In this document: in pieces, positions 1 through 64,000 of the stretch
How the letters are laid out: each line of letters begins with the position of its first letter
Position numbering within the stretch: position 1 is the first letter of the stretch
Virus record (IMG/VR): IMGVR_UViG_3300023179_004149
Span: 186,001 to 250,000 of that record
Direction: 5' to 3' (one strand)
DNA length: 64,000 nucleotides
Made by a program: the position numbers and the translations under genes
Notes under the pieces: generated by a model
Seen by the model: the letters and a program-made list of their open reading frames with translations, nothing else
Told to the model about the DNA's origin: nothing
Databases searched by the model: none

Positions 1-1
1 A

Positions 2-1069
2 ACTGACGGAGACGGTGAGGAAATGGGTTCAGAAGAAATGACTGCTGGTGATGATGAAGACGATGAAATGGGTGCTGATGATACTTTTAGTGCTGATGAT
101 TCGGATTCTGAAACGGATATAACAGAACCAGAAGTAATTGACTTAACAGACAAAACAGACGATGAGGTTATTAAACATTTTAACCTTATGACTCCAGCCG
201 ACGAAATCGAAGTTATTCAAACGCCAGAAGGTGGTGTTCAAATTAACATAAAACCTTCGAGCGAAGACGAAGAACCAGGGACGGAAGAACCTATGAGCGA
301 TGAGCCAAGTGATGAACCTATGGGTGAAAAACCAGGTGAAGAACCTGATGAGGAATCAACAGAAGAACTAGGCGATGAAGAAGGTGAAGACGATAACGAA
401 AAGATCGCAGAAGAAGCTGGTGAACCAGTTTACGAAATCGAAATCGATGAGGCTGAGGAAGAAGATGAATCAACAACAACAAACATGCATGATGAAAAAC
501 ACATGAAGAATGTGGACCAAGAAGAAACCGTTGATGAAATTAAACATATCCATAACAAAGCCTTAAAACATGTTCAAAATGTTAAAGAAAAAGAGTTACA
601 GGAAAGCTTGGTGACAACTCGCAAAAAGATCCAAGGTTTAATGGCTGAAAACAAACAAAAAGCTAAAGAGTTACAAGATATGACATCTTTAGTTAAAGAA
701 TTTAAGACTAAAGAAGTTGAATACAAATCAGCTATCAAAAATCTTAAAGGTAATTTACAAGAGGTTGCATTATTCACATCGAACCTTTCTTACATCGTAA
801 AATTATTAAGCGAGAACACAACTACTAAGGATGAAAAATTAGACATAATCAAGAGATTTGATAAAGCTAATAATTTATCTGAGTCAAGAGAAATCTACAA
901 CAGTCTTAATTCATTACTTAACGAAAGTAAGAAATCGGCGGATAAAGTAATCGAAGAACACGTTTTTAAAACACAAAAAACAAGTGGCGCTTCTAAAATT
1001 AATGAATCAACCGCTTATAAGAATCCACAACTCGAAAGAATGTTGGATATGATCAATAAAATGAAATAA
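2..1069 (+). CDS. Prohead core scaffold protein (T4 gp22-like), 5' end outside window
   Basis: Frame is open from position 2. Very acidic N-part, coiled-coil C-part, many (L/I)xE motifs, and it lies directly upstream of the major capsid gene as in the T4 gp22-gp23 order. Confidence 0.75.
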   Translation, partial: TDGDGEEMGSEEMTAGDDEDDEMGADDTFSADDSDSETDITEPEVIDLTDKTDDEVIKHFNLMTPADEIEVIQTPEGGVQINIKPSSEDEEPGTEEPMSDEPSDEPMGEKPGEEPDEESTEELGDEEGEDDNEKIAEEAGEPVYEIEIDEAEEEDESTTTNMHDEKHMKNVDQEETVDEIKHIHNKALKHVQNVKEKELQESLVTTRKKIQGLMAENKQKAKELQDMTSLVKEFKTKEVEYKSAIKNLKGNLQEVALFTSNLSYIVKLLSENTTTKDEKLDIIKRFDKANNLSESREIYNSLNSLLNESKKSADKVIEEHVFKTQKTSGASKINESTAYKNPQLERMLDMINKMK

Positions 1070-1100
1070 TAAATCAAAAACAAATCAAAAACACACTAAC

Positions 1101-2756
1101 ATGGGTGCATTATTAGAATCAGGAAAAGTTGGTAACGTGTCGTTAAACCACTTAAAAAGAGTTCGTCAGGACGTTATCAATAGATGGGACAGCTTAGGCC
1201 TCTTAGAAGGTTTAACTGGTCATAGAAAAGAAAACATCGCTCAACTTTATGAAAACCAAGCTTCTTGGATGTTGAACGAATCAACAACATTGGGTACAGA
1301 AGGTTCATTTGAAACTGTTGTATTTCCAATCGTGAGGAGAGTATTCTCAAAATTATTAGCAAACGAAATCGTTTCAGTACAAGCATTAAACTTACCTATT
1401 GGTAAATTGTTCTACTTCGTACCAAAAATTGGTGAATCACGTTTCGATTCAACAAACGCACCGAAATCATTAGCTAACGCTAATATTAACTATGGTGCTG
1501 GTACAGGTTCAACTGGTGGTAACAACATGATGAGTATGGTATCTGGTAACGACTTCTCAGATAACAACAACCTTTATGATGGTTTCTATGGTGATGACGC
1601 TTTCTTTGATAAATCAAAAGGTAAATATACTACTTTAACAGCCTCAACTTACGGTTCGGGTTATACATTTAACTCAACATCAACATCTGGTTTTGCGGTT
1701 GCTAACCAAACTGGTATCACATCTGGTAATACAGGTATTGTAAAATTAACTTTCACAATGGGTAACGGTTTTGATTGGGAAAACATTGAAGACTTTATGT
1801 CATCTATGGTAATCACATCATCTAACCCTTCAGTTTCAGCGGTTGATTTCTATTTCCCAAGTCAGAAATACGGTAATCAGTTAATGGACTCAAACGGTGT
1901 GGTTTATGTTGCAATCCCTAACACAGGTTCAACAACAATAGCAATAACTGGTTTAACAGCTACAGCTAAGCAGTACGCTTCTCTTGAATTAGCTGATGAT
2001 ATGGGCGAAGTTTCTTTCGAACTTAAGTCTGTAACTGTATCAGTTATTGAAAGAAAATTAAGAGCGCAGTGGTCACCAGAACTTGCTCAGGACGTTAGTG
2101 CGTTCCATAACATTGACGCTGAGGCTGAATTAACAGCTTTATTGTCAGAGCAGGTAGCTGCTGAAATCGACAGGGAAATCCTTAAAGACCTTAGAAGAGG
2201 TGCTGCATGGAGATTATACTGGGATTATAAAGGTGCAACAGGTCGTGGTATCGATATTAACGCAGCTGGTGCTTTCTATACTCAGAAAGAATGGAACCAA
2301 ACATTGGTTACAGCAATCAACCAGGTTTCTGCACAGATCCACAAAGCAACATTAAGAGGTGGTGCAAACTTCATCGTATGTTCTGCTGAGGTATCAGCTA
2401 TCTTTGATGACTTGGAATATTTCCACGTATCAAACGCCGCTCCAGATCAGGACAAGTATAACATGGGTATTGAGAGAGTGGGTGCTTTAGCTGGTCGTTA
2501 CCAGGTTTACCGTGACCCTTACTTCCCTGCTGACACGATCCTTATCGGTCACAAAGGTACTTCATTGTTAGATACTGGTTACATCTACGCTCCATATGTA
2601 CCATTGCAATTAACACCAACAATGTATAATCCGTTCACTTTCGCCCCTGTGAAAGGTATCATGACTCGTTACGCTAAGAAGATGGTTAACAACCGTTTCT
2701 ATGGTGTGGTTAAGGTACAGAACGTTGTAACATTCGGTATCGATTCATTCAGATAA
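1101..2756 (+). CDS. gp23: Major capsid protein, T4 gp23-like
   Basis: Motifs FPIVRRVF, VSVQALNLPIGKLFY, RKLRAQWSPELAQD, AEIDREI, YAPYVPLQ, GIMTRYA. The N-terminal region ends MLNE|ST at residue 60, a plausible prohead-protease site. Confidence 0.97.
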   Translation: MGALLESGKVGNVSLNHLKRVRQDVINRWDSLGLLEGLTGHRKENIAQLYENQASWMLNESTTLGTEGSFETVVFPIVRRVFSKLLANEIVSVQALNLPIGKLFYFVPKIGESRFDSTNAPKSLANANINYGAGTGSTGGNNMMSMVSGNDFSDNNNLYDGFYGDDAFFDKSKGKYTTLTASTYGSGYTFNSTSTSGFAVANQTGITSGNTGIVKLTFTMGNGFDWENIEDFMSSMVITSSNPSVSAVDFYFPSQKYGNQLMDSNGVVYVAIPNTGSTTIAITGLTATAKQYASLELADDMGEVSFELKSVTVSVIERKLRAQWSPELAQDVSAFHNIDAEAELTALLSEQVAAEIDREILKDLRRGAAWRLYWDYKGATGRGIDINAAGAFYTQKEWNQTLVTAINQVSAQIHKATLRGGANFIVCSAEVSAIFDDLEYFHVSNAAPDQDKYNMGIERVGALAGRYQVYRDPYFPADTILIGHKGTSLLDTGYIYAPYVPLQLTPTMYNPFTFAPVKGIMTRYAKKMVNNRFYGVVKVQNVVTFGIDSFR

Positions 2757-2776
2757 TCGAATTAACCTTATAATAA

Positions 2777-2802
2777 GAATGGGACTCTTTCGAGTCCCAT
2801 TC
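2777..2802. terminator. Intrinsic terminator (bidirectional) after capsid gene
   Basis: gaatgggactc-tttc-gagtcccattc followed by a T-run, between convergent genes. Confidence 0.85.
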
Positions 2803-2806
2803 CTTT

Positions 2807-3634
2807 TTATAACATCATCTGAACCATTCTTCGTTTCACACGATCAATATATTCCTCTGAAACCAATTCTCTAGAGGTTAATTCATATTTGGTGTTACCC
2901 AGTGATTTAACCATTTTTTTAGCCATTTCCAGACAGGCTAATACATTACTAACCACAACTATCTCATGGGGGCTGTGCATCCTCTCATAGCCGACAGAAT
3001 AGTTAATACAGGTAAAGTCATATAGGCGTTTTAACGCTGATACATCTGTATAAGGATGATTACCTAAACACTTTCTAGAATACCCCCTCATATTCGACTG
3101 GAATATTGGTTCTATTTTCTGAAAAAATTCAGAATCCAATTCAAATAATTGAACCCCATCTGAACGATATGAAATCCAATCATGATACGGCGCATCAAAT
3201 TGAATGGCATATCCCACGTTCTTAAAAAAATTACGATCCGATAAATAAGAACCTAAACAACCAACCTCCTCAGCTACAAAAAAAGCGGCTTTCATTATGT
3301 CGGTGTCTTTTAATATTTCCAAACAAACAAATACGCCAGCTTTATCATCACCGCCAATACCTGTACGTCGACCATCTGGTGTCATTGCGAATAATACATC
3401 ACCAGCGTCACATACATCCATTTCCGTTATAGGGTGTACAGTATCAATATGTGAAACCACACACGGGTAAACCTCAGCCAAGCCCTTTGTAACGTATACG
3501 TTTCCGTATTCATCGGAATATGCCGATAAGTTATGTGCTTGACAATAATCTAGGATATATTGTGTCATTTTGCTTTCTTTGCCCGAGAATGACGGAACGG
3601 ACAGTACATTGATTAATCTTTGTTTTAGTTCCAT
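2807..3634 (-). CDS. Zinc exopeptidase, M20/M28/M42-like
   Basis: HIDTVH, GIGGDDKAG, EEVG, D and C-terminal H metal-ligand motifs. Confidence 0.85.
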   Translation of the reverse strand: MELKQRLINVLSVPSFSGKESKMTQYILDYCQAHNLSAYSDEYGNVYVTKGLAEVYPCVVSHIDTVHPITEMDVCDAGDVLFAMTPDGRRTGIGGDDKAGVFVCLEILKDTDIMKAAFFVAEEVGCLGSYLSDRNFFKNVGYAIQFDAPYHDWISYRSDGVQLFELDSEFFQKIEPIFQSNMRGYSRKCLGNHPYTDVSALKRLYDFTCINYSVGYERMHSPHEIVVVSNVLACLEMAKKMVKSLGNTKYELTSRELVSEEYIDRVKRRMVQMML

Positions 3635-4170
3635 ATAAAATAATTATCTGCGTTAAATTTTACAATATTTCTGGCGTATTGGTTAACAACTGGTTTACCA
3701 GTATTATACGCACCCAACGCCAGCTTCCAGGTTCCATATCGTTTCTTGAGTTGAGATAATAACTTAAGACTTAAATGCACATTTAATTCCGAATTGTTTA
3801 ATAATTCGGACTTAGTTATTTTTTTATCCGAAACCAAATTGGCTGTGGTTAATTTAATTTGCATGGGGCCGTAAGCCTTTGATTTTGATGTGAGTTTGGG
3901 ATTATATTCTAGGTGTAGCGGACCTTTATACCCCGATTCTTTATTTGCGATACCGAAAGCTATATTTACAGGAATGGAATATTCATTAGCATATTTAACT
4001 ATATATGTAAACAACTTTACCGATTCGGGTAATTTATTATAAGTGCTGTCAACACTAACAGAATCAACAACGGCTTCCTTTTTGGTTTCATCGGCGAAAC
4101 CACTTGTCAAAATTGACGACGATAATATCAATACGATAAATAATGATGTAATAAAAAATGTTTTTGTCAT
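3625..4170 (-). CDS. Lytic transglycosylase (SLT domain) with N-terminal signal/anchor
   Basis: IANKESG catalytic Glu, GPMQ, ALGAYNTG motifs. Hydrophobic N-terminus from ATG 4170, downstream of the promoter at 4225-4256. Confidence 0.88.
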   Translation of the reverse strand: MTKTFFITSLFIVLILSSSILTSGFADETKKEAVVDSVSVDSTYNKLPESVKLFTYIVKYANEYSIPVNIAFGIANKESGYKGPLHLEYNPKLTSKSKAYGPMQIKLTTANLVSDKKITKSELLNNSELNVHLSLKLLSQLKKRYGTWKLALGAYNTGKPVVNQYARNIVKFNADNYFIWN

Positions 4171-4224
4171 AAAAAAAATTAGTTTTAAGTTAAAAAAAAT
4201 TGCGTCAGAGTTTTCACCCTGGCG

Positions 4225-4256
4225 CAAATTTAGTAAAAAGTTTAGAATAAACCAAA
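4225..4256 (-). promoter_or_regulatory. Bacteroidota-type promoter for SLT gene
   Basis: Minus strand reads TTTG-N20-TAAATTTG. Confidence 0.7.
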
Positions 4257-4260
4257 TATT

Positions 4261-6414
4261 TTAAAGCAAAATATCGTTTATTGCGTTTATTATTTCATCT
4301 GGTTGGATAGTTCTGGTGCACTCGAACTGGCGATGAGTACCTTTATGTTCTGGGCACCAATCCCAATCACCAGTATTTAATTTTTGTTTATTAAAACACC
4401 CATTACAAGTGTATGGTTTATTGGTAAATATCCTGATACAATCGCTAAATTCAGTGTACGGATTGCTGAAACCAGATATTAACATTGTTTTCGTACCCAA
4501 GGCCCAAGATAACCAACTCAAACCACTCCCAAGACCAATAAAGAGATCTGCGTCCCTAATATCAACCATTCGGTCCTGTATTGATATATCGCCAGTTTTG
4601 TCGATTACTCCAGTTAATGTACCTCCGAGTTTAGCATCTTCCGAATCAACACCCAGTTTTTCCATTGTAAGCATAACCACTTTATAACCTATTGTATTAA
4701 GCCAATTAATGACGGTTTGCCACCCACCTGGGTTATTCCAATACTTTGCATGTGCTGATGCGTGCGGTGCTATCACAACATACTTACCCTCTATCTCCGT
4801 TTTCTTTTTTGGTACTGTTATTTTTGGCCTAATCTCAAGTGCTGGTAGTCCAAGTATTGATGTTGCCGTTTGCTGCAAATGATGCGCTCTAAAATCAGCT
4901 CTATTCAAATCATAATTGATTTTATCGCCATTATAAAACCACCCAATACGATACATAGCGTATAGGTCGTGTACAACTTGGCCAGGTTTAACAAATTCAA
5001 TATCAGGATATTCCGCTTCGAACCAGTCATTATGAAATGTTGAAACTATTATTTTACAATTATGATTTTTTCTAAATTCATCAACAGATGGGAACCAAGC
5101 AAGCGTATCACCCATGGCTTTGGATTCAAAAGCGATGTAAACCCTTTTATCCGATGCGTCATATTTGTGACTATGGATAAGTTGGTTATTTTCGTAAATA
5201 TTAATTAACCAATTAACAAAATACTTCTTATTTGGTCTACACCAATGGTTGGTACTTATTTCTGTTTTATATTCAATAGAATTAGTTTCCTGATTTATAA
5301 ATTCAACAACGTAGTTAGCTGGTTTAGATCCGATTATTTCAACATTAGCACCGCCTACGAAATCAATTTTTATTTCATTCTCATGTGTTTTAATTATGTT
5401 GGTTGAATCTATCTGCGTTTCTTCATAAATTTTGACTAACGATTCTCTCATATTTTTTGGTTTCAATATCTCATTATATATACCAACGAGTTTATTTGTT
5501 ATGTTTTTAAAACTAAAATCAGTCGCTGTGTTAAAAGCGGCTAGATGATAGTAATCATAATTAACATCCACATATTCTATCGCTTTAACAATCTGGTCTA
5601 CATCACGTTCAATTCGATATATACCTGGTAAATTAGTCTCATTTTCGATTGTGGCTAATACTGGCATACCGCAAGCCATAGCCTCAAGTAATGTTAGGTT
5701 AGGATGACCCGCTTCAAGTATTGAAGGGTTCACGAACATTTTATGTGTACTATAAAGATCAACCAATTCTTCTTCATCTGGTTCGGTTACAATAATTAAA
5801 TTGGGATACTCTAAAGCCCATTGATTCTCAGCAAAAAATTCTGAATTATTTTTCGGACCAGCTATTGTTATGGATAAATCCAACCGCATAGCTGCTTTAA
5901 TTGCGTAACCAAATCCCTTTCGATCATAACTACTATCACCAGCCATTCCGTTATTGGCAACACATAATAAATCACGTATTCTAGCACCATAGTTTGACTT
6001 GTTACTTTTTTTGAATATATCAGTATTCACGCCGTGAGATAGGTATTGTACTTTTGGTGAATTAAAATATTTAATCAAGAATCGACCAGGTACCAATGTC
6101 ATCATTGAATTATCTATGGCACGTTTGTTGGTTTTATAACATTCGGAATCTTTACCATAATAATAGGCATGATGATCGTGTAAATGAAATATATAATTAA
6201 CACCATTAGCTTTTAATGTATCACATAAATTGCCAACGTGGCAATGTACAATATCATAATCACCTGGTTTTATTTCACTAGCATATTTAATATCTACGGT
6301 GTGGCCTAATTTTCTTAGGTTTTGTGTGTATTCCCATACGATACGCTCAATTGCACCCCATTTAGGTGGGGGTATAGGGATACCACAACCTGGATTAACT
6401 TGACATATTCTCAT
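4261..6414 (-). CDS. Two-domain glycosyltransferase: GT4-like plus Aah/TibC-like O-heptosyltransferase
   Basis: N-part has PS..EAG.P.L..LEAMACGMPV. C-part has ESKAMGDTLAW, ADLFIGLGSGLSWLSW and the Cys cluster CNGCF...WCP...FECT. Confidence 0.85.
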   Translation of the reverse strand: MRICQVNPGCGIPIPPPKWGAIERIVWEYTQNLRKLGHTVDIKYASEIKPGDYDIVHCHVGNLCDTLKANGVNYIFHLHDHHAYYYGKDSECYKTNKRAIDNSMMTLVPGRFLIKYFNSPKVQYLSHGVNTDIFKKSNKSNYGARIRDLLCVANNGMAGDSSYDRKGFGYAIKAAMRLDLSITIAGPKNNSEFFAENQWALEYPNLIIVTEPDEEELVDLYSTHKMFVNPSILEAGHPNLTLLEAMACGMPVLATIENETNLPGIYRIERDVDQIVKAIEYVDVNYDYYHLAAFNTATDFSFKNITNKLVGIYNEILKPKNMRESLVKIYEETQIDSTNIIKTHENEIKIDFVGGANVEIIGSKPANYVVEFINQETNSIEYKTEISTNHWCRPNKKYFVNWLINIYENNQLIHSHKYDASDKRVYIAFESKAMGDTLAWFPSVDEFRKNHNCKIIVSTFHNDWFEAEYPDIEFVKPGQVVHDLYAMYRIGWFYNGDKINYDLNRADFRAHHLQQTATSILGLPALEIRPKITVPKKKTEIEGKYVVIAPHASAHAKYWNNPGGWQTVINWLNTIGYKVVMLTMEKLGVDSEDAKLGGTLTGVIDKTGDISIQDRMVDIRDADLFIGLGSGLSWLSWALGTKTMLISGFSNPYTEFSDCIRIFTNKPYTCNGCFNKQKLNTGDWDWCPEHKGTHRQFECTRTIQPDEIINAINDILL

Positions 6415-8380
6415 TTATTAATTTTTTAAAGATTCCGTTATTTTTTATTTTTGTGTTCATGTAGTTTTCGTCTACTACAATTTTTCTTTTCAGTTCATTA
6501 TTTTCAGTTAATAAGATTGTATATGTACCGTTTGAGTATTTGAATATTCTATGATACTGGGTAACACTTTTAATTGTTAAGTGCTGATGTAATAATCTCG
6601 TTCCATCAGAATGCATTACTTCTATTAAAACCTCACGATCATCAATAGAATTGCTCGTACTATACCAAATAACAAACTCATTCTCATCGGTGGGTAATAC
6701 GGTAAAATATTCTACCATTGAACATACATCGATAGTACACTCCTTTAACATATCGTAAAACTCAGAATTGGATAATATCAACACATCATTCAACCTATTT
6801 TTAAGTGTGTGATAGAACATATTTTCCAACCCGTTCGATTCAGAACCAACTTTGGTTTTCCAATTATTATAATCACACTCATGATCTATGACTTTGAAAT
6901 TAGATAAGAAGAAATCTATCTCAGTGGCAAACAACACTGTCCTAAAACACACACCTTCATCACCATGGTTTAAATTAAATACCGCTTTTTTGTCGTGGAG
7001 ATTATTAACCAAGGTTAAATAAACACTTTTATCGGTAATATCCATGTCAAAATTTTGACATATTACGTTTTTATACCCTAGAGCCTTAGCTAGAGCTATC
7101 CCGTTGTAATAGTTAGTATAAACCGCAGGGCCGTGATAAATATGATTACCTTCCCCTTTTAAATTAATCTCAACCGAATAATCATTATGTTGATACCAGG
7201 AACGATTATAAAAATCATGATATGTTAGTAAGTTATTTGAATCGTATACCACATATGTTGCTTCATCCTGGAGTTCTTGTGGTACTTTTGCATGTGATGT
7301 TAATATCACATTAAATCCCTGTTTCTTAGCTGAGATGATTGATTTTAATGTTAAATCAATTGAACTCTTGGTTGTCGGGTAAGCTGAAATAATTACAGCG
7401 GTTTTACCCTTATCCGATCGTAACATACTATCTATAATATGTACGTTTTTGTTAAAATCGTTAAAATCCAAATAATGTATTGCATCATAGTTATTAAAAT
7501 AGTTCTTATATACGGGTAGATTATATATTAACGAAGGGATATTCCAAGATATAGCTTCTCTGATAACCAGAGGCATTGTTTCTTTATCAGTAATTGTTCC
7601 TTTTGATGTGAACAGAAATAAGTCCATTGCCGCATAGTACTCATCCACATTATCTTTTTCACCGTGAATAACTACATTGTTTGGTTTGTTTTTCAATAAG
7701 GGTTCCCAATAGTATTTAAAGTTATCGGCCATATTACCTATTGAATGGAATATAACATCTTGGTTCTCGAATTCTTTCGCATATTCAAAAAACTCAGCTT
7801 GGTTTTTTCTTGGAGTAAATAAACCAACATGCAAAACATGTTTCTTACTTGGATCTAAACCTAATTTCGTTAACGCAGCCAATCTATTAGGTCTTTCTTT
7901 AAATTCTATAGGGTATTCTACAACCTCAGAAGGTATGTTTAAAGGCGCTAACATCTCAACCTGGTATTGAGATACCAAAATAAATTTATCTGGCCTAAAA
8001 CGCTTTCTATTGGGATCAAATGACGAATCGTGACAAGTCTCAAATATTTTATAGGTTCTGTCAGCTTTATAAATTTGTAAAGCTATAGAATCACTCATAA
8101 AATATTCTGGCATCTCCTCAAAATGAATTATATCTGGATTGATTTTGGATATTAATTTAATTAATAATCCTTTATCATGACCGTGCGGTATGGTTATCAG
8201 GTTATCACCCAATAACTTTTGGATCTTTTGTTTTTGGACAATTAATTTACCGCCAGTTATATCTTCGTATTCCACAACAAAAATGTTGTATACGTTTTTC
8301 AAAGACTCAACTTTTTTAAGCAGATATTGAGGGAGACCACCTGTCGATAAATGTGGTGCAATAAATAAAATTATTTTCAT
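6395..8380 (-). CDS. Glycosyltransferase (GT4-like) with C-terminal extension
   Basis: HLSTGGLPQY, GLFTPRKNQ, DLFLFTS...ETMPLVIREA motifs. Confidence 0.85.
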   Translation of the reverse strand: MKIILFIAPHLSTGGLPQYLLKKVESLKNVYNIFVVEYEDITGGKLIVQKQKIQKLLGDNLITIPHGHDKGLLIKLISKINPDIIHFEEMPEYFMSDSIALQIYKADRTYKIFETCHDSSFDPNRKRFRPDKFILVSQYQVEMLAPLNIPSEVVEYPIEFKERPNRLAALTKLGLDPSKKHVLHVGLFTPRKNQAEFFEYAKEFENQDVIFHSIGNMADNFKYYWEPLLKNKPNNVVIHGEKDNVDEYYAAMDLFLFTSKGTITDKETMPLVIREAISWNIPSLIYNLPVYKNYFNNYDAIHYLDFNDFNKNVHIIDSMLRSDKGKTAVIISAYPTTKSSIDLTLKSIISAKKQGFNVILTSHAKVPQELQDEATYVVYDSNNLLTYHDFYNRSWYQHNDYSVEINLKGEGNHIYHGPAVYTNYYNGIALAKALGYKNVICQNFDMDITDKSVYLTLVNNLHDKKAVFNLNHGDEGVCFRTVLFATEIDFFLSNFKVIDHECDYNNWKTKVGSESNGLENMFYHTLKNRLNDVLILSNSEFYDMLKECTIDVCSMVEYFTVLPTDENEFVIWYSTSNSIDDREVLIEVMHSDGTRLLHQHLTIKSVTQYHRIFKYSNGTYTILLTENNELKRKIVVDENYMNTKIKNNGIFKKLINENMSS

Positions 8381-8474
8381 TGTCTAGTTTTACTATTCGT
8401 TTATATAAAGGTGTTGAGTATCTTGTTAATTTATCTTTATTAACAAGATACCCAGCAAAAATAAACGCTTAATT

Positions 8475-10934
8475 TTATATTAGTGATACTAATATTTTAT
8501 CTTTTTCTTTATCAAAGATAACACTGAAGTTAGCACTTTCTGGCATACCAGCAACCAATAATTCATCGGACATAGGATCTTCTACATACTTCTGGATAGT
8601 TCTCTGTAATTCTCTAGCACCGTAAGTTCGGTTATAACCCAATTTAGCCAACTTTTCTTTTACGTCTTCTGTTACAGTAAATCTATAGTTGGACTCAGCT
8701 AACCTATCCGACAAATCATTCAGTTGAATATCAACGATTTTTATAATATCTTCTGTGTTCAAATGCTTGAAGAATATAACCTCATCGAGACGATTTAAAA
8801 ACTCTGGTTTGAAGTGTTTCCTAAGGGCTTTTTCAATGATATCCTTGCTGGTATCATCAGATGATTCTGATGCATTAAACCCGATTTTTACTCCGAAGTC
8901 TTGTACTTCTTTTAGACCAGTGTTAGATGTCATAATAATAATGGTATTTTTAAAATTCACCTTTCTACCAGAACCATCGGTAAGATGTCCCTCATCCAAT
9001 AACTGGAGTAGCGTATTGAAAATATCGGGGTGTGCTTTTTCAATCTCATCAAATAAGATAACCGAGTAAGGTTTATTTCTCACTTGTTCGGTTAACTGAC
9101 CACCTTCATTGTAACCAACGTATCCTGGAGGCGCACCGATAAGTTTGGTTACATTGAATTTTTCACCGTATTCAGACATATCGACACGGATAAGAGAATC
9201 TTCAGTACCAAACACCTTTTTACTCAAAACCTTGGCAAGTTCTGTTTTACCAACACCAGATGGGCCTATAAACATAAACGAACCTATGGGTTTATTTTGT
9301 TTGCGGATACCCGTCCTATTTCGTTTGATTGCCGATGCGATCTTTTCAATCGCATCTTGTTGCCCAACAACAGAATTGCTTATTTCTTTATCAATATTGA
9401 TTAAACGTTTGATTTCGTTTTCAGATACCTTAGTAATGGGGACACCTGTCATCATTGATACAACCTCACATATCATTTCGTCATCAACCACCGTTTTTTC
9501 GGTTGAGATGCGATTTTTCCACTCTGCGTTTCTTTTATCGAGTTCAGTAATAACTTTCTTTTCCTGGTCTCTAAGCTCAGCCGCTTTCTCGAAATCCTGG
9601 CTCTTAACAACAAGCTGTTTGTTATCTTTTATTACTTTGAGTCTATCTTCAAGCACCTTAATTTCTTTAGGTGCTTTCAGACTAACCCGAGCACGTGAAC
9701 CCGCTTCATCCATAATATCAATAGCCTTATCTGGAAACTCACGATTTGTGATATACCTATCAGCCAAACGAACAATCTCGTCTATGGCTTCGTCAGTATA
9801 AGTTACATTATGAAAATCTTGGTATTTATCCTTTAAGTTAAGGAGAATTTGTTTTGTTTCAACTAGGGTGGGTGCGTTGATTATAACCCTTTGGAATCTT
9901 CTTTCCAGGGCACCATCCTTTTCGATGTACTCACGATATTCGTCAAGAGTAGTCGCACCTATACATTGTACCTCACCTCTCGCCAAAGCGGGTTTAAATA
10001 CGTTTGCCGCATCTAATGCACCAGCACCATTACCCGCACCAACAAGTGTGTGTAATTCATCCACAAATAAGATAACATTTCTGTTATCACGTACTTCCTC
10101 TAAAAGACCTTTGATCCTTTGTTCAAACTCACCACGATATTTTGTACCCGCAACCATTAAAGTAAGGTCGAGAGCAACAAGGCGCTTACCCTGTAGTGTA
10201 CGAGGACAATCGTTATTTGCTATTTTAACCGCTAACCCTTCGGCTATAGCCGTCTTACCAACACCTGGGTCACCAATTAATACGGGGTTGTTCTTTTTGC
10301 GTCTACTGATGATTTGTGCTACCCTTTCAACCTCAGCTTCTCTACCAATTACTGGGTCAAGTTTACCTTGGGATGCTAATGTTGTGAGATCACGACTGAA
10401 ATTATCTAATATTGGCGTCTTAGATTTTATATTTTTTGAGGATGAAGATGATTCACCACTAGAAGATCCTTTTTTACCAGATTCTTCATCGAAGTAACCA
10501 TCGGTTACGTTGAGTTGTTTCAACCTTCTCTCGATGAAAGGTTTTGTAATGTTACAATCTTTGATGATTTTGATAATTGCCACGTTTAAATCCATTGCAG
10601 TAAGGAAGAATAGTTCTGGGTTTATGTTTTCTTCTTTCTTTTTAATTTTTGAGCACTGCATTAACACCTCCTGTAATAGAGTATCGAAATGCAATATGCT
10701 TTCGTTTGTAATATCGGCTTGTTCGGTCTGTCTTTTGTTAAAATTCTCGATATCCTGGACTAATAGTCCAAAGTCGGAAACCCTCTCGTTAAGAATCTCA
10801 TGAATTATATTATCGGTAGTTAAAATACCGTACAATACGTGTTCAAGTCTTAGTTTAGAATCCTTACAACGAAAAGCTTCATCTTTTGCGGCATTGAACG
10901 CCAGTCTGAGTTCGTTTGACATTTTTTCTTTCAT
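8475..10934 (-). CDS. clpC: ClpC-type Hsp100 ATPase
   Basis: Clp N-domain, two Walker A motifs (GDPGVGKT, GPSGVGKT), UVR-type middle domain (FEKAAELRD), and IGF ClpP-docking loop. Confidence 0.93.
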   Translation of the reverse strand: MKEKMSNELRLAFNAAKDEAFRCKDSKLRLEHVLYGILTTDNIIHEILNERVSDFGLLVQDIENFNKRQTEQADITNESILHFDTLLQEVLMQCSKIKKKEENINPELFFLTAMDLNVAIIKIIKDCNITKPFIERRLKQLNVTDGYFDEESGKKGSSSGESSSSSKNIKSKTPILDNFSRDLTTLASQGKLDPVIGREAEVERVAQIISRRKKNNPVLIGDPGVGKTAIAEGLAVKIANNDCPRTLQGKRLVALDLTLMVAGTKYRGEFEQRIKGLLEEVRDNRNVILFVDELHTLVGAGNGAGALDAANVFKPALARGEVQCIGATTLDEYREYIEKDGALERRFQRVIINAPTLVETKQILLNLKDKYQDFHNVTYTDEAIDEIVRLADRYITNREFPDKAIDIMDEAGSRARVSLKAPKEIKVLEDRLKVIKDNKQLVVKSQDFEKAAELRDQEKKVITELDKRNAEWKNRISTEKTVVDDEMICEVVSMMTGVPITKVSENEIKRLINIDKEISNSVVGQQDAIEKIASAIKRNRTGIRKQNKPIGSFMFIGPSGVGKTELAKVLSKKVFGTEDSLIRVDMSEYGEKFNVTKLIGAPPGYVGYNEGGQLTEQVRNKPYSVILFDEIEKAHPDIFNTLLQLLDEGHLTDGSGRKVNFKNTIIIMTSNTGLKEVQDFGVKIGFNASESSDDTSKDIIEKALRKHFKPEFLNRLDEVIFFKHLNTEDIIKIVDIQLNDLSDRLAESNYRFTVTEDVKEKLAKLGYNRTYGARELQRTIQKYVEDPMSDELLVAGMPESANFSVIFDKEKDKILVSLI

Positions 10935-10953
10935 GCTTTGACTTTATTTTTTA

Positions 10954-11001
10954 CAAAGATAGGTAATTGTTTGACATTTTCAAAATCTTTTTGTATTTTT
11001 G
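10954..11001. promoter_or_regulatory. Overlapping divergent Bacteroidota-type promoters
   Basis: Minus strand TTTG...TATCTTTG (10954-10984) toward clpC. Plus strand TTTG-N20-TATTTTTG (10970-11001) toward 11017. Confidence 0.7.
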
Positions 11002-11016
11002 TAAAAAAAAAAGATT

Positions 11017-11235
11017 GTGGAAAGATTAACGATATGTTACAAGAATGGTTCATTTGAGGAGATTAATGAGGTTTCCACTTATATAATAAGTGGAAACTTC
11101 CTTTTGGTTGAAACCAAAATAGTACCTCAGTCTGAGGATCCCATTATAAACAAAGTTAACACAGTATACTCGCTGAACGAAATCAAATCTTTTTCAGTAA
11201 CAATAAAAACAACTAAATACAATTTAAATGACTAA
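11017..11235 (+). CDS. Hypothetical protein
   Basis: GTG-start ORF just downstream of the promoter, overlapping the next start. Confidence 0.6.
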   Translation: MERLTICYKNGSFEEINEVSTYIISGNFLLVETKIVPQSEDPIINKVNTVYSLNEIKSFSVTIKTTKYNLND

Positions 11236-11482
11236 AAGTAAAAATTACGAAGGTAGCAAGGTAATCTGCGAATACGACAGCTCAAACCTTAAGAGGGGTG
11301 TATATGATACCGAAACAAAAAAATTAACACTTACCTTTAATAATGAGGGTTTATATGAGTATGATGAAGTACCTCATGAAGTGTTTGCTGCGTTAAACCT
11401 GGCTGAGAGTACTGGTAAGTACTTTAACACTAACATCAAAAAGAATTACAGCTACAGAAAAGTAACCCCAGTATCAGCATAA
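11228..11482 (+). CDS. KTSC-domain protein
   Basis: SSNL...YD.ETKKL.LTF....YEY.EVP..VF..L..AES.GKYFN.NIK..Y pattern. Confidence 0.9.
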   Translation: MTKSKNYEGSKVICEYDSSNLKRGVYDTETKKLTLTFNNEGLYEYDEVPHEVFAALNLAESTGKYFNTNIKKNYSYRKVTPVSA

Positions 11483-11715
11483 TGAAAAAGTGTTTATTAA
11501 TACTCGGATTACTTGCGGGTGCGTATATTACGCATATTGTTTGGCTTGAAAAAGCACACAACAAAATTCTTGCTGATAAAGAATATGTTATTGATAGTCT
11601 TGAGGGTGAAACCTCAACCATATCAATCGATATTGGTTGCTACGAAATTATCTTAGATAAGATTAGATCTGTTGATTCTAGTCTTGTTGATAGTGTGATG
11701 AGAAATGTTGAATAA
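11482..11715 (+). CDS. Hypothetical protein with N-terminal hydrophobic segment
   Basis: Coupled ORF (TAATG overlap). Confidence 0.6.
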   Translation: MKKCLLILGLLAGAYITHIVWLEKAHNKILADKEYVIDSLEGETSTISIDIGCYEIILDKIRSVDSSLVDSVMRNVE

Positions 11716-11729
11716 TTAAGCGATAGTAT

Positions 11730-12014
11730 ATGGAAATCATACAAGTTTATCATCCGCTACAAGATAGTAATACAGAACCAAATAAAATGCAATGTATTAA
11801 TGGGGAATATCCTCATTGGCGTGTTAAAACCGAGAACCTAAAAGTGGGCCAAACGTATCAGGAATGGTTAATGAATAAGAAAGTTTATTGTGAGGGGTAT
11901 TTAATTCCTGGTATATATCTGTATGATATTATGCCAGTGTGTGTGGTTGATGGTGAAACAGCATTAACCATAAGATATGCATATATAATACCTAAAGATA
12001 AAAGAACAACATGA
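11730..12014 (+). CDS. Hypothetical protein
   Basis: ORF in a co-directional run. Confidence 0.55.
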   Translation: MEIIQVYHPLQDSNTEPNKMQCINGEYPHWRVKTENLKVGQTYQEWLMNKKVYCEGYLIPGIYLYDIMPVCVVDGETALTIRYAYIIPKDKRTT

Positions 12015-12127
12015 ATAACATAGATAAACAATACAAATCATTACTCCTGGATATCCTAGATAACGGATATACAAAAAAAGATAGGGTGGGTACTGGAACA
12101 ATGTCGGTATTTGAAGGAAAACCATAA
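12011..12127 (+). pseudogene. Truncated thymidylate synthase N-terminal fragment
   Basis: MNNIDKQYKSLLLDILDNGYTKKDRVGTGTMSVFEGKP* matches the N-terminus of the intact thyA about 100 nt downstream. Confidence 0.8.
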
Positions 12128-12222
12128 TGAATATTATAGAAGAGATTTTAATTAAATTTAAAAAGAAAAAAATCTTATTAAAAGAGAATCTGTAATAAAT
12201 AAAGGAATTAATTTATAATATT

Positions 12223-13332
12223 ATGAATCAATTAGATTTAGATTACCAAGCCCTATTAAAAGACATTTTAGAAAATGGCGTGGAGAAAAAAGATAGGACT
12301 GGTACAGGTACATTGAGTGTTTTTGGAAGACAAATTAGGTATAAGTTTAAAGACGGAAAATTTCCCCTGCTCACAACAAAAAAAATGTACTTCAAAGGCA
12401 TCGTAACCGAACTTTTATGGTTTTTACGTGGAGATACAAACATCAAGTACCTTGTGGATAATGACTGTCATATCTGGGATGGTGATGCGTATAAGAGGTA
12501 CTCAGATCATTTTAAAGGTTATGAAGATGTTATGTCAAAAGAGGTATTTATTCACGAAATAAAAACTAATCCTGAGTTTGCAGCGAAGTGGGGCGAATTA
12601 GGACCTATTTACGGTAAGCAGTGGAGAGATTGGACATACTTTACAAGAGAAAATAAGAAAGACATAAAAGGTATTGATGAGTCAGTTTGCGGCGTTGATA
12701 TATGGGATGGTTATGCTTATCTCAGAACTTTAGACCAAATGCAAAAATTAATCAGCGACTTAAAAACAAATCCAGATTCAAGAAGATTGATGGTAAATGC
12801 CTGGAATGTCGGAGAAGTAGATGAAATGGTTTTGCCCCCATGTCATTATGGGTTTCAGGTTTATACCAGAGAACTAACTTGGGAAGAACAAGTTCAATGG
12901 GTTATGAAAAATACTGATGTTGAATGGGAGAATCTCTACATAGTTGAAGAAATTGCTAAACCGTCTACACCGAAACGAGCAATCTCCTTAATGTGGAATC
13001 AGCGCAGTGTTGACACACCATTGGGGTTACCTTTTAATATAGCGTCATACGCCCTATTGTTGGAGATTGTTGGTAAAATGGTTAATATGGTACCAGATGA
13101 ATTGATTGGAACTTTGGGTGATACTCACATCTACCTTAATCAGGTTGATGGTGTTAAAGAACAGTTAACAAAAGAGCCATATGAATTACCAACACTTAAG
13201 ATGGGTAAATCTGATGATTTTTATAAGTCATTATCTGATGATTTATCATTATTAGGTCATTTAGATCCGTCAGACTTCACGATTGAAAATTATCAATCAC
13301 ATCCAACAATAAAATACCCCCTAAGTAATTAA
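12223..13332 (+). CDS. thyA: Thymidylate synthase
   Basis: DRTGTGT, ELLWFLRG, GPIYGKQWR, LPPCH, QRSVD, GLPFNIASY, DTHIY. Continuous frame, no intron. Confidence 0.97.
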   Translation: MNQLDLDYQALLKDILENGVEKKDRTGTGTLSVFGRQIRYKFKDGKFPLLTTKKMYFKGIVTELLWFLRGDTNIKYLVDNDCHIWDGDAYKRYSDHFKGYEDVMSKEVFIHEIKTNPEFAAKWGELGPIYGKQWRDWTYFTRENKKDIKGIDESVCGVDIWDGYAYLRTLDQMQKLISDLKTNPDSRRLMVNAWNVGEVDEMVLPPCHYGFQVYTRELTWEEQVQWVMKNTDVEWENLYIVEEIAKPSTPKRAISLMWNQRSVDTPLGLPFNIASYALLLEIVGKMVNMVPDELIGTLGDTHIYLNQVDGVKEQLTKEPYELPTLKMGKSDDFYKSLSDDLSLLGHLDPSDFTIENYQSHPTIKYPLSN

Positions 13333-13333
13333 T

Positions 13334-13717
13334 ATGGATAAAATATATATAAATCAAGAAATTACTGATTATGTAATTAATAAATACGGTGAAATTGGTC
13401 TCGATCAAATTATTTCAGGTAAGAAGTTATTGTTTATTGATGAAGAATTAATTAAACTAATAACCTCATCATCAGTTGAAATCTCAATACCAGTTAACGA
13501 ACATGATGAACCGTTTAATAACATTCGGTTTGATTTAAAATACTTACTTAGCAAAGTAAAAACAAATACAGTAAGGTTTAAAAACGGTAAATTAAAAATA
13601 CGTTTGAGATCATTAAAACTATATTTTCAATATTTGCGTTCTTATATTAAGTATATATACCTAAAACACGTATTAAAATTAACAATCATACCCAACTATA
13701 AAATACCCATTAAGTAA
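13334..13717 (+). CDS. Hypothetical protein
   Basis: ORF coupled to the thyA stop. Confidence 0.6.
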   Translation: MDKIYINQEITDYVINKYGEIGLDQIISGKKLLFIDEELIKLITSSSVEISIPVNEHDEPFNNIRFDLKYLLSKVKTNTVRFKNGKLKIRLRSLKLYFQYLRSYIKYIYLKHVLKLTIIPNYKIPIK

Positions 13718-13722
13718 TTAAT

Positions 13723-13962
13723 ATGAGTAGAATAAACAGACGAGCATGGACAATAGCCGAGTACGGTAATAGAAATGTTAAAGGGTTATTTGGTATGATG
13801 GACGTCGCCATCAAAGAAAATCTTAGAATAACCGACGATGAATATAATTTCATTGCTGGTGAAATGACCGATGAGGAAATGGATAATGTCTTAGAAGAGA
13901 AACCAACATTTGCACAGCGCAGAAGAATAATTGAAACTTTAAACAAATACATAGAATATTAA
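13723..13962 (+). CDS. Hypothetical protein
   Basis: ORF in a co-directional run. Confidence 0.65.
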   Translation: MSRINRRAWTIAEYGNRNVKGLFGMMDVAIKENLRITDDEYNFIAGEMTDEEMDNVLEEKPTFAQRRRIIETLNKYIEY

Positions 13963-13963
13963 T

Positions 13964-14128
13964 ATGAACGAAGGTTTTAACACTGATTACACGCCAATAA
14001 CGAAAAAACAAACATTCGAGGATAAGATTGGCCGTTATAAGAACACAATGGAGTTTATTAGAACTCTTATTGGGTTTATTCTGTTAACCATTCAGATATT
14101 TGTTTTAATTAAGCTCTATTCTAATTGA
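13964..14128 (+). CDS. Small membrane protein (54 aa, not in ORF track)
   Basis: MNEGFNTDYTPITKKQTFEDKIGRYKNTMEFIRTLIGFILLTIQIFVLIKLYSN. Starts 1 nt after the previous stop and has a C-terminal TM segment. Confidence 0.6.
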   Translation: MNEGFNTDYTPITKKQTFEDKIGRYKNTMEFIRTLIGFILLTIQIFVLIKLYSN

Positions 14129-14167
14129 TCCTTATTATAAATGGAGATATTTATAATAAAATATTAA

Positions 14168-14908
14168 ATGGATTCAATATTAAAGAGTTTTAAACTCCAA
14201 AAACATCTCAACCCAGATATTTGGGACAATGTTGAAACAGATGAGTTTGATCAGATCACATTAAAATCCGATGTAAGATCCGCATTACTTAAAATAGCCA
14301 AAGATTTTGTTGATTCGTTCAATCTTGAAAACCTCGAGATTGATGATGTTGTTATTATTGGTAGTTTGGTCAATTATAACTGGTCAAAATACTCTGACAT
14401 TGATCTACATATCATTTTTGATAAGTCATCCCTTAAATCGGATGAAACGGTGGTTGATGAGTTATTCGACGCTAAAAAGGAAATATATAACGAAAAGCGC
14501 GATATAACCATCAAGGGTTATGACGTTGAATTATACGCCCAGGGTGTTGGTGAAAAAACAGAATCTCTGGGTAAGTATTCCGTACTTTACAACAAATGGG
14601 AAAATATACCAGATAAAGAGAATTTTGAGTTAAATTCTAAGCTAATCATCAGCAAGGTTAAAGTCTTTGAGAAAGAACTGAAAACCATCGAAAAAATGGA
14701 AGATTCGGAAGCAAAAGTCAATAAGATAAAAAAACTCAAGGAAAAGATCAAAAATTATCGCCAGTCTGGTTTAAAGAAAGAAGGTGAATTTAGTAATGAA
14801 AATATCGTTTTTAAATACCTAAGACGCTCAGGTTACATGGGTAGAATCAACGATATTAAAAATACCGCAAAAGATGCGGTATTAACAATAGAAAACTCCG
14901 AACTTTAA
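14168..14908 (+). CDS. Nucleotidyltransferase, Pol-beta superfamily
   Basis: IIGSLVNYNWSKYSDIDLH (hGS...DxD) plus a later DVELY acidic residue. TATTTATA lies upstream. Confidence 0.85.
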   Translation: MDSILKSFKLQKHLNPDIWDNVETDEFDQITLKSDVRSALLKIAKDFVDSFNLENLEIDDVVIIGSLVNYNWSKYSDIDLHIIFDKSSLKSDETVVDELFDAKKEIYNEKRDITIKGYDVELYAQGVGEKTESLGKYSVLYNKWENIPDKENFELNSKLIISKVKVFEKELKTIEKMEDSEAKVNKIKKLKEKIKNYRQSGLKKEGEFSNENIVFKYLRRSGYMGRINDIKNTAKDAVLTIENSEL

Positions 14909-14957
14909 CGAAAAGCTAGATATTTATAGTTAGAATAAATACAAAAAATTTTTAATT

Positions 14958-15965
14958 ATGAGACCAATCGGTTCAGAAAAAATATCAAATGCTGATGATA
15001 AGCTTGCAAGAATAATGGAGATTGCGGGTATTAAAAAGGGTAACATTGAAGAGGTAAAACCATTTATAGGTAAACAATCTTCTGTTTTACATGAAGCGGT
15101 AGCTGCTGATGGTACCGAATTTGCCATTGTTCAAGAATCAAAGCACGTTTATATTAAAAAATTAGTTAATAACGATTATCAATATATGAGTGGCGTTGAA
15201 AATATTCAAGAACACTCTTATTCGTCATATGCTGAAGCTATGAAACATTTGAACCTTATATTCAAAGATATCAACGAAGCTGTCGGCCAAAAGGAGAACA
15301 TCGATATTTTTAAAAAAAAAAGCTTAAATGAGAAGAAGTATGTCTTAAAATTAAAAAAGACAGGATCTGACATGTCAACACCTCAAGGTGGTGATACCGC
15401 ACAAGATTTCACTGAACCAGCCCAGGACACTGCGGCTGGTTCTTCTGCTTCAACAGACCCTGAAATTGCTGATCTCGAAAACGATTTATTGGGCGGTAAT
15501 GCTGGAGCTGATACCTCAGCTGACGCTGGTGCAGAAACACCAACAGATACTGCGGCACCCGCCGATACAACGCCAGCCGAAGGTGGAAATTCATCAGTTG
15601 AAGAAATACAAAAACTAACTGGACAACTTGCTCAGAAAATGAGAGAAGCTGGACAACAAATGCAACCGACTGATTATAAATCGGTTATTAACTCAATACT
15701 TGCTGCGGTTGATATGTCACAAATGTCAGATAAAGATAAAAATGATATTATCAAGAAAGTGAAACAAGGATCAGCCGAAAACGGTGGTGAGATGAATGAA
15801 TACGGTGAGGAATATGGTTATCAAAGCGACAACGATATGTATAACAACGAACCAGCGAGATATATGGCGAGTGGTGGACAGACAATCGGTGAGGATAGTT
15901 TAAATGAAAGGTTAGAAACAATAATAAAGAGAGCTAAAGAAAATGTTCTCAGAAACAAGATCTAA
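14958..15965 (+). CDS. Hypothetical, probable head-associated protein
   Basis: TATTTATA upstream, repeated (L/I/M)NE motifs, acidic low-complexity linker. Confidence 0.6.
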   Translation: MRPIGSEKISNADDKLARIMEIAGIKKGNIEEVKPFIGKQSSVLHEAVAADGTEFAIVQESKHVYIKKLVNNDYQYMSGVENIQEHSYSSYAEAMKHLNLIFKDINEAVGQKENIDIFKKKSLNEKKYVLKLKKTGSDMSTPQGGDTAQDFTEPAQDTAAGSSASTDPEIADLENDLLGGNAGADTSADAGAETPTDTAAPADTTPAEGGNSSVEEIQKLTGQLAQKMREAGQQMQPTDYKSVINSILAAVDMSQMSDKDKNDIIKKVKQGSAENGGEMNEYGEEYGYQSDNDMYNNEPARYMASGGQTIGEDSLNERLETIIKRAKENVLRNKI

Positions 15966-15972
15966 ATTAACA

Positions 15973-18273
15973 ATGAAAACAAAACAAAGTGTTTTAAATG
16001 AGGTTAACGAAATCAGAAGACACCTAAAGATGCAACCATTAACCGAATCTGAGTTAATGGAAAATGAACTATCTCAAATTGATTTAAGTTCATTAAATGA
16101 AGGTTGGTGGGAGAATGCAAAATATGCGTTATCTAAATTGGGTCGTTATAAAGCTGGTGGTAAGATAATGGGTAAAACTCAAACAACATCAAAAGCAAAT
16201 GCTGAGATAGCGGCGTTATTAAATAAAAAGGGTAACGAAGTTATCAAAATGCTCGATGTACAAATTAAAAAAACAAACCCAGAATTCCCAAATAATAAAA
16301 ATCAGGATGATTTCTTAAATACAATAATGGATATAGCCTACGTATATGATTCAATCATTGCGGCGGCAAAAAAATCACCAAATGAACAGGGTTATTTACC
16401 TGTAGATGCCGCTAATGCAATTATCGCCGATCTTGTACTTTACGTTAAAAAATATTTAGATGTTGATTTAACAGCCGCGTTCTCCGTTTTCACGGAAGCC
16501 GTCGAAGATGTTAGGGCTATTGACCCAGCAGGTAAAAGAGCTAATCTCACACAAAAGTTTGCTGATACTAAACAATCAATTAAACAAGGTGATACACAAG
16601 CATATGATAGTTATCGTATGAAAACACTTAAATCCTGGAGGTTACCATTAGCCTTAACGGGTGCGGCTGCTTCGTTTGGTGCTTTAAGTTGGTTAATTGA
16701 ATATATGTTTCCACCAGAACAACTTAGTCAATGGACACCTCAAATAGTCCAAGAAAAAGCACAAGCTATTCTCGGTAATGTAAAACCAGGTGAAGGTTTG
16801 ACTCAGATCATGAATAAAACTCTTGGTACCAGTTTAAACCCAAATTCAAACCCCAAAGATGTGGTTGCTGCATTATCCAAATTAGGTGGTGGTGACGCTA
16901 ATAAGGGTGTTGAAATCATAACACAAAAAGGCGGTATTTTTGCTGACCCAGAAGCGGCGAGAGGTACCCTTACCATGATTGTAAATAACCCAACAGAACA
17001 CGGAACAACACTAAAACAAGTATTTTCGGGTACTTGGGCGGGTACTGGCCGCGCGGCTGGTGACACACTGGTTACATTACCTGGTAGATCATTAGTTGGT
17101 TTAGTAGTTAAGTCCGTTAAAACATGGGTACTTAAAACAACCGCAATTAAAGGAGCGAAAGCAACAATAGCGGCACCAGTGTTAAAAACATTAGGTATTG
17201 CTTTGTTGGCTGGTGGTGCTGTGGTTGCATTAAGTAGATATAAAGGTCGTAAATCGTCAAGAGCTCAAATGTTAAACGATTTAATGCAATATTTACAACC
17301 AGCTCAACCAAATAAACAAAACCCATCAGTAATACCTCAAAACTCATTACCAACAGCTAAACAACAAGTACAATTAGGTGCTGGCAGTCAAACAAATGGA
17401 CAATTACCCACAGCAAAACAACAAGTACAATTAGGCTCTGGTGCTCAAACCGCTGGACAATTACCCGTTGGCCAACAACGAGCACAACTAGGTACTAATA
17501 GTAAGAAATTAACACAGCCTGGTGATATCGATGATATTATGGCATTGATGGAATTTGTAAATCTTAACAAAATATTTGAAGGTTTGGCTGAGAACGTTAG
17601 TGACGATGATATTACTGGAATTATTAATGAAGCATTAAATAAGTCACAACAAAGCGCACTTCAATCAAGTAATCACTCAAAACTATTTAGACAAGTTGCG
17701 AGTGTTATGTTACCTGATACGGTTGAAAAAATAAGAATGGCCTATAGGGAAAAATACGGTCAACCATTGAATCGTATCAAATTAGCTAATTTCTTACAGA
17801 ACTTTTTTAATACATTAGGTAATATGAAAAAGTCTGACGCTATGACTATATTGAGACGTTTTGATGGTAGTGTAACCGACTTTAATAAATTTGTAAATTC
17901 ATTTAAAGCGGATGACGCTGGTGCGAAAACACCATCACAATCTGGTTTAGTTATCGCTGGTTATGATTTAACGAACGTTTCAAAACCAGCACGTGAAGCT
18001 TTATTTAATAAAGCCAAAGAGATATTACAACGTAACAATATGGATCTTAGTAAAGATAATATTGAAGGTGCCATTGGACAGTTAATAGATGATATTAATG
18101 CCAGTGGTAAGAAAAAAATACCGAAAGCAGGAGAAACAGCACCAGAATCAGATGAGGTTCCGCAGCAAAGCGGTACACCACCAGAAAGGGAACCGTATTA
18201 CTCACAGTCAACATCAACAGGTTCGATAGATTATAATAGACCAAACGACACCGATCAAGGTTATAACGGATAA
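15973..18273 (+). CDS. Large hypothetical virion-type protein with hydrophobic segments
   Basis: Leader VLNEVNEIRRHL..LTE..LNE, two Gly/Ala-rich hydrophobic stretches, and internal repeats. Start placed at MKTKQ. Confidence 0.6.
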   Translation: MKTKQSVLNEVNEIRRHLKMQPLTESELMENELSQIDLSSLNEGWWENAKYALSKLGRYKAGGKIMGKTQTTSKANAEIAALLNKKGNEVIKMLDVQIKKTNPEFPNNKNQDDFLNTIMDIAYVYDSIIAAAKKSPNEQGYLPVDAANAIIADLVLYVKKYLDVDLTAAFSVFTEAVEDVRAIDPAGKRANLTQKFADTKQSIKQGDTQAYDSYRMKTLKSWRLPLALTGAAASFGALSWLIEYMFPPEQLSQWTPQIVQEKAQAILGNVKPGEGLTQIMNKTLGTSLNPNSNPKDVVAALSKLGGGDANKGVEIITQKGGIFADPEAARGTLTMIVNNPTEHGTTLKQVFSGTWAGTGRAAGDTLVTLPGRSLVGLVVKSVKTWVLKTTAIKGAKATIAAPVLKTLGIALLAGGAVVALSRYKGRKSSRAQMLNDLMQYLQPAQPNKQNPSVIPQNSLPTAKQQVQLGAGSQTNGQLPTAKQQVQLGSGAQTAGQLPVGQQRAQLGTNSKKLTQPGDIDDIMALMEFVNLNKIFEGLAENVSDDDITGIINEALNKSQQSALQSSNHSKLFRQVASVMLPDTVEKIRMAYREKYGQPLNRIKLANFLQNFFNTLGNMKKSDAMTILRRFDGSVTDFNKFVNSFKADDAGAKTPSQSGLVIAGYDLTNVSKPAREALFNKAKEILQRNNMDLSKDNIEGAIGQLIDDINASGKKKIPKAGETAPESDEVPQQSGTPPEREPYYSQSTSTGSIDYNRPNDTDQGYNG
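17341..17490 (+). repeat. Three in-frame tandem 19-aa repeats (LPTAKQQVQLG...)
   Basis: ttaccaacagctaaacaacaagtacaattagg, a near-identical copy 57 nt later, and a third degenerate copy. Confidence 0.85.
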
Positions 18274-18277
18274 ATAA

Positions 18278-18301
18278 AACCCAGGTATAAAAACCTGGGT
18301 T
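18278..18301 (+). terminator. Intrinsic terminator
   Basis: aacccaggt-ataaaa-acctgggtt plus T-run. Confidence 0.85.
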
Positions 18302-18350
18302 TTTTATTTGTTAGTCTCAGAAAAAATACTTACTATTGTAAAAAAAGATT

Positions 18351-18908
18351 ATGGTAATAGGTATACTCGGACGTAAACGCCACGGAAAAGATACAATAGC
18401 GGATTATTTGGTATCCAAATATGGTTATGATAAGTATAGCTTTGCAACCCCTCTTAAGAGGGGTTGCATGGAACTCTTCGGCTTCACCGAAGAACAGGTC
18501 TTCGGTAATCTTAAAGATGAAGTAGACCCGCTCTGGGGTTGCACACCAAGGTTGATGTTACAGGTACTTGGTACCGAATTGTTGCAGTATGATATTCAAC
18601 GATACATCCCTTCATTTAAAGATGATATAGGTAGAAAAGTATGGCTTAAGTGCTTTAACAGGTATTACACCGCTAACCCAGAAAAAAACCTAACGATAGC
18701 TGATGTTAGATTCTTCCATGAATCGGAAGAAATTAAAGCGCTGGGTGGTATTATAATAAAAGTAGTGAGGCCAGGTATATCAGATGATGATTTCCACGCA
18801 TCTGAGGTGGAAATAGATAGAATGGAGTACGATCATTTGATCGTCAATGATGGTAGTCTCGAAAGCCTCTACTCAAAGGTTGATACTATAATGAATGGAG
18901 TACAATAA
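18351..18908 (+). CDS. Deoxynucleoside monophosphate kinase (T4 gp1-like)
   Basis: GRKRHGKDT P-loop, FATPLK, PRLMLQVLGTE, DVRF..E, H.SE. Confidence 0.9.
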   Translation: MVIGILGRKRHGKDTIADYLVSKYGYDKYSFATPLKRGCMELFGFTEEQVFGNLKDEVDPLWGCTPRLMLQVLGTELLQYDIQRYIPSFKDDIGRKVWLKCFNRYYTANPEKNLTIADVRFFHESEEIKALGGIIIKVVRPGISDDDFHASEVEIDRMEYDHLIVNDGSLESLYSKVDTIMNGVQ

Positions 18909-19272
18909 GTGGAATTGTATTTACGACATATTAAGTTTATATTACAATGAACTACCATTTGTCGTATCTGAATATTTTTGTCGTATTTTTAACTCTCAAA
19001 TCTTGTGTAGATTTCCGATAAAATACAAAACCTTTTTTGACCCTTTTAAAGAGTATAAAGATCATGTAACTTATCTATTTCAAAACATTGGATCCGATAA
19101 CGACGAATATAAGTTCGTCAGGTTGGTATCAATAACCATACTAATTAAATTAAACCAAGAAGAGGAGTGTATGTACAAGTTTTCAAATTTTATACATCCC
19201 ACCAATTGTCATATTGAATGGTTCGATCAGACCCCAGACGGTTATGTGGGAAGATGTACTATTTCGTTTTAG
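18895..19272 (+). CDS. Hypothetical protein
   Basis: ORF overlapping the kinase stop. Confidence 0.55.
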   Translation: MEYNKWNCIYDILSLYYNELPFVVSEYFCRIFNSQILCRFPIKYKTFFDPFKEYKDHVTYLFQNIGSDNDEYKFVRLVSITILIKLNQEEECMYKFSNFIHPTNCHIEWFDQTPDGYVGRCTISF

Positions 19273-19592
19273 AATAAACGTTTATAGTTTTTAAGCGCCT
19301 TATCTAATTTAGATTCATTTATTTGAGACTTTGTTGGTTTAGACTCATTTAATGTTTCACTAATGTGTGTTTCCGTATCGTGGAACTTAGTGTGCATCCC
19401 CGATTGTTCGTCGTCATATTTTTGAATCTGCTGGTTAATGTAACCTTCTGAGTTCTTCTCAATGTCCTTAACGGCCATTTCAAAAAATCTCTTTGCGTAG
19501 GTCAAGTATCTTTCAGATTCGGCTGTTCCGCCGTGTTCCATTGCCTTTTTAAGATTATAATCTAAGGCTGATAATATTTTATCGAATATCAT
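19269..19592 (-). CDS. Hypothetical protein with LNES/INES motifs
   Basis: C-terminal ISETLNESK...INESK. Confidence 0.6.
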   Translation of the reverse strand: MIFDKILSALDYNLKKAMEHGGTAESERYLTYAKRFFEMAVKDIEKNSEGYINQQIQKYDDEQSGMHTKFHDTETHISETLNESKPTKSQINESKLDKALKNYKRLF

Positions 19593-19603
19593 ATTTATAT
19601 GTT

Positions 19604-20239
19604 TTATACCATTTTAGATACTGGTTTATTACTCCAGGTTTTACAAGCCCAATATCTTGCTTTCCAACGAGGGCCAGGGTTTTCGCAATGATGTCTTGCT
19701 CTGAAACTCTTTCTCCTTTTAGGGTTATCTCTTTTTATTTCCATGTTAGGATCACCGAACTCAACCTTAACAACGTTTCCGTTAGCGTTTTTAACATGAA
19801 CCTTATATTTCTTACGGTCACCTTTACTAATTTTACCTAACTGAACCTTCCTACCTTTGTATTCTGCTTCATTTAAGTTTTCTTCGGTTAACATATAGTA
19901 TTCCGATAATGCGTCATTAACGACTTCTTCAAGTATTTCATATGTCATTTGACCTTCACAAATCTGTAAATTAGTGAAATCTAAATCCTCGATTATACCT
20001 TCACCAGTTTCATTAATAATAATCTCATCAATCAATGAGAATATATTTGCATTGGTAATGCTTTCCTTCTTAGATGCTTTAACGGCCTTATCCCAACCTT
20101 TCTTGTCTGGGTAATCCTCATCACCTGGTTTAGCTGGCTTTTCACCACGCTCTCTTTTTTTTCTTATGTTATCCCATAAACCATCTTCTTCGACGGTTTT
20201 TTTAACGGCTTCTTGTAGCTGTTGTTTTGTAATCTTCAT
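19604..20239 (-). CDS. Conserved-type phage hypothetical, probable head protein
   Basis: Modules GLWDNIRKKRERG and LNE|AEYKGRKV...FGDPNM...RKSFRARHHC...ARYWACKTW, separated by (L/I)xE motifs. TATTTATA upstream. Confidence 0.65.
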   Translation of the reverse strand: MKITKQQLQEAVKKTVEEDGLWDNIRKKRERGEKPAKPGDEDYPDKKGWDKAVKASKKESITNANIFSLIDEIIINETGEGIIEDLDFTNLQICEGQMTYEILEEVVNDALSEYYMLTEENLNEAEYKGRKVQLGKISKGDRKKYKVHVKNANGNVVKVEFGDPNMEIKRDNPKRRKSFRARHHCENPGPRWKARYWACKTWSNKPVSKMV

Positions 20240-20275
20240 GGAAAATAATTTATTATAAATAGTCAAATTAAATTA

Positions 20276-20301
20276 AAAAGGTGCCTAAAATGGCACCTTT
20301 T
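20276..20301. terminator. Intrinsic terminator
   Basis: aaaaggtgcc-taaaat-ggcacctttt. Confidence 0.8.
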
Positions 20302-20321
20302 ATCAATTTTTATTAAATATT

Positions 20322-20894
20322 TTACATACCGCTGCTAAATAAAACCTGAGCTTTTTCCAATAAATCATGACTTAATATAACATCACTGATTTCGGGATAA
20401 TCCAGTGTATCTGGTGTTACCAATAAAAACTCGTAGTTACCAGCGTCAACTTGAAATTCCTGAGCGTCATCTGTTACTTTCAATAAATTTTTATTATATT
20501 GATCGTTAACATAACTCATAACCGCCAAAGCTAAATCCTCCTCTGTTACATTGTCTTCCCAACCATCAGCTGGTACCATATATGTACCGTCTTCGTTCGA
20601 TTCCTCTTCTTGAGGAATAGACAAATAATCTTGCATAGCATGATAAATATCACCACCAAAACCATCACCGATACAATATAACACATCACCAGTATCAGGA
20701 TTCTTTAAAAGATATTGGTTATTATCAAACCCAACCATTTGGAATGGTTCTCTAACCACGATAGGTTCACTCATGCTCGGTTCCATGTCATCCATATAAG
20801 CCGACGGATCATCAGGGTGATGAAGTTCGTTTCTCATGGTGTACTCCATAATCATTTGAACCTGGCTCTCTGTTAGTATTAATTTTTTGCTCAT
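20322..20894 (-). CDS. Acidic hypothetical protein with ILTESQV leader
   Basis: MSKKLILTESQVQMIME start, TATTTATA upstream. Confidence 0.65.
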   Translation of the reverse strand: MSKKLILTESQVQMIMEYTMRNELHHPDDPSAYMDDMEPSMSEPIVVREPFQMVGFDNNQYLLKNPDTGDVLYCIGDGFGGDIYHAMQDYLSIPQEEESNEDGTYMVPADGWEDNVTEEDLALAVMSYVNDQYNKNLLKVTDDAQEFQVDAGNYEFLLVTPDTLDYPEISDVILSHDLLEKAQVLFSSGM

Positions 20895-20947
20895 ATTTTT
20901 TATATATAAATAGCGGGAAATAGTATAAAAAACCTCGTGTGGTGTTA

Positions 20948-21739
20948 TTATAAGTTATTTCCGCACTTAGGACAGAATGTCCAAGTATTTTTTCTTATTC
21001 TATATCCGCAACCACTACAATAGTTTTTAATATCGGATGCTTGTACTGGTTCATGGGATTGTGGTAGTATCTTCCAGTTAATACTATGGAATTGATATGA
21101 ATTAAAATTCATATCCACATTTTGTAATTTGGTATTCGAATTAGACCCCTTCTCAAGACGGCCAGTTTCTATGCTCTTACTTCTAAGACCAGAACTACTC
21201 GTATTAAGATGTTGGTTGTTATTGTAATTGCTGGATGATGTTAATGAATAACTATATAACGGATCACCGTTAGCTGTTAATGACCCATTAAAGTGTAAGT
21301 TATCCGAAACTACGGTATTGCTAACGTATGTGCTAATTATTGGGTAATTTAATGTGAAACTACTTATTATTGTCTCATCATAAAATTCAACTTGAACATC
21401 ACCGTTCATAGCAATAGCAGCCACCGCTCCTGAATCGGTCCCATCAACATTATAGGTTGAGAATTTGAATCTTTTTGAATCATCAATGAAACGATCCAAA
21501 TAGATTCTCTGACCTGGTTTAATTACAATACCACGGGTAGAAATGTAATTTCCGTTTATTTTGATTTTAGCCAATACATTAGTTGACCTAGGATTGTAGA
21601 GTTCTATTTCAAACTCATCGTTGTTAGACAAATAAATGGTGGAACCGTTTTGTCTTAATCTGTTTTTACCTTTTGTGATAAAGGCTTCTGGGTACGGCAT
21701 ATAATAAGTACCATACACAGCTGTTGTTGTGTAATTCAT
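20948..21739 (-). CDS. Hypothetical protein with C-terminal zinc ribbon
   Basis: CSGCG...FCPKCG at the C-terminus. Confidence 0.75.
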   Translation of the reverse strand: MNYTTTAVYGTYYMPYPEAFITKGKNRLRQNGSTIYLSNNDEFEIELYNPRSTNVLAKIKINGNYISTRGIVIKPGQRIYLDRFIDDSKRFKFSTYNVDGTDSGAVAAIAMNGDVQVEFYDETIISSFTLNYPIISTYVSNTVVSDNLHFNGSLTANGDPLYSYSLTSSSNYNNNQHLNTSSSGLRSKSIETGRLEKGSNSNTKLQNVDMNFNSYQFHSINWKILPQSHEPVQASDIKNYCSGCGYRIRKNTWTFCPKCGNNL

Positions 21740-21873
21740 TGTTTTCTCGTTTTATATTTTATTATACTAACCTTTTTACCGCTCTTAACGATTCAAGGGC
21801 ATCTTAGTACCCAAGGTTAATAGCCACACGAGGCTTTTTACAATTATAAATATAACCCGATTAAAAATAAACC

Positions 21874-22440
21874 CTATTTTGTCATTCGCATAAAAGCACC
21901 CAAGTCATCAGTTATAGGTTTGAGATGATAAAAAGCATAAAATGCTGATTTATTAAGTTCCCTTAATCTATCGGATAAAACAAGCTCTTGGGTATTAAAC
22001 CCACTAACTATATTAGGTTCACCCAACCCACAAACATAGAATTCTCTCTTATTTACCATACAGATGAATATGGTTTTTTTCAATGTCTTTTTATAGACTA
22101 AAGGAAACAACCCATATGAGAAGGTAACCACGGAAACGTTGTTATTTTTTGTTACCTTCGTGATGAATGATTGTTGGCCAGGCTCAAACTTATTGATGTC
22201 AACAAAATCTAATTGTAGTAATTGTTCAAGCACCACATCACCAGCTAATTGAGTATAAATCTTCTTATACTTTTCAATTTCATTAGTATTGAGCTTTCTG
22301 TTTAACTTTTTTTCATGAGCTCTAATCATGGTACCAACGGCTGTTGCTAATTTCGTGGTATGGTCATCATCTAAAATAACCTTGTTAAATCTACCAATGT
22401 AAGGAACGAAACAAGTATCGTATGTAATTTGGTTAGTCAT
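21874..22440 (-). CDS. Hypothetical protein
   Basis: Long ORF with its own Bacteroidota-type promoter. Confidence 0.65.
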   Translation of the reverse strand: MTNQITYDTCFVPYIGRFNKVILDDDHTTKLATAVGTMIRAHEKKLNRKLNTNEIEKYKKIYTQLAGDVVLEQLLQLDFVDINKFEPGQQSFITKVTKNNNVSVVTFSYGLFPLVYKKTLKKTIFICMVNKREFYVCGLGEPNIVSGFNTQELVLSDRLRELNKSAFYAFYHLKPITDDLGAFMRMTK

Positions 22441-22444
22441 AAAA

Positions 22445-22492
22445 CAAAATTAAACAAAAATTTGGAACTAACCAAATAATTACCTACTTTTG
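22445..22492. promoter_or_regulatory. Overlapping divergent Bacteroidota-type promoters
   Basis: Plus strand TTTG-N20-TACTTTTG (22461-22492). Minus strand TTTG-N20-TAATTTTG (22445-22476). Confidence 0.75.
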
Positions 22493-22508
22493 TTAAAAAA
22501 TAACCGTA

Positions 22509-24953
22509 ATGAATAAACACACAGACGAGCAATTAAAATTTATCAACTTTAAAGAGTCCGATTCCATTGTTCTTTCAGCCACAGCTGGTTCAGGTAAAAC
22601 CTATTCCGCTGTGGGTAGGTTAAATCGAATGATTGCTGACGGTGTGGATCCAACTAAAATCATTTTCTTTAGCTTTACTAATGACGCCGTAAACGAATTA
22701 CGGGCCAGAATTAAGCACGATGTGAAGATAACAACCATACATAGCTTCACCAGTACTTTGTTAGGTAAAATGGGCTTATTTAAGCCAATTGTAACGTTTT
22801 ATGACTTCACTAACTGGTATAAGGAAAAATACAAACCCCATGCTAAGGACCCGATGAAGATTAAAATGGAATATGCCAACACAGTAGATAAATTCTATGA
22901 AGAGGGTAACCAAATATCATCAACCTTCTCAGCTTATAAACTACAGTCGTCAGATGGACTTAAAGTACTAAAACCAAAATACTATGATGAGTACGCCGCT
23001 TTCATCAAAGAAACCAAAAGCCGCGATTTCTCAGATATGTTGATCGACACTGAGAAATATAGCCGAGATCCCAAATACAAACAATTTTTTGAAGGTACAT
23101 ATGAATATATATTCATCGATGAATATCAAGATACCTCAACCTTACAGATGAAAATTTTGTTGACCATCAAAGCTAAACAATATCACTTGATAGGTGACAA
23201 AAATCAATGTATTATTACCAATCAAAGAGTTATAACCGATAATGGTAGTACCTTAATACAAAATTTGAAAGTTGGTGATAATGTATTATCAGCCATGGGG
23301 TGTGGTCGAACAGGTTATAAAAAAGTTATTAATATTAATAAGGGTGTAATATCAGGCGGTATTGTTGAATTAAAAACTAAGAGCGGTAGAACAATAAAAA
23401 CCACACCAAACCACACACATTTTGCACAATTTACGTTCGATAACGAAAATAAATTTTTGGTATACTTAATGTATAAGCGTGGTTATGGCTACCGAATTGG
23501 AAAAACGGAAATTTACCCTAAGCGAAATGTAAAAAATAATTCTGATAGGTTTGGATTTAAGTTTCGCTTAAATCAGGAACACGGTGATAAAATATGGATA
23601 CTAAATTCATATAAAACATTGAATGATGCGTTTTTGGCTGAGGAAACATACTCGTTAGGCTACGGTATACCAACAATGTGTTTTGTTGCCCGAAGCGGAC
23701 AGAGTCAAGACCAGATTGATAATTTATTTAACAACATCGACACTGAATCACGTGCTACCAAACTATTACATGATTTATCCTATTCAATATTACAACCACA
23801 TTTTGTTCCTAGATCACGTAGCGGAGCCGCTACCAATGTAACAGTCACTATGTGTATGGATGGTAGACGTAAAAAACCATTACACACTTTGGAGGTAAAT
23901 GGTATCTCTGATAAGATTAAAGAATATTTTGAGAATAATGGATATTTGACGACAAATAATGGGAAAAATACGGGTTGGCGAATACGTAAACAATCAACTG
24001 ATTTGAGTCAAATCATGAGTTCGGTCACATTAATATCTGATAGTATTAATTTGATATTAAAAACTAAATTGGTTGATAAAACTTATTTACAATTACCTGC
24101 GGCTCAGGTCGTACCTGGTATGTCAGTAATGGTATGGGATGGAGATAAAATTATCATTGACGAAGTCGTTGAAAGAAATAACGTTGCTGTAGATTCAAAC
24201 GATATTTATGATGTTGATGTTGAAGACTCACACAATTTGATTGTAAATGATATTTTCACACATAATTCGATTTATGGCTTCTCGGGCGCCAACTGTGAGG
24301 CCATTGAAAACCTCCTGAAAAAGAATTATAAGACCATTGAGATGAGTTTAACCAAAAACTTTAGATCACATAAAAAAATCGTAGAAAACTCAAACAAATA
24401 TAGTTCTTTGGTTGCAATACCACATCACGAAGAAGATGGGTATATACACTCTGATTTGATCGATGAAGATACAATGTATGACATGATGGATGATGGTAAA
24501 CCATTGGCCATACTAGCACGCACAAACAACGTGATTAAAGAAATTGAAAAACATTGTCTTAAGAAAAAAATAAATATGAGATATTTTAACTATATCTCAC
24601 CATCCGATATAGAAAAGATAAGAGAGGGTAAGATAAACCCATCCTTGAAGAAAAGACTTGAGGCTGTAGCACCGTATCACGGTAACACATTTGGTTTATT
24701 AAAATTCATTGAAGATAACAAAGACTCCGATGTATTCGTTACATCCATACATAAAAGTAAAGGTCGTGAGTTTCCTAGATGTATTATTATAAACTCAGTC
24801 GATCCTGAACTATTAGTGGATCAACCTTATGACTTTGAGGATTATAGCTTTATAAGGGATGATGGAGATATTGACATCGAAGCCCGTAATGTACACTATG
24901 TGGCAGTTACGCGTCCGAAAGAAGAATTATACTTTTTGATATATGAGAAATAA
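22509..24953 (+). CDS. UvrD/Rep-family SF1A helicase, intein-containing
   Basis: ATAGSGKT, IFIDEYQD, GDKNQ|SIYGFSGA split by the intein, KNFRS, SIHKSKGREF, HYVAVTRPK. Confidence 0.92.
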   Translation: MNKHTDEQLKFINFKESDSIVLSATAGSGKTYSAVGRLNRMIADGVDPTKIIFFSFTNDAVNELRARIKHDVKITTIHSFTSTLLGKMGLFKPIVTFYDFTNWYKEKYKPHAKDPMKIKMEYANTVDKFYEEGNQISSTFSAYKLQSSDGLKVLKPKYYDEYAAFIKETKSRDFSDMLIDTEKYSRDPKYKQFFEGTYEYIFIDEYQDTSTLQMKILLTIKAKQYHLIGDKNQCIITNQRVITDNGSTLIQNLKVGDNVLSAMGCGRTGYKKVININKGVISGGIVELKTKSGRTIKTTPNHTHFAQFTFDNENKFLVYLMYKRGYGYRIGKTEIYPKRNVKNNSDRFGFKFRLNQEHGDKIWILNSYKTLNDAFLAEETYSLGYGIPTMCFVARSGQSQDQIDNLFNNIDTESRATKLLHDLSYSILQPHFVPRSRSGAATNVTVTMCMDGRRKKPLHTLEVNGISDKIKEYFENNGYLTTNNGKNTGWRIRKQSTDLSQIMSSVTLISDSINLILKTKLVDKTYLQLPAAQVVPGMSVMVWDGDKIIIDEVVERNNVAVDSNDIYDVDVEDSHNLIVNDIFTHNSIYGFSGANCEAIENLLKKNYKTIEMSLTKNFRSHKKIVENSNKYSSLVAIPHHEEDGYIHSDLIDEDTMYDMMDDGKPLAILARTNNVIKEIEKHCLKKKINMRYFNYISPSDIEKIREGKINPSLKKRLEAVAPYHGNTFGLLKFIEDNKDSDVFVTSIHKSKGREFPRCIIINSVDPELLVDQPYDFEDYSFIRDDGDIDIEARNVHYVAVTRPKEELYFLIYEK
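23208..24266 (+). mobile_element. Intein (353 aa) in helicase motif III
   Basis: Starts CIITNQ, ends ...HNLIVNDIFTHN followed by Ser. Contains TPNH block B and a central VYLM...YRIGKT nuclease-like insert. Confidence 0.92.
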
Positions 24954-24955
24954 AA

Positions 24956-24994
24956 AATAATGGGTGTTCTTATGGCATAAGAACACCCATTATT
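24956..24994. terminator. Bidirectional terminator
   Basis: aataatgggtgttcttat-ggc-ataagaacacccattatt between convergent genes. Confidence 0.88.
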
Positions 24995-25036
24995 TTTGAA
25001 TACAAGTATTTATTTCCTCTTTTTTCGTCCTAACGA

Positions 25037-26008
25037 TTAGTATCTAAGTATCTGTTTCATTCTTGCAATCTGTTCGTTAAGAGCTTTAGACGTTTCGTCT
25101 TCTTCTTCAGGTTCATCATTTTCCATCATATCTTTACCCTCTTCTTCAGTTTCTTCGTACATACCGCATTCATCACATGGTTCACCTTCTGTGTGCATGT
25201 GATCCATACCCATTTCGTGCATATCGTGGTGCATGTCAGACATATCCATACCCTCATCTTCCATACCTGGTTCTTCATTCATCCAAGTTTCATCAACCCA
25301 AGATTCGTCAGTCGGTAAATAACCTTCTTCGTAAACCTTACCTTTAGCGCCAGCTCTTAAAGCCATTTCACTTTGCCCATCTTCTTTCATATTAGGTAAA
25401 CCACTCTTCTTTCCACCAACCTCAGTTGATCCTTTAGGTGATGCTGTTGCTTTTTTAGCTTGATCAAAAGGCTTTTCAACTGGTTTTTTAACCTGTGTTT
25501 CTTGTGGTTTTCCCTTACCACCCGTTTTAGCTTGTTCAAATGGTTTTTCTGTTGGTTTTGGTGCTCTTGTCTCTTGCTTAGTAGCTGTACCGCTCGTAGA
25601 ATTGGCCATTTTTTCTTCACCTGGATTGCTCACGGTTGAAACCTTATGCATATTAACAGTGTGACCCTCGCCAGCTTTAATACCATTCAAAACGTGCTTA
25701 GTTGCTGCGTTTTTAACGACCTCGTCTTCTTTAAGGCCAGGTTTTTTAATACCTGGGTTAGAAACCGTCTTTTGGGACTTTAAATCACCACCCTTCAAAC
25801 CCGATTTAACGTGCTTAGTTGCTGCATTTTTAATACTATCACCACCAGTTTTAGGTAATGAGTTTTCATCTGCCATTGAAGCGTGAGATTCGCCGTCAAC
25901 TTCTTTCATACCTTTTACAATATGTTTTGTGGCGTCTTTGGCAACCGTACCTGCGGTTCCAGGAGTTTTTGTCGCTGGCTTAGGTGCCTGTGTTTTTTTA
26001 GTATCCAT
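25037..26008 (-). CDS. Low-complexity repeat protein ending in leader-like helix
   Basis: Repeats (K)NAATKHV x3, VSNPG x2, EKPF(E/D)QAK x2, an acidic tail, and C-terminal ALNEQIARMKQILRY. Confidence 0.75.
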   Translation of the reverse strand: MDTKKTQAPKPATKTPGTAGTVAKDATKHIVKGMKEVDGESHASMADENSLPKTGGDSIKNAATKHVKSGLKGGDLKSQKTVSNPGIKKPGLKEDEVVKNAATKHVLNGIKAGEGHTVNMHKVSTVSNPGEEKMANSTSGTATKQETRAPKPTEKPFEQAKTGGKGKPQETQVKKPVEKPFDQAKKATASPKGSTEVGGKKSGLPNMKEDGQSEMALRAGAKGKVYEEGYLPTDESWVDETWMNEEPGMEDEGMDMSDMHHDMHEMGMDHMHTEGEPCDECGMYEETEEEGKDMMENDEPEEEDETSKALNEQIARMKQILRY

Positions 26009-26102
26009 AATTTTTTATAAAATTTATTGTTTATATTCAATAAATAGTTTCATTTTAAGGAAAAATCAATAATATTTATTAATAACTAAAAAAGATTCGA
26101 CC

Positions 26103-26255
26103 ATGTATTATTTTTATTTCAGAAATGACCAGAAAAAAGAAAAAATCAACACCACAAACGAATTCACATCTCGTTTAGCGGCAGCCAAGTACTTTGCAAC
26201 CATTAAAAAAATGCAACTTAAAGAATTCTTAAGGTTATTTTCTGTTTCTAAATAA
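26103..26255 (+). CDS. Small hypothetical protein (50 aa, not in ORF track)
   Basis: MYYFYFRNDQKKEKINTTNEFTSRLAAAKYFATIKKMQLKEFLRLFSVSK, with TATTTATT upstream. Confidence 0.6.
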   Translation: MYYFYFRNDQKKEKINTTNEFTSRLAAAKYFATIKKMQLKEFLRLFSVSK

Positions 26256-26296
26256 CTTTCGATTCACATCATATATTTATCTGAAAACCATAGAGA

Positions 26297-26530
26297 ATGT
26301 ACGCTAAAGTATTGAAGCACCTTAATTCCATTAGAGAAGAATTACAAGATATAATCGACGGACAATCAGATAGATTATTAGAATCAACAAAATCCACCCA
26401 ATTACAGGATGATATACAAAGAAATGTAATTGACACAATAACCTCAGCAATAGAAGAGATAGATAACATTATTGACGCTATCGATAGTGATGACTATAAT
26501 GAAACTGATGATTACAACGAAAATTTTTAA
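26297..26530 (+). CDS. Small acidic coiled-coil protein
   Basis: Heptad-like acidic ORF, TATTTATC upstream. Confidence 0.65.
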   Translation: MYAKVLKHLNSIREELQDIIDGQSDRLLESTKSTQLQDDIQRNVIDTITSAIEEIDNIIDAIDSDDYNETDDYNENF

Positions 26531-26533
26531 CCC

Positions 26534-26791
26534 ATGAACCAAAACGAATACGTGGAAGAAGAAGAAATAACCGAAGAAAGTGGATCTGATTCTGGTTCAT
26601 TTGGTAACCCAAAAGGCGCAGGTAAAGTGTGGGATTCTGGCACCAAACGTGGTAAAGCCAACCCAATATCAAATCACGGCGAATGGGAGTCGGGTGTAAC
26701 AAGAGGCCGCGCCAACCCAGTTAAAACCATGGGCGAAGCCCTGGATAATGAATTAAATGAAATGAAAAAGTGGATGACTAAGTTAGATTAA
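26534..26791 (+). CDS. Small protein with two W(D/E)SGxxRGxANP repeats
   Basis: WDSGTKRGKANPI and WESGVTRGRANPV, C-terminal ELNEMKKWMTKLD. Confidence 0.7.
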   Translation: MNQNEYVEEEEITEESGSDSGSFGNPKGAGKVWDSGTKRGKANPISNHGEWESGVTRGRANPVKTMGEALDNELNEMKKWMTKLD

Positions 26792-26802
26792 TCTCCACTT
26801 TT

Positions 26803-27375
26803 TCATTTATTTTCACCTGCGGCGTATTTCACACCCATTATTGTACCAATAATACTGAATGAGTTGGTTAATAATATACCAAACATATTAGACCACGCCG
26901 ATTCCAATAACTTAGTATCGTAATGGTTTACCATGGCAAATACGTACAAACCAGTGGTAACAACACCAACACCAAGAACCACAATCAAAGCCACACGGAC
27001 AATTAATCCGATCAACTCAAATTGTGCCCTTTTCTGATAACTATCCAAATCCTCAACCGCAGCATCCCTCAATTGCTCAGCTTCAAATTTAGCATCCTGG
27101 GCCTCAGTTAAAGCAGCTTTTAATTTATTCATTAACCCAATATTTTCATCCTGGGCTTTGGTTAAGTCGATGTTCTGACTCTGTATCTTTTTGGTAATCT
27201 CAAGGCGTTTTTTTCTTGACTCCGTATCCAAACGCTTAGCCTCATCAAGATACGCCTTGAATTCCTCATCTGAATCCTCCTGGATCAGCTTTAATATATT
27301 ACCCTCAAGAGCAATTCTCTTTGATTTAAAAATCTCCAATAGTTGCTGCTTGGTTTCTTTATTTAAATTAATCAT
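26803..27375 (-). CDS. Coiled-coil membrane protein in two-component operon
   Basis: Coiled-coil N-part and two C-terminal TM segments, coupled to the response regulator stop. Confidence 0.75.
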   Translation of the reverse strand: MINLNKETKQQLLEIFKSKRIALEGNILKLIQEDSDEEFKAYLDEAKRLDTESRKKRLEITKKIQSQNIDLTKAQDENIGLMNKLKAALTEAQDAKFEAEQLRDAAVEDLDSYQKRAQFELIGLIVRVALIVVLGVGVVTTGLYVFAMVNHYDTKLLESAWSNMFGILLTNSFSIIGTIMGVKYAAGENK

Positions 27376-27812
27376 TATTTATATATCTTAAAAGGTGCTG
27401 TTCTATTTTTATATTTTGGGAAATCCTTTCTAAACTCTTCTAACCTGGGCTCAATCTCATCTGATTTTATTATCCAAAATTGCGCACCTGCCTTAACCGC
27501 CTTTGCTTGTTCCTCTGGCTCGTTACTCGATGATATAATACCAATAACAACGTTATTACCATGTTCAAAATTGATTCTTCTTACTAATTCTATACCATCA
27601 AACGATGACCCTATAATGTTTAAGTCCACAAATACACATTCGGGCCTCGATGTTAATTCTTTATATTTTGTTTCAAATAATTTTTCGGCATCATCTGCAC
27701 TATTTATCGACTCTAACGTTAACGTTATATCTAATAAACTACAAGCATCCTCAAATACCAGGTGGAATAAATCCTCGTCATCCACCAAAAGGATCGATTC
27801 AATCATGTTCAT
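27375..27812 (-). CDS. Single-domain response regulator (REC/CheY-like)
   Basis: ILLVDDED, VFVDLNI (phospho-Asp), DGIELV, IISSS, conserved Lys in WIIK. Confidence 0.92.
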   Translation of the reverse strand: MNMIESILLVDDEDLFHLVFEDACSLLDITLTLESINSADDAEKLFETKYKELTSRPECVFVDLNIIGSSFDGIELVRRINFEHGNNVVIGIISSSNEPEEQAKAVKAGAQFWIIKSDEIEPRLEEFRKDFPKYKNRTAPFKIYK

Positions 27813-27814
27813 TT

Positions 27815-29575
27815 TTACTTTAATTTAATTTTCATTTTTGTACCTATCTTATTTTTTTCACATGTGAGAACAAAACCATGTTCTTCCAATATTGCCATGC
27901 ATATATTTAAACCAAGACCTGAGCCAGGCTCCTTCTGTTCTTTTTTCCTCGTGTATGGTTTTGATAACTGTTCAAGATCGGCCTGTTCAATACCTCTACC
28001 GTTATCCTGAATTATCATATCACCATTCTCCATATAAATCTTTACATATTTAGTATTGGAATCATTATATTTTAAACCATTCCTAATTAAGTTATCGATA
28101 GCCGTACAAAACAACGATTCATTAACTTCTGTGGTTACCAAATCATCAATCACCACCTGACTAACATAAGCGGTATTAGATAAATATTTTTTTAATATCT
28201 CTTTTAAATTACATTCAGTCTTTGTTAATACAGCATCCTTTTTTACCAGGTTGGTGAACTCATAAACGCCCCTGTAAACCTTTTGGGTGTGTTCCAAACC
28301 CTCTTTGATTAACTTTAACGGAGCCTCTAACTTTAATTTAGCCGTTATTTCTGGATTAAGTCTTCTTTCCAATGATGAAACACCTCTCGGTATATAAGTA
28401 TTGATGCCAGAATGCATATCATGTCTTAATATCTTTGCGGCGTGTTCGAGATATGTATTCTTTTTTTCTAATTCCTGGGTGTTTTTAATAACATCACTAA
28501 TATCATACCTTATTGACATGAATCCAGTTAAATCACCCCATTCGTCAAATTCGGCTTTGATATTGGTGTCTACGTAGTAAATTTCACCGTTTTTAGCCCT
28601 ATTTGTCACAATAGATGACCATATTTTCTTATCCTTAACGGTTTTTTTGTACATCTCCGCCCAGAACTCTTTAGAATGCTCCCCAGAATTAACAATATGA
28701 TGATCCTTGCCAATCGCTTCTTTAGACTTCCAACCAGAAACCTCCTCAAATCTTTTATTAACATATGTAATTTTACCATGCTTATCCGTTTTTGAAACCA
28801 AAGCGGCAACATTGATAAACTTCTCAAGATCTTTGGTTCTTTTTTGCTCCAAAACATTTTCTTTAACGGAATAAGCAAATGAATATAATGAAGATAATAA
28901 GTGAGCAAAATCTATCTCCGTATCTGTCCAGGTGCGCTGTGTGAAACTTTCAATGCAGATTACACCAATAATATTACCTTTATATATGATAGGAACATCC
29001 AACATCGATTTAACACCCAGTGGTTTTAAATAAACCTCTTTAAAACAAATTGTGGCTGGATGCGTTTCTGCATTGTGAGCCACAACAATATTATCGTTTT
29101 CCAACGCCCTAAAATAAGGTTCAAAATCTTTTCTATATAATACTGCATCAGATTCCCATCTATTTTCGTGAGCCAAATATAATTGTTCACAATAGATCGA
29201 ATTCTTCTTATTATCCTCATATAACCAAATAGAACACCTATCCGCATCAATCGAATCCGCAACGCTCTCGGTTAATTCCTTAGCACCCTGTGAAGTATTA
29301 CCCTCATAAAATAATGGATTATGTGACTGGCCTATTAAAACCCTACTAAGCTTTTCCTTATATTCTTTTTCCTTTTTAATCAATTTGGCGTTAGCCATAT
29401 ATTCTCTCGCCATACCACCGAACACAGGTACGATGAATAAAATAGATATAAACTCAGCCCAACGAGTTGTTGGAGTTGATTGAAAGATACCCAATAAGAC
29501 ATTGATCTTTACATAAAAAAATATGAATAATATTAGAACAGCGAACCAGAAACTAATTTTGGGTAATCCTATCAT
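27815..29575 (-). CDS. Sensor histidine kinase (TM-GAF-PAS-HisKA-HATPase)
   Basis: N-terminal TM helices, GAF (SMLDVPI...IGVIC.E), PAS/PAC (ITYVNKRF...NRAKNGE), RHD His box, NLIRNGLKY, DNGRGI, GSGLGL. Confidence 0.92.
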   Translation of the reverse strand: MIGLPKISFWFAVLILFIFFYVKINVLLGIFQSTPTTRWAEFISILFIVPVFGGMAREYMANAKLIKKEKEYKEKLSRVLIGQSHNPLFYEGNTSQGAKELTESVADSIDADRCSIWLYEDNKKNSIYCEQLYLAHENRWESDAVLYRKDFEPYFRALENDNIVVAHNAETHPATICFKEVYLKPLGVKSMLDVPIIYKGNIIGVICIESFTQRTWTDTEIDFAHLLSSLYSFAYSVKENVLEQKRTKDLEKFINVAALVSKTDKHGKITYVNKRFEEVSGWKSKEAIGKDHHIVNSGEHSKEFWAEMYKKTVKDKKIWSSIVTNRAKNGEIYYVDTNIKAEFDEWGDLTGFMSIRYDISDVIKNTQELEKKNTYLEHAAKILRHDMHSGINTYIPRGVSSLERRLNPEITAKLKLEAPLKLIKEGLEHTQKVYRGVYEFTNLVKKDAVLTKTECNLKEILKKYLSNTAYVSQVVIDDLVTTEVNESLFCTAIDNLIRNGLKYNDSNTKYVKIYMENGDMIIQDNGRGIEQADLEQLSKPYTRKKEQKEPGSGLGLNICMAILEEHGFVLTCEKNKIGTKMKIKLK

Positions 29576-29676
29576 CAGTATAAATTTTTTATAATAAATA
29601 GTCGTGAAATCTTCATTAATACCGAACTATTTATAATAAATTATTTATAAACAAGATCGATAACCAACTCCATAAA

Positions 29677-29858
29677 ATGAATTATCTCATCGGATTTAAA
29701 CAAGACGATAACGATGATGCAAGATTAAACGAATATGTAAGACAACGTGGTAATAAATGGGTTGTGTTATCCAGAAAGGGAAAGTTCTCGGAACCCATGA
29801 CACCAAATCAGATGCCGTAAATCAATTAAAAGCTATAGAAGCAAATAAACACGCCTAA
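29677..29858 (+). CDS. Small protein spanning a -1 frameshift at G_GGA_AAG (not in ORF track)
   Basis: Frame 0 stops at 29820. The -1 frame from 29778-29784 gives ...LNEYVRQRGNKWVVLSRKGKVLGTHDTKSDAVNQLKAIEANKHA, ending 1 nt before the next ATG. Confidence 0.6.
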
Positions 29859-29859
29859 A

Positions 29860-30840
29860 ATGAAAAAAGTAAATTTAAACGAACAAATCGTTAGAATGAG
29901 ATCCATTATGGGGCTCAATGAATCAAAAAGAACCGAAGCAGATGCCCAGAGAATACTCGCTGGCGTTGAAAACGCTGAGACTATAGTAAAACAATTCGCC
30001 CAGGGTGACCAATCAAAAGACCAAAAGAATATACCCATTATGGCATCCATATATAAAAATTTTAACTATACCGATGTTAAAAATATAGTGGATGTTATGA
30101 ACGATTATAATGATTTGGTTACTAAAAATAGGGTTAAACCTATTCAAATAGCCAAGGGTGTTTTATCAATAGGGGATAAATCCTTTAATGATTTTATTAG
30201 GTTTTCTGAATATATTCACGGTGAAAAGAACAAATATGCGGCACCTCAAAAAGGTTCAAGTGTTGATGCTGATTTCATCTCTAATAAAAAACCTATGTGG
30301 TCGGGTAATAATATCGATATCTATGAAGGTGATGAGGTTGGTAAATGTATCGCATACACCATGGGTGGTTTAACTGGTAGAGGTTATAGCTTCTGTATCG
30401 GTCAACCAGGTAATACCGTGTATCAATCTTACAGAGACACCAAAGTTTCATCATTCTATTTCGTGGTGGATAAAAACCACTTTAAAACCAATGAAGACGG
30501 TAGTGTAAATCTTGATGATCCATTACACATTGTGGTGTTCGATAATACACAACACGGTATAGAACTTACAGATGCTAACAACACAACTGGTAAAATCGCT
30601 GAACCATTTGGTACCAATTCAGATATATATGTTGATTATCTTAAAAATAAAGGCGTTCCAGTTGATCAACTCATCAATAAACCAAAAACCGATCAGGAAA
30701 GAAAAGAAGATGAATTGTTAGGTAGACCCAATCCAAGCCTTGAATGGTTTGTAAAATTACCGATTGATTTAAAATCAAAATACATAGGTAGAGGACACCA
30801 ATTAACAAACGATCAATTCGATTATCTCATAGGTAAATAA
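29860..30840 (+). CDS. Leader-tagged hypothetical protein
   Basis: Starts MKKVNLNEQIVRMRSIMGLNE. Contains GRGYSFCIG...YFVVD. Confidence 0.75.
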   Translation: MKKVNLNEQIVRMRSIMGLNESKRTEADAQRILAGVENAETIVKQFAQGDQSKDQKNIPIMASIYKNFNYTDVKNIVDVMNDYNDLVTKNRVKPIQIAKGVLSIGDKSFNDFIRFSEYIHGEKNKYAAPQKGSSVDADFISNKKPMWSGNNIDIYEGDEVGKCIAYTMGGLTGRGYSFCIGQPGNTVYQSYRDTKVSSFYFVVDKNHFKTNEDGSVNLDDPLHIVVFDNTQHGIELTDANNTTGKIAEPFGTNSDIYVDYLKNKGVPVDQLINKPKTDQERKEDELLGRPNPSLEWFVKLPIDLKSKYIGRGHQLTNDQFDYLIGK

Positions 30841-30841
30841 T

Positions 30842-31468
30842 ATGACACCACAAGATTTAATACAACAATATGTCAATACTGGTATCGGTATTCCCAGATA
30901 TCAATTTGATAGATTACCCAATGATTTAAAAAAATCATATATTAGAAAAATGTATATTTCATTGGATTATAAACCATATAATATTGTATATTATTATGGG
31001 GAGTTACCTGAACAAAAACAAATCGAAATTGTTAGTCACGATGGATTTTTAATTGAACACATCAACAACCCAACCGAAGCGGCACAATTGGCTGCCGTTA
31101 CAGAAGATGGTTTAGCTATTAAACATATTAAAAATCCATCGGAACAAGTACAAATTACTGCCGTTAAAAAAGATGGTATTGCAATTAAATATATTGACAA
31201 CCCATCCGAAGAGGTACAATTAACTGCCGTTAAAAAAGATTATCATAGTTTAAAACACATTATACAAAAGAGAATTATACCAAGTGAGGCGGTGCAATTG
31301 GCTGCCGTTAAAAAATTTGGCCCTATGATTGAATACATCTATAACCCATCCGAAACAGTACAATTAGCTGCCGTTAAAGAAAATCGTTTTGCTATTAAAT
31401 ATATTATAAAAAAGGGTATAAAACCGAGTGATGAGGTTTATAAAATTTTTAACCAATATGACAAATAA
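30842..31468 (+). CDS. Repeat protein (DUF4116-like ~22-aa repeats)
   Basis: NPSE.VQL.AVK.DG.AIKYI repeated about 5 times. Family name recalled from memory. Confidence 0.75.
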   Translation: MTPQDLIQQYVNTGIGIPRYQFDRLPNDLKKSYIRKMYISLDYKPYNIVYYYGELPEQKQIEIVSHDGFLIEHINNPTEAAQLAAVTEDGLAIKHIKNPSEQVQITAVKKDGIAIKYIDNPSEEVQLTAVKKDYHSLKHIIQKRIIPSEAVQLAAVKKFGPMIEYIYNPSETVQLAAVKENRFAIKYIIKKGIKPSDEVYKIFNQYDK

Positions 31469-32372
31469 AGATTTAATACACCAATATGTAAGTACAGGTA
31501 CTCAATTACCAGAACACCAATTGACTCAACTCAACACGAACCAATTGAAGAGTTATTTCAGACAACGTATTCTCGCTCAAGAATATGGCGTTGCTTTTCA
31601 ACAATATGAATATTTATTAGCCCCAGATGAAATAAAACCATTCATCATCAAATCAATCGCAAACGATGATGAATTTATTGATTTTTTGAATGGTAAGTCA
31701 CCAGAACGCTACGAAACGGAGGATAGGTATTATCATCGTTATGAACCAAAAATCGATTTCGCCGCCCTTATAAAAATGATATTAGAATCATACACTGAGG
31801 AAACACAAAATCCAAATCTATGGGCTATTAAAGAATTTATTGTTGGGATGGTTAGCACACCAGAAAATCAAAAAATTTATAATATTAAGGCCGACACCCA
31901 AGAGATATATAACATTATGTTGTCAACACCAGATTGTGGAAAAGATAAAACGGAAATGAATTATATATACTATATTTTAAAAACAACAGACACGCTAACC
32001 CCATTTAAAACATTTGCAAAAGATAAATTCGGGGCTTATTTGGAAATATTAAAAAATAAATCAAGTGATGATAAGTGGGAGAAGTTTGGAAACATATTCA
32101 AAACAACACCCATACCAAAACAAATAATAGAATTATCCAATACTTATGATTCTATGGGTGATGCTTTTTTATGGTATATGCCTAATGATGTGTTCTATGG
32201 GTTATTAGATTCTAAACACCCATTACATAGAATTAGCTTAATACCAGAGAAAAAAGTGAAACGGATGCTTCATAACGTATTTACTAAATACACCCAGGGT
32301 AACCCAGAAGAATACGCACAAGGTTTTACCAATCCTAAAGAAGTTATCCAAATTTATAATATGTATTATTAA
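31458..32372 (+). CDS. Hypothetical helical protein with N-terminal module shared with 30842
   Basis: MTNKDLIHQYVSTG vs MTPQDLIQQYVNTG. Confidence 0.7.
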   Translation: MTNKDLIHQYVSTGTQLPEHQLTQLNTNQLKSYFRQRILAQEYGVAFQQYEYLLAPDEIKPFIIKSIANDDEFIDFLNGKSPERYETEDRYYHRYEPKIDFAALIKMILESYTEETQNPNLWAIKEFIVGMVSTPENQKIYNIKADTQEIYNIMLSTPDCGKDKTEMNYIYYILKTTDTLTPFKTFAKDKFGAYLEILKNKSSDDKWEKFGNIFKTTPIPKQIIELSNTYDSMGDAFLWYMPNDVFYGLLDSKHPLHRISLIPEKKVKRMLHNVFTKYTQGNPEEYAQGFTNPKEVIQIYNMYY

Positions 32373-32578
32373 CTTTCCATATAACCCGTCATTTGATCGG
32401 TTGCACCCAAATCTGTACCAGTCCTAATCTCAGCGTCTTCGCCGAATGAATCCCTGAATCCTGGGGGTATTGAGGTGGCACCAACACCAACGGTGTTATC
32501 ACCACCCTCAAGCACATCTGACCATTGTTTGATTTTTTTGATTTCCTGTTCCAATGATATTTTTTCTGTTTTTTTCAT
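32369..32578 (-). CDS. Small protein with leader-like N-terminus
   Basis: SLEQEIKKIKQW...LE, TATTTATT upstream. Confidence 0.6.
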   Translation of the reverse strand: MKKTEKISLEQEIKKIKQWSDVLEGGDNTVGVGATSIPPGFRDSFGEDAEIRTGTDLGATDQMTGYMES

Positions 32579-32646
32579 TTTTTTTGTGTTTTTAAAATAA
32601 ATAGTTGAACTTTGGTCATGAGCATATATTCTTATGATTTGGTAAT

Positions 32647-32670
32647 GGGATAGGGGATAGGGGGCTTGGG
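32647..32670 (+). other. Intergenic G-quadruplex-forming motif
   Basis: GGG-ATA-GGGG-ATA-GGGGG-CTT-GGG in an AT-rich divergent intergenic region. Confidence 0.5.
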
Positions 32671-32691
32671 TATTAAGAACGTGTAAATTTT

Positions 32692-32720
32692 AAAAAAGCG
32701 GGTAAATTACCCGCTTTTTT
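32692..32720. terminator. Terminator-like hairpin
   Basis: aaaaaagcgggt-aaatt-acccgcttttt. Confidence 0.65.
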
Positions 32721-32748
32721 TATATATTTATATGTATAAAACATATAA

Positions 32749-35382
32749 ATGACAATGAAAATTGTAATTACTGAAGAGCAACTTCAAAAATTATCCGAAT
32801 ATATGATTTCAAATAAATTATTTGAGGGTGAGTTTAGGTTAGATACGACCAACACCACACAAATAGATCATATATTTAATATATTTAAACAATCATACGA
32901 GAAATCTACTGGTGGTTCCTGGGATAAATCTAAATTTTTATCAAGAGCTAGTGATTGGTTATTTTTTGGTGATATGGATGGTTTTATTGCGGTAAGACCT
33001 CAGAAATCAGGTTTATACAAGTTAGTGGGTGTGGCTGGCTCACCAAAAAGCATATTAAGCGCTTTGAGTGAAATCGAATCCAAAAACATACCAGTATGGG
33101 GTATGGTTACTCAAAACATACAGACAATGCTCCAAAAGAAAGGATTTATAACACCAACACCCGAGCAATTACAACTACTATACAAATCCATACCATCATC
33201 CGTATTCGGCGGAGCCGAAACTCAGCAGAATCCTGACGGTAGCTTAACGTTAAAATATAACGATGTTGGTGACGCAACAAAATTCTTTGTTGGTAACGAA
33301 ATGTATTTCAATGCAATGAAGACCATGTTTGGGGATAAATTCAACCTGGATGAGGCAAGATCAAACCCAGAAAAAAATCCGAGAGTTACATTCGGGATGT
33401 TCATGGATAATCTGGTAAATAAATATACATATGAAAATATATTTGTGTCATTTAGAAATGATTTACATGTAACAGATGTAAATGTTAATAACAAATACAG
33501 CACCCCAACTGGTGTTTATTCATACCCGCTTATTTCATATTTCAGAAACAAATACGATTTATCCAGGATGGATGAAGGTATGTTCAGAGAAGCATTCCCA
33601 TACCAATCTAAATTACCTTATATGTATTTTATTGTCTTAAAATCACATAACGGTATCCTGGATGAAAACACAACTTTTGAGCAGGTTGTTCCTTACGTTA
33701 AAAAGATAATGGATCTTTATGGTGACATTACACCCGTATATAAAACATGTGAATTATATTTGAATAAAGATTTTAAATCAACATATAATTCTTCCCCTTA
33801 TCATGAAGCACATAACTTTTGGTTATTTCTGTATGAGGTTGCGGCCTATATAACTAAGAATAAAAAACAACATGCGATTAATATTATTTGTACTAAAATA
33901 GGTGTTAATGGCTTTGTTGACTATAAAGGTAACGGATATATCCACCCGTCAGAGCCAAAACAAGCGGTGTTCTTTAGAATTAAACCAATTGCTGATGTTC
34001 TAATTTATAAAACCCAGATAACCAATTCTAATGATAAATTTGAATCATATTTAAAACAATTAAAACCAGGTGTGAAAAATCAGGTGTTGGTGAATAAATT
34101 ATTGGATTTTAACTTAATCTTCAATTACAATCAAGTTAATAGGATCGTTAATGCTTCAACGGATCAGCTCGATACGGCTTTAAGATTAATAATTAAAGAA
34201 GCTAATAAAATGGATCTGTCTAACTCATATATGGATAGTGTATTTTTCGCTGTTACAGAACCAGGTGGTAAAGATAAATTGGCCCTTGCTTTGCTCGATT
34301 CAAAATTAATCTACCACCATTCAATTGTTACGATGCTGGGACACGTATCGGACGAAAATCTTTTTGCTGAAAAACTATTAGAGAAATCGGAAAGTTTTAA
34401 TAATTACAAAATAGTAAACGAAATATTATTTTATTTAAAAGACCCGATTAAAGGGGCTAAAGATATTTTGGCTAAATTGGATCTTGAATTTGCCAGCGTG
34501 GAAATAATACAAATATTGATCGAACATGGTGGTGATGTATTAGCATATTTAATAACAAATAAAGTTTTTGGTAAAGAAAATTATCACGACTTCATTAATA
34601 CAATTCTTACACGTGTTAAAGATAATCTAAAATACTGTGTGTTCCTAATCAAAAAAGAAAATAAAAATATTAGTAGATTGACCTTAGATACTATTTTCTC
34701 ATGGGTTGACCTACCAACAGATAGAGCTAAATTAATGAAAATAGTTCTACAACTATTAGATTATCAACCAAGGCCAGCTATTTTAAAGTTTATATTAAGT
34801 AATAGTCCAGATTTATACAATGTTTTAAATGCGATCTACACCAAACAAAACGGATTTACCGATGAACAATACGTTATGTTATTTACCTCACAATATCTCA
34901 GCGGTAAAAACTATTTCTTTGTTCTTGATAAATGGCTCGAAAAGCTTAAAACTAAAGAAGGCCTTACTGCCGATGAAATATTCTTTAGTGGAACAATTGG
35001 AAATAAAATACGTGGTTTAAGTGACGAGGAAGGGTATGAGAACGTTAGAACAAAATTAATGGATACATACGTCGAATTGGTTAATAAAGTAATATCAAAA
35101 GTTGATGATCCAGTTTTGGTTTATCAAAAATTATTTAAACTCAATTTTATTTCAGCTGATAAATTATTGATCAAACTCATCACACAAATTAGTCCAGAAA
35201 ACGGAGAAATGTTAGCTAATGATATCCAGGATAAAAAGGGTGCTGATATGTTCAACCCTATTTATGCATTCTCTAATAAACTAACTGATGAATTAAATAA
35301 CGCAAAAACAAATAAAACATACGATATCCTAAAACGCATGGATAATGTGATCGAAGCCTTTTATAACGTAACCAATTTATAA
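32749..35382 (+). CDS. Multi-domain probable head-packaged protein
   Basis: Leader MKIVITEEQLQKLSE...LFE, internal NLDE|ARSNPE, a module ending GFVD.KG.GYIHPSEP.Q.VFF (possibly ART-like), and helical repeats. Confidence 0.7.
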   Translation: MTMKIVITEEQLQKLSEYMISNKLFEGEFRLDTTNTTQIDHIFNIFKQSYEKSTGGSWDKSKFLSRASDWLFFGDMDGFIAVRPQKSGLYKLVGVAGSPKSILSALSEIESKNIPVWGMVTQNIQTMLQKKGFITPTPEQLQLLYKSIPSSVFGGAETQQNPDGSLTLKYNDVGDATKFFVGNEMYFNAMKTMFGDKFNLDEARSNPEKNPRVTFGMFMDNLVNKYTYENIFVSFRNDLHVTDVNVNNKYSTPTGVYSYPLISYFRNKYDLSRMDEGMFREAFPYQSKLPYMYFIVLKSHNGILDENTTFEQVVPYVKKIMDLYGDITPVYKTCELYLNKDFKSTYNSSPYHEAHNFWLFLYEVAAYITKNKKQHAINIICTKIGVNGFVDYKGNGYIHPSEPKQAVFFRIKPIADVLIYKTQITNSNDKFESYLKQLKPGVKNQVLVNKLLDFNLIFNYNQVNRIVNASTDQLDTALRLIIKEANKMDLSNSYMDSVFFAVTEPGGKDKLALALLDSKLIYHHSIVTMLGHVSDENLFAEKLLEKSESFNNYKIVNEILFYLKDPIKGAKDILAKLDLEFASVEIIQILIEHGGDVLAYLITNKVFGKENYHDFINTILTRVKDNLKYCVFLIKKENKNISRLTLDTIFSWVDLPTDRAKLMKIVLQLLDYQPRPAILKFILSNSPDLYNVLNAIYTKQNGFTDEQYVMLFTSQYLSGKNYFFVLDKWLEKLKTKEGLTADEIFFSGTIGNKIRGLSDEEGYENVRTKLMDTYVELVNKVISKVDDPVLVYQKLFKLNFISADKLLIKLITQISPENGEMLANDIQDKKGADMFNPIYAFSNKLTDELNNAKTNKTYDILKRMDNVIEAFYNVTNL

Positions 35383-35383
35383 C

Positions 35384-36502
35384 ATGAAACTAAACGAACA
35401 AATATCAAGAATGAAATCCATCATGGGTATCAAAGAATCTATACGTGCTTCCGAAGCAACAAACCAAATAGATTCAATCTTAACCGTATTACACGGTAAG
35501 AGAAACCTGGCATTCATTACATTTGGTGATCTAAATCCAACAAATAAACAAACGGTGACTAAACTAATCAACTCAGACCCCTCTTTAAACTCAATACACG
35601 TCAAAAAGAATCCTCTTATGGGATTTGTGATATATAGAGAGGGACACGAGAAAGAAGCCCAGGAATTGGCTAATTTGGCCAATAGATACGGTGGTTATTT
35701 ATCCGTGGATGCAACCAAAGAAGATTCAATCAGAATCGGACAATTGCTCGATTACGATCCTCAAGATATTCAAGATTATATAAACAAACATTATGATGAA
35801 TATGGCGTGAATATTCGCACTGGTAACTTGTTTGAATTTGATTCACCCGATCAAAACCCATCCGCTATTTCAGTTCTGGGGTTGGATGAGGTGGCTAAAA
35901 CAGTGAGTGATTTACCTGCCGATACTGGCCTATACCACCAAACAAATATTAATATTGGAGACCAGTTTGTGTTATACTCAGCATCAGAAGATAAAGTCTA
36001 TGGTGGGATTAATATATATAATACAGATGAAGACCCTAATGTTTATATGGTGTCACGTGTGTCAGCCAACGAAAGTTTCGGCCCCCTATTGTATGATATG
36101 ATGTTATCATACGTATATCCTAAACCACTCATTCCAGATCGCAATACGATATCAAAAGATGCAATAAAGGTTTGGACATATTATTTCAATAATAGAAATG
36201 ATATAAAAAAGGAACCAATAGATATTGATGATCAATTATATAGCACAATCTATCCCTACGAACGAGAAATCGATCCCGATGTTCTAAAAGATCTACTTTT
36301 TGAACCCGAATACAAAGATACAATACACGAGTTGGATATCTATAATTCCAAATATATCGGAAAACCTTTGAATATACAACCGCTGTTAATTAACGCCAAT
36401 AAACAACTAAAATTAAAAAATGTAAACCTAAACGACTTAATCAGTAGATCGGGTAAGCATTACGACCAATCAAAAGGTGTACCCAGTGATTACGACATAT
36501 GA
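35384..36502 (+). CDS. Leader-tagged two-module protein, C-terminal GNAT-like
   Basis: MKLNEQISRMKSIMGIKE, internal LFE/LDE, VSRVSANESFGPLLYD...SKDAIKVW. Confidence 0.7.
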   Translation: MKLNEQISRMKSIMGIKESIRASEATNQIDSILTVLHGKRNLAFITFGDLNPTNKQTVTKLINSDPSLNSIHVKKNPLMGFVIYREGHEKEAQELANLANRYGGYLSVDATKEDSIRIGQLLDYDPQDIQDYINKHYDEYGVNIRTGNLFEFDSPDQNPSAISVLGLDEVAKTVSDLPADTGLYHQTNINIGDQFVLYSASEDKVYGGINIYNTDEDPNVYMVSRVSANESFGPLLYDMMLSYVYPKPLIPDRNTISKDAIKVWTYYFNNRNDIKKEPIDIDDQLYSTIYPYEREIDPDVLKDLLFEPEYKDTIHELDIYNSKYIGKPLNIQPLLINANKQLKLKNVNLNDLISRSGKHYDQSKGVPSDYDI

Positions 36503-36900
36503 AACTTAACGAACAAATAACAAAAATGAAATCTATGATGGGACTAAAAGAAAATATCCAATACTATGGAATTGTTAACCCAGAAGATAGAAATTGGCTC
36601 AGAATCAAAGGAAGAAAATCCTATAGCGGCGGCGAACTCTCACCAATCATCATAGATGGCGTTATGGTCGGTGGAATACATATAGATAAAATGTCGGGCG
36701 TGTGGGGTATCGATTATCTCGAAATTAAACCAGAATTCCAAAACAAAGGTACCCTAAGAAAAATCATATACGATCAAGCTGACGATGGTGTGGTTAAATT
36801 CATTAGCGCAAGCGATGAACTCCAACAAAAATTAACTACCTATGGTGAAGTAACAACCGATCCAAACACGGATATAACAACATTAACTATTACAAAATGA
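36499..36900 (+). CDS. Leader-tagged GNAT-like acetyltransferase
   Basis: MKLNEQITKMKSMMGLKE, IDYLEIKPEFQNKG (motif A-like). Confidence 0.7.
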   Translation: MKLNEQITKMKSMMGLKENIQYYGIVNPEDRNWLRIKGRKSYSGGELSPIIIDGVMVGGIHIDKMSGVWGIDYLEIKPEFQNKGTLRKIIYDQADDGVVKFISASDELQQKLTTYGEVTTDPNTDITTLTITK

Positions 36901-37517
36901 ACCTTAACGAACAATTAAATATAATGAAAACCATGATGGGTATCAAAGAAGATGATATAATCATCGATAAAAATCCCAACATTATGCACTTTTTTCATGG
37001 TGGTGACCTGGATGAGGTTAAACAAGACCTCATCCAAAGATCCGACAGACAAGTTCATGGCCCTGGCCTTTATCTTACAACAAATTGGGAGAGAGCAAAG
37101 AAATACGCCAAAGGCGGTAGAAAAATGTATATTGTGTCTGTGGAGAAAGGCAATAATCTCGATGATAAAGACATCGATATGGTTGCGCTCACACAATTCC
37201 TTAAACAAAACCTTTCACCCAAAAAAGTACAATATGTGCTCGATAGAGCCAATACCAGATTGCACGGTGGTAAAATACCAGCTTATATCGTTAATAACAT
37301 ACTTATAGATAGCGGATTCCTCAAATCAAATTTTTCATTAATGTGGAAAACATTCCTTATAGGTGTCGGCATTGATTACGTTCTTGATGAAACAGCTTTC
37401 GGCGGCGAAGGACAAATGATGGTATTATACAACACCAATAAAATAAAAAATATCAGGAGAATCATGCCAAATGATAAACTTCCAACATACGATTTAAGAC
37501 CATACAATGAAACTTAA
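36897..37517 (+). CDS. Leader-tagged ADP-ribosyltransferase-fold protein
   Basis: MNLNEQLNIMKTMMGIKE, FFHGG...GPGLYLTT...AKKYA. Confidence 0.7.
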   Translation: MNLNEQLNIMKTMMGIKEDDIIIDKNPNIMHFFHGGDLDEVKQDLIQRSDRQVHGPGLYLTTNWERAKKYAKGGRKMYIVSVEKGNNLDDKDIDMVALTQFLKQNLSPKKVQYVLDRANTRLHGGKIPAYIVNNILIDSGFLKSNFSLMWKTFLIGVGIDYVLDETAFGGEGQMMVLYNTNKIKNIRRIMPNDKLPTYDLRPYNET

Positions 37518-38409
37518 CGAACAACTGAATAAAATGAAATCAATGATGGGATTACAAACCATCAACGAATACGTCACACAACATGATGTATATCTTCGTG
37601 ACTATTTTAATATGACCGAAGAGCAAAAGAAAAACTCTTTGCCCTTTATGTACCCATGGTTGTTCAGCGATTTTCTTGAAGAAAAAGATATCGAATTTAA
37701 AAGACCAACAAAAGCTTATTTTGATGCTTACGGTGAAGAACAACCTGGTGATGAATATGAGGATTATGAAATCGTTGATATCTTACAACACAAAGATAAA
37801 CCAGTGTTCGACGCTTTCGCCGATTATCTTTTTGATAAAGTGGAACGCAATGAACTTTCGGTTGACGATACAGAATATCCAGCCTGGTCATATATAACAC
37901 ACCCAAAATTGATAACAAACCAATGGTTAATACACTTCACCGAAGAACCATGGAAAATAGCTCGTGAAGGATTCACACGTGGTGTATCTGAATTAGACAA
38001 GTTGCACCTAACAACAAGACTCGGCGAATTCGATAAAAAATACGGCGGCTATAACTTCGCATTTAGAGCCGATATATATAAAAGATACGCAAGAAGAGGT
38101 TATATGCACGGAGGCGGATATAAATACGGAAACGAAGCAGTTATGTTCATTGGATCTGGTATAGAAGTCATACACCACGGCGATGAAGAACCACAAGTAA
38201 TCTTCTGGGGTAAAAAAGCAAGAAATATCGTGCCGATAACACAGGAATACGGCGACGACTATGCGGTACACAATATTAAAAAAGGCGGTATTGTTTACAA
38301 AAGCCAAGACCTGGACGACGTGGTTTCTTGGGTTATGAGAAACTATGATAGATATAAAAATGTGATTCAATACGAACCCACAAGAACAAAAGAACCTGAC
38401 AAATATTAA
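37507..38409 (+). CDS. Leader-tagged protein, possible ART fold
   Basis: MKLNEQLNKMKSMMGL..INE, WLIHFT...EGF...GYNFAF...EEPQVIF. Confidence 0.6.
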   Translation: MKLNEQLNKMKSMMGLQTINEYVTQHDVYLRDYFNMTEEQKKNSLPFMYPWLFSDFLEEKDIEFKRPTKAYFDAYGEEQPGDEYEDYEIVDILQHKDKPVFDAFADYLFDKVERNELSVDDTEYPAWSYITHPKLITNQWLIHFTEEPWKIAREGFTRGVSELDKLHLTTRLGEFDKKYGGYNFAFRADIYKRYARRGYMHGGGYKYGNEAVMFIGSGIEVIHHGDEEPQVIFWGKKARNIVPITQEYGDDYAVHNIKKGGIVYKSQDLDDVVSWVMRNYDRYKNVIQYEPTRTKEPDKY

Positions 38410-38410
38410 T

Positions 38411-38995
38411 ATGAACCTTAACGAACAAATCTCCAGGATAAAAGAAATGATGGACATAAACGAAGCACTTCAACCCATCACCGTTTATCACGGATCCAAT
38501 ACCAAAATCACAAACTTCGTGGATGACTTTGTGGGCGGAGAACAAGCCAACGACCTGGAAGGGCCTGGCATATACTTCACAACAATAGCGGAAAATGCCG
38601 AATATTTTGGAACATACGTACATGAAGTAACAATAACACCAAGAAAACTACTAACCGAAAGCCCAAATGGGGGCACCACCATCGAATTAACAAAATTAGC
38701 CAAAATGGCACCCGATTGGGAAAGCACAGCTCAAAATTGGGACGAAAACCCACAGATAGGTTTAAATAAAGCTATCAGAGACTTTATTTCATATAACCAC
38801 AACCAAAAAGATAGGTTCCTACAGGTATGGATAGACTTCTATAAAAATGACCCAGTGGATTATGTTAGAAACTGTGTTAAACTCGGATATGATGGTATCG
38901 TTGTTAATAGAGATGTTATAGACGGAAAACGACTTAAACACTATATCATATATAACCCAAGCATAATACAAATAAAAAAAGTAACCCAGGTATAA
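38411..38995 (+). CDS. Leader-tagged ADP-ribosyltransferase-fold protein (ART-PolyVal-like)
   Basis: MNLNEQISRIKEMMDINE, VYHGS...GPGIYFTT..ENAEYF...GYDGIVV...YIIYNP..IQI. Confidence 0.8.
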   Translation: MNLNEQISRIKEMMDINEALQPITVYHGSNTKITNFVDDFVGGEQANDLEGPGIYFTTIAENAEYFGTYVHEVTITPRKLLTESPNGGTTIELTKLAKMAPDWESTAQNWDENPQIGLNKAIRDFISYNHNQKDRFLQVWIDFYKNDPVDYVRNCVKLGYDGIVVNRDVIDGKRLKHYIIYNPSIIQIKKVTQV

Positions 38996-39004
38996 CCCTG
39001 GGTT
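38983..39004. terminator. Bidirectional terminator
   Basis: aacccagg-tataa-cctgggtt between convergent genes. Confidence 0.75.
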
Positions 39005-39016
39005 TTATTTTTAATT

Positions 39017-41602
39017 TTACTCTAATGCGTTTAATACTTTTTCCTTTATTGTTTGAACACGATTATGATTCGATTTCGCCATCTTTTCAACAATCAAAGC
39101 CCTCAACCGATCAGCCACCTTAGGGTCCTTCAATCTATATACCTTTAATAACGAATCGTACTTACCCAATAAAGATTGATCCTCATCCGATATACCAATC
39201 AAATTATAAAACACATACCCATTAACCAATTGTAAAACCCTATCCTTACCAATTTGATCCTTTAGTTTGATGAACCGTTGAACAATCTCATCATCTGATT
39301 CCTTCTTAACATTTAATTCTTTATATAATGGTTCCAATTCAGCGCCAACCAAATCAAAATACATCTCCCTCAACTCAGCTGGAAACTTATTAACAACAAA
39401 CGGCGATATGGTCTTAACTATCGTATCGGTTAACACATGGACAATATGTTTGATAACATCAAACCCCTTGTTTTTGTTAAATAAACCAAATAACACATCG
39501 TATCGACCATGATTTATCAATTCCCTGACATAAATGTCTGTGTTCATGTTATTAATCGTTCTACCATGATACAAGACACCAAAGGCATCCTCAACAAGAA
39601 CATCCAAAGATTGTGACCAATATGATTCCATCCCCTTCAACACACCCCTTTCATTACGATACTTTAACTCATACTCCGTTAACCACCCAATCACAAAATT
39701 CTTAAACTTCTGATTGAACACCCCATAATAAGGCCCAGTAAAATGACAATAAATACCAGAGGCAAATCTACCAAGAGGATCCTTAATATTCCAATCACCC
39801 TCCTTTATTAAATAAAAAACAAAACTATTATCCCTTATCATATTGCCAACACCCGCACCATAACCTTCACCACCATCATCAATAGTTGATTTGATCATCG
39901 TTTGCTTTATATCCTTAATACCAGAAAGATTCTCACATGTGCTAAAATGATCACTATCTCCCATATTTGCAATATCATGCGAATGCCTGGATATAACAGC
40001 ATACATCTTACCTTCACCACCAGCCCTGGTCATCGAATCCAAATAACTCGTGTATCTTTTCAATAAACCAACATCATACTTTTGCAATAACTTGGTTAAT
40101 TTAACCTCCTGGTTACTCTTCTCATCCTTCACCTTGTTACCGTCAAAATCAACCAACACAAAACCATTATCGGCAATAACACGATCAATATCATGCCTTA
40201 ACTTATCACTAATATTAACATCCAAATTTAAAGTCGGTGTTTTCCTGGTCGGCGTAATCATCTTCCCAGTATCGAGATCATAATATAAACGATATACATT
40301 CTTACCAAATAAATTATCCATATTAGCATCAAAACGCTTTTGATAGGCCCTGGCTTGCTTGGATAAATTCAACTCAATGGCCTCACCCAACCACATCACC
40401 CCCCTCATGCGGGAAACCTCTTCATTTAATTTATTTAACGTCTCTTCTGCAAATTCTAATGACTCTTTCTCATTATCATCAAGCTCTCTATTAATACCAC
40501 TTATAACTTTTCGTATTATATCCTCTTCCCACCTAAACGCATACAACACATACGATAACAAACTCTCACCACGCCTAATAATTCTCTTATCATATATTAT
40601 TTTCATTAAGTTATAATTAATTATCATCTTAATGTTTTTATCCGTTATGTTATTGGCCATATCAGGGTCTTCAATTAATTTGGTATGTAATGATTGCAAA
40701 TAAACTTTCTTTAACTCATCTCGCAACCCATCAAAATCAAAAAACCAATTATAATACCTCTTAACCAAAACCTTGCTACGTTCCAAAGGCATCGAGTTTA
40801 ACTCATCCATCTGTTTCTTATCATAAATTACATCATTTGATAATAACCTGTTTTCTAATGAGTCGTGTGTTCCAATAACACCTTTCTTATTTATATTAAT
40901 AAATAAGGTGTTTATATCAACAGACTTCATATCACCATCAATCTTATTAAGATCATAGATAACCGAACCATGTAACGTATTATCCCAATCCCAAACACCT
41001 GAAACATTAACACCATTATAGCCATTCCACTCCATAATCCTGGTGGAAAATGAAGCCGAACTACTGGCTTGCGTTTTATTATACATCGAATTAAAATCAC
41101 TCGCGGCTTGTTTTAACATATTGATAAACTCACGATACTTTGGAACCTTTAAACCCAAATAACTTAAATTATTAACAACAACCAAATACCGCTTGCTTAT
41201 ATCGCCATGCCCATATAAAAAACTATAAAATATATCATTCAACTCCTTCAATGTGTTAAATAACCACTTACCTTGTTCATTGCTCTTTACTCGATATAAA
41301 TTTTTATAGAAATCCATATTAACCCTATAAACACTATCACCAACCTGAATCAACCCAGACATATCCTTAAAAGCAGATCCATATTTTTTATCATAATCAG
41401 CTTTATCCCTTAACTTATAAGTTGAAAAATACATACCCGAACCAAAGTGACCCGTGCCCCTACCTTGCATTCTCCATATGTTATCAGAACCATACGGTTT
41501 TAAATTAGATAAATTAACACTACCCGAATGATAGTTGTAATCGGCCTCAATTAATAAAACCATTTTTTTTATTTGTTGTAACTCAGAAAGTAACTTATCC
41601 AT
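39017..41602 (-). CDS. Fused two-cassette leader-tagged polyprotein, N-module ART-like
   Basis: N-leader LLSELQQIKKMV.LIE, YHSG...GHFGSGMYFST, and a second internal leader LNKLNEEVSRMRGVMWLGE at 40391-40438. Confidence 0.75.
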   Translation of the reverse strand: MDKLLSELQQIKKMVLLIEADYNYHSGSVNLSNLKPYGSDNIWRMQGRGTGHFGSGMYFSTYKLRDKADYDKKYGSAFKDMSGLIQVGDSVYRVNMDFYKNLYRVKSNEQGKWLFNTLKELNDIFYSFLYGHGDISKRYLVVVNNLSYLGLKVPKYREFINMLKQAASDFNSMYNKTQASSSASFSTRIMEWNGYNGVNVSGVWDWDNTLHGSVIYDLNKIDGDMKSVDINTLFININKKGVIGTHDSLENRLLSNDVIYDKKQMDELNSMPLERSKVLVKRYYNWFFDFDGLRDELKKVYLQSLHTKLIEDPDMANNITDKNIKMIINYNLMKIIYDKRIIRRGESLLSYVLYAFRWEEDIIRKVISGINRELDDNEKESLEFAEETLNKLNEEVSRMRGVMWLGEAIELNLSKQARAYQKRFDANMDNLFGKNVYRLYYDLDTGKMITPTRKTPTLNLDVNISDKLRHDIDRVIADNGFVLVDFDGNKVKDEKSNQEVKLTKLLQKYDVGLLKRYTSYLDSMTRAGGEGKMYAVISRHSHDIANMGDSDHFSTCENLSGIKDIKQTMIKSTIDDGGEGYGAGVGNMIRDNSFVFYLIKEGDWNIKDPLGRFASGIYCHFTGPYYGVFNQKFKNFVIGWLTEYELKYRNERGVLKGMESYWSQSLDVLVEDAFGVLYHGRTINNMNTDIYVRELINHGRYDVLFGLFNKNKGFDVIKHIVHVLTDTIVKTISPFVVNKFPAELREMYFDLVGAELEPLYKELNVKKESDDEIVQRFIKLKDQIGKDRVLQLVNGYVFYNLIGISDEDQSLLGKYDSLLKVYRLKDPKVADRLRALIVEKMAKSNHNRVQTIKEKVLNALE

Positions 41603-41605
41603 ACA

Positions 41606-42850
41606 CTATTTTAATTTATCAAACTCTCTATCATAAGAAGATTTTTCATCCAACGGATTCTTTAGATGATTGGTTACATAATCCTCAAATCGGAAAAAAG
41701 CACCATTAATTTTATTCAAAAGATCTTCTGAAATATCTGGCGTTATTTTTAAAGGTTCATTAACCTCATTCAAACCCATAACCTTTTTTATTTGATTAAG
41801 CCCCTCATCTAACATATCTGAACTAATACCTAAAGTATTTAAATACTTATTAAAATCCATATCATACACTTCATACCATTTAATGTTGTTACTCAAATAT
41901 AAAGAATAACTATCTGGTAAATAGGTCATCAAAAACCTAGCATCATCAATATCCATGTTAAAATCCATTATAACATACACATACCCCAAACCAGCATAAT
42001 CTTCCCAATAATTCTCACTACCAACTTGTGCAAAACACCAATTACTATAACAACCCAATTGCTGCATAGCCTCATAATCATTAACCTTGATTACCAGAAC
42101 ATCGTTTTTATCATATACCAAATCAGCATCAAGATTCGGCAATAAATCCAAAACATGTTTACGACCCGTTTCAGCGCCATCACCAATATAACTCATGGTC
42201 TTACTCAAATGATCAAAACCCGCAACAATATCTTTAAAACTCCTACCACTACGAAATAGTTTAGGCAACATCTCATCGTGTTTTTTCTTAGGTAAAGCCT
42301 GTAATATTTTATTAATAACCCTCAACCCCTCATACACTTTTTTAAAATTATATGAAATAAACTGTTGGTAATTCGGGTCGGCTGTATCAATGTTATATAT
42401 ATATTCTTTAATTGGTTTCATCATATTACGCTTAATAATATCTGATAATTTACCCCAACTTTTAACCAAATAACTCCTTTCCTTTAACATCTCATATAAA
42501 GACATTACATGAAATCTATTATCCTGGGTTTCATATTTGTAGTCGGTTAAATTACCTGGAACAGGAAATAATTGTTTATCATACACTCTTACTAAATCGT
42601 AAAAATCCGCAACAATATCCATATTCCTCTCAGTATATTTACTCTGGTCAGATTCAAACCTATTCATCTGATAATAAAAATCAGTAACCAACTTCGTAAA
42701 ATTATTACCGTTTGTAAGATCAACAATAGCTTCCTTGACACGAGGCTCTAACTTACCCGAATTAAAATAAACTTTATCGGCTAATTGAACATTCTCATTC
42801 AAACCCATCATTACCCTCATACGGAAAACTTGCTCGTTTAATTTATTCAT
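41606..42850 (-). CDS. Leader-tagged hypothetical protein
   Basis: MNKLNEQVFRMRVMMGLNE, LGCYSNWCF module, internal LDEGLNQIKKVMGLNE near the C-terminus. Confidence 0.75.
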   Translation of the reverse strand: MNKLNEQVFRMRVMMGLNENVQLADKVYFNSGKLEPRVKEAIVDLTNGNNFTKLVTDFYYQMNRFESDQSKYTERNMDIVADFYDLVRVYDKQLFPVPGNLTDYKYETQDNRFHVMSLYEMLKERSYLVKSWGKLSDIIKRNMMKPIKEYIYNIDTADPNYQQFISYNFKKVYEGLRVINKILQALPKKKHDEMLPKLFRSGRSFKDIVAGFDHLSKTMSYIGDGAETGRKHVLDLLPNLDADLVYDKNDVLVIKVNDYEAMQQLGCYSNWCFAQVGSENYWEDYAGLGYVYVIMDFNMDIDDARFLMTYLPDSYSLYLSNNIKWYEVYDMDFNKYLNTLGISSDMLDEGLNQIKKVMGLNEVNEPLKITPDISEDLLNKINGAFFRFEDYVTNHLKNPLDEKSSYDREFDKLK

Positions 42851-43453
42851 TTATACTCCACTAAAACTTAATTGGTTATTATCATTTATATATAAATCAA
42901 CTGACCCCATATCACGTGATGCTTTCATTAATATATTCTCGTCCTCATCATCATAACCCCTATCAAAAAAACCAGCACCGTGACCATTACGTGTCAACCA
43001 AAAGTCATGACCAAGTTGTTCAGCACCAAACTCATTAATCGCCCTATGAATTAAATCCTCACCACATAACTGAATGAATTTCTTAATACCTATATAAGCA
43101 TCAATTAACGAATCTGACTCAATATCTTCACGACTGAATGATACAATACCCTTATTATTCAACTGCGATGTTAATCTAATTAATTTATCCAATTCGGTAT
43201 CATCCTCATCCTCATCATCGTCGTCATAAACACTATCATCACCTTGTTCATCTCTCAAAGATTCCTCCTCAGTCCATAATGCCGCTTCAATATACCCCAT
43301 CAATATCTTATTTATAATATCGGTAGATATATCAGATTCGTCTAATACACTACCATCATCCTGAATATCCTTGGCAAATTGATACCTACCCGAATTTTCA
43401 GATATACCCATTATCGCCCTCATGCGGGACACTTGTTCATTTAATTTATTCAT
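42851..43453 (-). CDS. Leader-tagged hypothetical protein (GHDFWLTRNGHGAGF motif)
   Basis: Start reassigned to MNKLNEQVSRMRAIMGISE at 43453. Confidence 0.75.
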   Translation of the reverse strand: MNKLNEQVSRMRAIMGISENSGRYQFAKDIQDDGSVLDESDISTDIINKILMGYIEAALWTEEESLRDEQGDDSVYDDDDEDEDDTELDKLIRLTSQLNNKGIVSFSREDIESDSLIDAYIGIKKFIQLCGEDLIHRAINEFGAEQLGHDFWLTRNGHGAGFFDRGYDDEDENILMKASRDMGSVDLYINDNNQLSFSGV

Positions 43454-43466
43454 AACGATATCAATT

Positions 43467-44081
43467 TTATTTTGTTTCATAATTATCTGGTACCAGGTTA
43501 CTAAGATGCTCCACAAACGTATCAAACTCGAAAAATTTGGGATTGTATTTATATGGTACCTCTTTACCATCTGGACGTAAAACAACAACTTTATAATCAC
43601 TAAATTTACTATGAGTATCTCTAAATCCAGATATAATATCCACAATATAGGAATAATGATTCGTATCAGTTAATATAATTCTGAATTTGATCCTATCTGG
43701 TGTATTCTCGAATATATTAACCTTCACCACAACAGCTTTAACGTCACCAATATTTATTGTTTTACCCACATATGAATTAATTAGATCCTCTGAAAATATA
43801 CCAGATACATACCAGTGCTTATTCCCTGATTTATCAAGAATTGGTTTAAAATCACCAAACTCCAAATCTATAGGTTCACCAGAAACATCAACATCCGCAA
43901 CATCCGATTTTTTAAAATTACCAAATCTGCCAACTTTATCATCTGGCTTTAACTTCTTCCTGGTAGTGTCAAGATTCTTGGTCTTATTCCAATACCAATC
44001 AGAATCATCCCAAGATTCACTTAACCCCATCATCCGCCTGATGTTTTGAATCTCCTCATTTAATGTTTGTTTCTGTTTCAT
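43467..44081 (-). CDS. Leader-tagged hypothetical protein
   Basis: MKQKQTLNEEIQNIRRMMGLSE. Confidence 0.75.
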   Translation of the reverse strand: MKQKQTLNEEIQNIRRMMGLSESWDDSDWYWNKTKNLDTTRKKLKPDDKVGRFGNFKKSDVADVDVSGEPIDLEFGDFKPILDKSGNKHWYVSGIFSEDLINSYVGKTINIGDVKAVVVKVNIFENTPDRIKFRIILTDTNHYSYIVDIISGFRDTHSKFSDYKVVVLRPDGKEVPYKYNPKFFEFDTFVEHLSNLVPDNYETK

Positions 44082-44082
44082 A

Positions 44083-44190
44083 TTACTTTAATTCACTTAT
44101 GATTCTTTGATTTTCCCAGATACGTTTCAAATTCTTTAATACGTTCTTTCTAATCTTATTCTTTTTTTGCTTGGGTTTTGCTTTTGCCAT
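44083..44190 (-). CDS. Small basic peptide (35 aa)
   Basis: MAKAKPKQKKNKIRKNVLKNLKRIWENQRIISELK, TATTTATG upstream, stop 1 nt before the next ATG. Confidence 0.55.
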   Translation of the reverse strand: MAKAKPKQKKNKIRKNVLKNLKRIWENQRIISELK

Positions 44191-44235
44191 AATATAACTT
44201 TTACTACTCATAAATATAAAAAAATCCACAATAAA

Positions 44236-44267
44236 TTTGCCTATGCACCAAAATATTCGTATATTTG
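44236..44267 (+). promoter_or_regulatory. Bacteroidota-type promoter
   Basis: TTTG-N20-TATATTTG, ATG at 44275. Confidence 0.75.
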
Positions 44268-44274
44268 CTCCGTT

Positions 44275-45627
44275 ATGGCACGGTACATCGAAATAGAAAG
44301 AAAAGAAGCGGAAAAAGAAAAGGCTTACCAAGAAGCCCTGGATCGCCACGCACTGGAACGTAAAGTAAACAGAGCTAAAACAGCACAACTAGTTGAATGG
44401 ATCTGCTCAAACAAACTCAAACCAACCAACTACCTCTATACTTCCAATAACTTCGATCTTTGGAGCACCATGGAAGTAACCGCCACATTATGCCGCAAAT
44501 CCGATAAATTCAAAAAAATCGCAACTCATATAGCAGAATGGGCCCCTAACTTCTATGAAAATAGGGATAACATACTAGCCCTCAGAGGTATCTCAGAAGT
44601 TTATTCAGAAAGACTCAGAAACATAGAAGATTGGGAACCAAAAAAACTTAATCACAAATCTATACTCATCGAAATCCTAAACCACCTATTCACCAATTAC
44701 CAATCACCCCAATTCCTCATTAACGGATTTATCAACAATAACCATGAGTCAATGCTGCTCTTTATACACCTGGGACAAGGTAAGTCCATGAAAACATGGC
44801 CATTTATCCCAGAATTTAATATACCCAAAAAAGCACTACACCACCTCTACACCACACCAAACTATTGCACATATAACGAAGCTTTCAGAAGAGCACAAAT
44901 TATTCACCTCGGCGGAGATGATAAACTCTTCCGACTCCTTATGTCAACAAAACTCGAACACCACACCAATAATATTAATAAACACAGAGCCAAAGACGAA
45001 CCATTCTGGGAATCGGTTATCAAATTCTTTATCGAACACCAAATGATGAACCCAGATAAAGTAGGTGAAATTATCGACTATATCTACGACCAAAAATTTG
45101 CCCTTAAAAGAAAACCAGGACCTAACGGTACAACGGTGAACGAACCAGATCAACCCAACTTTACCATGAAAGGTAGAACACCAATGTCACTGATCCAACA
45201 GTCAGATGATTGGCACTACTTTGTCGCCATGAATAAAAAACGTGAGGAAGACCCTAAAGAATGGGAACCAATCGATCTACCTGATTGGGAATGGAAAGAA
45301 GGTGAAGAAAATAACTTCGCTAAAATGAGATACAACATCACCCAGCTCACAAAAACCAAAGAACTTATCGCAGAAGGTAATAAAATGCACCACTGTGTCG
45401 CCACTTATGCCAGCTCATGTATTAAGAAATGGTGCTCCATCTTCTCGTTCCGTGTAACCAACCACACCCAGGGCAAATTCGATGAACCAGAAGTAACCCT
45501 GGAAATCAGATCTAAAACCATAGTACAGGCCAGAGGTAAATACAACAGAACACCTCACCCACACTATATGCAAATGATCAAATCATGGGCCGATATTAAC
45601 GGAGTGAAATTCTCAAATTATATGTAA
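44275..45627 (+). CDS. PcfJ-like domain protein
   Basis: C-terminal L..EG.KMHHCVATY...IFSFR...TLEI....IVQARGKYN pattern. Family name recalled from memory. Confidence 0.8.
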   Translation: MARYIEIERKEAEKEKAYQEALDRHALERKVNRAKTAQLVEWICSNKLKPTNYLYTSNNFDLWSTMEVTATLCRKSDKFKKIATHIAEWAPNFYENRDNILALRGISEVYSERLRNIEDWEPKKLNHKSILIEILNHLFTNYQSPQFLINGFINNNHESMLLFIHLGQGKSMKTWPFIPEFNIPKKALHHLYTTPNYCTYNEAFRRAQIIHLGGDDKLFRLLMSTKLEHHTNNINKHRAKDEPFWESVIKFFIEHQMMNPDKVGEIIDYIYDQKFALKRKPGPNGTTVNEPDQPNFTMKGRTPMSLIQQSDDWHYFVAMNKKREEDPKEWEPIDLPDWEWKEGEENNFAKMRYNITQLTKTKELIAEGNKMHHCVATYASSCIKKWCSIFSFRVTNHTQGKFDEPEVTLEIRSKTIVQARGKYNRTPHPHYMQMIKSWADINGVKFSNYM

Positions 45628-45653
45628 AAATGAACCTATTTATAATAAAAAAT

Positions 45654-46187
45654 ATGGTACTTACAGAACAAATAAATAGGATTAAAGAAATGATGGGATT
45701 AGATCCCAAAAAACGATTTGAGTATAAACCCATCACATATGAAGAATTTGATGACGCACTATCAGATATCTCCACATTAAACCTGGAAGACGATCAACTG
45801 GGTATACCTGAATTTAATCAGAATACCGATAATTTTTTATTACGAATCGATGACATCGACCTCTATATAAAAAATAGACAACAGTTACCAGAAAGTGGCC
45901 CCTATGAATTATTAATTGATAATAACGATGGCGATACCATAGGTTTCATTCGCGGAACCAAATTTAATAACATCCTTTCATTTAATCTCGTATATATTGC
46001 ACCAGAAGAAAGAGGTAATGGCATCGGTACCAGTATCTACCAATACTTTTTGAACCACGGTTATATAATGAAGACCGATAAGGAAATTAGTGATTCCACT
46101 CATTCCATATATACTAACCTCGCAAAATCTGAATATACGCCCATTATGTTCGCCGATCATAGAGTGGGACTGATTAAATCATCATAA
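45654..46187 (+). CDS. Leader-tagged GNAT-like acetyltransferase
   Basis: MVLTEQINRIKEMMGL, LVYIAPEERGNGIGTSIY (motif A), TATTTATA upstream. Confidence 0.8.
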   Translation: MVLTEQINRIKEMMGLDPKKRFEYKPITYEEFDDALSDISTLNLEDDQLGIPEFNQNTDNFLLRIDDIDLYIKNRQQLPESGPYELLIDNNDGDTIGFIRGTKFNNILSFNLVYIAPEERGNGIGTSIYQYFLNHGYIMKTDKEISDSTHSIYTNLAKSEYTPIMFADHRVGLIKSS

Positions 46188-46199
46188 ATTTTCCCAGAA

Positions 46200-46360
46200 A
46201 TTTTTTTGAAAAACCAAACCCAAATAAAACAAAGGTCGATTTTCTGAAAAAAACCAACCCCAAAATTTTTTTTTGAAAATAATTCACATAGATATTTGAC
46301 CCCCTTATACGCCCTCCGCCCCTCCCCTATGGGAGGGGGATACGGGGGAGGGGAGGGGTA
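46200..46360. other. Candidate replication origin or packaging element
   Basis: Two A/C-tract direct repeats, then a C-tract block and a G-tract block with the hairpin CCCCTCCC-CTAT-GGGAGGGG, at an apparent strand-skew switch. Confidence 0.4.
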
Positions 46361-46373
46361 TATATTAGTATTT

Positions 46374-46481
46374 TTACTTATGAGGATAAAATAATATAAA
46401 GCTAATTAGTATAGCTGATACAGATAGAAAAATTCCGAATATGGCACTGGCTGCCATGAATAATATTAGTTTCTTGTCCAT
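46374..46481 (-). CDS. Small membrane peptide (35 aa, not in ORF track)
   Basis: MDKKLILFMAASAIFGIFLSVSAILISFILFYPHK. Confidence 0.45.
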   Translation of the reverse strand: MDKKLILFMAASAIFGIFLSVSAILISFILFYPHK

Positions 46482-46591
46482 ATGTTAATAACGCATTTTG
46501 AGGTGGTAAATTTCGTTTCTTTCGGTTGGTTGGTACTTTGCCCTACCTTGCTATATTTGCGCTTAATTTTAGGCAAATAATGAGGTAAAAA

Positions 46592-46618
46592 CAAGGTAGG
46601 GTATTTAACCCTACCTTG
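46592..46618 (-). terminator. Intrinsic terminator
   Basis: caaggtaggg-N7-ccctaccttg with a T-run on the minus strand. Confidence 0.8.
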
Positions 46619-46631
46619 CTACCTTTACATA

Positions 46632-47303
46632 TTAGGCGAGTTCTAATGTTTCGCCCTTACTGGTAAATGAAGTTAACACATTATCAATTTTGAATGTGCG
46701 TAGGTCTTCTTTACGTAGGGTATCACGTATTATGTTTTTTGCTACAGTAAGGGGAGCGCTGGCGACTTTTTTATATTCGCCCTTTACTGTTGTTTCCTTG
46801 CTTACTTTTTTACCGAATATAAGCAAGTTATTTGTAGATGTGTTAAACCATAATACAGGGTTAAGTTTGATATTATTATTTTCCCTATCTGTTGGTTGTT
46901 GGTCGGTTTGTTTCATTTCGATTAATGCCGTAGGCAACAAATCCAAAATTTCGTTATATGGTTGGGTTGGGTTGGCAAATTTTTTCAGGTCGTATTTACC
47001 AAAATTGTGGCTCATTACCTTTTCTCTTAATACGTCCTTTATCGTATCAATATCGTAGCTATGTAGTGTTAAACTATCTTTGTTTAACATATTTTCATAG
47101 CTGATACCTATGTTAACCACGTAGTTAGCAAGTTCGGTGTTATCCGAATTATCGCTATTATAGTCCTTAATACTGATAAACTTTGCGCCCTTTACAGTTG
47201 TGGCGTCAATAAGTTTAAACAGGTCGGTACGACTTAAATTGGGATAGGCGGAAAGAATAGCCAAAATTGTTTGTTCCTGAATAGTGAATGTTTGTTGTAA
47301 CAT
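46632..47303 (-). CDS. Hypothetical protein
   Basis: Long ORF, start placed at MLQQTF. Confidence 0.7.
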   Translation of the reverse strand: MLQQTFTIQEQTILAILSAYPNLSRTDLFKLIDATTVKGAKFISIKDYNSDNSDNTELANYVVNIGISYENMLNKDSLTLHSYDIDTIKDVLREKVMSHNFGKYDLKKFANPTQPYNEILDLLPTALIEMKQTDQQPTDRENNNIKLNPVLWFNTSTNNLLIFGKKVSKETTVKGEYKKVASAPLTVAKNIIRDTLRKEDLRTFKIDNVLTSFTSKGETLELA

Positions 47304-47458
47304 AAAAAAAGTTTTAGGTAACTGCGACATTGCAATTACACCACAAAGGTCTAATTTATTTTTGAATTTTCGCAATCTATTTTGTTAAAAAGTTGTTAAA
47401 GAAAAATGACTCTGATATATACCAGAGTCATGTTAGATATTTAAAAATTTAAATATAT

Positions 47459-48241
47459 TTAAAATTCACAATCTCGGTCTAAGGTCTTAACAACAAATTC
47501 AGAGTTTTCTATATTATTAATTCTTACCTTTTTATACTTTAACCCGACTATCACACCTTTGGCGTCTAAATAGCGTAAATCTGAATAGTCACCATTGATT
47601 ACTGTAAACCCTTTAAACTTTTTAGGTATATGTTTTTCAAATACCACTGCCACATTCATATTATTGTTTAGTGCTATTTGGCATTCATGCCAGTTTTTAC
47701 CACTATATGAAAATGTCAGATGATAGTTTTTATACTTAGATAAAAGTTTATATCTGTTGACTACTTTCGTATAATCATAAAATTGTATGTTTGGGAGTAA
47801 CTGGAGTATATTAAAATCTTCTAATTTGAAACTCTCAGGCGATATATCTGAAGTTCCGTTAATACGAACCGAAAAATTATATCCTTTACTGTCAGCCATA
47901 TTCTTATATGCTATAATTTCCGCATATAGCCATTGCATAAAGAATTTTCTGTTATTAAAAAAAAGTTTGGTTTTTTCAATCCTTGCACGGTTGATAGTGT
48001 TTTCATGTATATCTATTCTGTTATGTCCGCTTTCATTCAGGCATAGACGTTTGCATTCAACCGTATGTTTGGGGCAAACATTGAATCCTGATAGGTCGGC
48101 GGGTGCTAAATACAATACATAGGTTAATGTATTCAATACCTTACTTTTGGCTATCTTTGAAGATAGTGATACGCCTCCCAAATATGATAATTTTGTATCA
48201 CGTTTGGCTTGCGCTCGGTTGGTGAATTTTAAGTCAGTCAT
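47459..48241 (-). CDS. GP88-like protein
   Basis: LYLAPA...NVCP...C...CL..SG, RINGTSDI, FYDYTK, HLTFSYS, GD.SDLRYLD..GVIVGLK. Family name recalled from memory. Confidence 0.75.
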   Translation of the reverse strand: MTDLKFTNRAQAKRDTKLSYLGGVSLSSKIAKSKVLNTLTYVLYLAPADLSGFNVCPKHTVECKRLCLNESGHNRIDIHENTINRARIEKTKLFFNNRKFFMQWLYAEIIAYKNMADSKGYNFSVRINGTSDISPESFKLEDFNILQLLPNIQFYDYTKVVNRYKLLSKYKNYHLTFSYSGKNWHECQIALNNNMNVAVVFEKHIPKKFKGFTVINGDYSDLRYLDAKGVIVGLKYKKVRINNIENSEFVVKTLDRDCEF

Positions 48242-48395
48242 AATAAAGTTGTTTGTTGTGACTGCAAAGGTACAACTTATTTTGGTATTACCAACAAATA
48301 GTTTGAATATTTTTATTTTTAAATTAAAAAAGGCGCCGTATATAATACAGCACCTTACTTGAGTAGATAGGGATATAGGTTAACAACAAACAAAG

Positions 48396-48581
48396 TTAAT
48401 AATTATGATTGAATACGCCATTATGTGGCATGGGGTTATGGTATGAGTACAATGTGCTTACATTAAAATCCCTGCACCATGTATTGAAGTCAGGTCTGTT
48501 TTCAGGTGTTACTGTGCTTTTGATTTGCACACCTTTTGCCACCTTTGGGGCTGTCTCTTTTTTAAGTTTGAAAAATAGCAT
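48396..48581 (-). CDS. Small hypothetical protein
   Basis: Starts MLFFKLKK downstream of a promoter cassette. Confidence 0.6.
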   Translation of the reverse strand: MLFFKLKKETAPKVAKGVQIKSTVTPENRPDFNTWCRDFNVSTLYSYHNPMPHNGVFNHNY

Positions 48582-48641
48582 GTTTGTTGAATTTAAAGTG
48601 CAAAGATAAGGCGGATATTTCAATCCGCCAAATCTTTTTTG

Positions 48642-48958
48642 TTAATGGAATGTTAAGGTGTTTAAACTATCCTTAGCCACATAATTGTTGGAACCACCAG
48701 TAAAATCTGAATAGTTTTTAGCGGTACGGTATAGTAATTTATCGTATGCAAAATGCCTTACATCTGAACAAGACATATAGTAGATTTGTCCGTTCGGAGC
48801 TGTAAAGAAACCACTGAAAATGTAGAAACCGTAATTGAATTGAATTTCGGTACAACCCAACTTAATTAATTCAGCTGTGATACGTTTGAACTCTTTACGT
48901 ACCCATGACTTAAATTCTGAAGATAAGTCTGAACCACTGTAATTTTTACGCTTCATAT
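48642..48958 (-). CDS. Hypothetical protein
   Basis: Starts MKRKNYSG downstream of a promoter cassette. Confidence 0.7.
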
Positions 48959-49029
48959 GTTTGTTGTTTAGACTGCAAAGGTAAGGTGGATTATTCAATC
49001 CACCAAACCCCCGCAATGTTAATTCAATG

Positions 49030-49602
49030 TTAACGTATTCCGTATACATTCAGGTACAAATTAACTTTTGACCCTTTATAATATTCTTTATATTCATTGA
49101 TTTTTTCAATCATTTGTTCTGTTGTGGTAAACGTCACATCGGGTTTAACTTCAAGTCCTAAATTAGTAATATCGGTATCATTCCACCTGTAAGGGTATAG
49201 GGTTACTGTTATACCCTTATCCCGTAATTGTTCGATTGTGAGTGCATTTTTAATGGCTTTCTTATAGAAAGAAAGGTACTTACCGAATGTGGTATTACGG
49301 GTTGAATTTGGGCTAATTGCTATACCTGAATACCAACCAAAACTTTTATCATTGTATTCACCATTATTGTTATTAACAAGACCATCTCTGTATTCTGTAA
49401 TGCTACTCAAAAGGTCAGTAATAGGGGTAATTAAACCATTTTTGGTGTGTGCGTATGTATTACCCCATTCCCTTACCCTCCTCGTACTTCTACCCCTTAT
49501 ATCTGTTTCGTATAGATTATTGCAACCTTGTTCCAATAATGGTAGTACCGCATTGTCGCCCACCTTAATGAATTGAGCTTTGTAAAGAATTGTGTAACTC
49601 AT
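49030..49602 (-). CDS. Hypothetical protein
   Basis: Promoter cassette at 49625. Confidence 0.7.
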   Translation of the reverse strand: MSYTILYKAQFIKVGDNAVLPLLEQGCNNLYETDIRGRSTRRVREWGNTYAHTKNGLITPITDLLSSITEYRDGLVNNNNGEYNDKSFGWYSGIAISPNSTRNTTFGKYLSFYKKAIKNALTIEQLRDKGITVTLYPYRWNDTDITNLGLEVKPDVTFTTTEQMIEKINEYKEYYKGSKVNLYLNVYGIR

Positions 49603-49729
49603 ATGTTTGTTGTTTTTGTTACTGCAAAGGTAGGGAGTATTACCGACAATTCCAACACCTCAACATATATTTTTTTCTGTGATCCCCTGGGGCTTCACCT
49701 GGTTGTGATCCTGACTGATAAACTAAAAG

Positions 49730-49782
49730 GGCTCTCGACTGGGATCGAACCAGTATGGTGTAGTTTTGATATTACCAACACC
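49730..49782 (-). pseudogene. tRNA remnant (T-arm plus preceding hairpin)
   Basis: ACTGG-TTCGATC-CCAGT T-arm and a GGTGT/ACACC hairpin. No D-arm or pairing acceptor 5' strand. Confidence 0.45.
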
Positions 49783-49808
49783 CCCAACACATATTTTTTT
49801 CCGTGTTT

Positions 49809-50021
49809 TTACGGTTTTATATGTGGTTTTAAATCGTGGGCCGTTAACTCGTTTAGGGTTAATATTTCTTCGTATTTACACACTTTAGGGTCTGGTTGGT
49901 GCATCACATCCAACCACGTACTAACACCATGTGTATCTCCGTTGATACCGACTGATATCTCAATCTTGTATTTTTCCAGTAGGGCGTGTAGTTCTTTAAT
50001 AAATTCATTGCGGTTATCCAT
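49809..50021 (-). CDS. Small hypothetical protein
   Basis: Promoter cassette at 50048. Confidence 0.65.
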   Translation of the reverse strand: MDNRNEFIKELHALLEKYKIEISVGINGDTHGVSTWLDVMHQPDPKVCKYEEILTLNELTAHDLKPHIKP

Positions 50022-50272
50022 GACTTGTCGTGTTGTCTAAACTATCACAAAGGTACAACTTTTTTGACTAATCCTATACCCAAAAAAAAATATATTTCTT
50101 TTTATAATAGTTGAAACCATCTGGCGGATCTGGGGACTATATTTGCCAGGCTGATAAACTAAAAGGGCCGATCTGTTAAGATCAACCCTTTAGCATATGG
50201 AACAACAAACAAGTATGATTAATAGAGGGGTAGAGCCGCAAATACTACCATTTACCCGCATCCTCTATTTAG

Positions 50273-50355
50273 TGGTCAGGACAGGAGTCGAACCTGTGAC
50301 CCAATACCGACCAGCGGACCTCTTAGTTGTGCTCTACCAACTGAGCTACCTGACC
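50273..50355 (-). tRNA. tRNA-like RNA with enlarged, non-canonical anticodon arm (no assignable anticodon)
   Basis: Acceptor GGTCAGG/CCTGACC, D-arm GCTC-AGTTGGTA-GAGC, T-arm ACAGG-TTCGACT-CCTGT, 28 nt in place of the 17-nt anticodon arm, own promoter at 50367-50397. Confidence 0.65.
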
Positions 50356-50458
50356 AAATTAAATAACAAAGATAGGGTTTATAGGTCAACCAACAAATGT
50401 TACCGCAAAGGTAAGGTGGATTATTGAATCCACCAAACCCTGCAATGTTAAGGTTGTG

Positions 50459-50812
50459 TTAATTGAATTGTTCCGCCCACTTGTTGCAAGTTGCTTTATC
50501 AATCCATCGGATAAGCGGAGTAATTTCCTCAACTGTGGTTTTACAGTCAACACTATCACCCTCCTTGTCAGTACCAATAATCAGGATATTACCCACAATA
50601 GGGTAGTTCCAATCGGGCATCATTACACCGCCCTCAAACGGGTGAAATAAACCCTCATCATCGGCATAGATGGTATCACCGTTATCAAACTCAAGAGGGC
50701 ATGTAAAACAGGTACATTCGTTACCAATAGCCTCGTAAATGGCTGATAAACCCTTACCCAACTCAATCTGGGTGATTGTCTTGTTTGCTGAATCAATCTT
50801 AATTGCTTTCAT
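50459..50812 (-). CDS. DUF3846-like protein
   Basis: LSAIYEAIG...IYADDEG...PIVGNILIIG.D.EG. Family name recalled from memory. Confidence 0.65.
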   Translation of the reverse strand: MKAIKIDSANKTITQIELGKGLSAIYEAIGNECTCFTCPLEFDNGDTIYADDEGLFHPFEGGVMMPDWNYPIVGNILIIGTDKEGDSVDCKTTVEEITPLIRWIDKATCNKWAEQFN

Positions 50813-50867
50813 ATCGTTTGTTAATTTTGTTACTGCAAAGGTAAGGTGTATTCAACACCCACCAAAT

Positions 50868-51338
50868 TTATTTTGTTAAGTTTGTGTTAATACTCCATTT
50901 GATAAGATAATCGGAGTTGAATGTGTTGCAACACATACCGCACGATTCGAACTGCATCAGGTTTGGTTTTTTATGCCTCCTGTGGGTATGACCATTGGGG
51001 CATACGCCAATATACCGTGGCTCTGGTTTTGTTACTTCACTTGAGTAACACCTATTACCGTCACAACCAATTTCGATAGCTTTAGCCCTCCAGACAGCAT
51101 TATGACCATGTTTGAAACCAACTAAGGCATGTGCTATCTCATGCAGTATGGTATTGCGCACTTGGCTTTCATCATTAAGTTTAACCAGATGGTGGGATAG
51201 GCTTATTTTTTTTAGGTCGTAGTTACAAGCACCAAACCTACGTTTAGCGTTATCGAATGAGAACCGCCAACCAGAGGCTATAAGGTTGTGTTGTTTCATT
51301 AGCTCGTTAGCCAATGTTTCCGCTTTGAATAAATCCAT
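50868..51338 (-). CDS. SprT-like zinc metalloprotease
   Basis: RRFGAC, NTILHEIAHAL, GH...W. Confidence 0.85.
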   Translation of the reverse strand: MDLFKAETLANELMKQHNLIASGWRFSFDNAKRRFGACNYDLKKISLSHHLVKLNDESQVRNTILHEIAHALVGFKHGHNAVWRAKAIEIGCDGNRCYSSEVTKPEPRYIGVCPNGHTHRRHKKPNLMQFESCGMCCNTFNSDYLIKWSINTNLTK

Positions 51339-51390
51339 ATGTTTGTTGTTTAGACAGCAAAGGTAAACTAACTTTCCGATACCACCAAAT

Positions 51391-51666
51391 TTATTTTTTA
51401 CGGTAGTCAGCAATAACATTTACCTTATAACCACGTTCGGCGGCGCGTTTAAGGAAGTCATCATAAAAACCTAGATTACACTGCCCTTGTTTACCGTTAT
51501 TAAGTTTGCGATTAATATTCGCTGGGTCATACCAAAAAGAATCCCAGTATTGTTTTGTTAATTTGGTTGAACCATCCATAACAGTCACATCCTCTCGGAT
51601 AATAACATTAAACACATTACGTTCAGTAGGATAATAAGTATCGGGAAATGGTGTTGTCTCACTCAT
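51391..51666 (-). CDS. Hypothetical protein
   Basis: Promoter cassette at 51674. Confidence 0.6.
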   Translation of the reverse strand: MSETTPFPDTYYPTERNVFNVIIREDVTVMDGSTKLTKQYWDSFWYDPANINRKLNNGKQGQCNLGFYDDFLKRAAERGYKVNVIADYRKK

Positions 51667-51728
51667 AATACCACAAAGGTAAGCTAATTTAATGGGGTTA
51701 CCAAATTAATTTGGTAACCCCCATAAAT

Positions 51729-52535
51729 CTATTCAATTTCGCTCACGACTTCAGAAGACGTTAACATTGCAAGTATGTCATCGCAAGATAGTTTATTTTC
51801 CAACAACGATTTGCAGAATTTGTATAATTCGTTTGTTGAATTATCGGGTATTAATTTCATGGCTTTACGTAATTCAACCATTGAATTAATATTACCGAAT
51901 TCTTCATCCATTGTTTTCTTTGTTACCTTTTTGCCAGTTTTTTTGGCGTTATCCAGAGCCGTTTCAACTTTTTCAAGTAGAACAGCTTCATCCAAAGATT
52001 TGTTGGATTTAATAACATCCATGACCAAAGTTGCACTTATTTCGTTTTCACGTATACGATTCTTCAACTTGGTTGGCACATCACTTAAGATGAGCATATT
52101 ATATATGTGTGTTTCAGTAACACCCAAATTAGTTGAAATTTCTTTCACTGTTAATCCGCAATTACGCAAACGGTTAATCAGCGTACTTTCCTCCAGTGGG
52201 GTGAGTCGTTTACCGTCATTGCACACAAACATATCAACCAACCTTCTTTCTTCTGAAGGGGCTTTTTCAGATACGAAAGGCACACGAATTTCAATACCTT
52301 GTTCAATTAAAAGCATACACGCCTTTAACCTGCGATGACCATCAGTTAGATAATATTCTCCGTTTTTTTTGTATCCACGAAGATTAACTCTAACCCCATT
52401 TTCTTTAATGGATTCAGCTAGGGCTGTAATATCACCATAATCTTCACGAACATTGAATCCATCAATAACATTAATGGCCCTCGGGTCAACGTGAAACATA
52501 TCGCTGCGTCGTTCAATTAATAATGTGTTTTCCAT
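51729..52535 (-). CDS. ParB/Srx-like N-terminal domain protein with HTH
   Basis: FNVR...LAESIKENG...LTDGHRRLKA, then a KEIS.NLG HTH-like segment. Confidence 0.85.
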   Translation of the reverse strand: MENTLLIERRSDMFHVDPRAINVIDGFNVREDYGDITALAESIKENGVRVNLRGYKKNGEYYLTDGHRRLKACMLLIEQGIEIRVPFVSEKAPSEERRLVDMFVCNDGKRLTPLEESTLINRLRNCGLTVKEISTNLGVTETHIYNMLILSDVPTKLKNRIRENEISATLVMDVIKSNKSLDEAVLLEKVETALDNAKKTGKKVTKKTMDEEFGNINSMVELRKAMKLIPDNSTNELYKFCKSLLENKLSCDDILAMLTSSEVVSEIE

Positions 52536-52677
52536 ATATTTTTCTTTGCACAAAGGTAACTAACTTTCTGATACCGCCAACTTTTTTATTGTTAAGTCAT
52601 TGTTAACTTTCCTGGTGTGGATCCATGCGGAATAAAAAGGTCGGGGTTTCTACCCCGACCCTTGGATTCATATATGG

Positions 52678-52878
52678 CTATTCTTTTAGTGCATCAATAA
52701 ACGCCTTCTTACATTTATAGTGTATGTAAATAGCCCTTGCCGAAAAGAAGCGACAAGATACGGGCGTATCTTTGCTCCTTATCTTTTCACCGCAATGTTC
52801 ACATGAATGTCCACGATTTACGGTTACTATGTCGGCGCCGATAAAGTCCTTTTTTTTATATATCTTTTTCATTGTCAT
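52678..52878 (-). CDS. Small zinc-finger-like protein
   Basis: CEHCGE...HYKC, overlapping the upstream stop. Confidence 0.55.
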   Translation of the reverse strand: MTMKKIYKKKDFIGADIVTVNRGHSCEHCGEKIRSKDTPVSCRFFSARAIYIHYKCKKAFIDALKE

Positions 52879-53191
52879 CCGTATATTCATCCTCAGGGTC
52901 AAACGATTCAGTTTCGGGTTCAGGTTCTGTTACCGCTTCCAGTTCTTTTATCTCTTTGGCTGATAACTTAACTTCTTGTGGCACATCGTCCAAAACATCC
53001 TCATCCAGTTCATCTAAAATGAAAGATGTCTTAACGGGTTCAACCTTAATGGGTTCAACCTCTACGGGTTCTACAATCTTGTTGGTTGGTGGTCGGTGTG
53101 TTACCGAATACCTTACCATTGGTTTGGGTTGCCATTTTTTGTTGCCGTGGTCAAGCTCTTTGCTGAATTCGTATGGCTTTGTAGCTTCCAT
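52856..53191 (-). CDS. Acidic hypothetical protein
   Basis: Promoter cassette at 53218. Confidence 0.65.
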   Translation of the reverse strand: MEATKPYEFSKELDHGNKKWQPKPMVRYSVTHRPPTNKIVEPVEVEPIKVEPVKTSFILDELDEDVLDDVPQEVKLSAKEIKELEAVTEPEPETESFDPEDEYTDDNEKDI

Positions 53192-53311
53192 TGTTTTTCA
53201 ATTTTGTTTTGTTAGTGCAAAGGTAAGGTGTATTCAACACCCCACCAAATTTATTTTTGTTAAAGGAAATAAAAAATGCCAGGTGGTGAGCCTGGCATTT
53301 AGTTTAGATGG

Positions 53312-53926
53312 TTACTTTTGCGCCATCCTTATTACTTCATCGGGAATGTCGATACCCAGTTCTTTCAGGTTGGTATTCAGTATGCGGTCACCCTTATTCA
53401 TCTTTGGTAAGATGTTGGTGATGATTGATTGTTTAACCGCTCGTGCGCCGAAGTGATGAACACAATCAACTAAGTTCTTATTGGCCTTAATGAACTTGTG
53501 TAGTGTGTATTTGTATTTGGTTTCATCACCAACACATATACCTTTAACCATATCCTTTTTTAGTTTAGCTGCGAATTGTTTAGCCGCTTTTGCCAATAGG
53601 ATTTCCTCTATCAGCAGGTATATTATCTGCTCGACCTGTGTGTGTAGTTTAATATGGGTTGGCTCCTTCATAAAACCCCAACCGTTATCGAACAGGAATT
53701 GGTTCATATTAAGTTCAATACACATCTTCTCAATGTGGTCTTTAGCTTCCGAGTTCAGCTGTATATCAATTTCTCCGCCGTAACCGTCGTCATTGTAGTA
53801 ACCCACCTTTTTCTTTCTGAGGTAAACGTCGGCGAACAGCCCCATAAGGTCATGCCCGAAACCATCCTTTACGTTCTTTACAGATAGCTGTTCCTTGACA
53901 GCATTCAACATGGTTTGTTTATCCAT
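53312..53926 (-). CDS. Hypothetical protein
   Basis: Start MDKQTML downstream of the cassette at 53945. Confidence 0.7.
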   Translation of the reverse strand: MDKQTMLNAVKEQLSVKNVKDGFGHDLMGLFADVYLRKKKVGYYNDDGYGGEIDIQLNSEAKDHIEKMCIELNMNQFLFDNGWGFMKEPTHIKLHTQVEQIIYLLIEEILLAKAAKQFAAKLKKDMVKGICVGDETKYKYTLHKFIKANKNLVDCVHHFGARAVKQSIITNILPKMNKGDRILNTNLKELGIDIPDEVIRMAQK

Positions 53927-54037
53927 TGCTTTCGATTTAGAATACAAAGGTATGTAAAAAAGTTAAACCACCAAATTTATTTTAGGTGATCGTGTATTCA
54001 AACAAAACAGGGTGGTAACCACCCTGTTTTGAATACT

Positions 54038-54406
54038 TTATGCGTAGTTTTTCATTTTATCTGCACCGTAAGCAATAACCACATCATCCCAACAACATGT
54101 ACCTTTATATGGGTTATTTTCAGAATCAACCCATTCAGCCCAATCTTCAACGTATGCAAACATATCCACATACTCCACAGCCCATTGATGGAGTATATCC
54201 AGACAAGCTATGTAGCCAATATTCTCTTTCTCATACAGCTCTTTCATGTAGTTGTCGGAGAGAATGATTGCAACCAGAGCCACCTCTTTAGCATAATCAT
54301 TTATCTTGTCCTTCACCAGATTAGTTAGCTCGGCATCTGGTGCAATGTTGCCCATGTTAACCACTTTGGCGACTATCTGGTCTGGTAATGTAATTGCGAA
54401 TGACAT
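54038..54406 (-). CDS. Hypothetical protein
   Basis: Start MSFAITL downstream of the cassette at 54428. Confidence 0.7.
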   Translation of the reverse strand: MSFAITLPDQIVAKVVNMGNIAPDAELTNLVKDKINDYAKEVALVAIILSDNYMKELYEKENIGYIACLDILHQWAVEYVDMFAYVEDWAEWVDSENNPYKGTCCWDDVVIAYGADKMKNYA

Positions 54407-54465
54407 TGTGTTGTTGTTTTGTTTCAGCAAAGGTAAATTAACTTTCTGATACCACCAAATTTATT

Positions 54466-54672
54466 TTATTCGGTTTCAACGGGAATAATACGGCAATGAT
54501 CCGCCAATTCATCCAGAGGTATACGTCCGCTGTTTGAGGAATAATAACCCTGTCGTTCATATCGTTTAGCCCATTCTTTCTGGGCCGCCTCAGCCTCTTG
54601 TGGTGTGTCCCAAACCTCGTCAAATGATATGGAGAAACCATCTGGGCTTAATACGTCATACTTAGTAGCCAT
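54466..54672 (-). CDS. Small hypothetical protein
   Basis: Cassette at 54693. Confidence 0.7.
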   Translation of the reverse strand: MATKYDVLSPDGFSISFDEVWDTPQEAEAAQKEWAKRYERQGYYSSNSGRIPLDELADHCRIIPVETE

Positions 54673-54802
54673 GCTGTTTTCGATTTAGAATGCAAAGGTA
54701 AAATAACTTTATTACACCACCAAATTAAATTTGGTTTATCTGGTGATCTCCCTGGCAACCAGAATACAAAAAGAAATGGTGGGCTATTAACCCACCATTC
54801 AC

Positions 54803-55501
54803 TTAGCTTTCAGCCACCAGAAGTGTCCTGTATTCATTTTCGGTAAGATGCCTTACACTACCTGTACCGTTGGTATCGTATGGCTTAATGAGAATACAAT
54901 CACCCTGCCTGATTATCTTCTCAATGTTAGCCATGTTAACATTGGTTTGGATTGTCCACGATATGGCTTCTATTGCTGTTACTTTCTTCTCGGCAAGTTT
55001 CAGGTCTTCCGAATAACCCCATTCATGGTTATTCGGGTGGTTGTTCTTATACACGTCCCAGAGGTCAACCCAGATAAAATAGTTCCTGTCGGTTGATGTG
55101 TCCTTACACTTGATGAAGTAACAGTTCTTTGTTTCACGCCACGAATTTTGTACACCCTCATTGAAGTGCTTACCGTCCACACGATACAACTCATAAGTAT
55201 CGTCAAACTCAACGGTCTTAATAGTCCCGTCTTCCATTACCCACGTTGTTGTCTTGCGTATGGTTTCGCTGTTAATCAACGTAGGCTTTACTTCCTCTGC
55301 CAGACGTTCCAAACCCATACAAAGCACACCAACACGCCTGTGTTCAAGGTTCGGTAGTGTTGCTATCTCGGCAAAAGTCATAGGCTTAATTTCATCCCAA
55401 AAGTCTTCCAACTGTGGGTATGGGCATGTCTTGTGTTGCAGTTTCAGCAGTCGGCAACCCTCATTGAATGGAAATGTGGTATTATGAATAACTATTTTCA
55501 T
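54803..55501 (-). CDS. Hypothetical protein (DUF6745-like)
   Basis: I...NLEHRRV, YFIKCKDTSTDRNYF..V, AIEAISW. Family name recalled from memory. Confidence 0.6.
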   Translation of the reverse strand: MKIVIHNTTFPFNEGCRLLKLQHKTCPYPQLEDFWDEIKPMTFAEIATLPNLEHRRVGVLCMGLERLAEEVKPTLINSETIRKTTTWVMEDGTIKTVEFDDTYELYRVDGKHFNEGVQNSWRETKNCYFIKCKDTSTDRNYFIWVDLWDVYKNNHPNNHEWGYSEDLKLAEKKVTAIEAISWTIQTNVNMANIEKIIRQGDCILIKPYDTNGTGSVRHLTENEYRTLLVAES

Positions 55502-55530
55502 TTAAATTGTTTTTGGTATGTTAACGGATA

Positions 55531-56217
55531 TTATTCATCGTCCTTAAAGACTGTTATGCTGTTGGTGATGTAAAGGATAAGGTTGTTACCCTCTACTGTC
55601 AGGTCGGTAACTTCGTTCATATCACCGTCAGTATTGGTGGTGAATGTGTACCAGTCCTGTAACTCACCTTCAACATTCTCACCATTATCATGTGGGTTGT
55701 AATCCCTCACAAACTCGTCAATCCTATTTTCCAAGTCGGCAAGGATAGCTTCTTCTTCATCGGACATAAGAAAGTCATGCTTGAAGTTTATGGCAATACC
55801 AGCATCATAACCACCATTGATGTTCAGGATATGTTCCCTAACAAAGGCTGCTTCAACATCGTCAAGCGCACACTCAACTTTGCTTGTATGGCTTTCAGAC
55901 CATTCAGATGTTGCTGATTTGGAGAATGAGAAATCCCATTCTTCCTCGTTCTCGCTATCCTCATCCAGAGTTACCGTAACCGTACCCGCTTCACCGCAGT
56001 AATGACCGTCAGAATCAACATAGAAGCTCACCCTGTTATACACTTCATCTTCAAGGTAGTCCTCAACCTCTTTAGGGGCTTTACAATCGTTACCATCCGC
56101 ATCGGAAAACTCCCATTGAGTATCGCCCATACTATCACCACCGCAGGTGAATATGAACCTCGCTTCACCGAGGTTGTTCTCTTTCCAGAGTTTAATTATA
56201 TCGTTTCTTTCAGACAT
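55531..56217 (-). CDS. Acidic hypothetical protein (DUF6878-like N-part)
   Basis: FTCGGDSMG motif. Family name recalled from memory. Confidence 0.55.
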   Translation of the reverse strand: MSERNDIIKLWKENNLGEARFIFTCGGDSMGDTQWEFSDADGNDCKAPKEVEDYLEDEVYNRVSFYVDSDGHYCGEAGTVTVTLDEDSENEEEWDFSFSKSATSEWSESHTSKVECALDDVEAAFVREHILNINGGYDAGIAINFKHDFLMSDEEEAILADLENRIDEFVRDYNPHDNGENVEGELQDWYTFTTNTDGDMNEVTDLTVEGNNLILYITNSITVFKDDE

Positions 56218-56606
56218 GATAATTTTTCTTTGAACTCGTTAGCAATTTGTGTCGCTTCTGGGTTGTTAACGTCCTTTACACCGTTACACATCCATGCTTC
56301 CACCGTCATGTGGCGTAGGTAATCTTGTGGTGTCGGCACGAACTTCATTCGGAAATCCTCTAAGATATGCAACATGGCAATATCAACCGTATCAACACTC
56401 TTACCGTCAGAGTTAGTAATGTTATACCCGAATATCTTTGGAATGATATTGTAGGCGAACCATGTGTTGTGAGTGAGGAAACGTGAGGTGTTGTTATTCA
56501 TAGCACCCTTTGGGCTATCAATAAGTTCGTGGATTGCCAGATAGTCCTCTGGTTTGCCACCCCAACGCTTAACGCTTGATTTTGAGTGGATAAGTGGATT
56601 TGCCAT
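56196..56606 (-). CDS. DUF6915-like protein
   Basis: MANPLIHSKSS..RWGG.PEDYL.IH..ID, HN.WF, ITNSDG, HILED...PT..DYL. Family name recalled from memory. Confidence 0.7.
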   Translation of the reverse strand: MANPLIHSKSSVKRWGGKPEDYLAIHELIDSPKGAMNNNTSRFLTHNTWFAYNIIPKIFGYNITNSDGKSVDTVDIAMLHILEDFRMKFVPTPQDYLRHMTVEAWMCNGVKDVNNPEATQIANEFKEKLSCLKETI

Positions 56607-56660
56607 GTTGTTGTGTTTTGTTTATGCAAAGGTAATTAACTTTCTGATACCACCAAAATA

Positions 56661-56924
56661 TTAATCACATATCTGGGTGATAGACCTTTGGAATGGATTA
56701 TATTCAACTTGTCGTCCCATTACCCAATCACCCCTGTCAACTTTCAGGGCTTTGTGTTCGTTGCTGAACGAGCCATCTGGCTGCTCATGTCTTAGTACGC
56801 TATCGTCTTTCACCACAACCTTGCCAAACTGTGGGTTGGCTGTGTCGGTTGCAAACGAGCCGTACAATGTGTGCTGATTAGCACCTTCCCCCTTCAAAAG
56901 GGTGTGTTTTGTCATGTGTTGCAT
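56661..56924 (-). CDS. Small His-containing beta-type hypothetical protein
   Basis: KGEG.NQH, LRHEQ...EHKAL.V..G.W...QVEY.P. Confidence 0.65.
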   Translation of the reverse strand: MQHMTKHTLLKGEGANQHTLYGSFATDTANPQFGKVVVKDDSVLRHEQPDGSFSNEHKALKVDRGDWVMGRQVEYNPFQRSITQICD

Positions 56925-56978
56925 ATTGTATATTGTTTTGTTCTGCAAAGGTAATAAAAGAAAATTAAACCACCAAAT

Positions 56979-57203
56979 TTAATTTATCTGGCTTATCTGG
57001 CGACCATACGCCCAATGTCCGTTATCAAGGTCAACAGTAATATTACCATTCTTTACCGTTGCCCAATCAACCGAATCAACAGGTTTACCATACTTCTCAC
57101 CAGACTTACACACCTCAATACCTTCCACTTTAGCAGTCTTGGCTGGTTCGCTACCGAAACCACCACGCCATAATACTGCGTCTCCTACTTTAAGTTTTGC
57201 CAT
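56979..57203 (-). CDS. Small hypothetical protein
   Basis: Cassette at 57223. Confidence 0.7.
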   Translation of the reverse strand: MAKLKVGDAVLWRGGFGSEPAKTAKVEGIEVCKSGEKYGKPVDSVDWATVKNGNITVDLDNGHWAYGRQISQIN

Positions 57204-57345
57204 TTGTTTATGATTTAGATTGCAAAGGTAAACTAACTTTCTGATACCACCAAATTTATTTTATTCTGGGGATCTACCAGGTGCCTTAAAATGAGATAGG
57301 GTTAACCGTTAAAGTTAACCCATACCCCACCAAAACACAACTTCT

Positions 57346-57780
57346 TTATGTTGTGACCTCTTCCGTTTTATACTTTTTAATAAAGTCGGCGGGGTCCCCA
57401 TCGAACAATACTTTTTTCGGCACATCGATACACTTCATGGTGAGTTTCTTGGTATCATCGTCATATATAACGTGGTAATGGTAATCCTCCCACATATCCT
57501 TATCACCTCCACGGTATACATAGATACCACCCGCACCATCTTTGAAGTCTTTAATGAACTGGGCTATGAGACAATTAAACCCGTTAAACACCCTCTGGTC
57601 TCCCAAACCCACACCATTCACCATTTTACCGCTTAGAAGGAATTCAGCAAGCTCGAGGCCATGACCTTTGGGGTAGCCGTCATAGTGACGGTATACTGTT
57701 ACTATCTTTTCGGTTTTTTTCTTTTGTTTCTCATTATCCGTCCATGTCTGGATAAACGTTGTGAGTGCTCTTGTACCCAT
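57346..57780 (-). CDS. Phage hypothetical protein (MGTR...YRHYDGYP)
   Basis: Cassette at 57800. Confidence 0.75.
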   Translation of the reverse strand: MGTRALTTFIQTWTDNEKQKKKTEKIVTVYRHYDGYPKGHGLELAEFLLSGKMVNGVGLGDQRVFNGFNCLIAQFIKDFKDGAGGIYVYRGGDKDMWEDYHYHVIYDDDTKKLTMKCIDVPKKVLFDGDPADFIKKYKTEEVTT

Positions 57781-57809
57781 GTGTTTTTGATTTAGATAGC
57801 AAAGATAAA

Positions 57810-58076
57810 TTAACTTTCCGATACCACCAAATTTAATTTGGTGGGTTTATACAAGGTTCTTTTCGGTGCGTAAGTGGTATTTACATACGTAGCTCCCCGT
57901 ATACCATGAGTGTTTAGGTAATGCTCCATGTATCTCTTATCATCTTTTCGAATTCTCATAGCTGAAGTCATCCTGGTGGTGTATTCAACGCCATAATTTG
58001 TTAACCTAAGGATCTTTTCACCTCTCTTTGAGGATAGCCCCTCAACCCATACAACATAGTATTCAACCCTCCCCAT
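57810..58076 (-). CDS. Hypothetical protein
   Basis: Coupled to the upstream stop, runs into the next promoter. Confidence 0.55.
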   Translation of the reverse strand: MGRVEYYVVWVEGLSSKRGEKILRLTNYGVEYTTRMTSAMRIRKDDKRYMEHYLNTHGIRGATYVNTTYAPKRTLYKPTKLNLVVSES

Positions 58077-58077
58077 A

Positions 58078-58371
58078 TTACCAAATGTTTTTTAAGTTTG
58101 TTTTAGTCTTTATCCACTCCATAATCTGGTCGGCATAGTAACTGGTGGTTAAGTCACCCAGAAACATAAACAACCCACGGGGTGCATCGCTATTATTCGT
58201 ATTGAATGTAGCTCTGGTGAATTCCTTCGCCTTACTCTGGTCACTGCTTTTACGTGTACCTGTAGACATATCCCACTCCTTACCGATAACAGTAATATTA
58301 TCACCTTTGGTGTCAACAGTGATAACCCCACCCTTACATAGCTCTCCGAGCTTCCAAGTTTTAGTTGCCAT
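58078..58371 (-). CDS. Hypothetical protein
   Basis: Start MATKTW downstream of the -7 box at 58391. Confidence 0.7.
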   Translation of the reverse strand: MATKTWKLGELCKGGVITVDTKGDNITVIGKEWDMSTGTRKSSDQSKAKEFTRATFNTNNSDAPRGLFMFLGDLTTSYYADQIMEWIKTKTNLKNIW

Positions 58372-58480
58372 ATCGCTTTTGATTATGGTGCAAATGTATA
58401 ACAACTTTGCCAGAAAAAAAAATTAATTTTATTTTGTTGATTCGAATAAGATTCGTAACTTTACTTAAAATTCAAAGGTT

Positions 58481-58714
58481 ATGGCAAAAAACACAAGCAT
58501 TACACCAAGCCAAGTTAAGGCGATAAAAACGGTGGTTAGACAGTACATCTCTGATGAACGCAGGGGTTGTTCAGAGTGTCTACTGGATGAGGGTATTGTC
58601 GATGAAGACGATGAAGACATCGATTCTATGACAGATGAAGAATTCTATGAAAAGTATCATGCTGATTATGACCACATCTGGTTTTATTTGTATGAGTTAT
58701 CACAAATAGAATAA
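58481..58714 (+). CDS. Small acidic hypothetical protein
   Basis: First gene of the rightward arm. Confidence 0.65.
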   Translation: MAKNTSITPSQVKAIKTVVRQYISDERRGCSECLLDEGIVDEDDEDIDSMTDEEFYEKYHADYDHIWFYLYELSQIE

Positions 58715-58876
58715 ATTTGGTGGTTAGAAATAACCACCTTATTTTTGTGTCCTTAAGTGATAAACAACATGGCTAAAATATTCTCAGCTCCGTCCAGGAT
58801 TAAAAGGATCTCACTAAAAATAAATTTGGTGGTTAACTTTTTTATTCCTACATTTGCATTCTAATTAGGTAAAATA

Positions 58877-59098
58877 ATGAACACAGCTTTAACGAACTAC
58901 ATTATTAATTCAATACACGAAGGTTACACTGTTGCACAATCTAAATTATTGCGTAACACATATAACTTAACAAGGCATGGTCAAAAAATGATTGTGTTTC
59001 AAGGATGGCAATCCGACAATACGGGGTGGTACGCCTGCTTAGTTGATAATCACGGGGCTTCTGGTGCGCGAACCAGCGAACCAATAAAAATTGCATAA
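58877..59098 (+). CDS. Small hypothetical protein
   Basis: Cassette at 58825-58856. Confidence 0.6.
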   Translation: MNTALTNYIINSIHEGYTVAQSKLLRNTYNLTRHGQKMIVFQGWQSDNTGWYACLVDNHGASGARTSEPIKIA

Positions 59099-59120
59099 GA
59101 CACCATCAAAAACAAAAAAC

Positions 59121-59315
59121 ATGAAACCAGCAGAACAAACTTACAACGCAATTGATGAGCAAGTAAAGGCGTTAACAAACGAAATTTGCGAGAAACTTTT
59201 ACCAAACGGCACAACCTTTATGCAGCGGCTATTTGTTGCTAATACTTTGAAAAGGATGGCTCAGACCACAAAAATGGAAATGGTCAAACATATGACCACC
59301 AAATTCAACGTTTAG
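59121..59315 (+). CDS. Small hypothetical protein
   Basis: A-rich 5'UTR then MKPAEQ. Confidence 0.6.
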   Translation: MKPAEQTYNAIDEQVKALTNEICEKLLPNGTTFMQRLFVANTLKRMAQTTKMEMVKHMTTKFNV

Positions 59316-59392
59316 GCTAAGGTAGCCTAACAAAGTAAAAATAAATTTGGCGGTTAACTTTTTTATGCTTACCTTTGCAAAAACACAACAGT

Positions 59393-59644
59393 ATGCAACT
59401 CTTAAACGTAATCAGTATTCATAACGGTATCGTGCACGCCATTCACTCCTTCGCGGTACACAACCATGATGAACATCCGAATTTACCAGTGGAAGAGGCG
59501 GAGAAAACATTCGAGGAAGAAATCAGGTCTTATGCTTCTGATGTAACCGATGAGGATATTGAAGATGCAATCGAAAACGGCTCATGGGATGATAATAACG
59601 GACATGAGGTATTATTAACGTGGTCAACAACCGTAAACGAATAA
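59393..59644 (+). CDS. Small acidic hypothetical protein
   Basis: Start MQLLNV downstream of the cassette at 59346-59377. Confidence 0.65.
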   Translation: MQLLNVISIHNGIVHAIHSFAVHNHDEHPNLPVEEAEKTFEEEIRSYASDVTDEDIEDAIENGSWDDNNGHEVLLTWSTTVNE

Positions 59645-59645
59645 T

Positions 59646-59954
59646 ATGGCAATGACAGGACACTTTCTGGACTTCTTCTTAGAAGTGGCCAGAGTAAGAG
59701 GCAACATGATTGCCGAAATCTATTCAATGACCAACGGCGGTTCTGACATTACCTGTAACGACGGCGATTTTGCCATCAGCAGAAAGGATGATGAATATAC
59801 CATTGCTACGGTGTTCCATTCACCTATCGACGATAAAACGTATGTGAAAGCAGATGACGGTACGGTGTTTGAAATCAGTGAGCTTTCAACCGATGACCTT
59901 GTAGCTCTTTATGAATTCGTGTTCGGGTATCTGCACCCCGATCAAAGCGAATAA
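59646..59954 (+). CDS. Hypothetical protein
   Basis: Coupled ORF. Confidence 0.65.
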   Translation: MAMTGHFLDFFLEVARVRGNMIAEIYSMTNGGSDITCNDGDFAISRKDDEYTIATVFHSPIDDKTYVKADDGTVFEISELSTDDLVALYEFVFGYLHPDQSE

Positions 59955-59978
59955 TTACATCTTTAACAACAACACATA

Positions 59979-60164
59979 ATGGGCACACTGGAAAAAATAA
60001 AAGCGCATGGGCAAGAACTCTGCCTGCGACTGAAAGCGGGGGAAAAGCTAACAGCTGATGAACTTGCTACCGCTAATATGTACCTATCGCTTTATGGGGG
60101 TAAAGCGGGGAATGCTGGCAAACGCATCACCACTGAAACAAAGCAAAGAAACAAGGCGAGGTAA
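59979..60164 (+). CDS. Small hypothetical protein
   Basis: A-rich UTR, co-directional run. Confidence 0.55.
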   Translation: MGTLEKIKAHGQELCLRLKAGEKLTADELATANMYLSLYGGKAGNAGKRITTETKQRNKAR

Positions 60165-60177
60165 CGAATAACAACAT

Positions 60178-60348
60178 ATGAAACCAACAATCTATAGTGT
60201 GGTAACTCTCCGTAGGCTCATCCAGAAGAATCAATCCAAGGAATTGGGGGTGTTTTACGGTAAATATGATTTACGTGGTAAAGCCTTTCGTGAATTGAAT
60301 AGATTTATGCTAGAACAACATTTACAACTTTTAAAATCCGCAATATGA
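60178..60348 (+). CDS. Small hypothetical protein (56 aa, not in ORF track)
   Basis: MKPTIYSVVTLRRLIQKNQSKELG..., with an ATGA overlap with the next gene. Confidence 0.55.
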   Translation: MKPTIYSVVTLRRLIQKNQSKELGVFYGKYDLRGKAFRELNRFMLEQHLQLLKSAI

Positions 60349-60533
60349 ACCACACAGTAGCAATGGCAATAGTAAAATCAGTTTATCCAAAAGCAACTTA
60401 TGTGAAATTTGTAAATTCTGAATATTTACATCATATTCGATTATACACGAATTCTTATCCATATATCAGAAGTCTCGGCGTAAGCGACATTTCTGAAGAG
60501 AATGCATGGATTGACGCCGCAAAAAAGATTTAA
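60345..60533 (+). CDS. Small hypothetical protein
   Basis: Coupled ORF. Confidence 0.55.
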   Translation: MNHTVAMAIVKSVYPKATYVKFVNSEYLHHIRLYTNSYPYIRSLGVSDISEENAWIDAAKKI

Positions 60534-60690
60534 ACAACCAAATAAATACCATAGCGGCGACTTATACCCACAACACACCAAACTTGTAATGGATCGGCTT
60601 TGGGTTATTTTTGAAATATGGTTTGGTTATGTCAATAAAAAGATTTAATTTTACAACGCAATATTGCAAATACAATTAAATTTTATCACA

Positions 60691-61320
60691 TTGCACAAAG
60701 GAGTAATACTCATCGTTAAGGCTGATGATGCCAACGAAGCACAAGAGAAGGTGGAAGAATTCCTCGAGATGTACAACGGAGTGGTTTGGGACTGGTACGT
60801 AATCGGTGGAAGGTGGTCTGGCATACTGAACAAACTGAATCAACGGTTTTTGACCGCTGCGAATCGGTTCATGGCTAAAAAATGCAAGGTTAAGACCAAA
60901 GAACTCAGGGTAACCGATAAACTATTGAAAGAATGTGCCAATGACCTTAATGCTATCTGGGAAAAGATGGGTGGCACAGGTAGTAACCCTTATGAACGTA
61001 AGTGCGGCACTGACATTATGCCACTATCTGAGTGTACCGATATTGTAAAGAAGTGGAAGCGTGACCTTGTAAAAGAAGCTAACAAAGCGTTTCGCCAGCT
61101 CTGCATAGAGCGTAAAAAAGAACGTGAAGCCCGTATGCGCGGAGATAAACACTGCGGTTTTTTATCTGCGTACCATGCAGGTTTGTACAAGGATGCGGTG
61201 TTTGATAGTTTCTGCTTCGAGAGCAATACTTATGACATTGATGTTTCCACAAATGACCCAACCAAAGCACTGGATAACCCAGAAGGTCGCTGGGCGGTGA
61301 TTGTCGACCTACACAATTAA
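60691..61320 (+). CDS. Phage hypothetical protein (WDWYVIGGRWSG motif)
   Basis: Probable TTG start giving MHKGVILIVKA. Confidence 0.7.
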   Translation: MHKGVILIVKADDANEAQEKVEEFLEMYNGVVWDWYVIGGRWSGILNKLNQRFLTAANRFMAKKCKVKTKELRVTDKLLKECANDLNAIWEKMGGTGSNPYERKCGTDIMPLSECTDIVKKWKRDLVKEANKAFRQLCIERKKEREARMRGDKHCGFLSAYHAGLYKDAVFDSFCFESNTYDIDVSTNDPTKALDNPEGRWAVIVDLHN

Positions 61321-61335
61321 TATCTACACTTCTAT

Positions 61336-61366
61336 AACTGGTGTGGGTGTCTCGCTCACACCAGTT
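61336..61366 (+). terminator. Intrinsic terminator
   Basis: aactggtgtg...cacaccagtt plus T-run. Confidence 0.8.
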
Positions 61367-61404
61367 TTTTTATCTCTTTATTTTCATTAACAAACAAATC
61401 CACA

Positions 61405-61512
61405 ATGGCCAAATCAAGTTCGAAAGTAAAAATCACCAAAACATCTTACTCTTTCACCAGGAAACCAAAGCTTAAACAGGGTGGTATACCGAAACCCAGC
61501 AAAAAAAGATGA
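61405..61512 (+). CDS. Small basic peptide (35 aa, not in ORF track)
   Basis: MAKSSSKVKITKTSYSFTRKPKLKQGGIPKPSKKR after an A/C-rich UTR. Confidence 0.4.
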   Translation: MAKSSSKVKITKTSYSFTRKPKLKQGGIPKPSKKR

Positions 61513-61591
61513 CCAGACTCTTGGTTCTGTGGTATACAAAAACAATTTGGTGGTTTCAAAATAATTTCCTACTTTTGTAAAAAATTTAAAT

Positions 61592-62200
61592 ATGCTTACG
61601 TTTGAAGTTGTTTCAGGTGAGATTGTTATTAGTGACCCGTGTTATAGCATTGAACCGCCTACCTGGTGTGCTGGTACGGTAAAAGCAAAGAACGGCACTT
61701 GGGGTGTCTATTATCAAACGGATGACAGGGGTGACCACATTACAGAAATCTGGGCTTATAGCCTCGATGCTGCGGTGAACCGCCCACACATCCCAGATGA
61801 ACTCACTCAAGCACCACCTCTACCGTTCATTAATGGCGTTGATTCTGGACAGCTCGGTTACTTTGACCGTAGTCACTATCGAAACGATGATTCCGCCAAA
61901 GAACTGGCTAAATACGACTTTGGTGAGGGATATAATTCTCAACCTGGTGATGAGTGGTATCGTGCTATGTGTGAAATCACTTTAAGTAATGAAAGTTTCG
62001 GCGTTACCCCTCACGGTGTAGTTAGCTCGTCAGGTTTTGGTGATGGCTCATACAAAACGCAAGGTATCTTCAACGAAGATGGTGAATGTATCGGTTTACG
62101 TACCGTGTTTATTGAGCAAGATTACGCCGATGATGAGGAAGATTGGTGGGCTCATGAAGAAATACCAGAAGAAGATGAAGACGACGATGACGATAATTAG
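61592..62200 (+). CDS. DUF4241-like acidic protein
   Basis: SGEIVISDPCY, GVDSGQ, SSGFGDGSY. Family name recalled from memory. Confidence 0.7.
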   Translation: MLTFEVVSGEIVISDPCYSIEPPTWCAGTVKAKNGTWGVYYQTDDRGDHITEIWAYSLDAAVNRPHIPDELTQAPPLPFINGVDSGQLGYFDRSHYRNDDSAKELAKYDFGEGYNSQPGDEWYRAMCEITLSNESFGVTPHGVVSSSGFGDGSYKTQGIFNEDGECIGLRTVFIEQDYADDEEDWWAHEEIPEEDEDDDDDN

Positions 62201-62488
62201 CAACCCTACTTTTGCAAAATAACCCCCAAGATAGAAACCTTGGGGGTTATTATTTTTTTTACCAGGATCCAAAATAATTTTGGTAATCCAAAAATTGATT
62301 GTATATTTGTGATGTTATTACTGAAAAAGGTAACGGGCGCACTATGAAACGTGTGAGGAGTTCTAAGTGATCTTATCTTGTTATATTACAAAAAGAAATA
62401 TACAAAATAATATTTGGTGGTGTTGAAAACTCGTTATACATTTGCACAAGAAAACTTAATTATCTCACACTAAAATAAAAACATCGTT

Positions 62489-62977
62489 ATGGTACGTACA
62501 AGATTAACACCAGAGCAGAGAGTACAGGTAGTAACCCTTGCCAATCAGGGTGTGAAACAAGTTGACATAGCCAGAAAATACGGCGTAAGCGAGGCATTGA
62601 TATCATATCATATTACTAAGGCTAAACAAGCCAGAGCCTCTATGACACCAGCCCAGAAAGCATGGGAAACAAGGCGCAAAAACGCCGAACCACATGCCCA
62701 GCCACAGGCGGAAGTAGCCGATGAGGTATCGACACTCTCTCCGCAACAGAAAGCGTGGATAACAAGGCGCAGAGCTGCCATGACACCTGCACAGAAAGCA
62801 TGGGAAACCAGGAAAGCCCAGAACGCCGAAAAGGTAAACAAGCGCACTCGCAAGGTTGCCATACTCGAATCGTTCACCTTCAATGGTACGGTAAAGGTAG
62901 ATAAGGAACTCCTGAAATACCTGCATCGCCATCCAAGTGGTAAGGAAGTAATCTTTGCCAAAACAAAGGTAGGCTAA
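62489..62977 (+). CDS. HTH DNA-binding protein with three KAW(E/I)TRR repeats
   Basis: LTPEQR..V..L..QG....DIARKYGVS...IS HTH, then TPAQKAWETRR, SPQQKAWITRR, TPAQKAWETRK. Confidence 0.75.
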   Translation: MVRTRLTPEQRVQVVTLANQGVKQVDIARKYGVSEALISYHITKAKQARASMTPAQKAWETRRKNAEPHAQPQAEVADEVSTLSPQQKAWITRRRAAMTPAQKAWETRKAQNAEKVNKRTRKVAILESFTFNGTVKVDKELLKYLHRHPSGKEVIFAKTKVG

Positions 62978-63061
62978 ACAAATGGGGAGATTAATTTCTC
63001 CCCACTAAAATTTGGAAAATTAAGTTTCTTATACTAAATTTGCATCCTAAATCAAAACACA

Positions 63062-63808
63062 ATGTTTCATTTCTCATTAGCATCATCAGACAGCAAAGCA
63101 AAAGCAAGGGAGTATTGTGCATCATTCTACAACGGCGAACCTGTATTGTCGGTATCATCTAATACCTTCGGCGAAGTACCTGTATTCTTCGGCGCAGCCA
63201 ATAAAGGTCAGCGTTTCGATTGTGTTGAAATTGACCGTACCACATTCTTATCTGGTCTAAGACCATATAACGAATTGAAGAAGCAATACCCTACTCTTAC
63301 TTACCAGAACAAAGATGTGTTCGATATGGATTTCTCCCAATACAAACGCATCAATCTGGATTTCTGCGGCAACCTGAACAATGCCTTAATGTTCAACCTG
63401 TTCAAACACCTGAAAGACTTTAATGGTAAGGTTTTCATAACTTTGCTGCGTGGTCGGGAACAGTTTGATGTTAGCCACTATGGTGCTAAAAGCAATGCAC
63501 ATTTCAGGGATGTTATCTTTCCCCAGATGATTAAGACCTTTACTGGTCTGGATGTGTACCTGCCTCGCCATGACTATGAGAACTATAAAGAAGGTAGCTC
63601 CAAAGCCTCTCACATGATGATATATTCTTTTATCAGGAATGAAAAAGATGTAAAGGCGAGGGAACACAATAAGAGAAACAGCGATAATATAGATGCTATA
63701 TACAACTATATCGACACACATGAAACATATTGTGTCATGGATGTTGTGAAAGCAACTGGCATCGATAAGGAAACGGTTGAACATTACTTTAAAAAATACC
63801 AACTTTAA
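63062..63808 (+). CDS. Hypothetical protein, possible SAM-dependent methyltransferase fold
   Basis: FDCVEID, NKDVF, INLDFCG resemble class I MTase motifs II-IV, but no clear motif I. Confidence 0.45.
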   Translation: MFHFSLASSDSKAKAREYCASFYNGEPVLSVSSNTFGEVPVFFGAANKGQRFDCVEIDRTTFLSGLRPYNELKKQYPTLTYQNKDVFDMDFSQYKRINLDFCGNLNNALMFNLFKHLKDFNGKVFITLLRGREQFDVSHYGAKSNAHFRDVIFPQMIKTFTGLDVYLPRHDYENYKEGSSKASHMMIYSFIRNEKDVKAREHNKRNSDNIDAIYNYIDTHETYCVMDVVKATGIDKETVEHYFKKYQL

Positions 63809-63812
63809 TTTT

Positions 63813-64000
63813 ATGGGTTACTGTACAGCCTACAAACTTACGGTTCACGTACCACAGGGTGAACCTGTTAATGAGAAAGCCATCCTGGCTGAACTCAAAA
63901 AGAAGAACACGCCAGAACGGGATGCTGAACTCCTGAATCAGTTGAAGCATCAACCCGTTACGGCTCGTTCAATTATTCAGGAACTACGAGAAACAAACCC
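63813..64000 (+). CDS. Hypothetical protein, 3' end outside window
   Basis: MGYCTAYKLTVH..., open to the window end. Confidence 0.6.
   Translation, partial: MGYCTAYKLTVHVPQGEPVNEKAILAELKKKNTPERDAELLNQLKHQPVTARSIIQELRETN

What the first reader, a model, noticed from the sequence alone, without database searches (positions are those of the whole stretch)
1000..1069. The cargo leader looks like a copy of the scaffold C-terminal helix
Seen: the scaffold ends INESTAYK-NPQLERMLDMINKMK. Its NPQLERMLDMI aligns with NEQISRMKSIM (35384) and NEQIARMKQIL (C-terminus of 25037-26008), pattern N-x-Q-[LI]-x-R-M-x-x-[MI]-[ILM]. A weaker version ends the 26534 protein (ELNEMKKWMTKL). The motif therefore occurs at both N- and C-termini. 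Established: terminal amphipathic helices of scaffolds mediate coat or scaffold binding in P22 and herpesviruses. Inference: cargo proteins enter the prohead by mimicking the scaffold docking helix.
Basis: inference. Interest (0 to 1): 0.75.

Follow-up and report, generated by a model that had tools for sequence, protein, structure and literature searches.

The report
Cargo leaders copy the scaffold tail
In this 321-kb T4-like phage, the short leader on at least ten unrelated proteins that are probably packaged in the head is a version of the conserved helix that ends the scaffolding protein, which suggests, but does not prove, that cargo enters the prohead through the scaffold's own docking contact.

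Summary
The window lies in a 320,934-bp T4-like phage record. The gene before the gp23-type capsid gene is the scaffold, and it ends ...KINE|STAYKNPQLERMLDMINKMK*.

Ten unrelated proteins (window 29860-46187) start with M-x-LNEQ-phi-x-R-M-K-x-x-M-G-[LI]-x-E. Two further proteins carry the motif at the C-terminus and one carries it internally.

Within this genome alone, tail and leader are only weakly alike. At family level the link is clear:
- Profile against profile scores z about 6.7.
- The tail is the best-conserved scaffold segment in 80 relatives and in 135 of 150 database representatives.
- Some natural scaffold tails are almost leader sequences (...NEQFSRMKTLMGLNK*, ...PQIRRIKEMMGIVK*).
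- In the independent Flavobacterium phage immuto, the tail (SEQVSRWQKLAGIIK*) and two N-terminal leaders (SEQFRRMQKLAGIITE) are near-identical.

AlphaFold2 models the tail as a helix behind a disordered linker that holds an I-x-E protease site. Leaders end in the same [LI]-x-E site.

The mechanism remains inference: a shared docking helix released by the S77 prohead protease. The receptor (capsid protein or scaffold core) is unresolved, and the one complex prediction gave no answer. T4 itself does not show the resemblance. I rate this a new variant of the known capsid-targeting-sequence principle.

The parts
1..1069 (+). Scaffolding protein gene (gp22 position). Its 5' end lies 196 bases upstream of the window, and the full protein is 421 aa.
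   Evidence: It lies between the S77 protease and the gp23-type capsid gene. The AF2 model shows long helices plus acidic disordered stretches. No Pfam or PHROG family matches it.
998..1006 (+). I-N-E, the predicted S77 protease cleavage site in the linker before the tail.
   Evidence: [LI]-x-E-[ST] is conserved here in 80 relatives. It sits in the disordered segment 390-401 of the AF2 model. The T4 gp23 site LTE|A aligns with the capsid protein's LNE60.
1022..1066 (+). Scaffold C-terminal helix NPQLERMLDMINKMK, the 'tail' motif.
   Evidence: Helix 408-420 with pLDDT about 84. It is the best-conserved scaffold segment (0.79) and is kept in 135 of 150 database representatives.
1101..2756 (+). 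Major capsid protein of gp23 type. It is the candidate receptor, through its inner face or its N-terminal propeptide (aa 1-60, predicted cleavage at LNE60 = 1272-1280).
   Evidence: Pfam PF07068, 7.8e-76. The propeptide is as conserved as the core fold (0.88).
29860..29922 (+). N-terminal leader MKKVNLNEQIVRMRSIMGLNE of a 326-aa cargo protein.
35384..35437 (+).
36499..36552 (+). N-terminal leader MKLNEQITKMKSMMGLKE of a 133-aa cargo protein.
36897..36950 (+). N-terminal leader MNLNEQLNIMKTMMGIKE of a 206-aa cargo protein (weak DUF3990 match).
37507..37569 (+). N-terminal leader MKLNEQLNKMKSMMGLQTINE of a 300-aa cargo protein.
38411..38464 (+). N-terminal leader MNLNEQISRIKEMMDINE of a 194-aa ADP-ribosyltransferase (ART-PolyVal).
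42794..42850 (-). N-terminal leader MNKLNEQVFRMRVMMGLNE of a 414-aa cargo protein.
43397..43453 (-). N-terminal leader MNKLNEQVSRMRAIMGISE of a 200-aa cargo protein. The true start is this ATG, not the upstream TTG of the listed ORF.
44016..44081 (-). N-terminal leader MKQKQTLNEEIQNIRRMMGLSE of a 204-aa cargo protein.
45654..45707 (+). N-terminal leader MVLTEQINRIKEMMGLDP of a GNAT acetyltransferase. The likely start is 45654 rather than 45630, and no [LI]-x-E site follows.
40373..40435 (-). Internal copy NKLNEEVSRMRGVMWLGEAIE at about aa 391 of the 861-aa ORF 39017-41602.
   Evidence: E 0.05; weak.
25040..25081 (-). C-terminal copy LNEQIARMKQILRY* on a 323-aa low-complexity, acidic and lysine-rich protein.
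   Evidence: 12.8 bits, against a background maximum of 7.1.
26753..26788 (+). Doubtful C-terminal copy LNEMKKWMTKLD* on an 85-aa protein.
   Evidence: The sequence is present, but the leader HMM gives no hit at E<=0.5.

Best explanation
The last ~15 residues of the scaffolding protein and the ~18-residue leaders of the cargo proteins are versions of one portable docking helix. Its consensus is [NS]-[EP]-Q-phi-x-R-[MIW]-[KQ]-x-phi-[MA]-[GS]-phi.

Proposed mechanism:
1. The helix is tethered to its protein by a short linker that carries a [LI]-x-E site for the gp21-type (S77) prohead protease.
2. During prohead assembly the helix occupies a receptor site inside the prohead. That site evolved to hold the scaffold tail. 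It is most likely the inner face or N-terminal propeptide of the gp23-type capsid protein, as for scaffold C-termini in P22, SPP1, 80alpha and herpesviruses. Less likely, it is the scaffold core itself.
3. Any protein carrying the helix (ADP-ribosyltransferase, acetyltransferase, unknowns) is therefore built into the prohead together with the scaffold.
4. The protease then cuts at the flanking [LI]-x-E sites. Scaffold fragments and tags leave, and the freed cargo stays to be ejected with the DNA.

Shown: the shared motif, its conservation, its modular placement, the predicted helix and linker, and the presence of the protease.

Inferred: binding, the identity of the receptor, cleavage, packaging and ejection.
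For: - Motif identity at family level: profile-profile z about 6.7. A tail HMM from relatives ranks leaders first in this genome. Natural tails such as ...NEQFSRMKTLMGLNK* and ...PQIRRIKEMMGIVK* score 15-19 bits on the leader HMM, against a 7.1-bit background.
- Independent lineage: the tail of phage immuto and its two leaders share 10-11 of 14 residues, and the leaders are the best non-self hits of the tail in that genome.
- Conservation: the tail is kept in all 79 relatives in which an upstream ORF was found, in about 70 contigs of the immuto clade and in 135 of 150 representatives of a 3,269-member family. It is the most conserved scaffold segment.
- Structure: helix 408-420 follows a disordered linker that holds the INE site.
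- Modularity: the ten leader proteins share no other similarity. The motif also occurs at C-termini and internally here and in relatives.
- Protein-level selection: codons vary while residues are kept.
- System context: an S77 protease, a T4-type portal and a gp23 capsid protein are present. Leaders end in [LI]-x-E, like the capsid cleavage site that aligns with T4's. One cargo is an ADP-ribosyltransferase, like T4's packaged Alt (PMC9958956).
- Precedent: T4 propeptides target proteins to the core and are removed by gp21 (PMC9026906). The C-termini of herpesvirus scaffold and protease both bind the capsid protein (PMC8539031).
Against: - There is no direct evidence of binding, cleavage or packaging, and no proteomics exists for any member.
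- The one complex prediction (capsid protein plus leader) gave no answer.
- In this genome the tail is a diverged copy (RMLDMI against RMKSIM) and is not significant on its own.
- Relatives with the tail but no leaders (Mel-JY01, RM378, G006, G007) show that the tail's primary role does not depend on cargo.
- T4 shows no resemblance between tail and leader.
- In T4 the targeting sequence is thought to bind the core rather than the shell (PMC9026906), so the preferred receptor may be wrong.
Confidence: 0.6

Rival explanations
1. Like binds like. The leader does not contact the capsid protein. Instead it joins the scaffold core by bundling with scaffold tails, or by binding the site on a neighbouring scaffold subunit that normally receives a tail. 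Cargo is then a pseudo-subunit of the core, as proposed for T4 targeting sequences.
For: T4 propeptides are described as having affinity for the core, and cleavage is said to release interactions with core proteins (PMC9026906). Tail and leader are similar helices, and the hydrophobic positions recur at i, i+4, i+7, i+8 of the consensus. The scaffold N-terminal helix is also conserved (0.70).
Against: Where structures exist, scaffold C-terminal helices contact the capsid protein's N-terminal region (PMC9546572; PMC8539031).
Confidence: 0.25
2. The shared motif is a recognition or docking element for the S77 prohead protease. It appears on scaffold and cargo because both are substrates, not because they share an assembly receptor.
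For: Every copy lies within a few residues of a [LI]-x-E site. The protease's own C-terminal tail resembles the scaffold tail (DLMxK[IL], z 5.6).
Against: The capsid protein is also a substrate and lacks the motif. The cleavage site lies downstream of the motif in leaders but upstream of it in the scaffold, which does not fit one enzyme-substrate geometry. [quoted passage not shown] About 55 protease copies against hundreds of scaffold copies in T4 argues against one-to-one docking (PMC9958956).
Confidence: 0.07
3. The resemblance has no shared function. Leaders are an unrelated paralogous N-terminal module, for example an oligomerisation or regulatory tag, that happens to resemble a Met-rich amphipathic scaffold helix.
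For: The own-genome pairwise match is weak. The motifs are short. No cargo has been shown in a virion.
Against: Shuffle tests give p<=1e-4. Intermediate natural tails exist. Phage immuto shows an independent near-identity at an exact N-terminus followed by I-x-E.
Confidence: 0.06

Closest known systems
T4 capsid targeting sequence (CTS) of internal proteins IPII/IPIII, IPI and Alt (Mullaney & Black 1996; reviewed in PMC9026906 and PMC9958956)
   Same: A short N-terminal propeptide sits on diverse, non-essential proteins destined for the head. It ends in a gp21-type [LI]-x-E site and occurs in a phage with a gp20 portal, gp21 (S77) protease, gp22-position scaffold and gp23 capsid protein. One cargo is an ADP-ribosyltransferase, like Alt.
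   Different: The sequence is different and longer (LNEQ-phi-x-RMKxxMG[LI]xE against MKTYQEFIAE). Here the tag also occurs at C-termini and internally. Here it matches the scaffold's own C-terminal helix, which T4's tag does not. The T4 review calls the localisation mechanism 'mysterious'.
Herpesvirus UL26 protease and UL26.5 scaffold sharing one C-terminal capsid-binding tail (PMC8539031). From my own knowledge, the nested protease/scaffold genes of lambda (C/Nu3) are similar.
   Same: A non-scaffold protein is carried into the procapsid by the same terminal peptide that docks the scaffold, and that peptide is later removed by the maturation protease.
   Different: There the sharing comes from in-frame overlapping genes, concerns only the protease and is C-terminal. 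Here separate, unrelated genes carry a short copy, mostly at the N-terminus.
Encapsulin cargo-loading peptides (PMC8229669)
   Same: A short terminal peptide on otherwise unrelated cargo proteins binds the luminal face of an HK97-fold shell. It works at either terminus.
   Different: Encapsulins have no scaffold, no protease release and a different motif. Binding to the shell is solved there and only inferred here.
Engineered P22 virus-like particles loaded through fusions to the scaffold C-terminal domain
   Same: Cargo is encapsidated because it carries the scaffold's coat-binding C-terminal helices.
   Different: That system is man-made and uses a helix-turn-helix domain. This would be a natural, minimal equivalent.

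Membership tests
T4-type capsid targeting sequence system | A short terminal propeptide shared by otherwise unrelated proteins | tested here: met
   There are ten N-terminal leaders (E<=3e-6). Their mature parts share no similarity at E<=1e-3.
T4-type capsid targeting sequence system | The propeptide ends in a gp21-type [LI]-x-E cleavage site | tested here: met
   Nine of ten leaders end in or are closely followed by [LI]-x-E. The GNAT leader does not. Cleavage itself was not observed.
T4-type capsid targeting sequence system | The phage encodes an S77 prohead protease, a T4-type portal and a gp23-type capsid protein | tested here: met
   PF03420, PF07230 and PF07068 match.
T4-type capsid targeting sequence system | Sequence similarity to the T4 CTS (MKTYQEFIAE) | tested here: not met
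   The motif is different. The T4 CTS family is MKT[YF][QK]EF. So this is an analogue, not a sequence homologue.
T4-type capsid targeting sequence system | The tag is necessary and sufficient to package a protein into heads, and is removed in the virion | not testable with these tools
   This needs packaging assays and virion N-terminomics.
gp22-type scaffolding (prohead core) protein | The gene lies between the prohead protease and the major capsid gene. The protein is acidic and largely helical or disordered. | tested here: met
   The AF2 model is. The same arrangement is seen in T4, immuto and Mel-JY01.
gp22-type scaffolding (prohead core) protein | Detectable homology to T4 gp22 | tested here: inconclusive
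   There is no Pfam or PHROG match. The only resemblance to T4 gp22 is seen by eye at the N-terminal helix and at the tail (IVSVYAKVASRF).
Scaffold C-terminal coat-binding helix (P22 / SPP1 / herpesvirus type) | A helix at the extreme C-terminus behind a flexible linker, and the most conserved part of the scaffold | tested here: met
Scaffold C-terminal coat-binding helix (P22 / SPP1 / herpesvirus type) | The helix binds the major capsid protein | tested here: inconclusive
   The complex prediction of capsid protein plus leader gave 'no answer'.
Encapsulin cargo-loading peptide | A terminal peptide binds a pocket on the luminal face of an HK97-fold shell, with no scaffold or protease involved | tested here: not met
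   A scaffold and a protease are present. The comparison is used as a functional analogy only.

The most novel reading that the evidence does not exclude
In a large, mostly uncultured branch of T4-like phages, cargo loading works by natural mimicry of the scaffold tail. Any protein that acquires a ~15-residue copy of the scaffold's C-terminal docking helix, plus a protease site, is built into the prohead and later ejected into the host. The copy can sit at the N-terminus, at the C-terminus or internally. This would name the receptor logic behind capsid targeting sequences, which is still unknown in T4. It would also give a position-independent packaging tag for phage engineering.
Probability: 0.5. 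Interest if true: 0.75.

Novelty: new variant of a known kind. Interest (0 to 1): 0.62.

Why it matters
How T4-like phages select proteins for packaging into the head is unresolved. A 2023 review calls the localisation mechanism 'mysterious' (PMC9958956). These packaged proteins are often anti-defence enzymes that are injected with the DNA.

If the targeting tag is a copy of the scaffold's own docking helix, the question becomes testable. The receptor of the scaffold tail is then also the receptor of the cargo. One culturable phage (Flavobacterium phage immuto) offers a near-identical tail and leader pair for the experiment.

The finding also suggests how new cargo is recruited in evolution, by copying about 45 bases. 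It gives a minimal tag that may be usable for loading foreign proteins into phage heads. Finally, the leader identifies a cluster of at least ten candidate ejected proteins, including an ADP-ribosyltransferase and an acetyltransferase, in an uncultured jumbo phage.

Tried and rejected
- Complex prediction of the capsid protein (alignment A3) with the leader (A1): verdict 'no answer', ipSAE 0.00, controls not run. This is no evidence either way.
- AF2 of the ADP-ribosyltransferase cargo without an alignment: mean pLDDT 33, unusable.
- Leader HMM against this genome did not report the scaffold tail at E<100. BLAST of the genome's own tail ranked an unrelated internal peptide first.
- Search of immuto, LR756508, Mel-JY01 and RM378 with the leader alignment through the genome search found nothing. 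Full six-frame scans then found leaders only in immuto. LR756508 has only weak internal 'RLQKLAG' matches.
- G006 (78% capsid identity to immuto) and G007 have the tail but no leaders and no homologues of immuto's two leader proteins. Co-variation therefore rests on two lineages.
- T4: the gp22 tail has no look-alike at other protein termini. Similarity between the gp22 N-terminus (MLKEQLIAE) and the CTS is confined to the cleavage site and is not significant.
- The idea that the protease tail belongs to the same motif was only partly borne out. Protease tail against scaffold tail gives z 5.6. Protease tail against leader gives z 0.8, not significant.
- Codon comparison in immuto is inconclusive on whether the leaders are recent copies of the tail. 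Tail and leader 2 share 8 of 10 codons, tail and leader 1 share 3 of 11.
- No homologues of the 25037-26008 protein were found in five relatives.
- The DNA alignment of leader-coding segments shows no extended nucleotide repeat that would indicate a recombination cassette.

Full report
**What the window is.** The window is bases 186001-250000 of a 320,934-bp IMG/VR virus record with 34.5% G+C.
- Window 1101-2756 encodes a gp23-type major capsid protein (PF07068, 7.8e-76).
- Upstream in the genome lie a T4-type portal and an S77 (gp21-type) prohead protease interrupted by an intein. A 421-aa acidic protein follows and runs into the window up to base 1069.
- This is the T4 gene order portal, protease, scaffold, capsid. 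The 421-aa protein is therefore the scaffold by position and composition, although no Pfam or PHROG family matches it.
- The nearest named phages by capsid protein are an uncultured 484-kb phage, Flavobacterium phage immuto, Microcystis phage Mel-JY01 and Rhodothermus phage RM378, at 38-45% identity.

A leader HMM finds ten N-terminal copies, all in window 29860-46187 (E<=3e-6).
- It also finds C-terminal copies on the 25037-26008(-) protein and on a 126-aa ORF outside the window, and an internal copy in the 861-aa ORF 39017-41602(-).
- The leader consensus is M-x-LNEQ-phi-x-R-M-K-x-x-M-G-[LI]-x-E.
- The ten mature proteins share no other similarity. They include an ART-PolyVal ADP-ribosyltransferase, a GNAT acetyltransferase and a weak DUF3990 match.
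- Codons differ while residues are kept, so selection acts on the peptide and not on the RNA or DNA.

**Is the resemblance between scaffold tail and leader more than chance?**
- Within this genome alone it is barely so. The leader HMM does not report the tail, and BLAST with the tail does not rank leaders among its top hits.
- The picture changes with relatives. In the 79 of 80 IMG/VR relatives (capsid identity 53-74%) in which an upstream ORF was found, that ORF ends ...L-[IN]-E-S-[KT]-x-Y-E-N-P-Q-[FLI]-x-R-M-[KR]-D-[LI]-M-x-K-[IL]-K*. This consensus is closer to the leader than the copy in this genome is.
- A comparison of 19 leaders with 56 distinct tails scores 25.4, against 10.3 +/- 2.2 for column shuffles (p<=1e-4).
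- A tail HMM built only from relatives ranks four leaders as its four best non-self hits among 4,507 six-frame segments of this genome.
- A profile of the scaffold C-terminal domain finds 3,269 representatives in a library of 1.84 billion proteins. Of the best 150, 135 keep the tail pattern at the very C-terminus.
- Some of those tails are almost leader sequences...ENEQFSRMKTLMGLNK* (18.9 bits on the leader HMM) and ...NPQIRRIKEMMGIVK* (16 bits). The background maximum in this genome is 7.1 bits.

**Independent lineage.**
- More distant T4-like scaffolds end in the same kind of helix: immuto ...IISE|VSEQVSRWQKLAGIIK*, Mel-JY01 ...ILNE|SNNVVERMKKLAGIVK*, RM378 ...LERIKRLAGL*, LR756508 ...SRMQKLADIS*.
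- About 70 contigs of the immuto clade keep x-R-[MWF]-[QK]-K-L-A-G-[IL].
- A full six-frame scan of immuto finds exactly three copies of its variant: the scaffold tail and two ORFs that begin MKKQILSEQFRRMQKLAGIITE and MKKQILSEQFKRMQFLAGIITE.
- Using only the 22-residue tail as query, these two leaders are the best non-self hits in the genome (blastp-short E 0.002 and phmmer E 0.037 for the first).
- So in two lineages the leader resembles that lineage's scaffold-tail type (KLAGII in immuto, K-x-x-M-G-[LI] here). This is what a shared partner or descent from the tail predicts.
- Limits: Mel-JY01, RM378 and two complete genomes of the immuto clade have the tail but no leaders. T4's gp22 tail has no look-alike at other termini.

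**Anatomy.**
- AlphaFold2 with 33 scaffold sequences predicts an N-terminal helix, acidic disordered stretches and a long helical C-terminal domain. A disordered linker (390-401, containing KINE401) follows, and then a helix at 408-420 with pLDDT about 84.
- The tail is the most conserved scaffold segment (0.79, against 0.33-0.37 for the disordered parts).
- [LI]-x-E precedes the tail in relatives and follows nine of ten leaders.
- The capsid protein's LNE60 aligns with T4 gp23's LTE65|A cleavage site.
- The docking element is therefore always separated from its protein by a predicted S77 site, on whichever side is needed.

**Mechanism.**
- I propose that tail and leaders are one portable docking helix for a common receptor in the prohead, released by the protease.
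- Precedents: T4 propeptides target proteins to the core and are removed by gp21 (PMC9026906). [quoted passage not shown] The C-terminal ends of herpesvirus scaffold and protease both bind the capsid protein (PMC8539031). Encapsulin cargo peptides bind the luminal face of an HK97-fold shell (PMC8229669).
- The receptor is not settled. I favour the capsid protein, whose to-be-cleaved propeptide is as conserved as its core. The scaffold core is a serious alternative, by analogy with T4.
- The single complex prediction allowed gave no answer.

**Novelty.**
- Capsid targeting sequences and shared scaffold/protease tails are known.
- I found no report that a family of separately encoded, unrelated cargo proteins carries a short copy of the scaffold's own C-terminal helix, mostly at the opposite terminus. 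The T4 literature states that the localisation mechanism is unknown.
- I class this as a new variant of a known kind. The sequence relationship is well supported and the function is inferred.

Noticed in passing
Genome 183551-185353, 181505-183505 and 175756-178137 (outside the window, locus L093); window 22509-24953: Four genes carry inteins with LAGLIDADG or Hint domains: the S77 prohead protease, an AAA ATPase, a 793-aa ORF next to a terminase N-terminal piece, and a UvrD-type helicase. An intein inside a prohead protease is unusual.
   Followed up: partly
Genome 185300-185353 (protease C-terminus) and loci L002-L081: The prohead protease also ends in a conserved helix (here EDFMERLSSFLKK*; relatives KSLDLMKKLNDYLGY* or DRMKKLMGNLDTFLSK*; T4 gp21 DDAYMALAEAMKKAL*). 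It resembles the scaffold tail (DLMxK[IL], z 5.6) but not the leader (z 0.8). The protease may be recruited by a related tail.
   Followed up: partly
Genome 272827-273207 (+), locus L291:327-707: A 126-aa protein far from the cargo cluster ends ...KQLSEHINKMKKLMGLLSD*, a C-terminal copy of the leader motif. It has no Pfam match.
   Followed up: partly
Genome 20341-20961 (-), locus L292:341-961: A 206-aa protein begins MNKLNEALKKIKTMIALIE|S. This may be an eleventh, diverged leader (E 0.14).
   Followed up: no
Relatives G002:162779-163243(-) and G003:48139-49728(+): Relatives also carry C-terminal copies (...LNEEINKIKKLF*...LNEEINKMKKPLK*), so C-terminal placement of the tag recurs.
   Followed up: no
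Window 42851-43645 (-) and 45630-46187 (+): The leader suggests different starts from those in the mechanical ORF list: ATG at 43453 rather than TTG at 43645, and ATG at 45654 rather than 45630.
   Followed up: yes
Flavobacterium phage immuto MW353176.1, 125582-126823: The immuto scaffold gene is annotated 'DNA polymerase phi-like protein'. Its position before the capsid gene and its conserved tail indicate a scaffold. The label probably comes from its acidic low-complexity region.
   Followed up: partly
T4 NC_000866: 18966-19142 (-) and 73591-73923 (-): Besides IPII and IPIII, two more T4 ORFs begin with CTS-like peptides (MKTFKEFIKE..., MKTFKEFTS...ITEA). Their identity was not checked.
   Followed up: no
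Window 2807-3634 (-) and 4261-6414 (-): Directly after the capsid gene lie an M20/M42-type peptidase homologue and a 717-aa protein with two glycosyltransferase domains (GT1 and GT9-like). These are unusual neighbours for a head module.
   Followed up: no
Window 30842-31468 and 44167-45627: Inside the cargo cluster there are genes without a leader: a DUF4116 protein and a PcfJ-like protein. Not every gene of the cluster carries the tag.
   Followed up: no

What the first reader, a model, noticed from the sequence alone, without database searches (positions are those of the whole stretch)
26803..29600. Complete phage-encoded two-component system under a late-type promoter
Seen: a membrane histidine kinase (GAF+PAS, intact His, N and G boxes), a receiver-only response regulator with the phospho-Asp, and a coupled coiled-coil membrane protein, preceded by TATTTATT. 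There is no DNA-binding output domain, so the output is likely protein-protein, with the third gene as the obvious target. Complete pairs are uncommon in lytic phages. Inference: sensing of host state or superinfection to adjust lysis timing or exclusion.
Basis: partly seen in the sequence, partly recalled or inferred. Interest (0 to 1): 0.62.

Follow-up and report, generated by a model that had tools for sequence, protein, structure and literature searches.

The report
Phage phosphorelay wired to lysis-linked membrane protein
A 321-kb freshwater phage of Bacteroidota carries an intact sensor kinase, a stand-alone receiver and a phage-only membrane protein; this three-gene module recurs in hundreds of uncultured phages, where it usually sits beside the lysis genes, so it probably lets the phage time host lysis by an intracellular signal.

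Summary
Window 26803-29575 (minus strand) has three tightly packed genes. They encode a membrane-anchored GAF-PAS histidine kinase (586 aa), a receiver-only response regulator (145 aa) and a 190-aa protein with a cytoplasmic coiled coil and a C-terminal two-helix membrane hairpin. All catalytic motifs are intact, and dN/dS against the nearest relative is 0.02-0.06.

This is not a stray host fragment. The same kinase-receiver-third gene order occurs in 88 of 92 related loci that carry the third gene, mostly with overlapping stop and start codons. The third protein has over 6,000 90%-identity clusters, all viral or metagenomic, and no Pfam or PHROG family.

Other phages fuse the same GAF lineage (57% identical to this kinase's GAF), or PAS-PAS sensors, directly to the third protein's coiled-coil/hairpin half. 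That marks the half as the pathway output. All six such fusions, and 24 of 42 cassette lineages, lie within 5 kb of endolysin or holin genes. In this genome the endolysin is about 108 kb away, but it shares the upstream motif CTATTTAT with the kinase operon.

Best reading: a phosphorelay that gates or times lysis at the protein level. The function is inferred, not shown.

The parts
29594..29601 (-). CTATTTAT upstream motif, 18 nt before the kinase ATG.
   Evidence: Genome-wide, 25 of 47 occurrences lie within 70 nt upstream of a gene start in sense orientation, against about 4.3% expected by position. The motif is shared with the endolysin, a baseplate wedge gene and homing endonucleases. It is conserved upstream of the kinase only in the closest relative, L010.
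27815..29575 (-). Sensor histidine kinase, 586 aa.
   Evidence: Pfam GAF, PAS and HATPase_c. H, N, G1 and G2 boxes conserved in 65 relatives. The CA domain aligns to HK853, KdpD and CpxA. dN/dS is 0.055 against L010.
29411..29575 (-). Kinase N-terminal membrane anchor (residues 1-55): two hydrophobic segments with a loop of about 8 residues.
   Evidence: Hydropathy scan. The loop is too short to be a periplasmic sensor (inference).
28880..29281 (-). GAF sensor domain (residues 99-232).
   Evidence: Pfam, 66 bits. Residues 76-238, which span it, are 57% identical to the GAF of P0150, which is fused directly to the third protein's C-part.
28493..28798 (-). PAS sensor domain (residues 260-361).
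   Evidence: Pfam PAS, PAS_9, PAS_3 and PAS_4.
27818..28483 (-). Kinase core (residues 365-586): DHp helix with H385, and the ATP-binding domain.
27375..27812 (-). Stand-alone receiver (145 aa), with phospho-acceptor D63.
   Evidence: Pfam Response_reg, 37 bits. D11, D12, E13, D63, S94-96 and K116 are invariant. Mean column identity across the family is 73%. dN/dS is 0.023. It is the only receiver in the genome.
27181..27375 (-). Third protein, N-part (residues 1 to about 65): small N-domain plus the start of the long helix. Proposed receiver-facing input module.
   Evidence: The sensor fusions P0150, P0172 and P0175 lack it: their match to the third protein starts at profile position 74 or 63. 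Profile positions 1 to about 100, which include it, are fused to a HisKA-HATPase core directly after a receiver gene in P0244-type proteins. Fold-together test of the receiver with residues 1-125: weak support, 0.36 against 0.00.
26803..27180 (-). Third protein, C-part (residues about 66-190): coiled coil running into TM1 (about 121-149), a short acidic loop, then TM2 (about 164-182). Proposed membrane output.
   Evidence: AF2 model and hydropathy. The loop and TM2 stretch W-S-N-M-F-G-I-L-L-T-N-S-F-S-I-I-G-T-I-M-G is nearly invariant. It occurs fused to GAF or PAS sensors next to endolysins.

Best explanation
The three genes form one phage-specific signalling module that acts on the cell membrane and most likely sets or gates the time of host lysis.

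Proposed mechanism:
1. The kinase is anchored in the inner membrane and reads an intracellular cue through its cytoplasmic GAF and PAS domains.
2. It autophosphorylates on H385 and passes the phosphate to D63 of the stand-alone receiver.
3. The receiver has no DNA-binding domain. It acts by binding the cytoplasmic N-terminal part of the third protein.
4. This changes the state, probably the oligomerisation, of the third protein's coiled coil and two-helix membrane hairpin. The hairpin then acts as a regulated holin or antiholin-like element.

What is shown and what is inferred:
- Shown: intact motifs, purifying selection, conserved order and coupling, phage-only distribution, sensor-to-hairpin fusions, and linkage to lysis genes in relatives.
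- Inferred: phosphotransfer, receiver binding to the third protein, the membrane effect, and whether the signal advances or delays lysis.
For: 1. The parts are intact and under strong purifying selection.

2. The kinase core, receiver and third gene are collinear in 88 of the 92 related loci that carry the third gene. The receiver and third genes overlap by 4 or 1 nt in 72 of 88 loci. The kinase and receiver genes overlap in 64 of 88. Kinase length ranges from 188 to 718 aa (complete genes mostly about 295-718), so the sensors vary while the receiver and third gene stay constant.

3. The third protein is phage-only.
- It has over 6,000 clusters, all viral or metagenomic, and 258 representatives among 1.84 billion.
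- In 185,579 species genomes there are only 8 hits, all MAG contigs from 8 different phyla.

4. Fusions tie the sensors to the third protein.
- P0150 is GAF plus the C-part, and its GAF is 57% identical (E 4e-71) to this kinase's GAF.
- P0172 and L098-L101 are PAS or PAS-PAS plus the C-part. The PAS-PAS of P0172 is 36-47% identical to the PAS pair of a cassette kinase.
- P0244-type proteins are the N-part plus HisKA-HATPase, placed directly after a receiver gene.

5. The module is linked to lysis genes in relatives.
- In L007-L009 the order is lysozyme, PG-binding protein, ORF, holin (Phage_holin_4_1, 27.4 bits against a cut-off of 22.2), kinase, receiver, third.
- In 24 of 42 lineages (85% clusters) a lysin or holin-like gene lies within 5 kb, at varied positions on both sides.
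- All 6 sensor fusions lie within about 2.3 kb of a GH19, lysozyme, glucosaminidase, PG_binding_1 or holin gene; five of the six within about 1.7 kb.
- In five long relatives (116-294 kb) the single PG_binding_1 gene lies 1.7-4.1 kb from the cassette.

6. In this genome the kinase operon and the endolysin gene share the CTATTTAT upstream motif.

7. The fold-together test of the receiver with third protein residues 1-125 scored ipSAE 0.36 against a best control of 0.00.
- The verdict was 'weak support'.
- In calibration the mark was reached by 58 of 80 solved complexes and 2 of 110 mismatched pairs. Scores of 0.60 or under came from only 7 of those 80 solved complexes and from both mismatches that passed.
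- The runs agreed in at least 96% of contacts, and the partner's pLDDT was at least 86.
Against: - In this genome the cassette is not near lysis genes. The endolysin homologue is at genome 386-856, about 108 kb away even if the record is circular. No Phage_holin_4_1 or PG_binding_1 match exists.
- 18 of 42 lineages show no recognisable lysin or holin within 5 kb, although only a few query families were used.
- Linkage among related phages is partly inherited synteny.
- The third protein has no sequence or fold similarity to any known holin, antiholin or spanin.
- TM2 is far more conserved than is usual for holins (my own knowledge). That could instead mean it binds a conserved host membrane protein.
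- No expression data exist: no RNA run holds the region.
- The complex prediction is only weak.
Confidence: 0.55

Rival explanations
1. The module is a real phosphorelay with the third protein as output, but the output is not lysis. It acts on another membrane process. Candidates are superinfection exclusion, control of host membrane potential or transport, or binding and disabling a conserved host membrane protein.
For: - The cassette is unlinked from lysis genes in this jumbo lineage and in 18 of 42 lineages.
- The loop and TM2 stretch is nearly invariant across the family, which fits a fixed protein partner better than a self-assembling pore.
- There is no similarity to known holins.
Against: - All six one-component fusions sit by endolysin or holin genes.
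- In five long genomes the only PG_binding_1 gene is within 4.1 kb, on either side.
- In L007-type phages the kinase start abuts the holin stop, in one operon.
Confidence: 0.22
2. The kinase and receiver mainly interfere with host signalling, for example as a phosphate sink or by cross-talk with host two-component systems. The third gene is then only a co-transcribed membrane protein, not the receiver's target.
For: - Single-domain receivers can act as phosphate sinks (established knowledge of CheY-like proteins).
- The receiver surface is extremely conserved (73% mean column identity), which could reflect several partners.
- The complex test is only weak.
Against: - Direct fusions of the same GAF and PAS lineages to the third protein's C-part bypass the kinase and receiver altogether, and they keep the same genomic context.
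- The N-part stays next to a receiver gene even when its C-part is replaced by a kinase core.
- Stop and start codons of the receiver and third genes overlap in 72 of 88 loci.
Confidence: 0.1
3. The operon is a recent, non-functional or unexpressed fragment picked up from the host.
For: There are no expression data. The kinase and receiver domains are of bacterial type.
Against: - dN/dS is 0.02-0.06 with saturated dS.
- At least 536 related stretches occur in IMG/VR.
- The third gene has no cellular homologue.
- GC content is the same as the surrounding genome.
- The operon carries its own phage-type upstream motif.
Confidence: 0.02

Closest known systems
Classical two-component systems with single-domain (CheY-like) response regulators, such as CheA-CheY-FliM and DivJ/PleC-DivK
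   Same: A HisKA-type kinase core with H, N, G1 and G2 boxes. A receiver with the acidic pocket, phospho-Asp, Ser/Thr and Lys. No DNA-binding domain, so the output must be protein-protein.
   Different: It is encoded by a lytic-type T4-like phage. The proposed target is a phage-only coiled-coil/membrane-hairpin protein with no known family. The Pfam HisKA model does not score on the DHp. The receiver is distant from solved ones: the best natural match is 3ilh at E 1.8e-5.
T4 lysis inhibition (holin T, antiholins RI and RIII)
   Same: A T4-like phage that appears to tie lysis to a signal through membrane proteins encoded with the lysis genes. This is resemblance by function, from my own knowledge of T4.
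   Different: There is no sequence relation. T4 senses superinfection in the periplasm through RI, without phosphorylation. Here the sensors are cytoplasmic GAF and PAS domains and the signal passes through a His-Asp phosphorelay.
Bacterial LytSR/LytST two-component systems controlling the holin-like and antiholin-like Cid/Lrg proteins (PMC3507848)
   Same: A two-component system coupled to holin-like membrane proteins.
   Different: LytR/LytT acts by transcription through a DNA-binding domain, and the system is cellular. Here the receiver has no DNA-binding domain, the coupling would be post-translational, and the module is viral.
SpoIISA of Bacillus subtilis, a membrane-attached GAF-domain toxin proposed to act like a holin (PMC3057836)
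   Same: A cytoplasmic GAF-type domain joined through a helix to transmembrane segments, in a protein whose expression disrupts the membrane. It is a close architectural analogue of the GAF-plus-hairpin fusion P0150.
   Different: SpoIISA has three N-terminal TM helices and a C-terminal GAF, and is controlled by an antitoxin. Here the order is reversed (sensor N-terminal, hairpin C-terminal). No homology was detected, and control is by ligand or phosphorelay.
Phage-borne histidine kinases in deposited genomes (PHROG families phrog_857, phrog_10912 and phrog_731)
   Same: The kinase and the receiver hit these PHROG families, so such domains are already recorded in phages.
   Different: Those families have no assigned role. 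The deposited phage collection holds no full-length relative of this kinase (best coverage 36%) and no relative of the third protein.

Membership tests
Two-component histidine kinase (HisKA-type, class I) | ATP-binding HATPase_c domain with N, G1 and G2 boxes | tested here: met
   Pfam HATPase_c scores 54.3 bits against a cut-off of 26.4. The boxes are conserved in 65 relatives. The domain aligns to the CA domains of HK853, KdpD and CpxA.
Two-component histidine kinase (HisKA-type, class I) | DHp dimerisation helix with the phospho-accepting His in an H-box | tested here: inconclusive
   There is no Pfam HisKA hit. An H-box-like motif (R-H385-D-M-H-S-G-I-N-T-Y) is at least 98% conserved, and it lies at the expected distance before the stretch that aligns to HK853. 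Its role is inferred.
Two-component histidine kinase (HisKA-type, class I) | Autophosphorylation and phosphotransfer to the partner receiver | not testable with these tools
   This needs a biochemical assay.
Response regulator receiver (CheY-like, stand-alone) | Receiver fold with acidic pair, phospho-Asp, Ser/Thr and Lys | tested here: met
   Pfam Response_reg scores 37.4 bits against a cut-off of 30.2. D11, D12, D63, S94-96 and K116 are invariant.
Response regulator receiver (CheY-like, stand-alone) | No effector domain | tested here: met
   The protein is 145 aa, and Response_reg is the only Pfam family found. Receiver length is 143-148 aa in 83 of 88 relatives.
Holin or antiholin | Small membrane protein with one to four TM segments, encoded in the lysis cassette | tested here: inconclusive
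   It has two C-terminal TM helices. It is linked to lysis genes in 24 of 42 lineages and in 6 of 6 fusions, but not in this genome. It is atypical in having a 120-aa cytoplasmic N-terminal coiled coil.
Holin or antiholin | Membership of a described holin family by sequence or fold | tested here: not met
   There is no Pfam or PHROG hit, no PDB fold match at E of 0.001 or better, and only one uncharacterised homologue in BFVD.
Holin or antiholin | Permeabilises the membrane, or blocks a holin, at a set time | not testable with these tools
   This needs expression and lysis assays.
T4-type late promoter | Short AT-rich -10-only element upstream of late (structural and lysis) genes | tested here: inconclusive
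   T4's TATAAATA is not enriched: 15 matches against 12.3 expected. A different word, CTATTTAT, lies in the right place in 25 of its 47 occurrences. It precedes the endolysin, a baseplate wedge gene and homing endonucleases, but also a ribonucleotide reductase. It was not found upstream of the capsid gene. Timing is unknown.

The most novel reading that the evidence does not exclude
The third protein founds a new, phage-only family of sensor-gated lysis effectors. Its conserved coiled-coil/two-helix hairpin either forms the membrane lesion or blocks it. The hairpin is switched post-translationally, either by a His-Asp phosphorelay (as here) or by a directly fused GAF or PAS sensor. On this reading, a large group of freshwater Bacteroidota phages decides when to lyse by reading a host metabolite, redox state or second messenger.
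Probability: 0.4. Interest if true: 0.85.

Novelty: new variant of a known kind. Interest (0 to 1): 0.72.

Why it matters
Lysis timing sets burst size and phage fitness. The only well-understood signal-dependent control of it in lytic phages is T4 lysis inhibition. A phosphorelay that acts on a membrane protein of the lysis cassette, rather than on transcription, would be a new way for a virus to read the state of its host cell.

The module is abundant in lake and other freshwater metagenomes: over 6,000 protein clusters and at least 536 IMG/VR stretches. It could therefore shape how freshwater Bacteroidota populations turn over.

The modular wiring, with the same sensors joined either through a kinase and receiver or directly to the hairpin, makes a natural experiment in pathway evolution. 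It also offers a compact ligand-gated membrane switch for engineering. The 190-aa protein is a large family that no public family library describes.

Tried and rejected
- Megablast of 26000-30000 against 50,697 deposited phages found no match. tblastn of the kinase found only partial PAS or HATPase hits, at most 36% coverage. tblastn of the third protein found none.
- The ESM Atlas feature search only returned the protein's own viral clusters, under a meaningless automatic name, 'GLE1-like'.
- Foldseek of the third-protein model against the PDB found nothing at E of 0.001 or better. BFVD gave one uncharacterised homologue.
- TATTTATT (18 against 15.1 expected) and T4's TATAAATA (15 against 12.3) are not enriched in the window. 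The sigma-70 and terminator scans are at background: 20 against 20.7, and 2 against 2.3.
- The CTATTTAT motif is conserved upstream of the kinase only in the closest relative, 1 of 64 distinct upstream regions. It is specific to this phage lineage.
- The idea that the module is host-derived and recent was rejected.
- The idea that the N-terminal coiled coil is periplasmic, like a spanin, was rejected. It has no signal peptide, and its homologues are fused to cytoplasmic GAF and HisKA-HATPase domains.
- The small 62-66-aa two-TM ORF upstream of the kinase in relatives gave only sub-threshold Pfam hints: YgaP-like_TM at 17.7 bits and the T7 holin family at 16.4 bits.
- Expression: no RNA run holds the region. 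Read laying was therefore not used, because DNA contigs cannot show expression.
- Literature searches found no description of this cassette. The library is incomplete, so this is not proof of absence.
- The phylogeny of the kinase and receiver against Bacteroidota homologues was not done.
Full report
**What is there.** The window is bases 186001-250000 of a 320,934-bp IMG/VR virus record. It carries a T4-type Gp23 capsid gene at 1101-2756. Three ORFs lie head to tail on the minus strand: 27815-29575 (586 aa), 27375-27812 (145 aa) and 26803-27375 (190 aa).

- **Kinase.** Pfam finds GAF (residues 99-232), PAS (260-361) and HATPase_c (488-585) in the first ORF. HisKA does not score. An H-box-like motif around H385, and the N, G1 and G2 boxes, are present and conserved in 65 non-redundant relatives. 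The ATP-binding domain aligns to HK853, KdpD and CpxA. The first 55 residues hold two hydrophobic segments joined by about 8 residues. The protein is therefore membrane-anchored with no room for a periplasmic sensor, and sensing must be cytoplasmic or intramembrane (inference).
- **Receiver.** Pfam finds Response_reg in the second ORF. It has D11, D12, E13, D63, S94-96 and K116, all invariant in relatives. It has no output domain.
- **Third protein.** There is no Pfam or PHROG family. An AF2 model built on 16 homologues (mean pLDDT 82.7, pTM 0.36) shows a small N-domain, one helix from residue 37 to 149 that runs into the membrane, a turn, and a second membrane helix. Charge distribution and hydropathy favour both ends being in the cytoplasm.
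- **Coupling.** The receiver stop overlaps the third gene's start by one base. The kinase stop is 2 nt from the receiver start.

**Not a stray host fragment.**
- GC content matches the flanks.
- Against the closest relative (L010, a 346-kb contig with the same neighbours), dN/dS is 0.055, 0.023 and 0.024 for the three genes, with dS above 1.
- A word search with the third protein returns 6,042 clusters at 90% identity, all without a family name. Their contigs reach 362 kb.
- A profile search of 1.84 billion representatives finds a compact family of 258.
- IMG/VR holds at least 536 related stretches.
- Among one genome each of 185,579 prokaryote species there are only 8 hits. All are MAG contigs assigned to eight different phyla, which is the pattern of mis-binned phage DNA.
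- The 50,697 deposited phage genomes have no relative of the third protein. BFVD has a single uncharacterised one.
- Runs that hold the stretch are lake, pond and freshwater metagenomes.

**The module is conserved and the sensor varies.** In the 92 fetched loci that carry the third gene, the kinase core and the receiver lie directly upstream in 88.
- The receiver and third genes overlap by 4 or 1 nt in 72 of 88 loci.
- The kinase and receiver genes overlap in 64 of 88.
- Kinase ORF lengths run from 188 to 718 aa. The shortest ones are cut by contig ends, and complete genes are mostly about 295-718 aa. They carry GAF-PAS, PAS-PAS or no recognisable sensor, and some loci have two kinases.
- The receiver is the most conserved part, at 73% mean column identity. 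The third protein is 56%. In the third protein the loop and second membrane helix are nearly invariant.

**Fusions point to the output.** A few longer family members show how the parts connect.
- P0150 is a GAF domain followed by the third protein from about residue 74 onward. Its GAF is 57% identical (E 4e-71) to residues 76-238 of this window's kinase, and it lacks the kinase's membrane anchor.
- P0172, P0175 and four MAG-borne proteins (L098-L101) are PAS or PAS-PAS followed by the same C-part. The PAS pair of P0172 is 36-47% identical to the PAS pair of a cassette kinase.
- Four representatives (P0244, P0251, P0254, P0266) carry the first 100 residues or so of the third protein, followed by HisKA and HATPase_c. 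P0244 sits directly after a receiver gene, sharing a stop/start base.

The same sensor lineages are thus wired to the coiled-coil/hairpin half either through a kinase and receiver or directly. The N-terminal part stays with the receiver even when its membrane half is swapped out. This is the strongest evidence that the three genes form one pathway, with the hairpin as output and the N-part as the receiver-facing input.

A fold-together test of the receiver with residues 1-125 gave ipSAE 0.36 against a best control of 0.00, which the tool rates as weak support.
- In calibration the mark was reached by 58 of 80 solved complexes and 2 of 110 mismatched pairs.
- Scores of 0.60 or under came from only 7 of those 80 solved complexes, and from both mismatches that passed.
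- The runs agreed in at least 96% of contacts, and the partner's pLDDT was at least 86.

**Link to lysis.**
- In L007-L009 the gene order is Phage_lysozyme, PG_binding_1 protein, small ORF, holin, kinase, receiver, third, with the kinase start abutting the holin stop. The holin is Phage_holin_4_1 at 27.4 bits, over its cut-off of 22.2.
- I searched all loci with a handful of lysin and holin queries and collapsed them to 42 lineages (85% identity of the third protein). In 24 lineages such a gene lies within 5 kb, at offsets from -4972 to +2501. The linkage therefore survives rearrangement.
- All six sensor-hairpin fusions lie within about 2.3 kb of a GH19, lysozyme, glucosaminidase, PG_binding_1 or holin gene; five of the six within about 1.7 kb.
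- In five long relatives (116-294 kb) the single PG_binding_1 match of the whole contig is 1.7-4.1 kb from the cassette, downstream in two and upstream in three.
- In 18 distinct relatives a 62-66-aa two-TM ORF sits directly before the kinase. It has only sub-threshold resemblance to YgaP-like and T7-holin families.

**This genome is an exception.** Its endolysin homologue is at genome 386-856 (PHROG endolysin, E 2e-43). No Phage_holin_4_1 or PG_binding_1 match exists. The kinase and receiver are the only ones in the record. The closest jumbo relative has the same unlinked layout.

**Promoter claim.** TATTTATT and T4's TATAAATA are not enriched in the window. A scan of 178 upstream regions of the whole genome finds two motif classes.
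- **Bacteroidota type.** This is TTTG followed about 20 nt later by TAnnTTTG, the known promoter form of this phylum (established knowledge). The TAnnTTTG element occurs in 72 regions, and 24 carry an upstream TTTG-containing word (AATTTGGTG-like). They are dense at 47-64 kb of the window. It indicates a Bacteroidota host. The nearest cultured capsid relative, Flavobacterium phage immuto, is 42% identical, which agrees.
- **CTATTTAT.** Of its 47 occurrences in the genome, 25 lie within 70 nt upstream of a start in sense orientation, mostly 11-18 nt, against about 4.3% expected by position. It precedes the kinase operon (18 nt), the gene just downstream on the same strand (25037-26008), the endolysin, a baseplate wedge gene, at least six homing-endonuclease-like genes, and also a ribonucleotide reductase.

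That it is 'late' fits the endolysin and baseplate genes but is not shown. The motif is conserved upstream of the kinase only in the nearest relative.

**Mechanism, and how sure.**
- About 0.95: this is a functional, phage-specific three-gene module.
- About 0.7: the third protein is the output of the phosphorelay, reached through its N-part.
- About 0.55: the process controlled is lysis timing or gating.

The sign of the control (trigger or delay) and the ligand are unknown. The sensors are cytoplasmic, so the cue is an internal state of the infected cell. Superinfection could be sensed only indirectly.

The rivals are another membrane-directed role, interference with host signalling, and a dead fragment. 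Each is weighed in its own section.

**Compared with what is known.** The kinase and receiver are ordinary members of their superfamilies, with a divergent DHp. The output has no described family.
- In function the nearest systems are T4 lysis inhibition (no phosphorylation, periplasmic sensing) and bacterial LytSR control of Cid/Lrg (transcriptional) (PMC3507848).
- For the fusions, the nearest is the membrane-attached GAF toxin SpoIISA, which its authors suggested may act as a holin whose cytosolic domain regulates assembly (PMC3057836).
- Searches of the paper library found no description of this cassette. The jumbo-phage survey PMC7824862 discusses a different receiver-like domain that is never found with histidine kinases.

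I file it as a new variant of a known kind.

**Limits.**
- Nothing here is experimental and there are no RNA data.
- The lysis-linkage counts rest on a few query proteins and on loci of at most 8 kb per side.
- The lineages are related, so the counts are not independent events.

Noticed in passing
window 47000-64000, and genome-wide: Dozens of small genes are preceded by a bipartite motif: AAATTTGGTGG, then about 20 nt, then TAccTTTGCA, ending 15-25 nt before the ATG. This is the Bacteroidota -33 TTTG / -7 TAnnTTTG promoter form. TAnnTTTG occurs in 72 upstream regions of the genome. It points to a Bacteroidota host and probably marks the early genes.
   Followed up: partly
window 22509-24953 (+): A UvrD-like helicase (814 aa) is interrupted by an intein: Intein_splicing/Hint hits lie between the N- and C-terminal helicase halves. 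The same intein-bearing gene is present in the 346-kb relative L010.
   Followed up: no
window 1101-2756 (+): The Gp23-type major capsid protein is 551 aa, and Pfam and tblastn matches come in two pieces covering only about 60% of it. It probably has an insertion or extra domain.
   Followed up: no
L004, L005, L017, L021, L022, L026, L036, L038, L039, L046, L055, L064, L076, L084, L087, L088 and others, directly upstream of the kinase: A conserved 62-66-aa protein with two TM segments and a C-terminal F-C-P-S-K-W motif ends at the kinase start codon in 18 distinct relatives. It is holin-sized but has only sub-threshold Pfam hints. It is absent from this window.
   Followed up: partly
L006:5030-5554: A YceI-like protein (Pfam, 152 bits) is inserted between the kinase and the receiver in one 190-kb relative. 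A second YceI hit lies near the cassette in L091.
   Followed up: no
window 25037-26008 (-): A 323-aa low-complexity protein rich in K, E, G and M lies about 0.8 kb downstream of the third gene on the same strand, and has its own CTATTTAT motif 31 nt upstream. It has no Pfam or PHROG family.
   Followed up: no
window 8475-10934 (-) and 4261-8380 (-): The phage encodes a ClpB-like double-AAA+ chaperone (819 aa). Next to it are two large multi-domain glycosyltransferases of 717 and 661 aa.
   Followed up: no
window 40000-44000: GC skew is strongly negative here (-0.39 to -0.43), over two large minus-strand genes of unknown function (39017-41602 and 41606-42850) that have no Pfam hit.
   Followed up: no
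window 12223-13332 (+): The thymidylate synthase is 369 aa, but it matches the 266-position Pfam model end to end. It therefore carries about 100 extra residues as an insertion.
   Followed up: no
genome 4629-5525, 7708-8382, 47955-48782, 128404-129185 and 302478-303347 (outside the window): At least six homing-endonuclease-like genes (HNH and related) carry the same CTATTTAT upstream motif as the endolysin and the kinase operon. A 982-aa ribonucleotide reductase also has the motif. Its PHROG match comes in two stretches, and it may hold an insertion.
   Followed up: partly

Follow-up and report, generated by a model that had tools for sequence, protein, structure and literature searches.

A shared N-terminal peptide resembling a capsid address tag on otherwise unrelated proteins of a giant T4-like phage

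The window analyzed here (a stretch of 64,000 nucleotides within a 320,934-bp T4-like contig) contains, between positions 29860 and 46187, a tightly packed array of genes in four transcription units. Ten of the ORFs in this array begin, 2–6 residues after the initiating Met, with the same 16-residue peptide, and translate to M-x(1-5)-LNEQIxRMKxxMG(L/I)xE or close variants of it. An eleventh ORF, encoding an 861-aa protein, has a degenerate N-terminal copy of this leader and, in addition, an internal copy. The observation made in the preliminary description, that about 11 genes share this N-terminus, is therefore confirmed, although the internal copy had been missed. The same description stated that the proteins share nothing obvious downstream of the leader; this is nearly right, with two exceptions, as the cargos of the genes starting at 35384 and 42850 are homologous (family F0) and those at 36897 and 38411 both hit ART-type families, the former only weakly. 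The features of the locus are given in Table 1.

Table 1. Genes and other features of the window. Leader coordinates run 5' to 3' along the coding strand; "|" marks the predicted cleavage site.
Position	Strand	Length	Leader or motif	Description
29860..30840	+	326 aa	nt 29875-29922, ending GLNE|S (35.5 bits)	Leader-tagged gene; cargo unknown, no family hit
35384..36502	+	372 aa	nt 35390-35437, ending GIKE|S	Leader-tagged gene; cargo family F0
36499..36900	+	133 aa	nt 36505-36552, ending GLKE|N	Leader-tagged gene; cargo unknown, no relatives among the loci
36897..37517	+	206 aa	nt 36903-36950, ending GIKE|D	Leader-tagged gene; weak DUF3990 (ART-like) hit (E 7.8e-4, below the curated cutoff)
37507..38409	+	300 aa	nt 37513-37569, shifted site GLQTINE|Y	Leader-tagged gene; cargo family F4, found on 4 contigs
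38411..38995	+	194 aa	nt 38417-38464, ending DINE|A	Leader-tagged predicted ADP-ribosyltransferase (ART-PolyVal, 1.6e-9; H27, Y55, D161; H and Y invariant, D near-invariant); model pLDDT 92.9, helix 3-13, coil 14-22, fold from 23
38983..39004	.			Bidirectional terminator-like hairpin between the convergent + operon (ends 38995) and - operon (ends 39017)
39017..41602	-	861 aa	Degenerate N-terminal leader ending LIE|A; internal leader at aa 393-408, nt 40429-40382 (11.8 bits)	Two-module protein; C-terminal module with relatives in jumbo phages (homology begins at aa 398-405); ART-like motif in the N-terminal half not significant
41606..42850	-	414 aa	nt 42841-42794, ending GLNE|N; weak internal leader at aa 349-362 before a short C-terminal module	Leader-tagged gene; F0 cargo of unknown fold; model helix 2-13, coil 14-19, folded 20-352; no PDB match
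42851..43453	-	200 aa	nt 43444-43397, ending GISE|N	Leader-tagged gene; cargo matches phrog_1915 (unknown function)
43467..44081	-	204 aa	Variant leader LNEEIQNIRRMMGLSE|S, nt 44063-44016 (32.2 bits)	Leader-tagged gene
45654..46187	+	177 aa	Variant leader LTEQINRIKEMMGL, nt 45660-45701 (34.7 bits); no canonical L/I-x-E after the leader	Leader-tagged GNAT acetyltransferase
30842..32372	+			Two untagged paralogous genes inside the array (30842-31468 has DUF4116; 31458-32372 has no hit); a DUF4116 protein carries the leader on another contig
32692..32720	+	13 pairs		Terminator-like hairpin separating operon 29860-32372 from operon 32749-38995
32749..35382	+	877 aa	Different N-terminal peptide (class E: IVITEEQLQ...LSE|Y)	Heads the second operon; the same class sits on ART homologues of other lineages
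44272..45627	+			Untagged PcfJ-like protein in the array (PF14284, 6.2e-16)
25037..26008	-	323 aa	C-terminal copy of the tag, ...ALNE|QIARMKQILRY, nt 25081-25040 (13.5 bits)	Low-complexity composition (K/P/T-rich N-terminal half; acidic, Met/His-rich C-terminal part); a NUDIX protein at another locus (L002) likewise ends with the tag
23..1069	+		Sites LNE|S and INE|S; C-terminal tail NPQLERMLDMINKMK, nt 1022-1066, in register with the leader core	Scaffold (gp22-position) protein; 5' end outside the window
1101..2756	+		Predicted propeptide site MLNE|S at aa 57-61, nt 1269-1283	gp23-like major capsid protein (PF07068)
8475..10934				ClpB-like AAA+ protein (large Clp-type ATPase)

We used a profile HMM of the leader to determine how distinctive it is within the window. 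The ten tagged ORFs scored 30–36 bits, whereas the next best hit in the six-frame translation scored 13.5 bits. The strict DNA pattern occurs 7 times on the whole contig, and all 7 copies lie in the array. Codons for identical residues matched in 53% of pairs compared with the 46% expected from codon usage, and mean nucleotide identity was 64%, so the repeat is a conserved peptide rather than repeated DNA. Conservation stops sharply after the Glu, with an information content of 1.2–5.3 bits per position over positions 1–16 and below 0.75 bits from position 17. We also examined the claim that several of these transcription units follow a late-type TATTTATA motif. This claim is not supported: there are 15 copies in the window against 14.4 expected, and only two lie before genes of the array (at 32725, ahead of an untagged-class gene, and at 45637). 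Sigma-70-like sites were not enriched either, and late expression could therefore not be shown.

The genome is T4-like. Just upstream, the contig encodes an intein-containing gp21-type prohead protease (Peptidase_S77, 2.6e-13), Portal_T4, a scaffold and a gp23-like capsid protein, and a 190-kb relative carries both the array and an S77 protease. The preliminary description had noted that the leader is bracketed by the (L/I)xE motif also found at the predicted capsid cleavage site, MLNE|S. This motif is present and is conserved as (L/I)NE(S/A), at capsid residue ∼58–61, in 20 related capsid proteins, and it also occurs in the scaffold and portal tails. In the window's proteins [LI]NE[SA] occurs 11 times against 1.4 expected. 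Among 78 distinct leaders, 70 have an L/I-x-E with the Glu at leader position 16, 17 or 19, with Asn at P2 in 41 and Ser at P1' in 22. The leader most often ends in (L/I)NE|S, the same as the capsid and scaffold sites. However, the GNAT cargo and its relatives lack a canonical L/I-x-E after the leader.

We next looked at the distribution of the leader in public data, where it marks at least 224 protein clusters among 1.84 billion proteins. The leader was N-terminal in 92 of 98 distinct hits in the loci and in 136 of the best 150 of the 224 representative clusters, and two-copy leader-cargo-leader-cargo proteins also exist. The cargos fell into 35 families among 74 ORFs and 71 among 105 representatives, giving at least 71 unrelated cargo families; the cargos range from 83 to 663 aa. 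The recognizable domains are ART-PolyVal, DUF3990, GNAT, NUDIX, P-loop kinase, ParB_N and PG_binding, but about 95% of the 105 representatives have no recognizable enzymatic domain. In the window itself, 3–4 of the 11 cargos have such a domain, so the claim that the tag loads many enzymes is only partly true. Gene order in the arrays differs between relatives.

Two further results had not been anticipated in the preliminary description. The leader core (N.Qh.RMK.hMG) recurs at the C-terminal tails of the scaffold and, in sister lineages, of the protease. Leader and scaffold-tail profiles aligned in register with a score of 20.5 against 5.8 ± 3.1 for shuffled controls, and 0 of 5000 shuffles reached it, although this similarity test was post hoc. 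Exact RMK..MG occurs 61 times in 842,841 translated residues, of which 38 are in N-terminal leaders and 23 in the C-terminal tails of scaffolds or S77 proteases, with none internal. However, in the window's own subclade the protease tail lacks RMKxxMG and the scaffold tail (NPQLERMLDMINKMK) is a weaker match. The second result is that homologues of the ART and F0 cargos in other lineages carry other short leaders; of 81 such extensions, 71 contain h-x-E (43 ± 4 in shuffles), with the Glu lying 8–11 residues before the core.

AlphaFold models of two cargos (those starting at 38411 and 42850) predict a helix (residues 2/3–13), then a coil that contains the putative cut site, then the globular domain. 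The leader is not significantly amphipathic by hydrophobic moment. The best solved-structure matches of the ART cargo are a cyanophage pre-ejectosome chain and the anti-CRISPR ART AcrIF11.

Taken together, these results lead us to favor, with moderate confidence, the reading that the 16–19-residue leader is a prohead (capsid-core) targeting propeptide, the functional counterpart of the T4 capsid targeting sequence (CTS) in a distant, uncultured, jumbo T4-like lineage. In this view the helical core of the leader would dock the newly made protein into the assembling scaffold core, using the site that binds the similar C-terminal tails of the scaffold protein and, in sister lineages, of the prohead protease. 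Once the shell closes, the gp21-type protease would cut after the Glu of the (L/I)xE that ends the leader, the same P3-P1' pattern as at the predicted capsid-propeptide and scaffold sites, and so free the cargo inside the head. The internal leaders of two-module proteins would act as processing sites, and in the rare C-terminally tagged proteins the LNE at the start of the tag would be the cut. The cargo, which includes an H-Y-D ADP-ribosyltransferase related to AcrIF11, a GNAT and elsewhere NUDIX hydrolases and P-loop kinases but is mostly of unknown function, would then leave the head with the DNA and act on the host before phage genes are expressed. Of these elements, the organization of the array is shown directly, and the modularity of the cargo is shown by comparison, since cassettes are gained, lost, fused and reordered between relatives and the same cargo domains carry other, lineage-specific leaders elsewhere; docking, presence in the virion, cleavage and ejection are all inferred, as the phage is uncultured and there is no experimental evidence. 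The earlier interpretation, a modular plug-in packaging tag that is clipped at maturation and delivers many enzymes with the DNA before any phage transcription, is partly supported: several independent computational lines support its central idea, a modular, protease-removable head-packaging tag analogous to the T4 CTS. The scaffold-mimicry step rests mainly on sister lineages, for which co-occurrence with leader arrays on the same genome was not shown. Also against this reading, the mature cargos are mostly acidic (pI 4–6), unlike the basic T4 internal proteins, and the ART homologue of the cultured jumbo phage CBB is not in that phage's published virion proteome tables.

Other explanations are less likely. 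The leader could target proteins to the prohead and be cleaved without the cargo being injected, in which case the tagged proteins would be internal or structural head components, e.g. an inner-body-like mass, DNA-condensing or pressure-modulating proteins, or assembly factors degraded after use. The scarcity of recognizable enzymatic domains and the low-complexity, repeat-rich composition of one tagged protein (25037–26008) are in keeping with this, as is the fact that in T4 many core proteins with L/I-x-E-terminated N-termini are scaffold parts rather than effectors (PMC9026906). However, ART-PolyVal, GNAT, NUDIX and kinase cargos make little sense as structural parts, the ART cargo keeps its H-Y-D triad and resembles AcrIF11 and a pre-ejectosome chain, and high cassette turnover between relatives is more typical of conflict genes than of structural genes; we consider this reading unlikely. 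Somewhat less likely still is that the tag is recognized by something other than the capsid, either as a degron or adaptor signal for the ClpB-like AAA+ protein encoded in the window or as a coiled-coil handle that gathers the proteins into a cytoplasmic complex. The tag is a short predicted helix and there is no direct evidence of packaging, but this reading does not explain why the same core motif ends the scaffold and prohead-protease proteins and occurs nowhere else in the translated residues searched, or why the tag ends in the protease's consensus, matching the capsid propeptide site.

Two further possibilities appear very unlikely. The conserved 5' segment might act at the nucleic-acid level, as a shared translation-initiation or repressor-binding region or as a recombination cassette for gene shuffling, with no function for the peptide itself. 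In T-even phages the conserved CTS-coding segment has reportedly been discussed as a site that eases shuffling of internal-protein genes, and gene order in the arrays does differ between relatives. However, synonymous sites are close to saturation, the peptide is conserved across contigs with different codons, internal and C-terminal copies exist, and conservation ends exactly at the Glu codon. The least likely reading is that the genes are one fast-diverging paralogue family in which only the N-terminus has stayed recognizable, so that there would be no modular tag. Although some cargos are related, as described above, the cargos include distinct folds and families (ART, GNAT, NUDIX, P-loop kinase, ParB_N), and the same ART and F0 domains occur with entirely different leaders, or with none, in other lineages.

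The closest known system is the T4 CTS of the internal proteins IPI/IPII/IPIII, together with the propeptides of Alt, gp24, gp67 and gp68, all of which are removed by the gp21 prohead protease. T4 gp21 cuts after L/I-x-E, and the first 10 residues of IPIII suffice for packaging (PMC9026906). As in T4, a short N-terminal peptide ending in the gp21 consensus is shared by otherwise unrelated, fast-evolving proteins, the genome has the same head module (gp20 portal, gp21-family S77 protease, gp22-position scaffold and gp23-family capsid protein with a ∼60-residue propeptide), and one cargo is a predicted ADP-ribosyltransferase, as Alt is. The preliminary description held that the T4 analogue covers only a few proteins, which undersells the literature: diverse T-even internal proteins are already stated to share only the CTS (PMC3012670), and the CTS has been suggested to be an evolutionary device for loading various proteins (PMC9026906). 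The system described here looks like a much larger and differently spelled version of this device. The leader has no sequence similarity to the T4 CTS as read from the T4 record and is 16–19 residues long rather than 10; there are 10–11 tagged genes in one 16-kb array, against three IPs scattered in T4, and at least 71 cargo families are known. The cargos are mostly acidic and 13–98 kDa rather than small basic proteins, and the ART is of the H-Y-D PolyVal clade, not the R-S-E Alt clade. The tag resembles the C-terminal tail of the scaffold or protease, whereas in T4 the CTS resembles the scaffold's N-terminus, if anything, and tandem and C-terminal uses of the tag occur.

The cargos also overlap in domain vocabulary (ART-PolyVal, DUF3990, GNAT, NUDIX-type, ParB_N, peptidoglycan-binding) with the polyvalent proteins of phages and conjugative elements (Iyer et al. 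2017, PMC5512222). Delivery with the invading DNA is predicted for both, and some cargos are fused in relatives (F0+NUDIX, F0+ART). However, the domains here are mostly unbundled into single-domain genes, each with its own address tag, instead of 2–15 domains in one polypeptide, so that the multidomain architecture that defines polyvalent proteins is absent. In phiKZ-like giant phages (phiKZ, 201phi2-1, SPN3US) many head-internal proteins are processed after Glu by a diverged gp21 homologue, and a large protein mass is ejected with the DNA (PMC9026906, PMC5694885, PMC7411985). The propeptides of those proteins are long and are not known to form a single shared short tag; the cleavage logos differ, and the capsid lineage differs from the gp23 family here. 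Finally, AcrIF11 (PDB 6KYF) and the cyanophage A4 pre-ejectosome chain 9K3A_B are the two best structural matches of the predicted ART cargo encoded at 38411 (E 5.7e-5 and 1.8e-5, probability 1.00), although sequence identity is 11–15% and TM-scores are modest (0.40–0.53). AcrIF11 is an ADP-ribosyltransferase that disables a CRISPR complex (bioRxiv 10.1101/2024.08.26.609590), and 9K3A is a packaged, ejected protein complex (PMC12002296).

The preliminary description had reported about eleven ORFs that share a short N-terminal leader and little else, and this observation holds. Translation of the ten starts at 29860+, 35384+, 36499+, 36897+, 37507+, 38411+, 42850-, 43453-, 44081- and 45654+ gave M-x(1-5)-LNEQIxRMKxxMG(L/I)xE or close variants in each case. 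An HMM of the 18-residue segment scored these ten at 30-36 bits, and the next best hit in the six-frame translation of the 64-kb window scored 13.5 bits. The weaker hits were informative, as they comprised an internal copy in the 861-aa ORF (in addition to its degenerate N-terminus), a weak internal copy in the 414-aa ORF, and a C-terminal copy at the very end of a 323-aa low-complexity ORF. The leader is conserved as a peptide, not as DNA: codons for identical residues agree in 53% of pairs against 46% expected from codon usage, and mean nucleotide identity is 64%. Information content is 1.2-5.3 bits per position for positions 1-16 and falls below 0.75 bits from position 17 on, i.e. the conservation cliff falls after the Glu. 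The genes are packed start-to-stop in four transcription units, with two terminator-like hairpins. The preliminary description had also claimed that several of these units follow a late-type promoter motif, and this does not hold. TATTTATA and TATAAATA each occur 15 times against 14.4 expected, only two copies of TATTTATA precede genes of the array, and sigma-70-like sites number 67 against 88.6 in shuffles; no promoter could be assigned.

Coordinates of the leader-tagged ORFs and of other features of the window and of related loci
Sequence	Coordinates	Strand	Feature
window	start 29860	+	leader-tagged ORF
window	start 35384	+	leader-tagged ORF
window	start 36499	+	leader-tagged ORF
window	start 36897	+	leader-tagged ORF, sub-threshold DUF3990 hit
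window	start 37507	+	leader-tagged ORF
window	start 38411	+	leader-tagged predicted ADP-ribosyltransferase (ART-PolyVal)
window	39017-41602	-	861-aa ORF, degenerate N-terminal leader and internal copy at aa 393-408
window	41606-42850	-	leader-tagged 414-aa ORF (F0 cargo), weak internal copy at aa 349-362
window	start 43453	-	leader-tagged ORF
window	start 44081	-	leader-tagged ORF
window	start 45654	+	leader-tagged GNAT
window	32692-32720		terminator-like hairpin
window	38983-39004		terminator-like hairpin
window	25037-26008	-	323-aa low-complexity (repeat-rich, charged) protein, tag at the extreme C-terminus
L002	~1520-2657	-	380-aa NUDIX protein, tag at the extreme C-terminus
window	32749-35382	+	877-aa ORF with class E N-terminal peptide
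window	20322-20894	-	190-aa ORF with class E N-terminal peptide
L008	~8605		class E N-terminal peptide
window	14958-15965		ORF of unknown function with (L/I)NE(S/A) sites
window	15943-18273		ORF of unknown function with (L/I)NE(S/A) sites
window	19269-19592		ORF of unknown function with (L/I)NE(S/A) sites
window	19604-20239		ORF of unknown function with (L/I)NE(S/A) sites
window	4261-10934	-	two large glycosyltransferase-domain proteins (717 and 661 aa) and an 819-aa ClpB/ClpA-like double-AAA protein
window	27375-29575	-	sensor histidine kinase (GAF-PAS-HATPase_c, 586 aa) and a neighboring 145-aa ORF
L096 (own contig, upstream of the window)	1-8253		terminase, AAA protein and prohead protease, each interrupted by inteins or homing-endonuclease domains
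L013 (190-kb relative)	~6439-6498	-	solitary 20-codon leader remnant (leader followed by a stop)
L017	13918-14668	-	divergent leader-like N-terminus
L086	~14113	-	divergent leader-like N-terminus
L040/L042			divergent leader-like N-terminus

The window is part of a 320,934-bp contig that is known under three names. It starts inside the scaffold gene, which is followed by a gp23-family capsid gene. The 10 kb upstream on the same contig hold an intein-containing terminase fragment, Portal_T4, an intein-containing AAA protein, a Peptidase_S77 (T4 gp21-type) prohead protease interrupted by an intein (E 2.6e-13), the 421-aa scaffold and Gp23; phrog_138 was also matched. The genome therefore encodes the gp21-family protease, the scaffold core and the gp23-family capsid protein that a T4-type packaging system requires. 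In the 190-kb relative the portal also carries an intein or homing-endonuclease domain (locus L017). Glycosyltransferase-domain proteins and the Clp-like double-AAA protein sit just downstream of the capsid gene, and a phage-encoded sensor histidine kinase lies directly beside the array, next to an ORF whose N-terminus reads like a receiver domain.

The nearest deposited phages share only 42-45% capsid-protein identity, and searches of deposited phages returned no carrier of the leader. Megablast of the array, tblastn of a 25-aa leader and tblastn of the 414-aa cargo all found nothing. A positive control with another 25-aa N-terminus found itself at 1e-9, so the negative result is meaningful.

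We then asked how widespread and how specific the leader is. A degenerate DNA pattern found it on 12 viral contigs and in 57 metagenome stretches, and all seven strict-pattern matches on the whole of the window's contig fall in this array. Among 98 distinct HMM hits in those loci, 92 lie 2-9 residues after a Met. The four hits scored as internal sit within 14 residues of the preceding stop with no Met upstream and, judging from position alone, are probably alternative starts. The 74 complete tagged ORFs fall into 35 unrelated cargo families. A profile search of 1.84 billion representative proteins gave 224 clusters at E <= 0.001; of the best 150, 136 have the leader within the first 12 residues, and seven have a second, internal leader, i.e. 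a tandem leader-cargo-leader-cargo layout. The 105 representatives of 100 aa or more form 71 families. Recognisable domains were few: ART-PolyVal, DUF3990, GNAT, NUDIX, P-loop kinases, ParB_N, PG_binding, EF-hand and DUF4116. As a negative control, 80 capsid-centred loci of relatives (1.1 Mb) gave no hit of 12 bits or more with the first HMM. A motif equally common on cytoplasmic replication and metabolic proteins had been set beforehand as evidence against a packaging tag, but no replication or metabolic protein of the window carries the leader, including the thymidylate synthase, helicase, Clp-like ATPase, glycosyltransferases and sensor kinase. In the 190-kb relative, a leader remnant lies just downstream of a tagged gene and looks like a cassette that lost its cargo. 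Divergent leader-like N-termini (for example ...LDRQRKLMGLNE|T) occur on genes just downstream of the capsid gene in relatives (loci L017, L086 and L040/L042); at that position the window has a peptidase-like gene and an SLT-domain gene without a leader.

The end of the leader resembles a prohead-protease site. T4 gp21 cuts after Glu in L/I-x-E, the first ten residues of IPIII are sufficient for packaging, and residues 8 and 10 govern processing (PMC9026906). Here, 70 of 78 distinct leaders have L/I-x-E with the Glu at leader position 16, 17 or 19; P3 is Leu in 43 and Ile in 25, P2 is Asn in 41, and P1' is Ser in 22. Variants that lack the site at position 16 have it 1-3 residues later (for example GLQTINE|Y). 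The same (L/I)NE(S/A) is conserved at residue ~58-61 of the capsid protein in 20 relatives, which is where a T4-like ~60-residue propeptide would end (T4 removes 65 residues, PMC9546572). It also occurs three times in the scaffold and once in the portal tail, and in the window's proteins [LI]NE[SA] occurs 11 times against 1.4 expected. Four ORFs of unknown function contain (L/I)NE(S/A) sites and two of these have leader-like N-termini (for example ...VLNEVNEIRRHLKMQPLTE|S); they may be further head-internal proteins, although the HMM does not detect them. In the two proteins that carry the tag at the extreme C-terminus, i.e. the 323-aa protein of the window and the 380-aa NUDIX protein of locus L002, the tag is preceded by LNE, which could serve as the cut site for C-terminal tags. 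AlphaFold models of two cargos place the leader in a helix (residues 2/3-13), the predicted cut site in a coil (14-19/22), and the globular domain after it. The hydrophobic moment of the leader was not above that of shuffles, so the idea of an amphipathic helix was dropped and we claim only a predicted helix. Nor does the leader read as a Sec/Tat-type signal peptide, which has an N-terminal positively charged region followed by a hydrophobic core of about 10 or more residues: by direct inspection of the sequence it alternates polar and charged residues (N, E, Q, R, K, S) with single hydrophobic residues and has no hydrophobic run.

The analysis also revealed a link that is absent from the preliminary description. 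In 81 related loci the scaffold protein ends, just after an L-x-E|S site, with a conserved tail whose consensus is ENPQFLRMKDLMSK; the window's own tail is NPQLERMLDMINKMK. This tail aligns in register with the leader consensus LNEQISRMKSMMGLNE, with N2, Q4, R7, M8, K9 and M12 identical. The profile-profile score is 20.5 against 5.8 +/- 3.1 for column shuffles, and 0 of 5000 shuffles reach it, although the test was made after the similarity had been noticed. The exact string RMK..MG occurs 61 times in 842,841 translated residues of all loci: 38 are N-terminal leaders, 23 lie within 12 residues of a C-terminus, and none is internal. All 23 C-terminal cases are scaffold tails or tails of 227-aa ORFs that are S77 protease homologues (E ~1e-60). 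One peptide motif is thus shared by three non-homologous classes, i.e. cargo (N-terminal), scaffold (C-terminal) and protease (C-terminal), two of which are known prohead-core components in T4. This suggests a common docking site. However, the window's own subclade has a diverged protease tail without the motif, co-occurrence of motif-bearing scaffolds and leader arrays on one genome is shown only for the window's contig and the 190-kb relative, and the leader's hydrophobic moment is unremarkable. In T4 itself, the N-termini of gp22, gp67, gp68, gp21, gp24 and the IPs, read from the T4 record, all carry an h-x-E within the first 6-20 residues (within 10 in all but IPI). The IP tag (IPII/IPIII) resembles the scaffold's N-terminus rather than its C-terminus, a similarity that is too short to test statistically.

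The same cargo domains carry other leaders elsewhere. The ART-PolyVal cargo (38411) has 120 homologues of about 190 aa whose core starts at (Y/F)HG(S/T). Their N-terminal 12-45 residues fall into discrete classes: A, this leader; B, of the LIKxLLRESLLPE type, which is also internal in two-domain proteins; C and D; and E, of the IIITExQL type. Some homologues have no extension. Of 81 distinct extensions, 71 contain h-x-E (43 +/- 4 in shuffles, 0 of 2000), and the last Glu lies 8-11 residues before the core. The F0 cargo (42850) behaves in the same way, and relatives fuse it to NUDIX or ART domains. Class E (h-I-h-T-E-E/S-Q-h-Q..., ending in h-x-E) is a second kind of shared N-terminal peptide: it heads the 877-aa and 190-aa ORFs of the window, is also seen in locus L008, and precedes ART-PolyVal domains in other lineages (proteins P0073, P0083, P0094, P0095, P0100 and P0103). 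A search of deposited phages for a class B leader found none. Array gene order differs between relatives through cassette insertion, permutation and fusion.

Of the cargos in the window, 38411 is an H-Y-D ADP-ribosyltransferase by sequence and predicted fold. It hits PF18760 at 1.6e-9 and has the H (strand 1), Y (strand 2), D (strand 5) active-site configuration; H27 and Y55 are invariant and D161 is at least 90% conserved in 60 homologues. The AF2 model has pLDDT 92.9, and Foldseek hits AcrIF11, PARP and tankyrase catalytic domains. Its best solved-structure matches are a chain of the cyanophage A4 pre-ejectosome (9K3A_B) and the anti-CRISPR ART AcrIF11 (6KYF). The paper describing 9K3A does not mention ADP-ribosylation, so an ART-like domain in that ejection protein may have gone unremarked. 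The cargo of 45654 is a GNAT. The C-terminal module of the 861-aa ORF has relatives in other jumbo phages, and the homology starts right after the internal leader; an ART assignment of its N-terminal half was rejected, as the hhalign probability is 2%. The AF2 model of the F0 cargo has pLDDT 71.5 (80-95 in the core), but no PDB match reaches E 0.001. NCBIfam and PHROGs gave almost nothing on the cargos, and no function could be assigned to the remaining ones. Mature cargos would be 13-98 kDa and mostly acidic. We also looked for virion evidence through a cultured relative, phage CBB: its ART homologue, CBB_455, appears only in the annotation table and not in the proteome, and its N-terminus is unique in that genome.

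The best-supported reading of these results, in which we have moderate confidence, is a T4-CTS-like, protease-removed prohead-targeting tag. The interpretation in the preliminary description, i.e. a modular tag that loads enzymes into the head, is clipped at maturation and delivers them with the DNA, is supported in part. The sequence analysis itself shows the conserved peptide, its N-terminal placement on many unrelated cargos, the protease-type motif at its end, the T4-type head genes and the motif shared with scaffold and protease tails. Presence of the tagged proteins in the mature head, cleavage after the Glu and sufficiency of the tag for packaging are inferred, the phage being uncultured; docking at a common site and catalysis by the ART cargo are inferred as well. 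Delivery into the host is a further inference, which rests on the cargo types and on what is known for T4 Alt and the IPs and for polyvalent proteins (PMC5512222, PMC7824862).

A more far-reaching reading, which is not excluded but which we regard as tentative, is that the leader is a portable copy of the peptide by which the scaffold and the prohead protease themselves anchor in the prohead (core RMKxxMG). In this view cargo would enter the head by scaffold mimicry at one docking site, and each jumbo or T4-like lineage would have its own code, i.e. class A here and classes B-E on the same ART and F0 domains elsewhere, all ending in h-x-E about 10 residues before the fold. Effector domains would then be re-addressed between phages simply by swapping leaders. 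If so, short N-terminal address codes would be a general, unrecognised way to read out the packaged or injected proteome of uncultured phages, and would flag hundreds of proteins of unknown function as early-acting host-takeover or counter-defence factors.

If the prohead-targeting reading is right, a sequence motif alone identifies the proteins that this phage lineage carries in its head and delivers with its DNA, a set that is normally accessible only by virion proteomics of cultured phages. It would cover at least 224 clusters and at least 71 families, about 95% of them of unknown function, and would be a concentrated list of candidate host-takeover and anti-defence factors that already includes an AcrIF11-like predicted ADP-ribosyltransferase. 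It also gives a concrete hypothesis for how such tags work, which has not been settled even for T4, namely mimicry of the scaffold or protease tail, and it offers a natural, swappable address tag for loading proteins into non-model phage capsids.

The concept of such a tag is known. What is new here is the tag family itself (a text search of the literature consulted for the leader strings found nothing), its scale, the unbundled polyvalent-type cargo, the kinship of the tag with scaffold and protease tails, and the lineage-specific leader classes on the same cargo. The reading would extend the T4 CTS principle to distant, uncultured jumbo phages at a much larger scale, and would link it to the domain repertoire of polyvalent proteins. 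The leader shows no sequence homology to the T4 CTS: the ipI, ipII and ipIII N-termini read from NC_000866 share only the terminal h-x-E with it, and length and sequence differ. Compared with polyvalent proteins (Iyer et al. 2017), the characteristic domain vocabulary is present, as the ART-PolyVal cargo conserves H27, Y55 and D161, and DUF3990, GNAT, NUDIX and ParB_N occur among tagged proteins. However, polyvalent proteins carry 2-15 effector domains in one polypeptide, whereas the tagged proteins are mostly single-domain and 83-663 aa long, and only a few have two modules (the 861-aa ORF and the tagged proteins P0271, P0277, P0121 and others).
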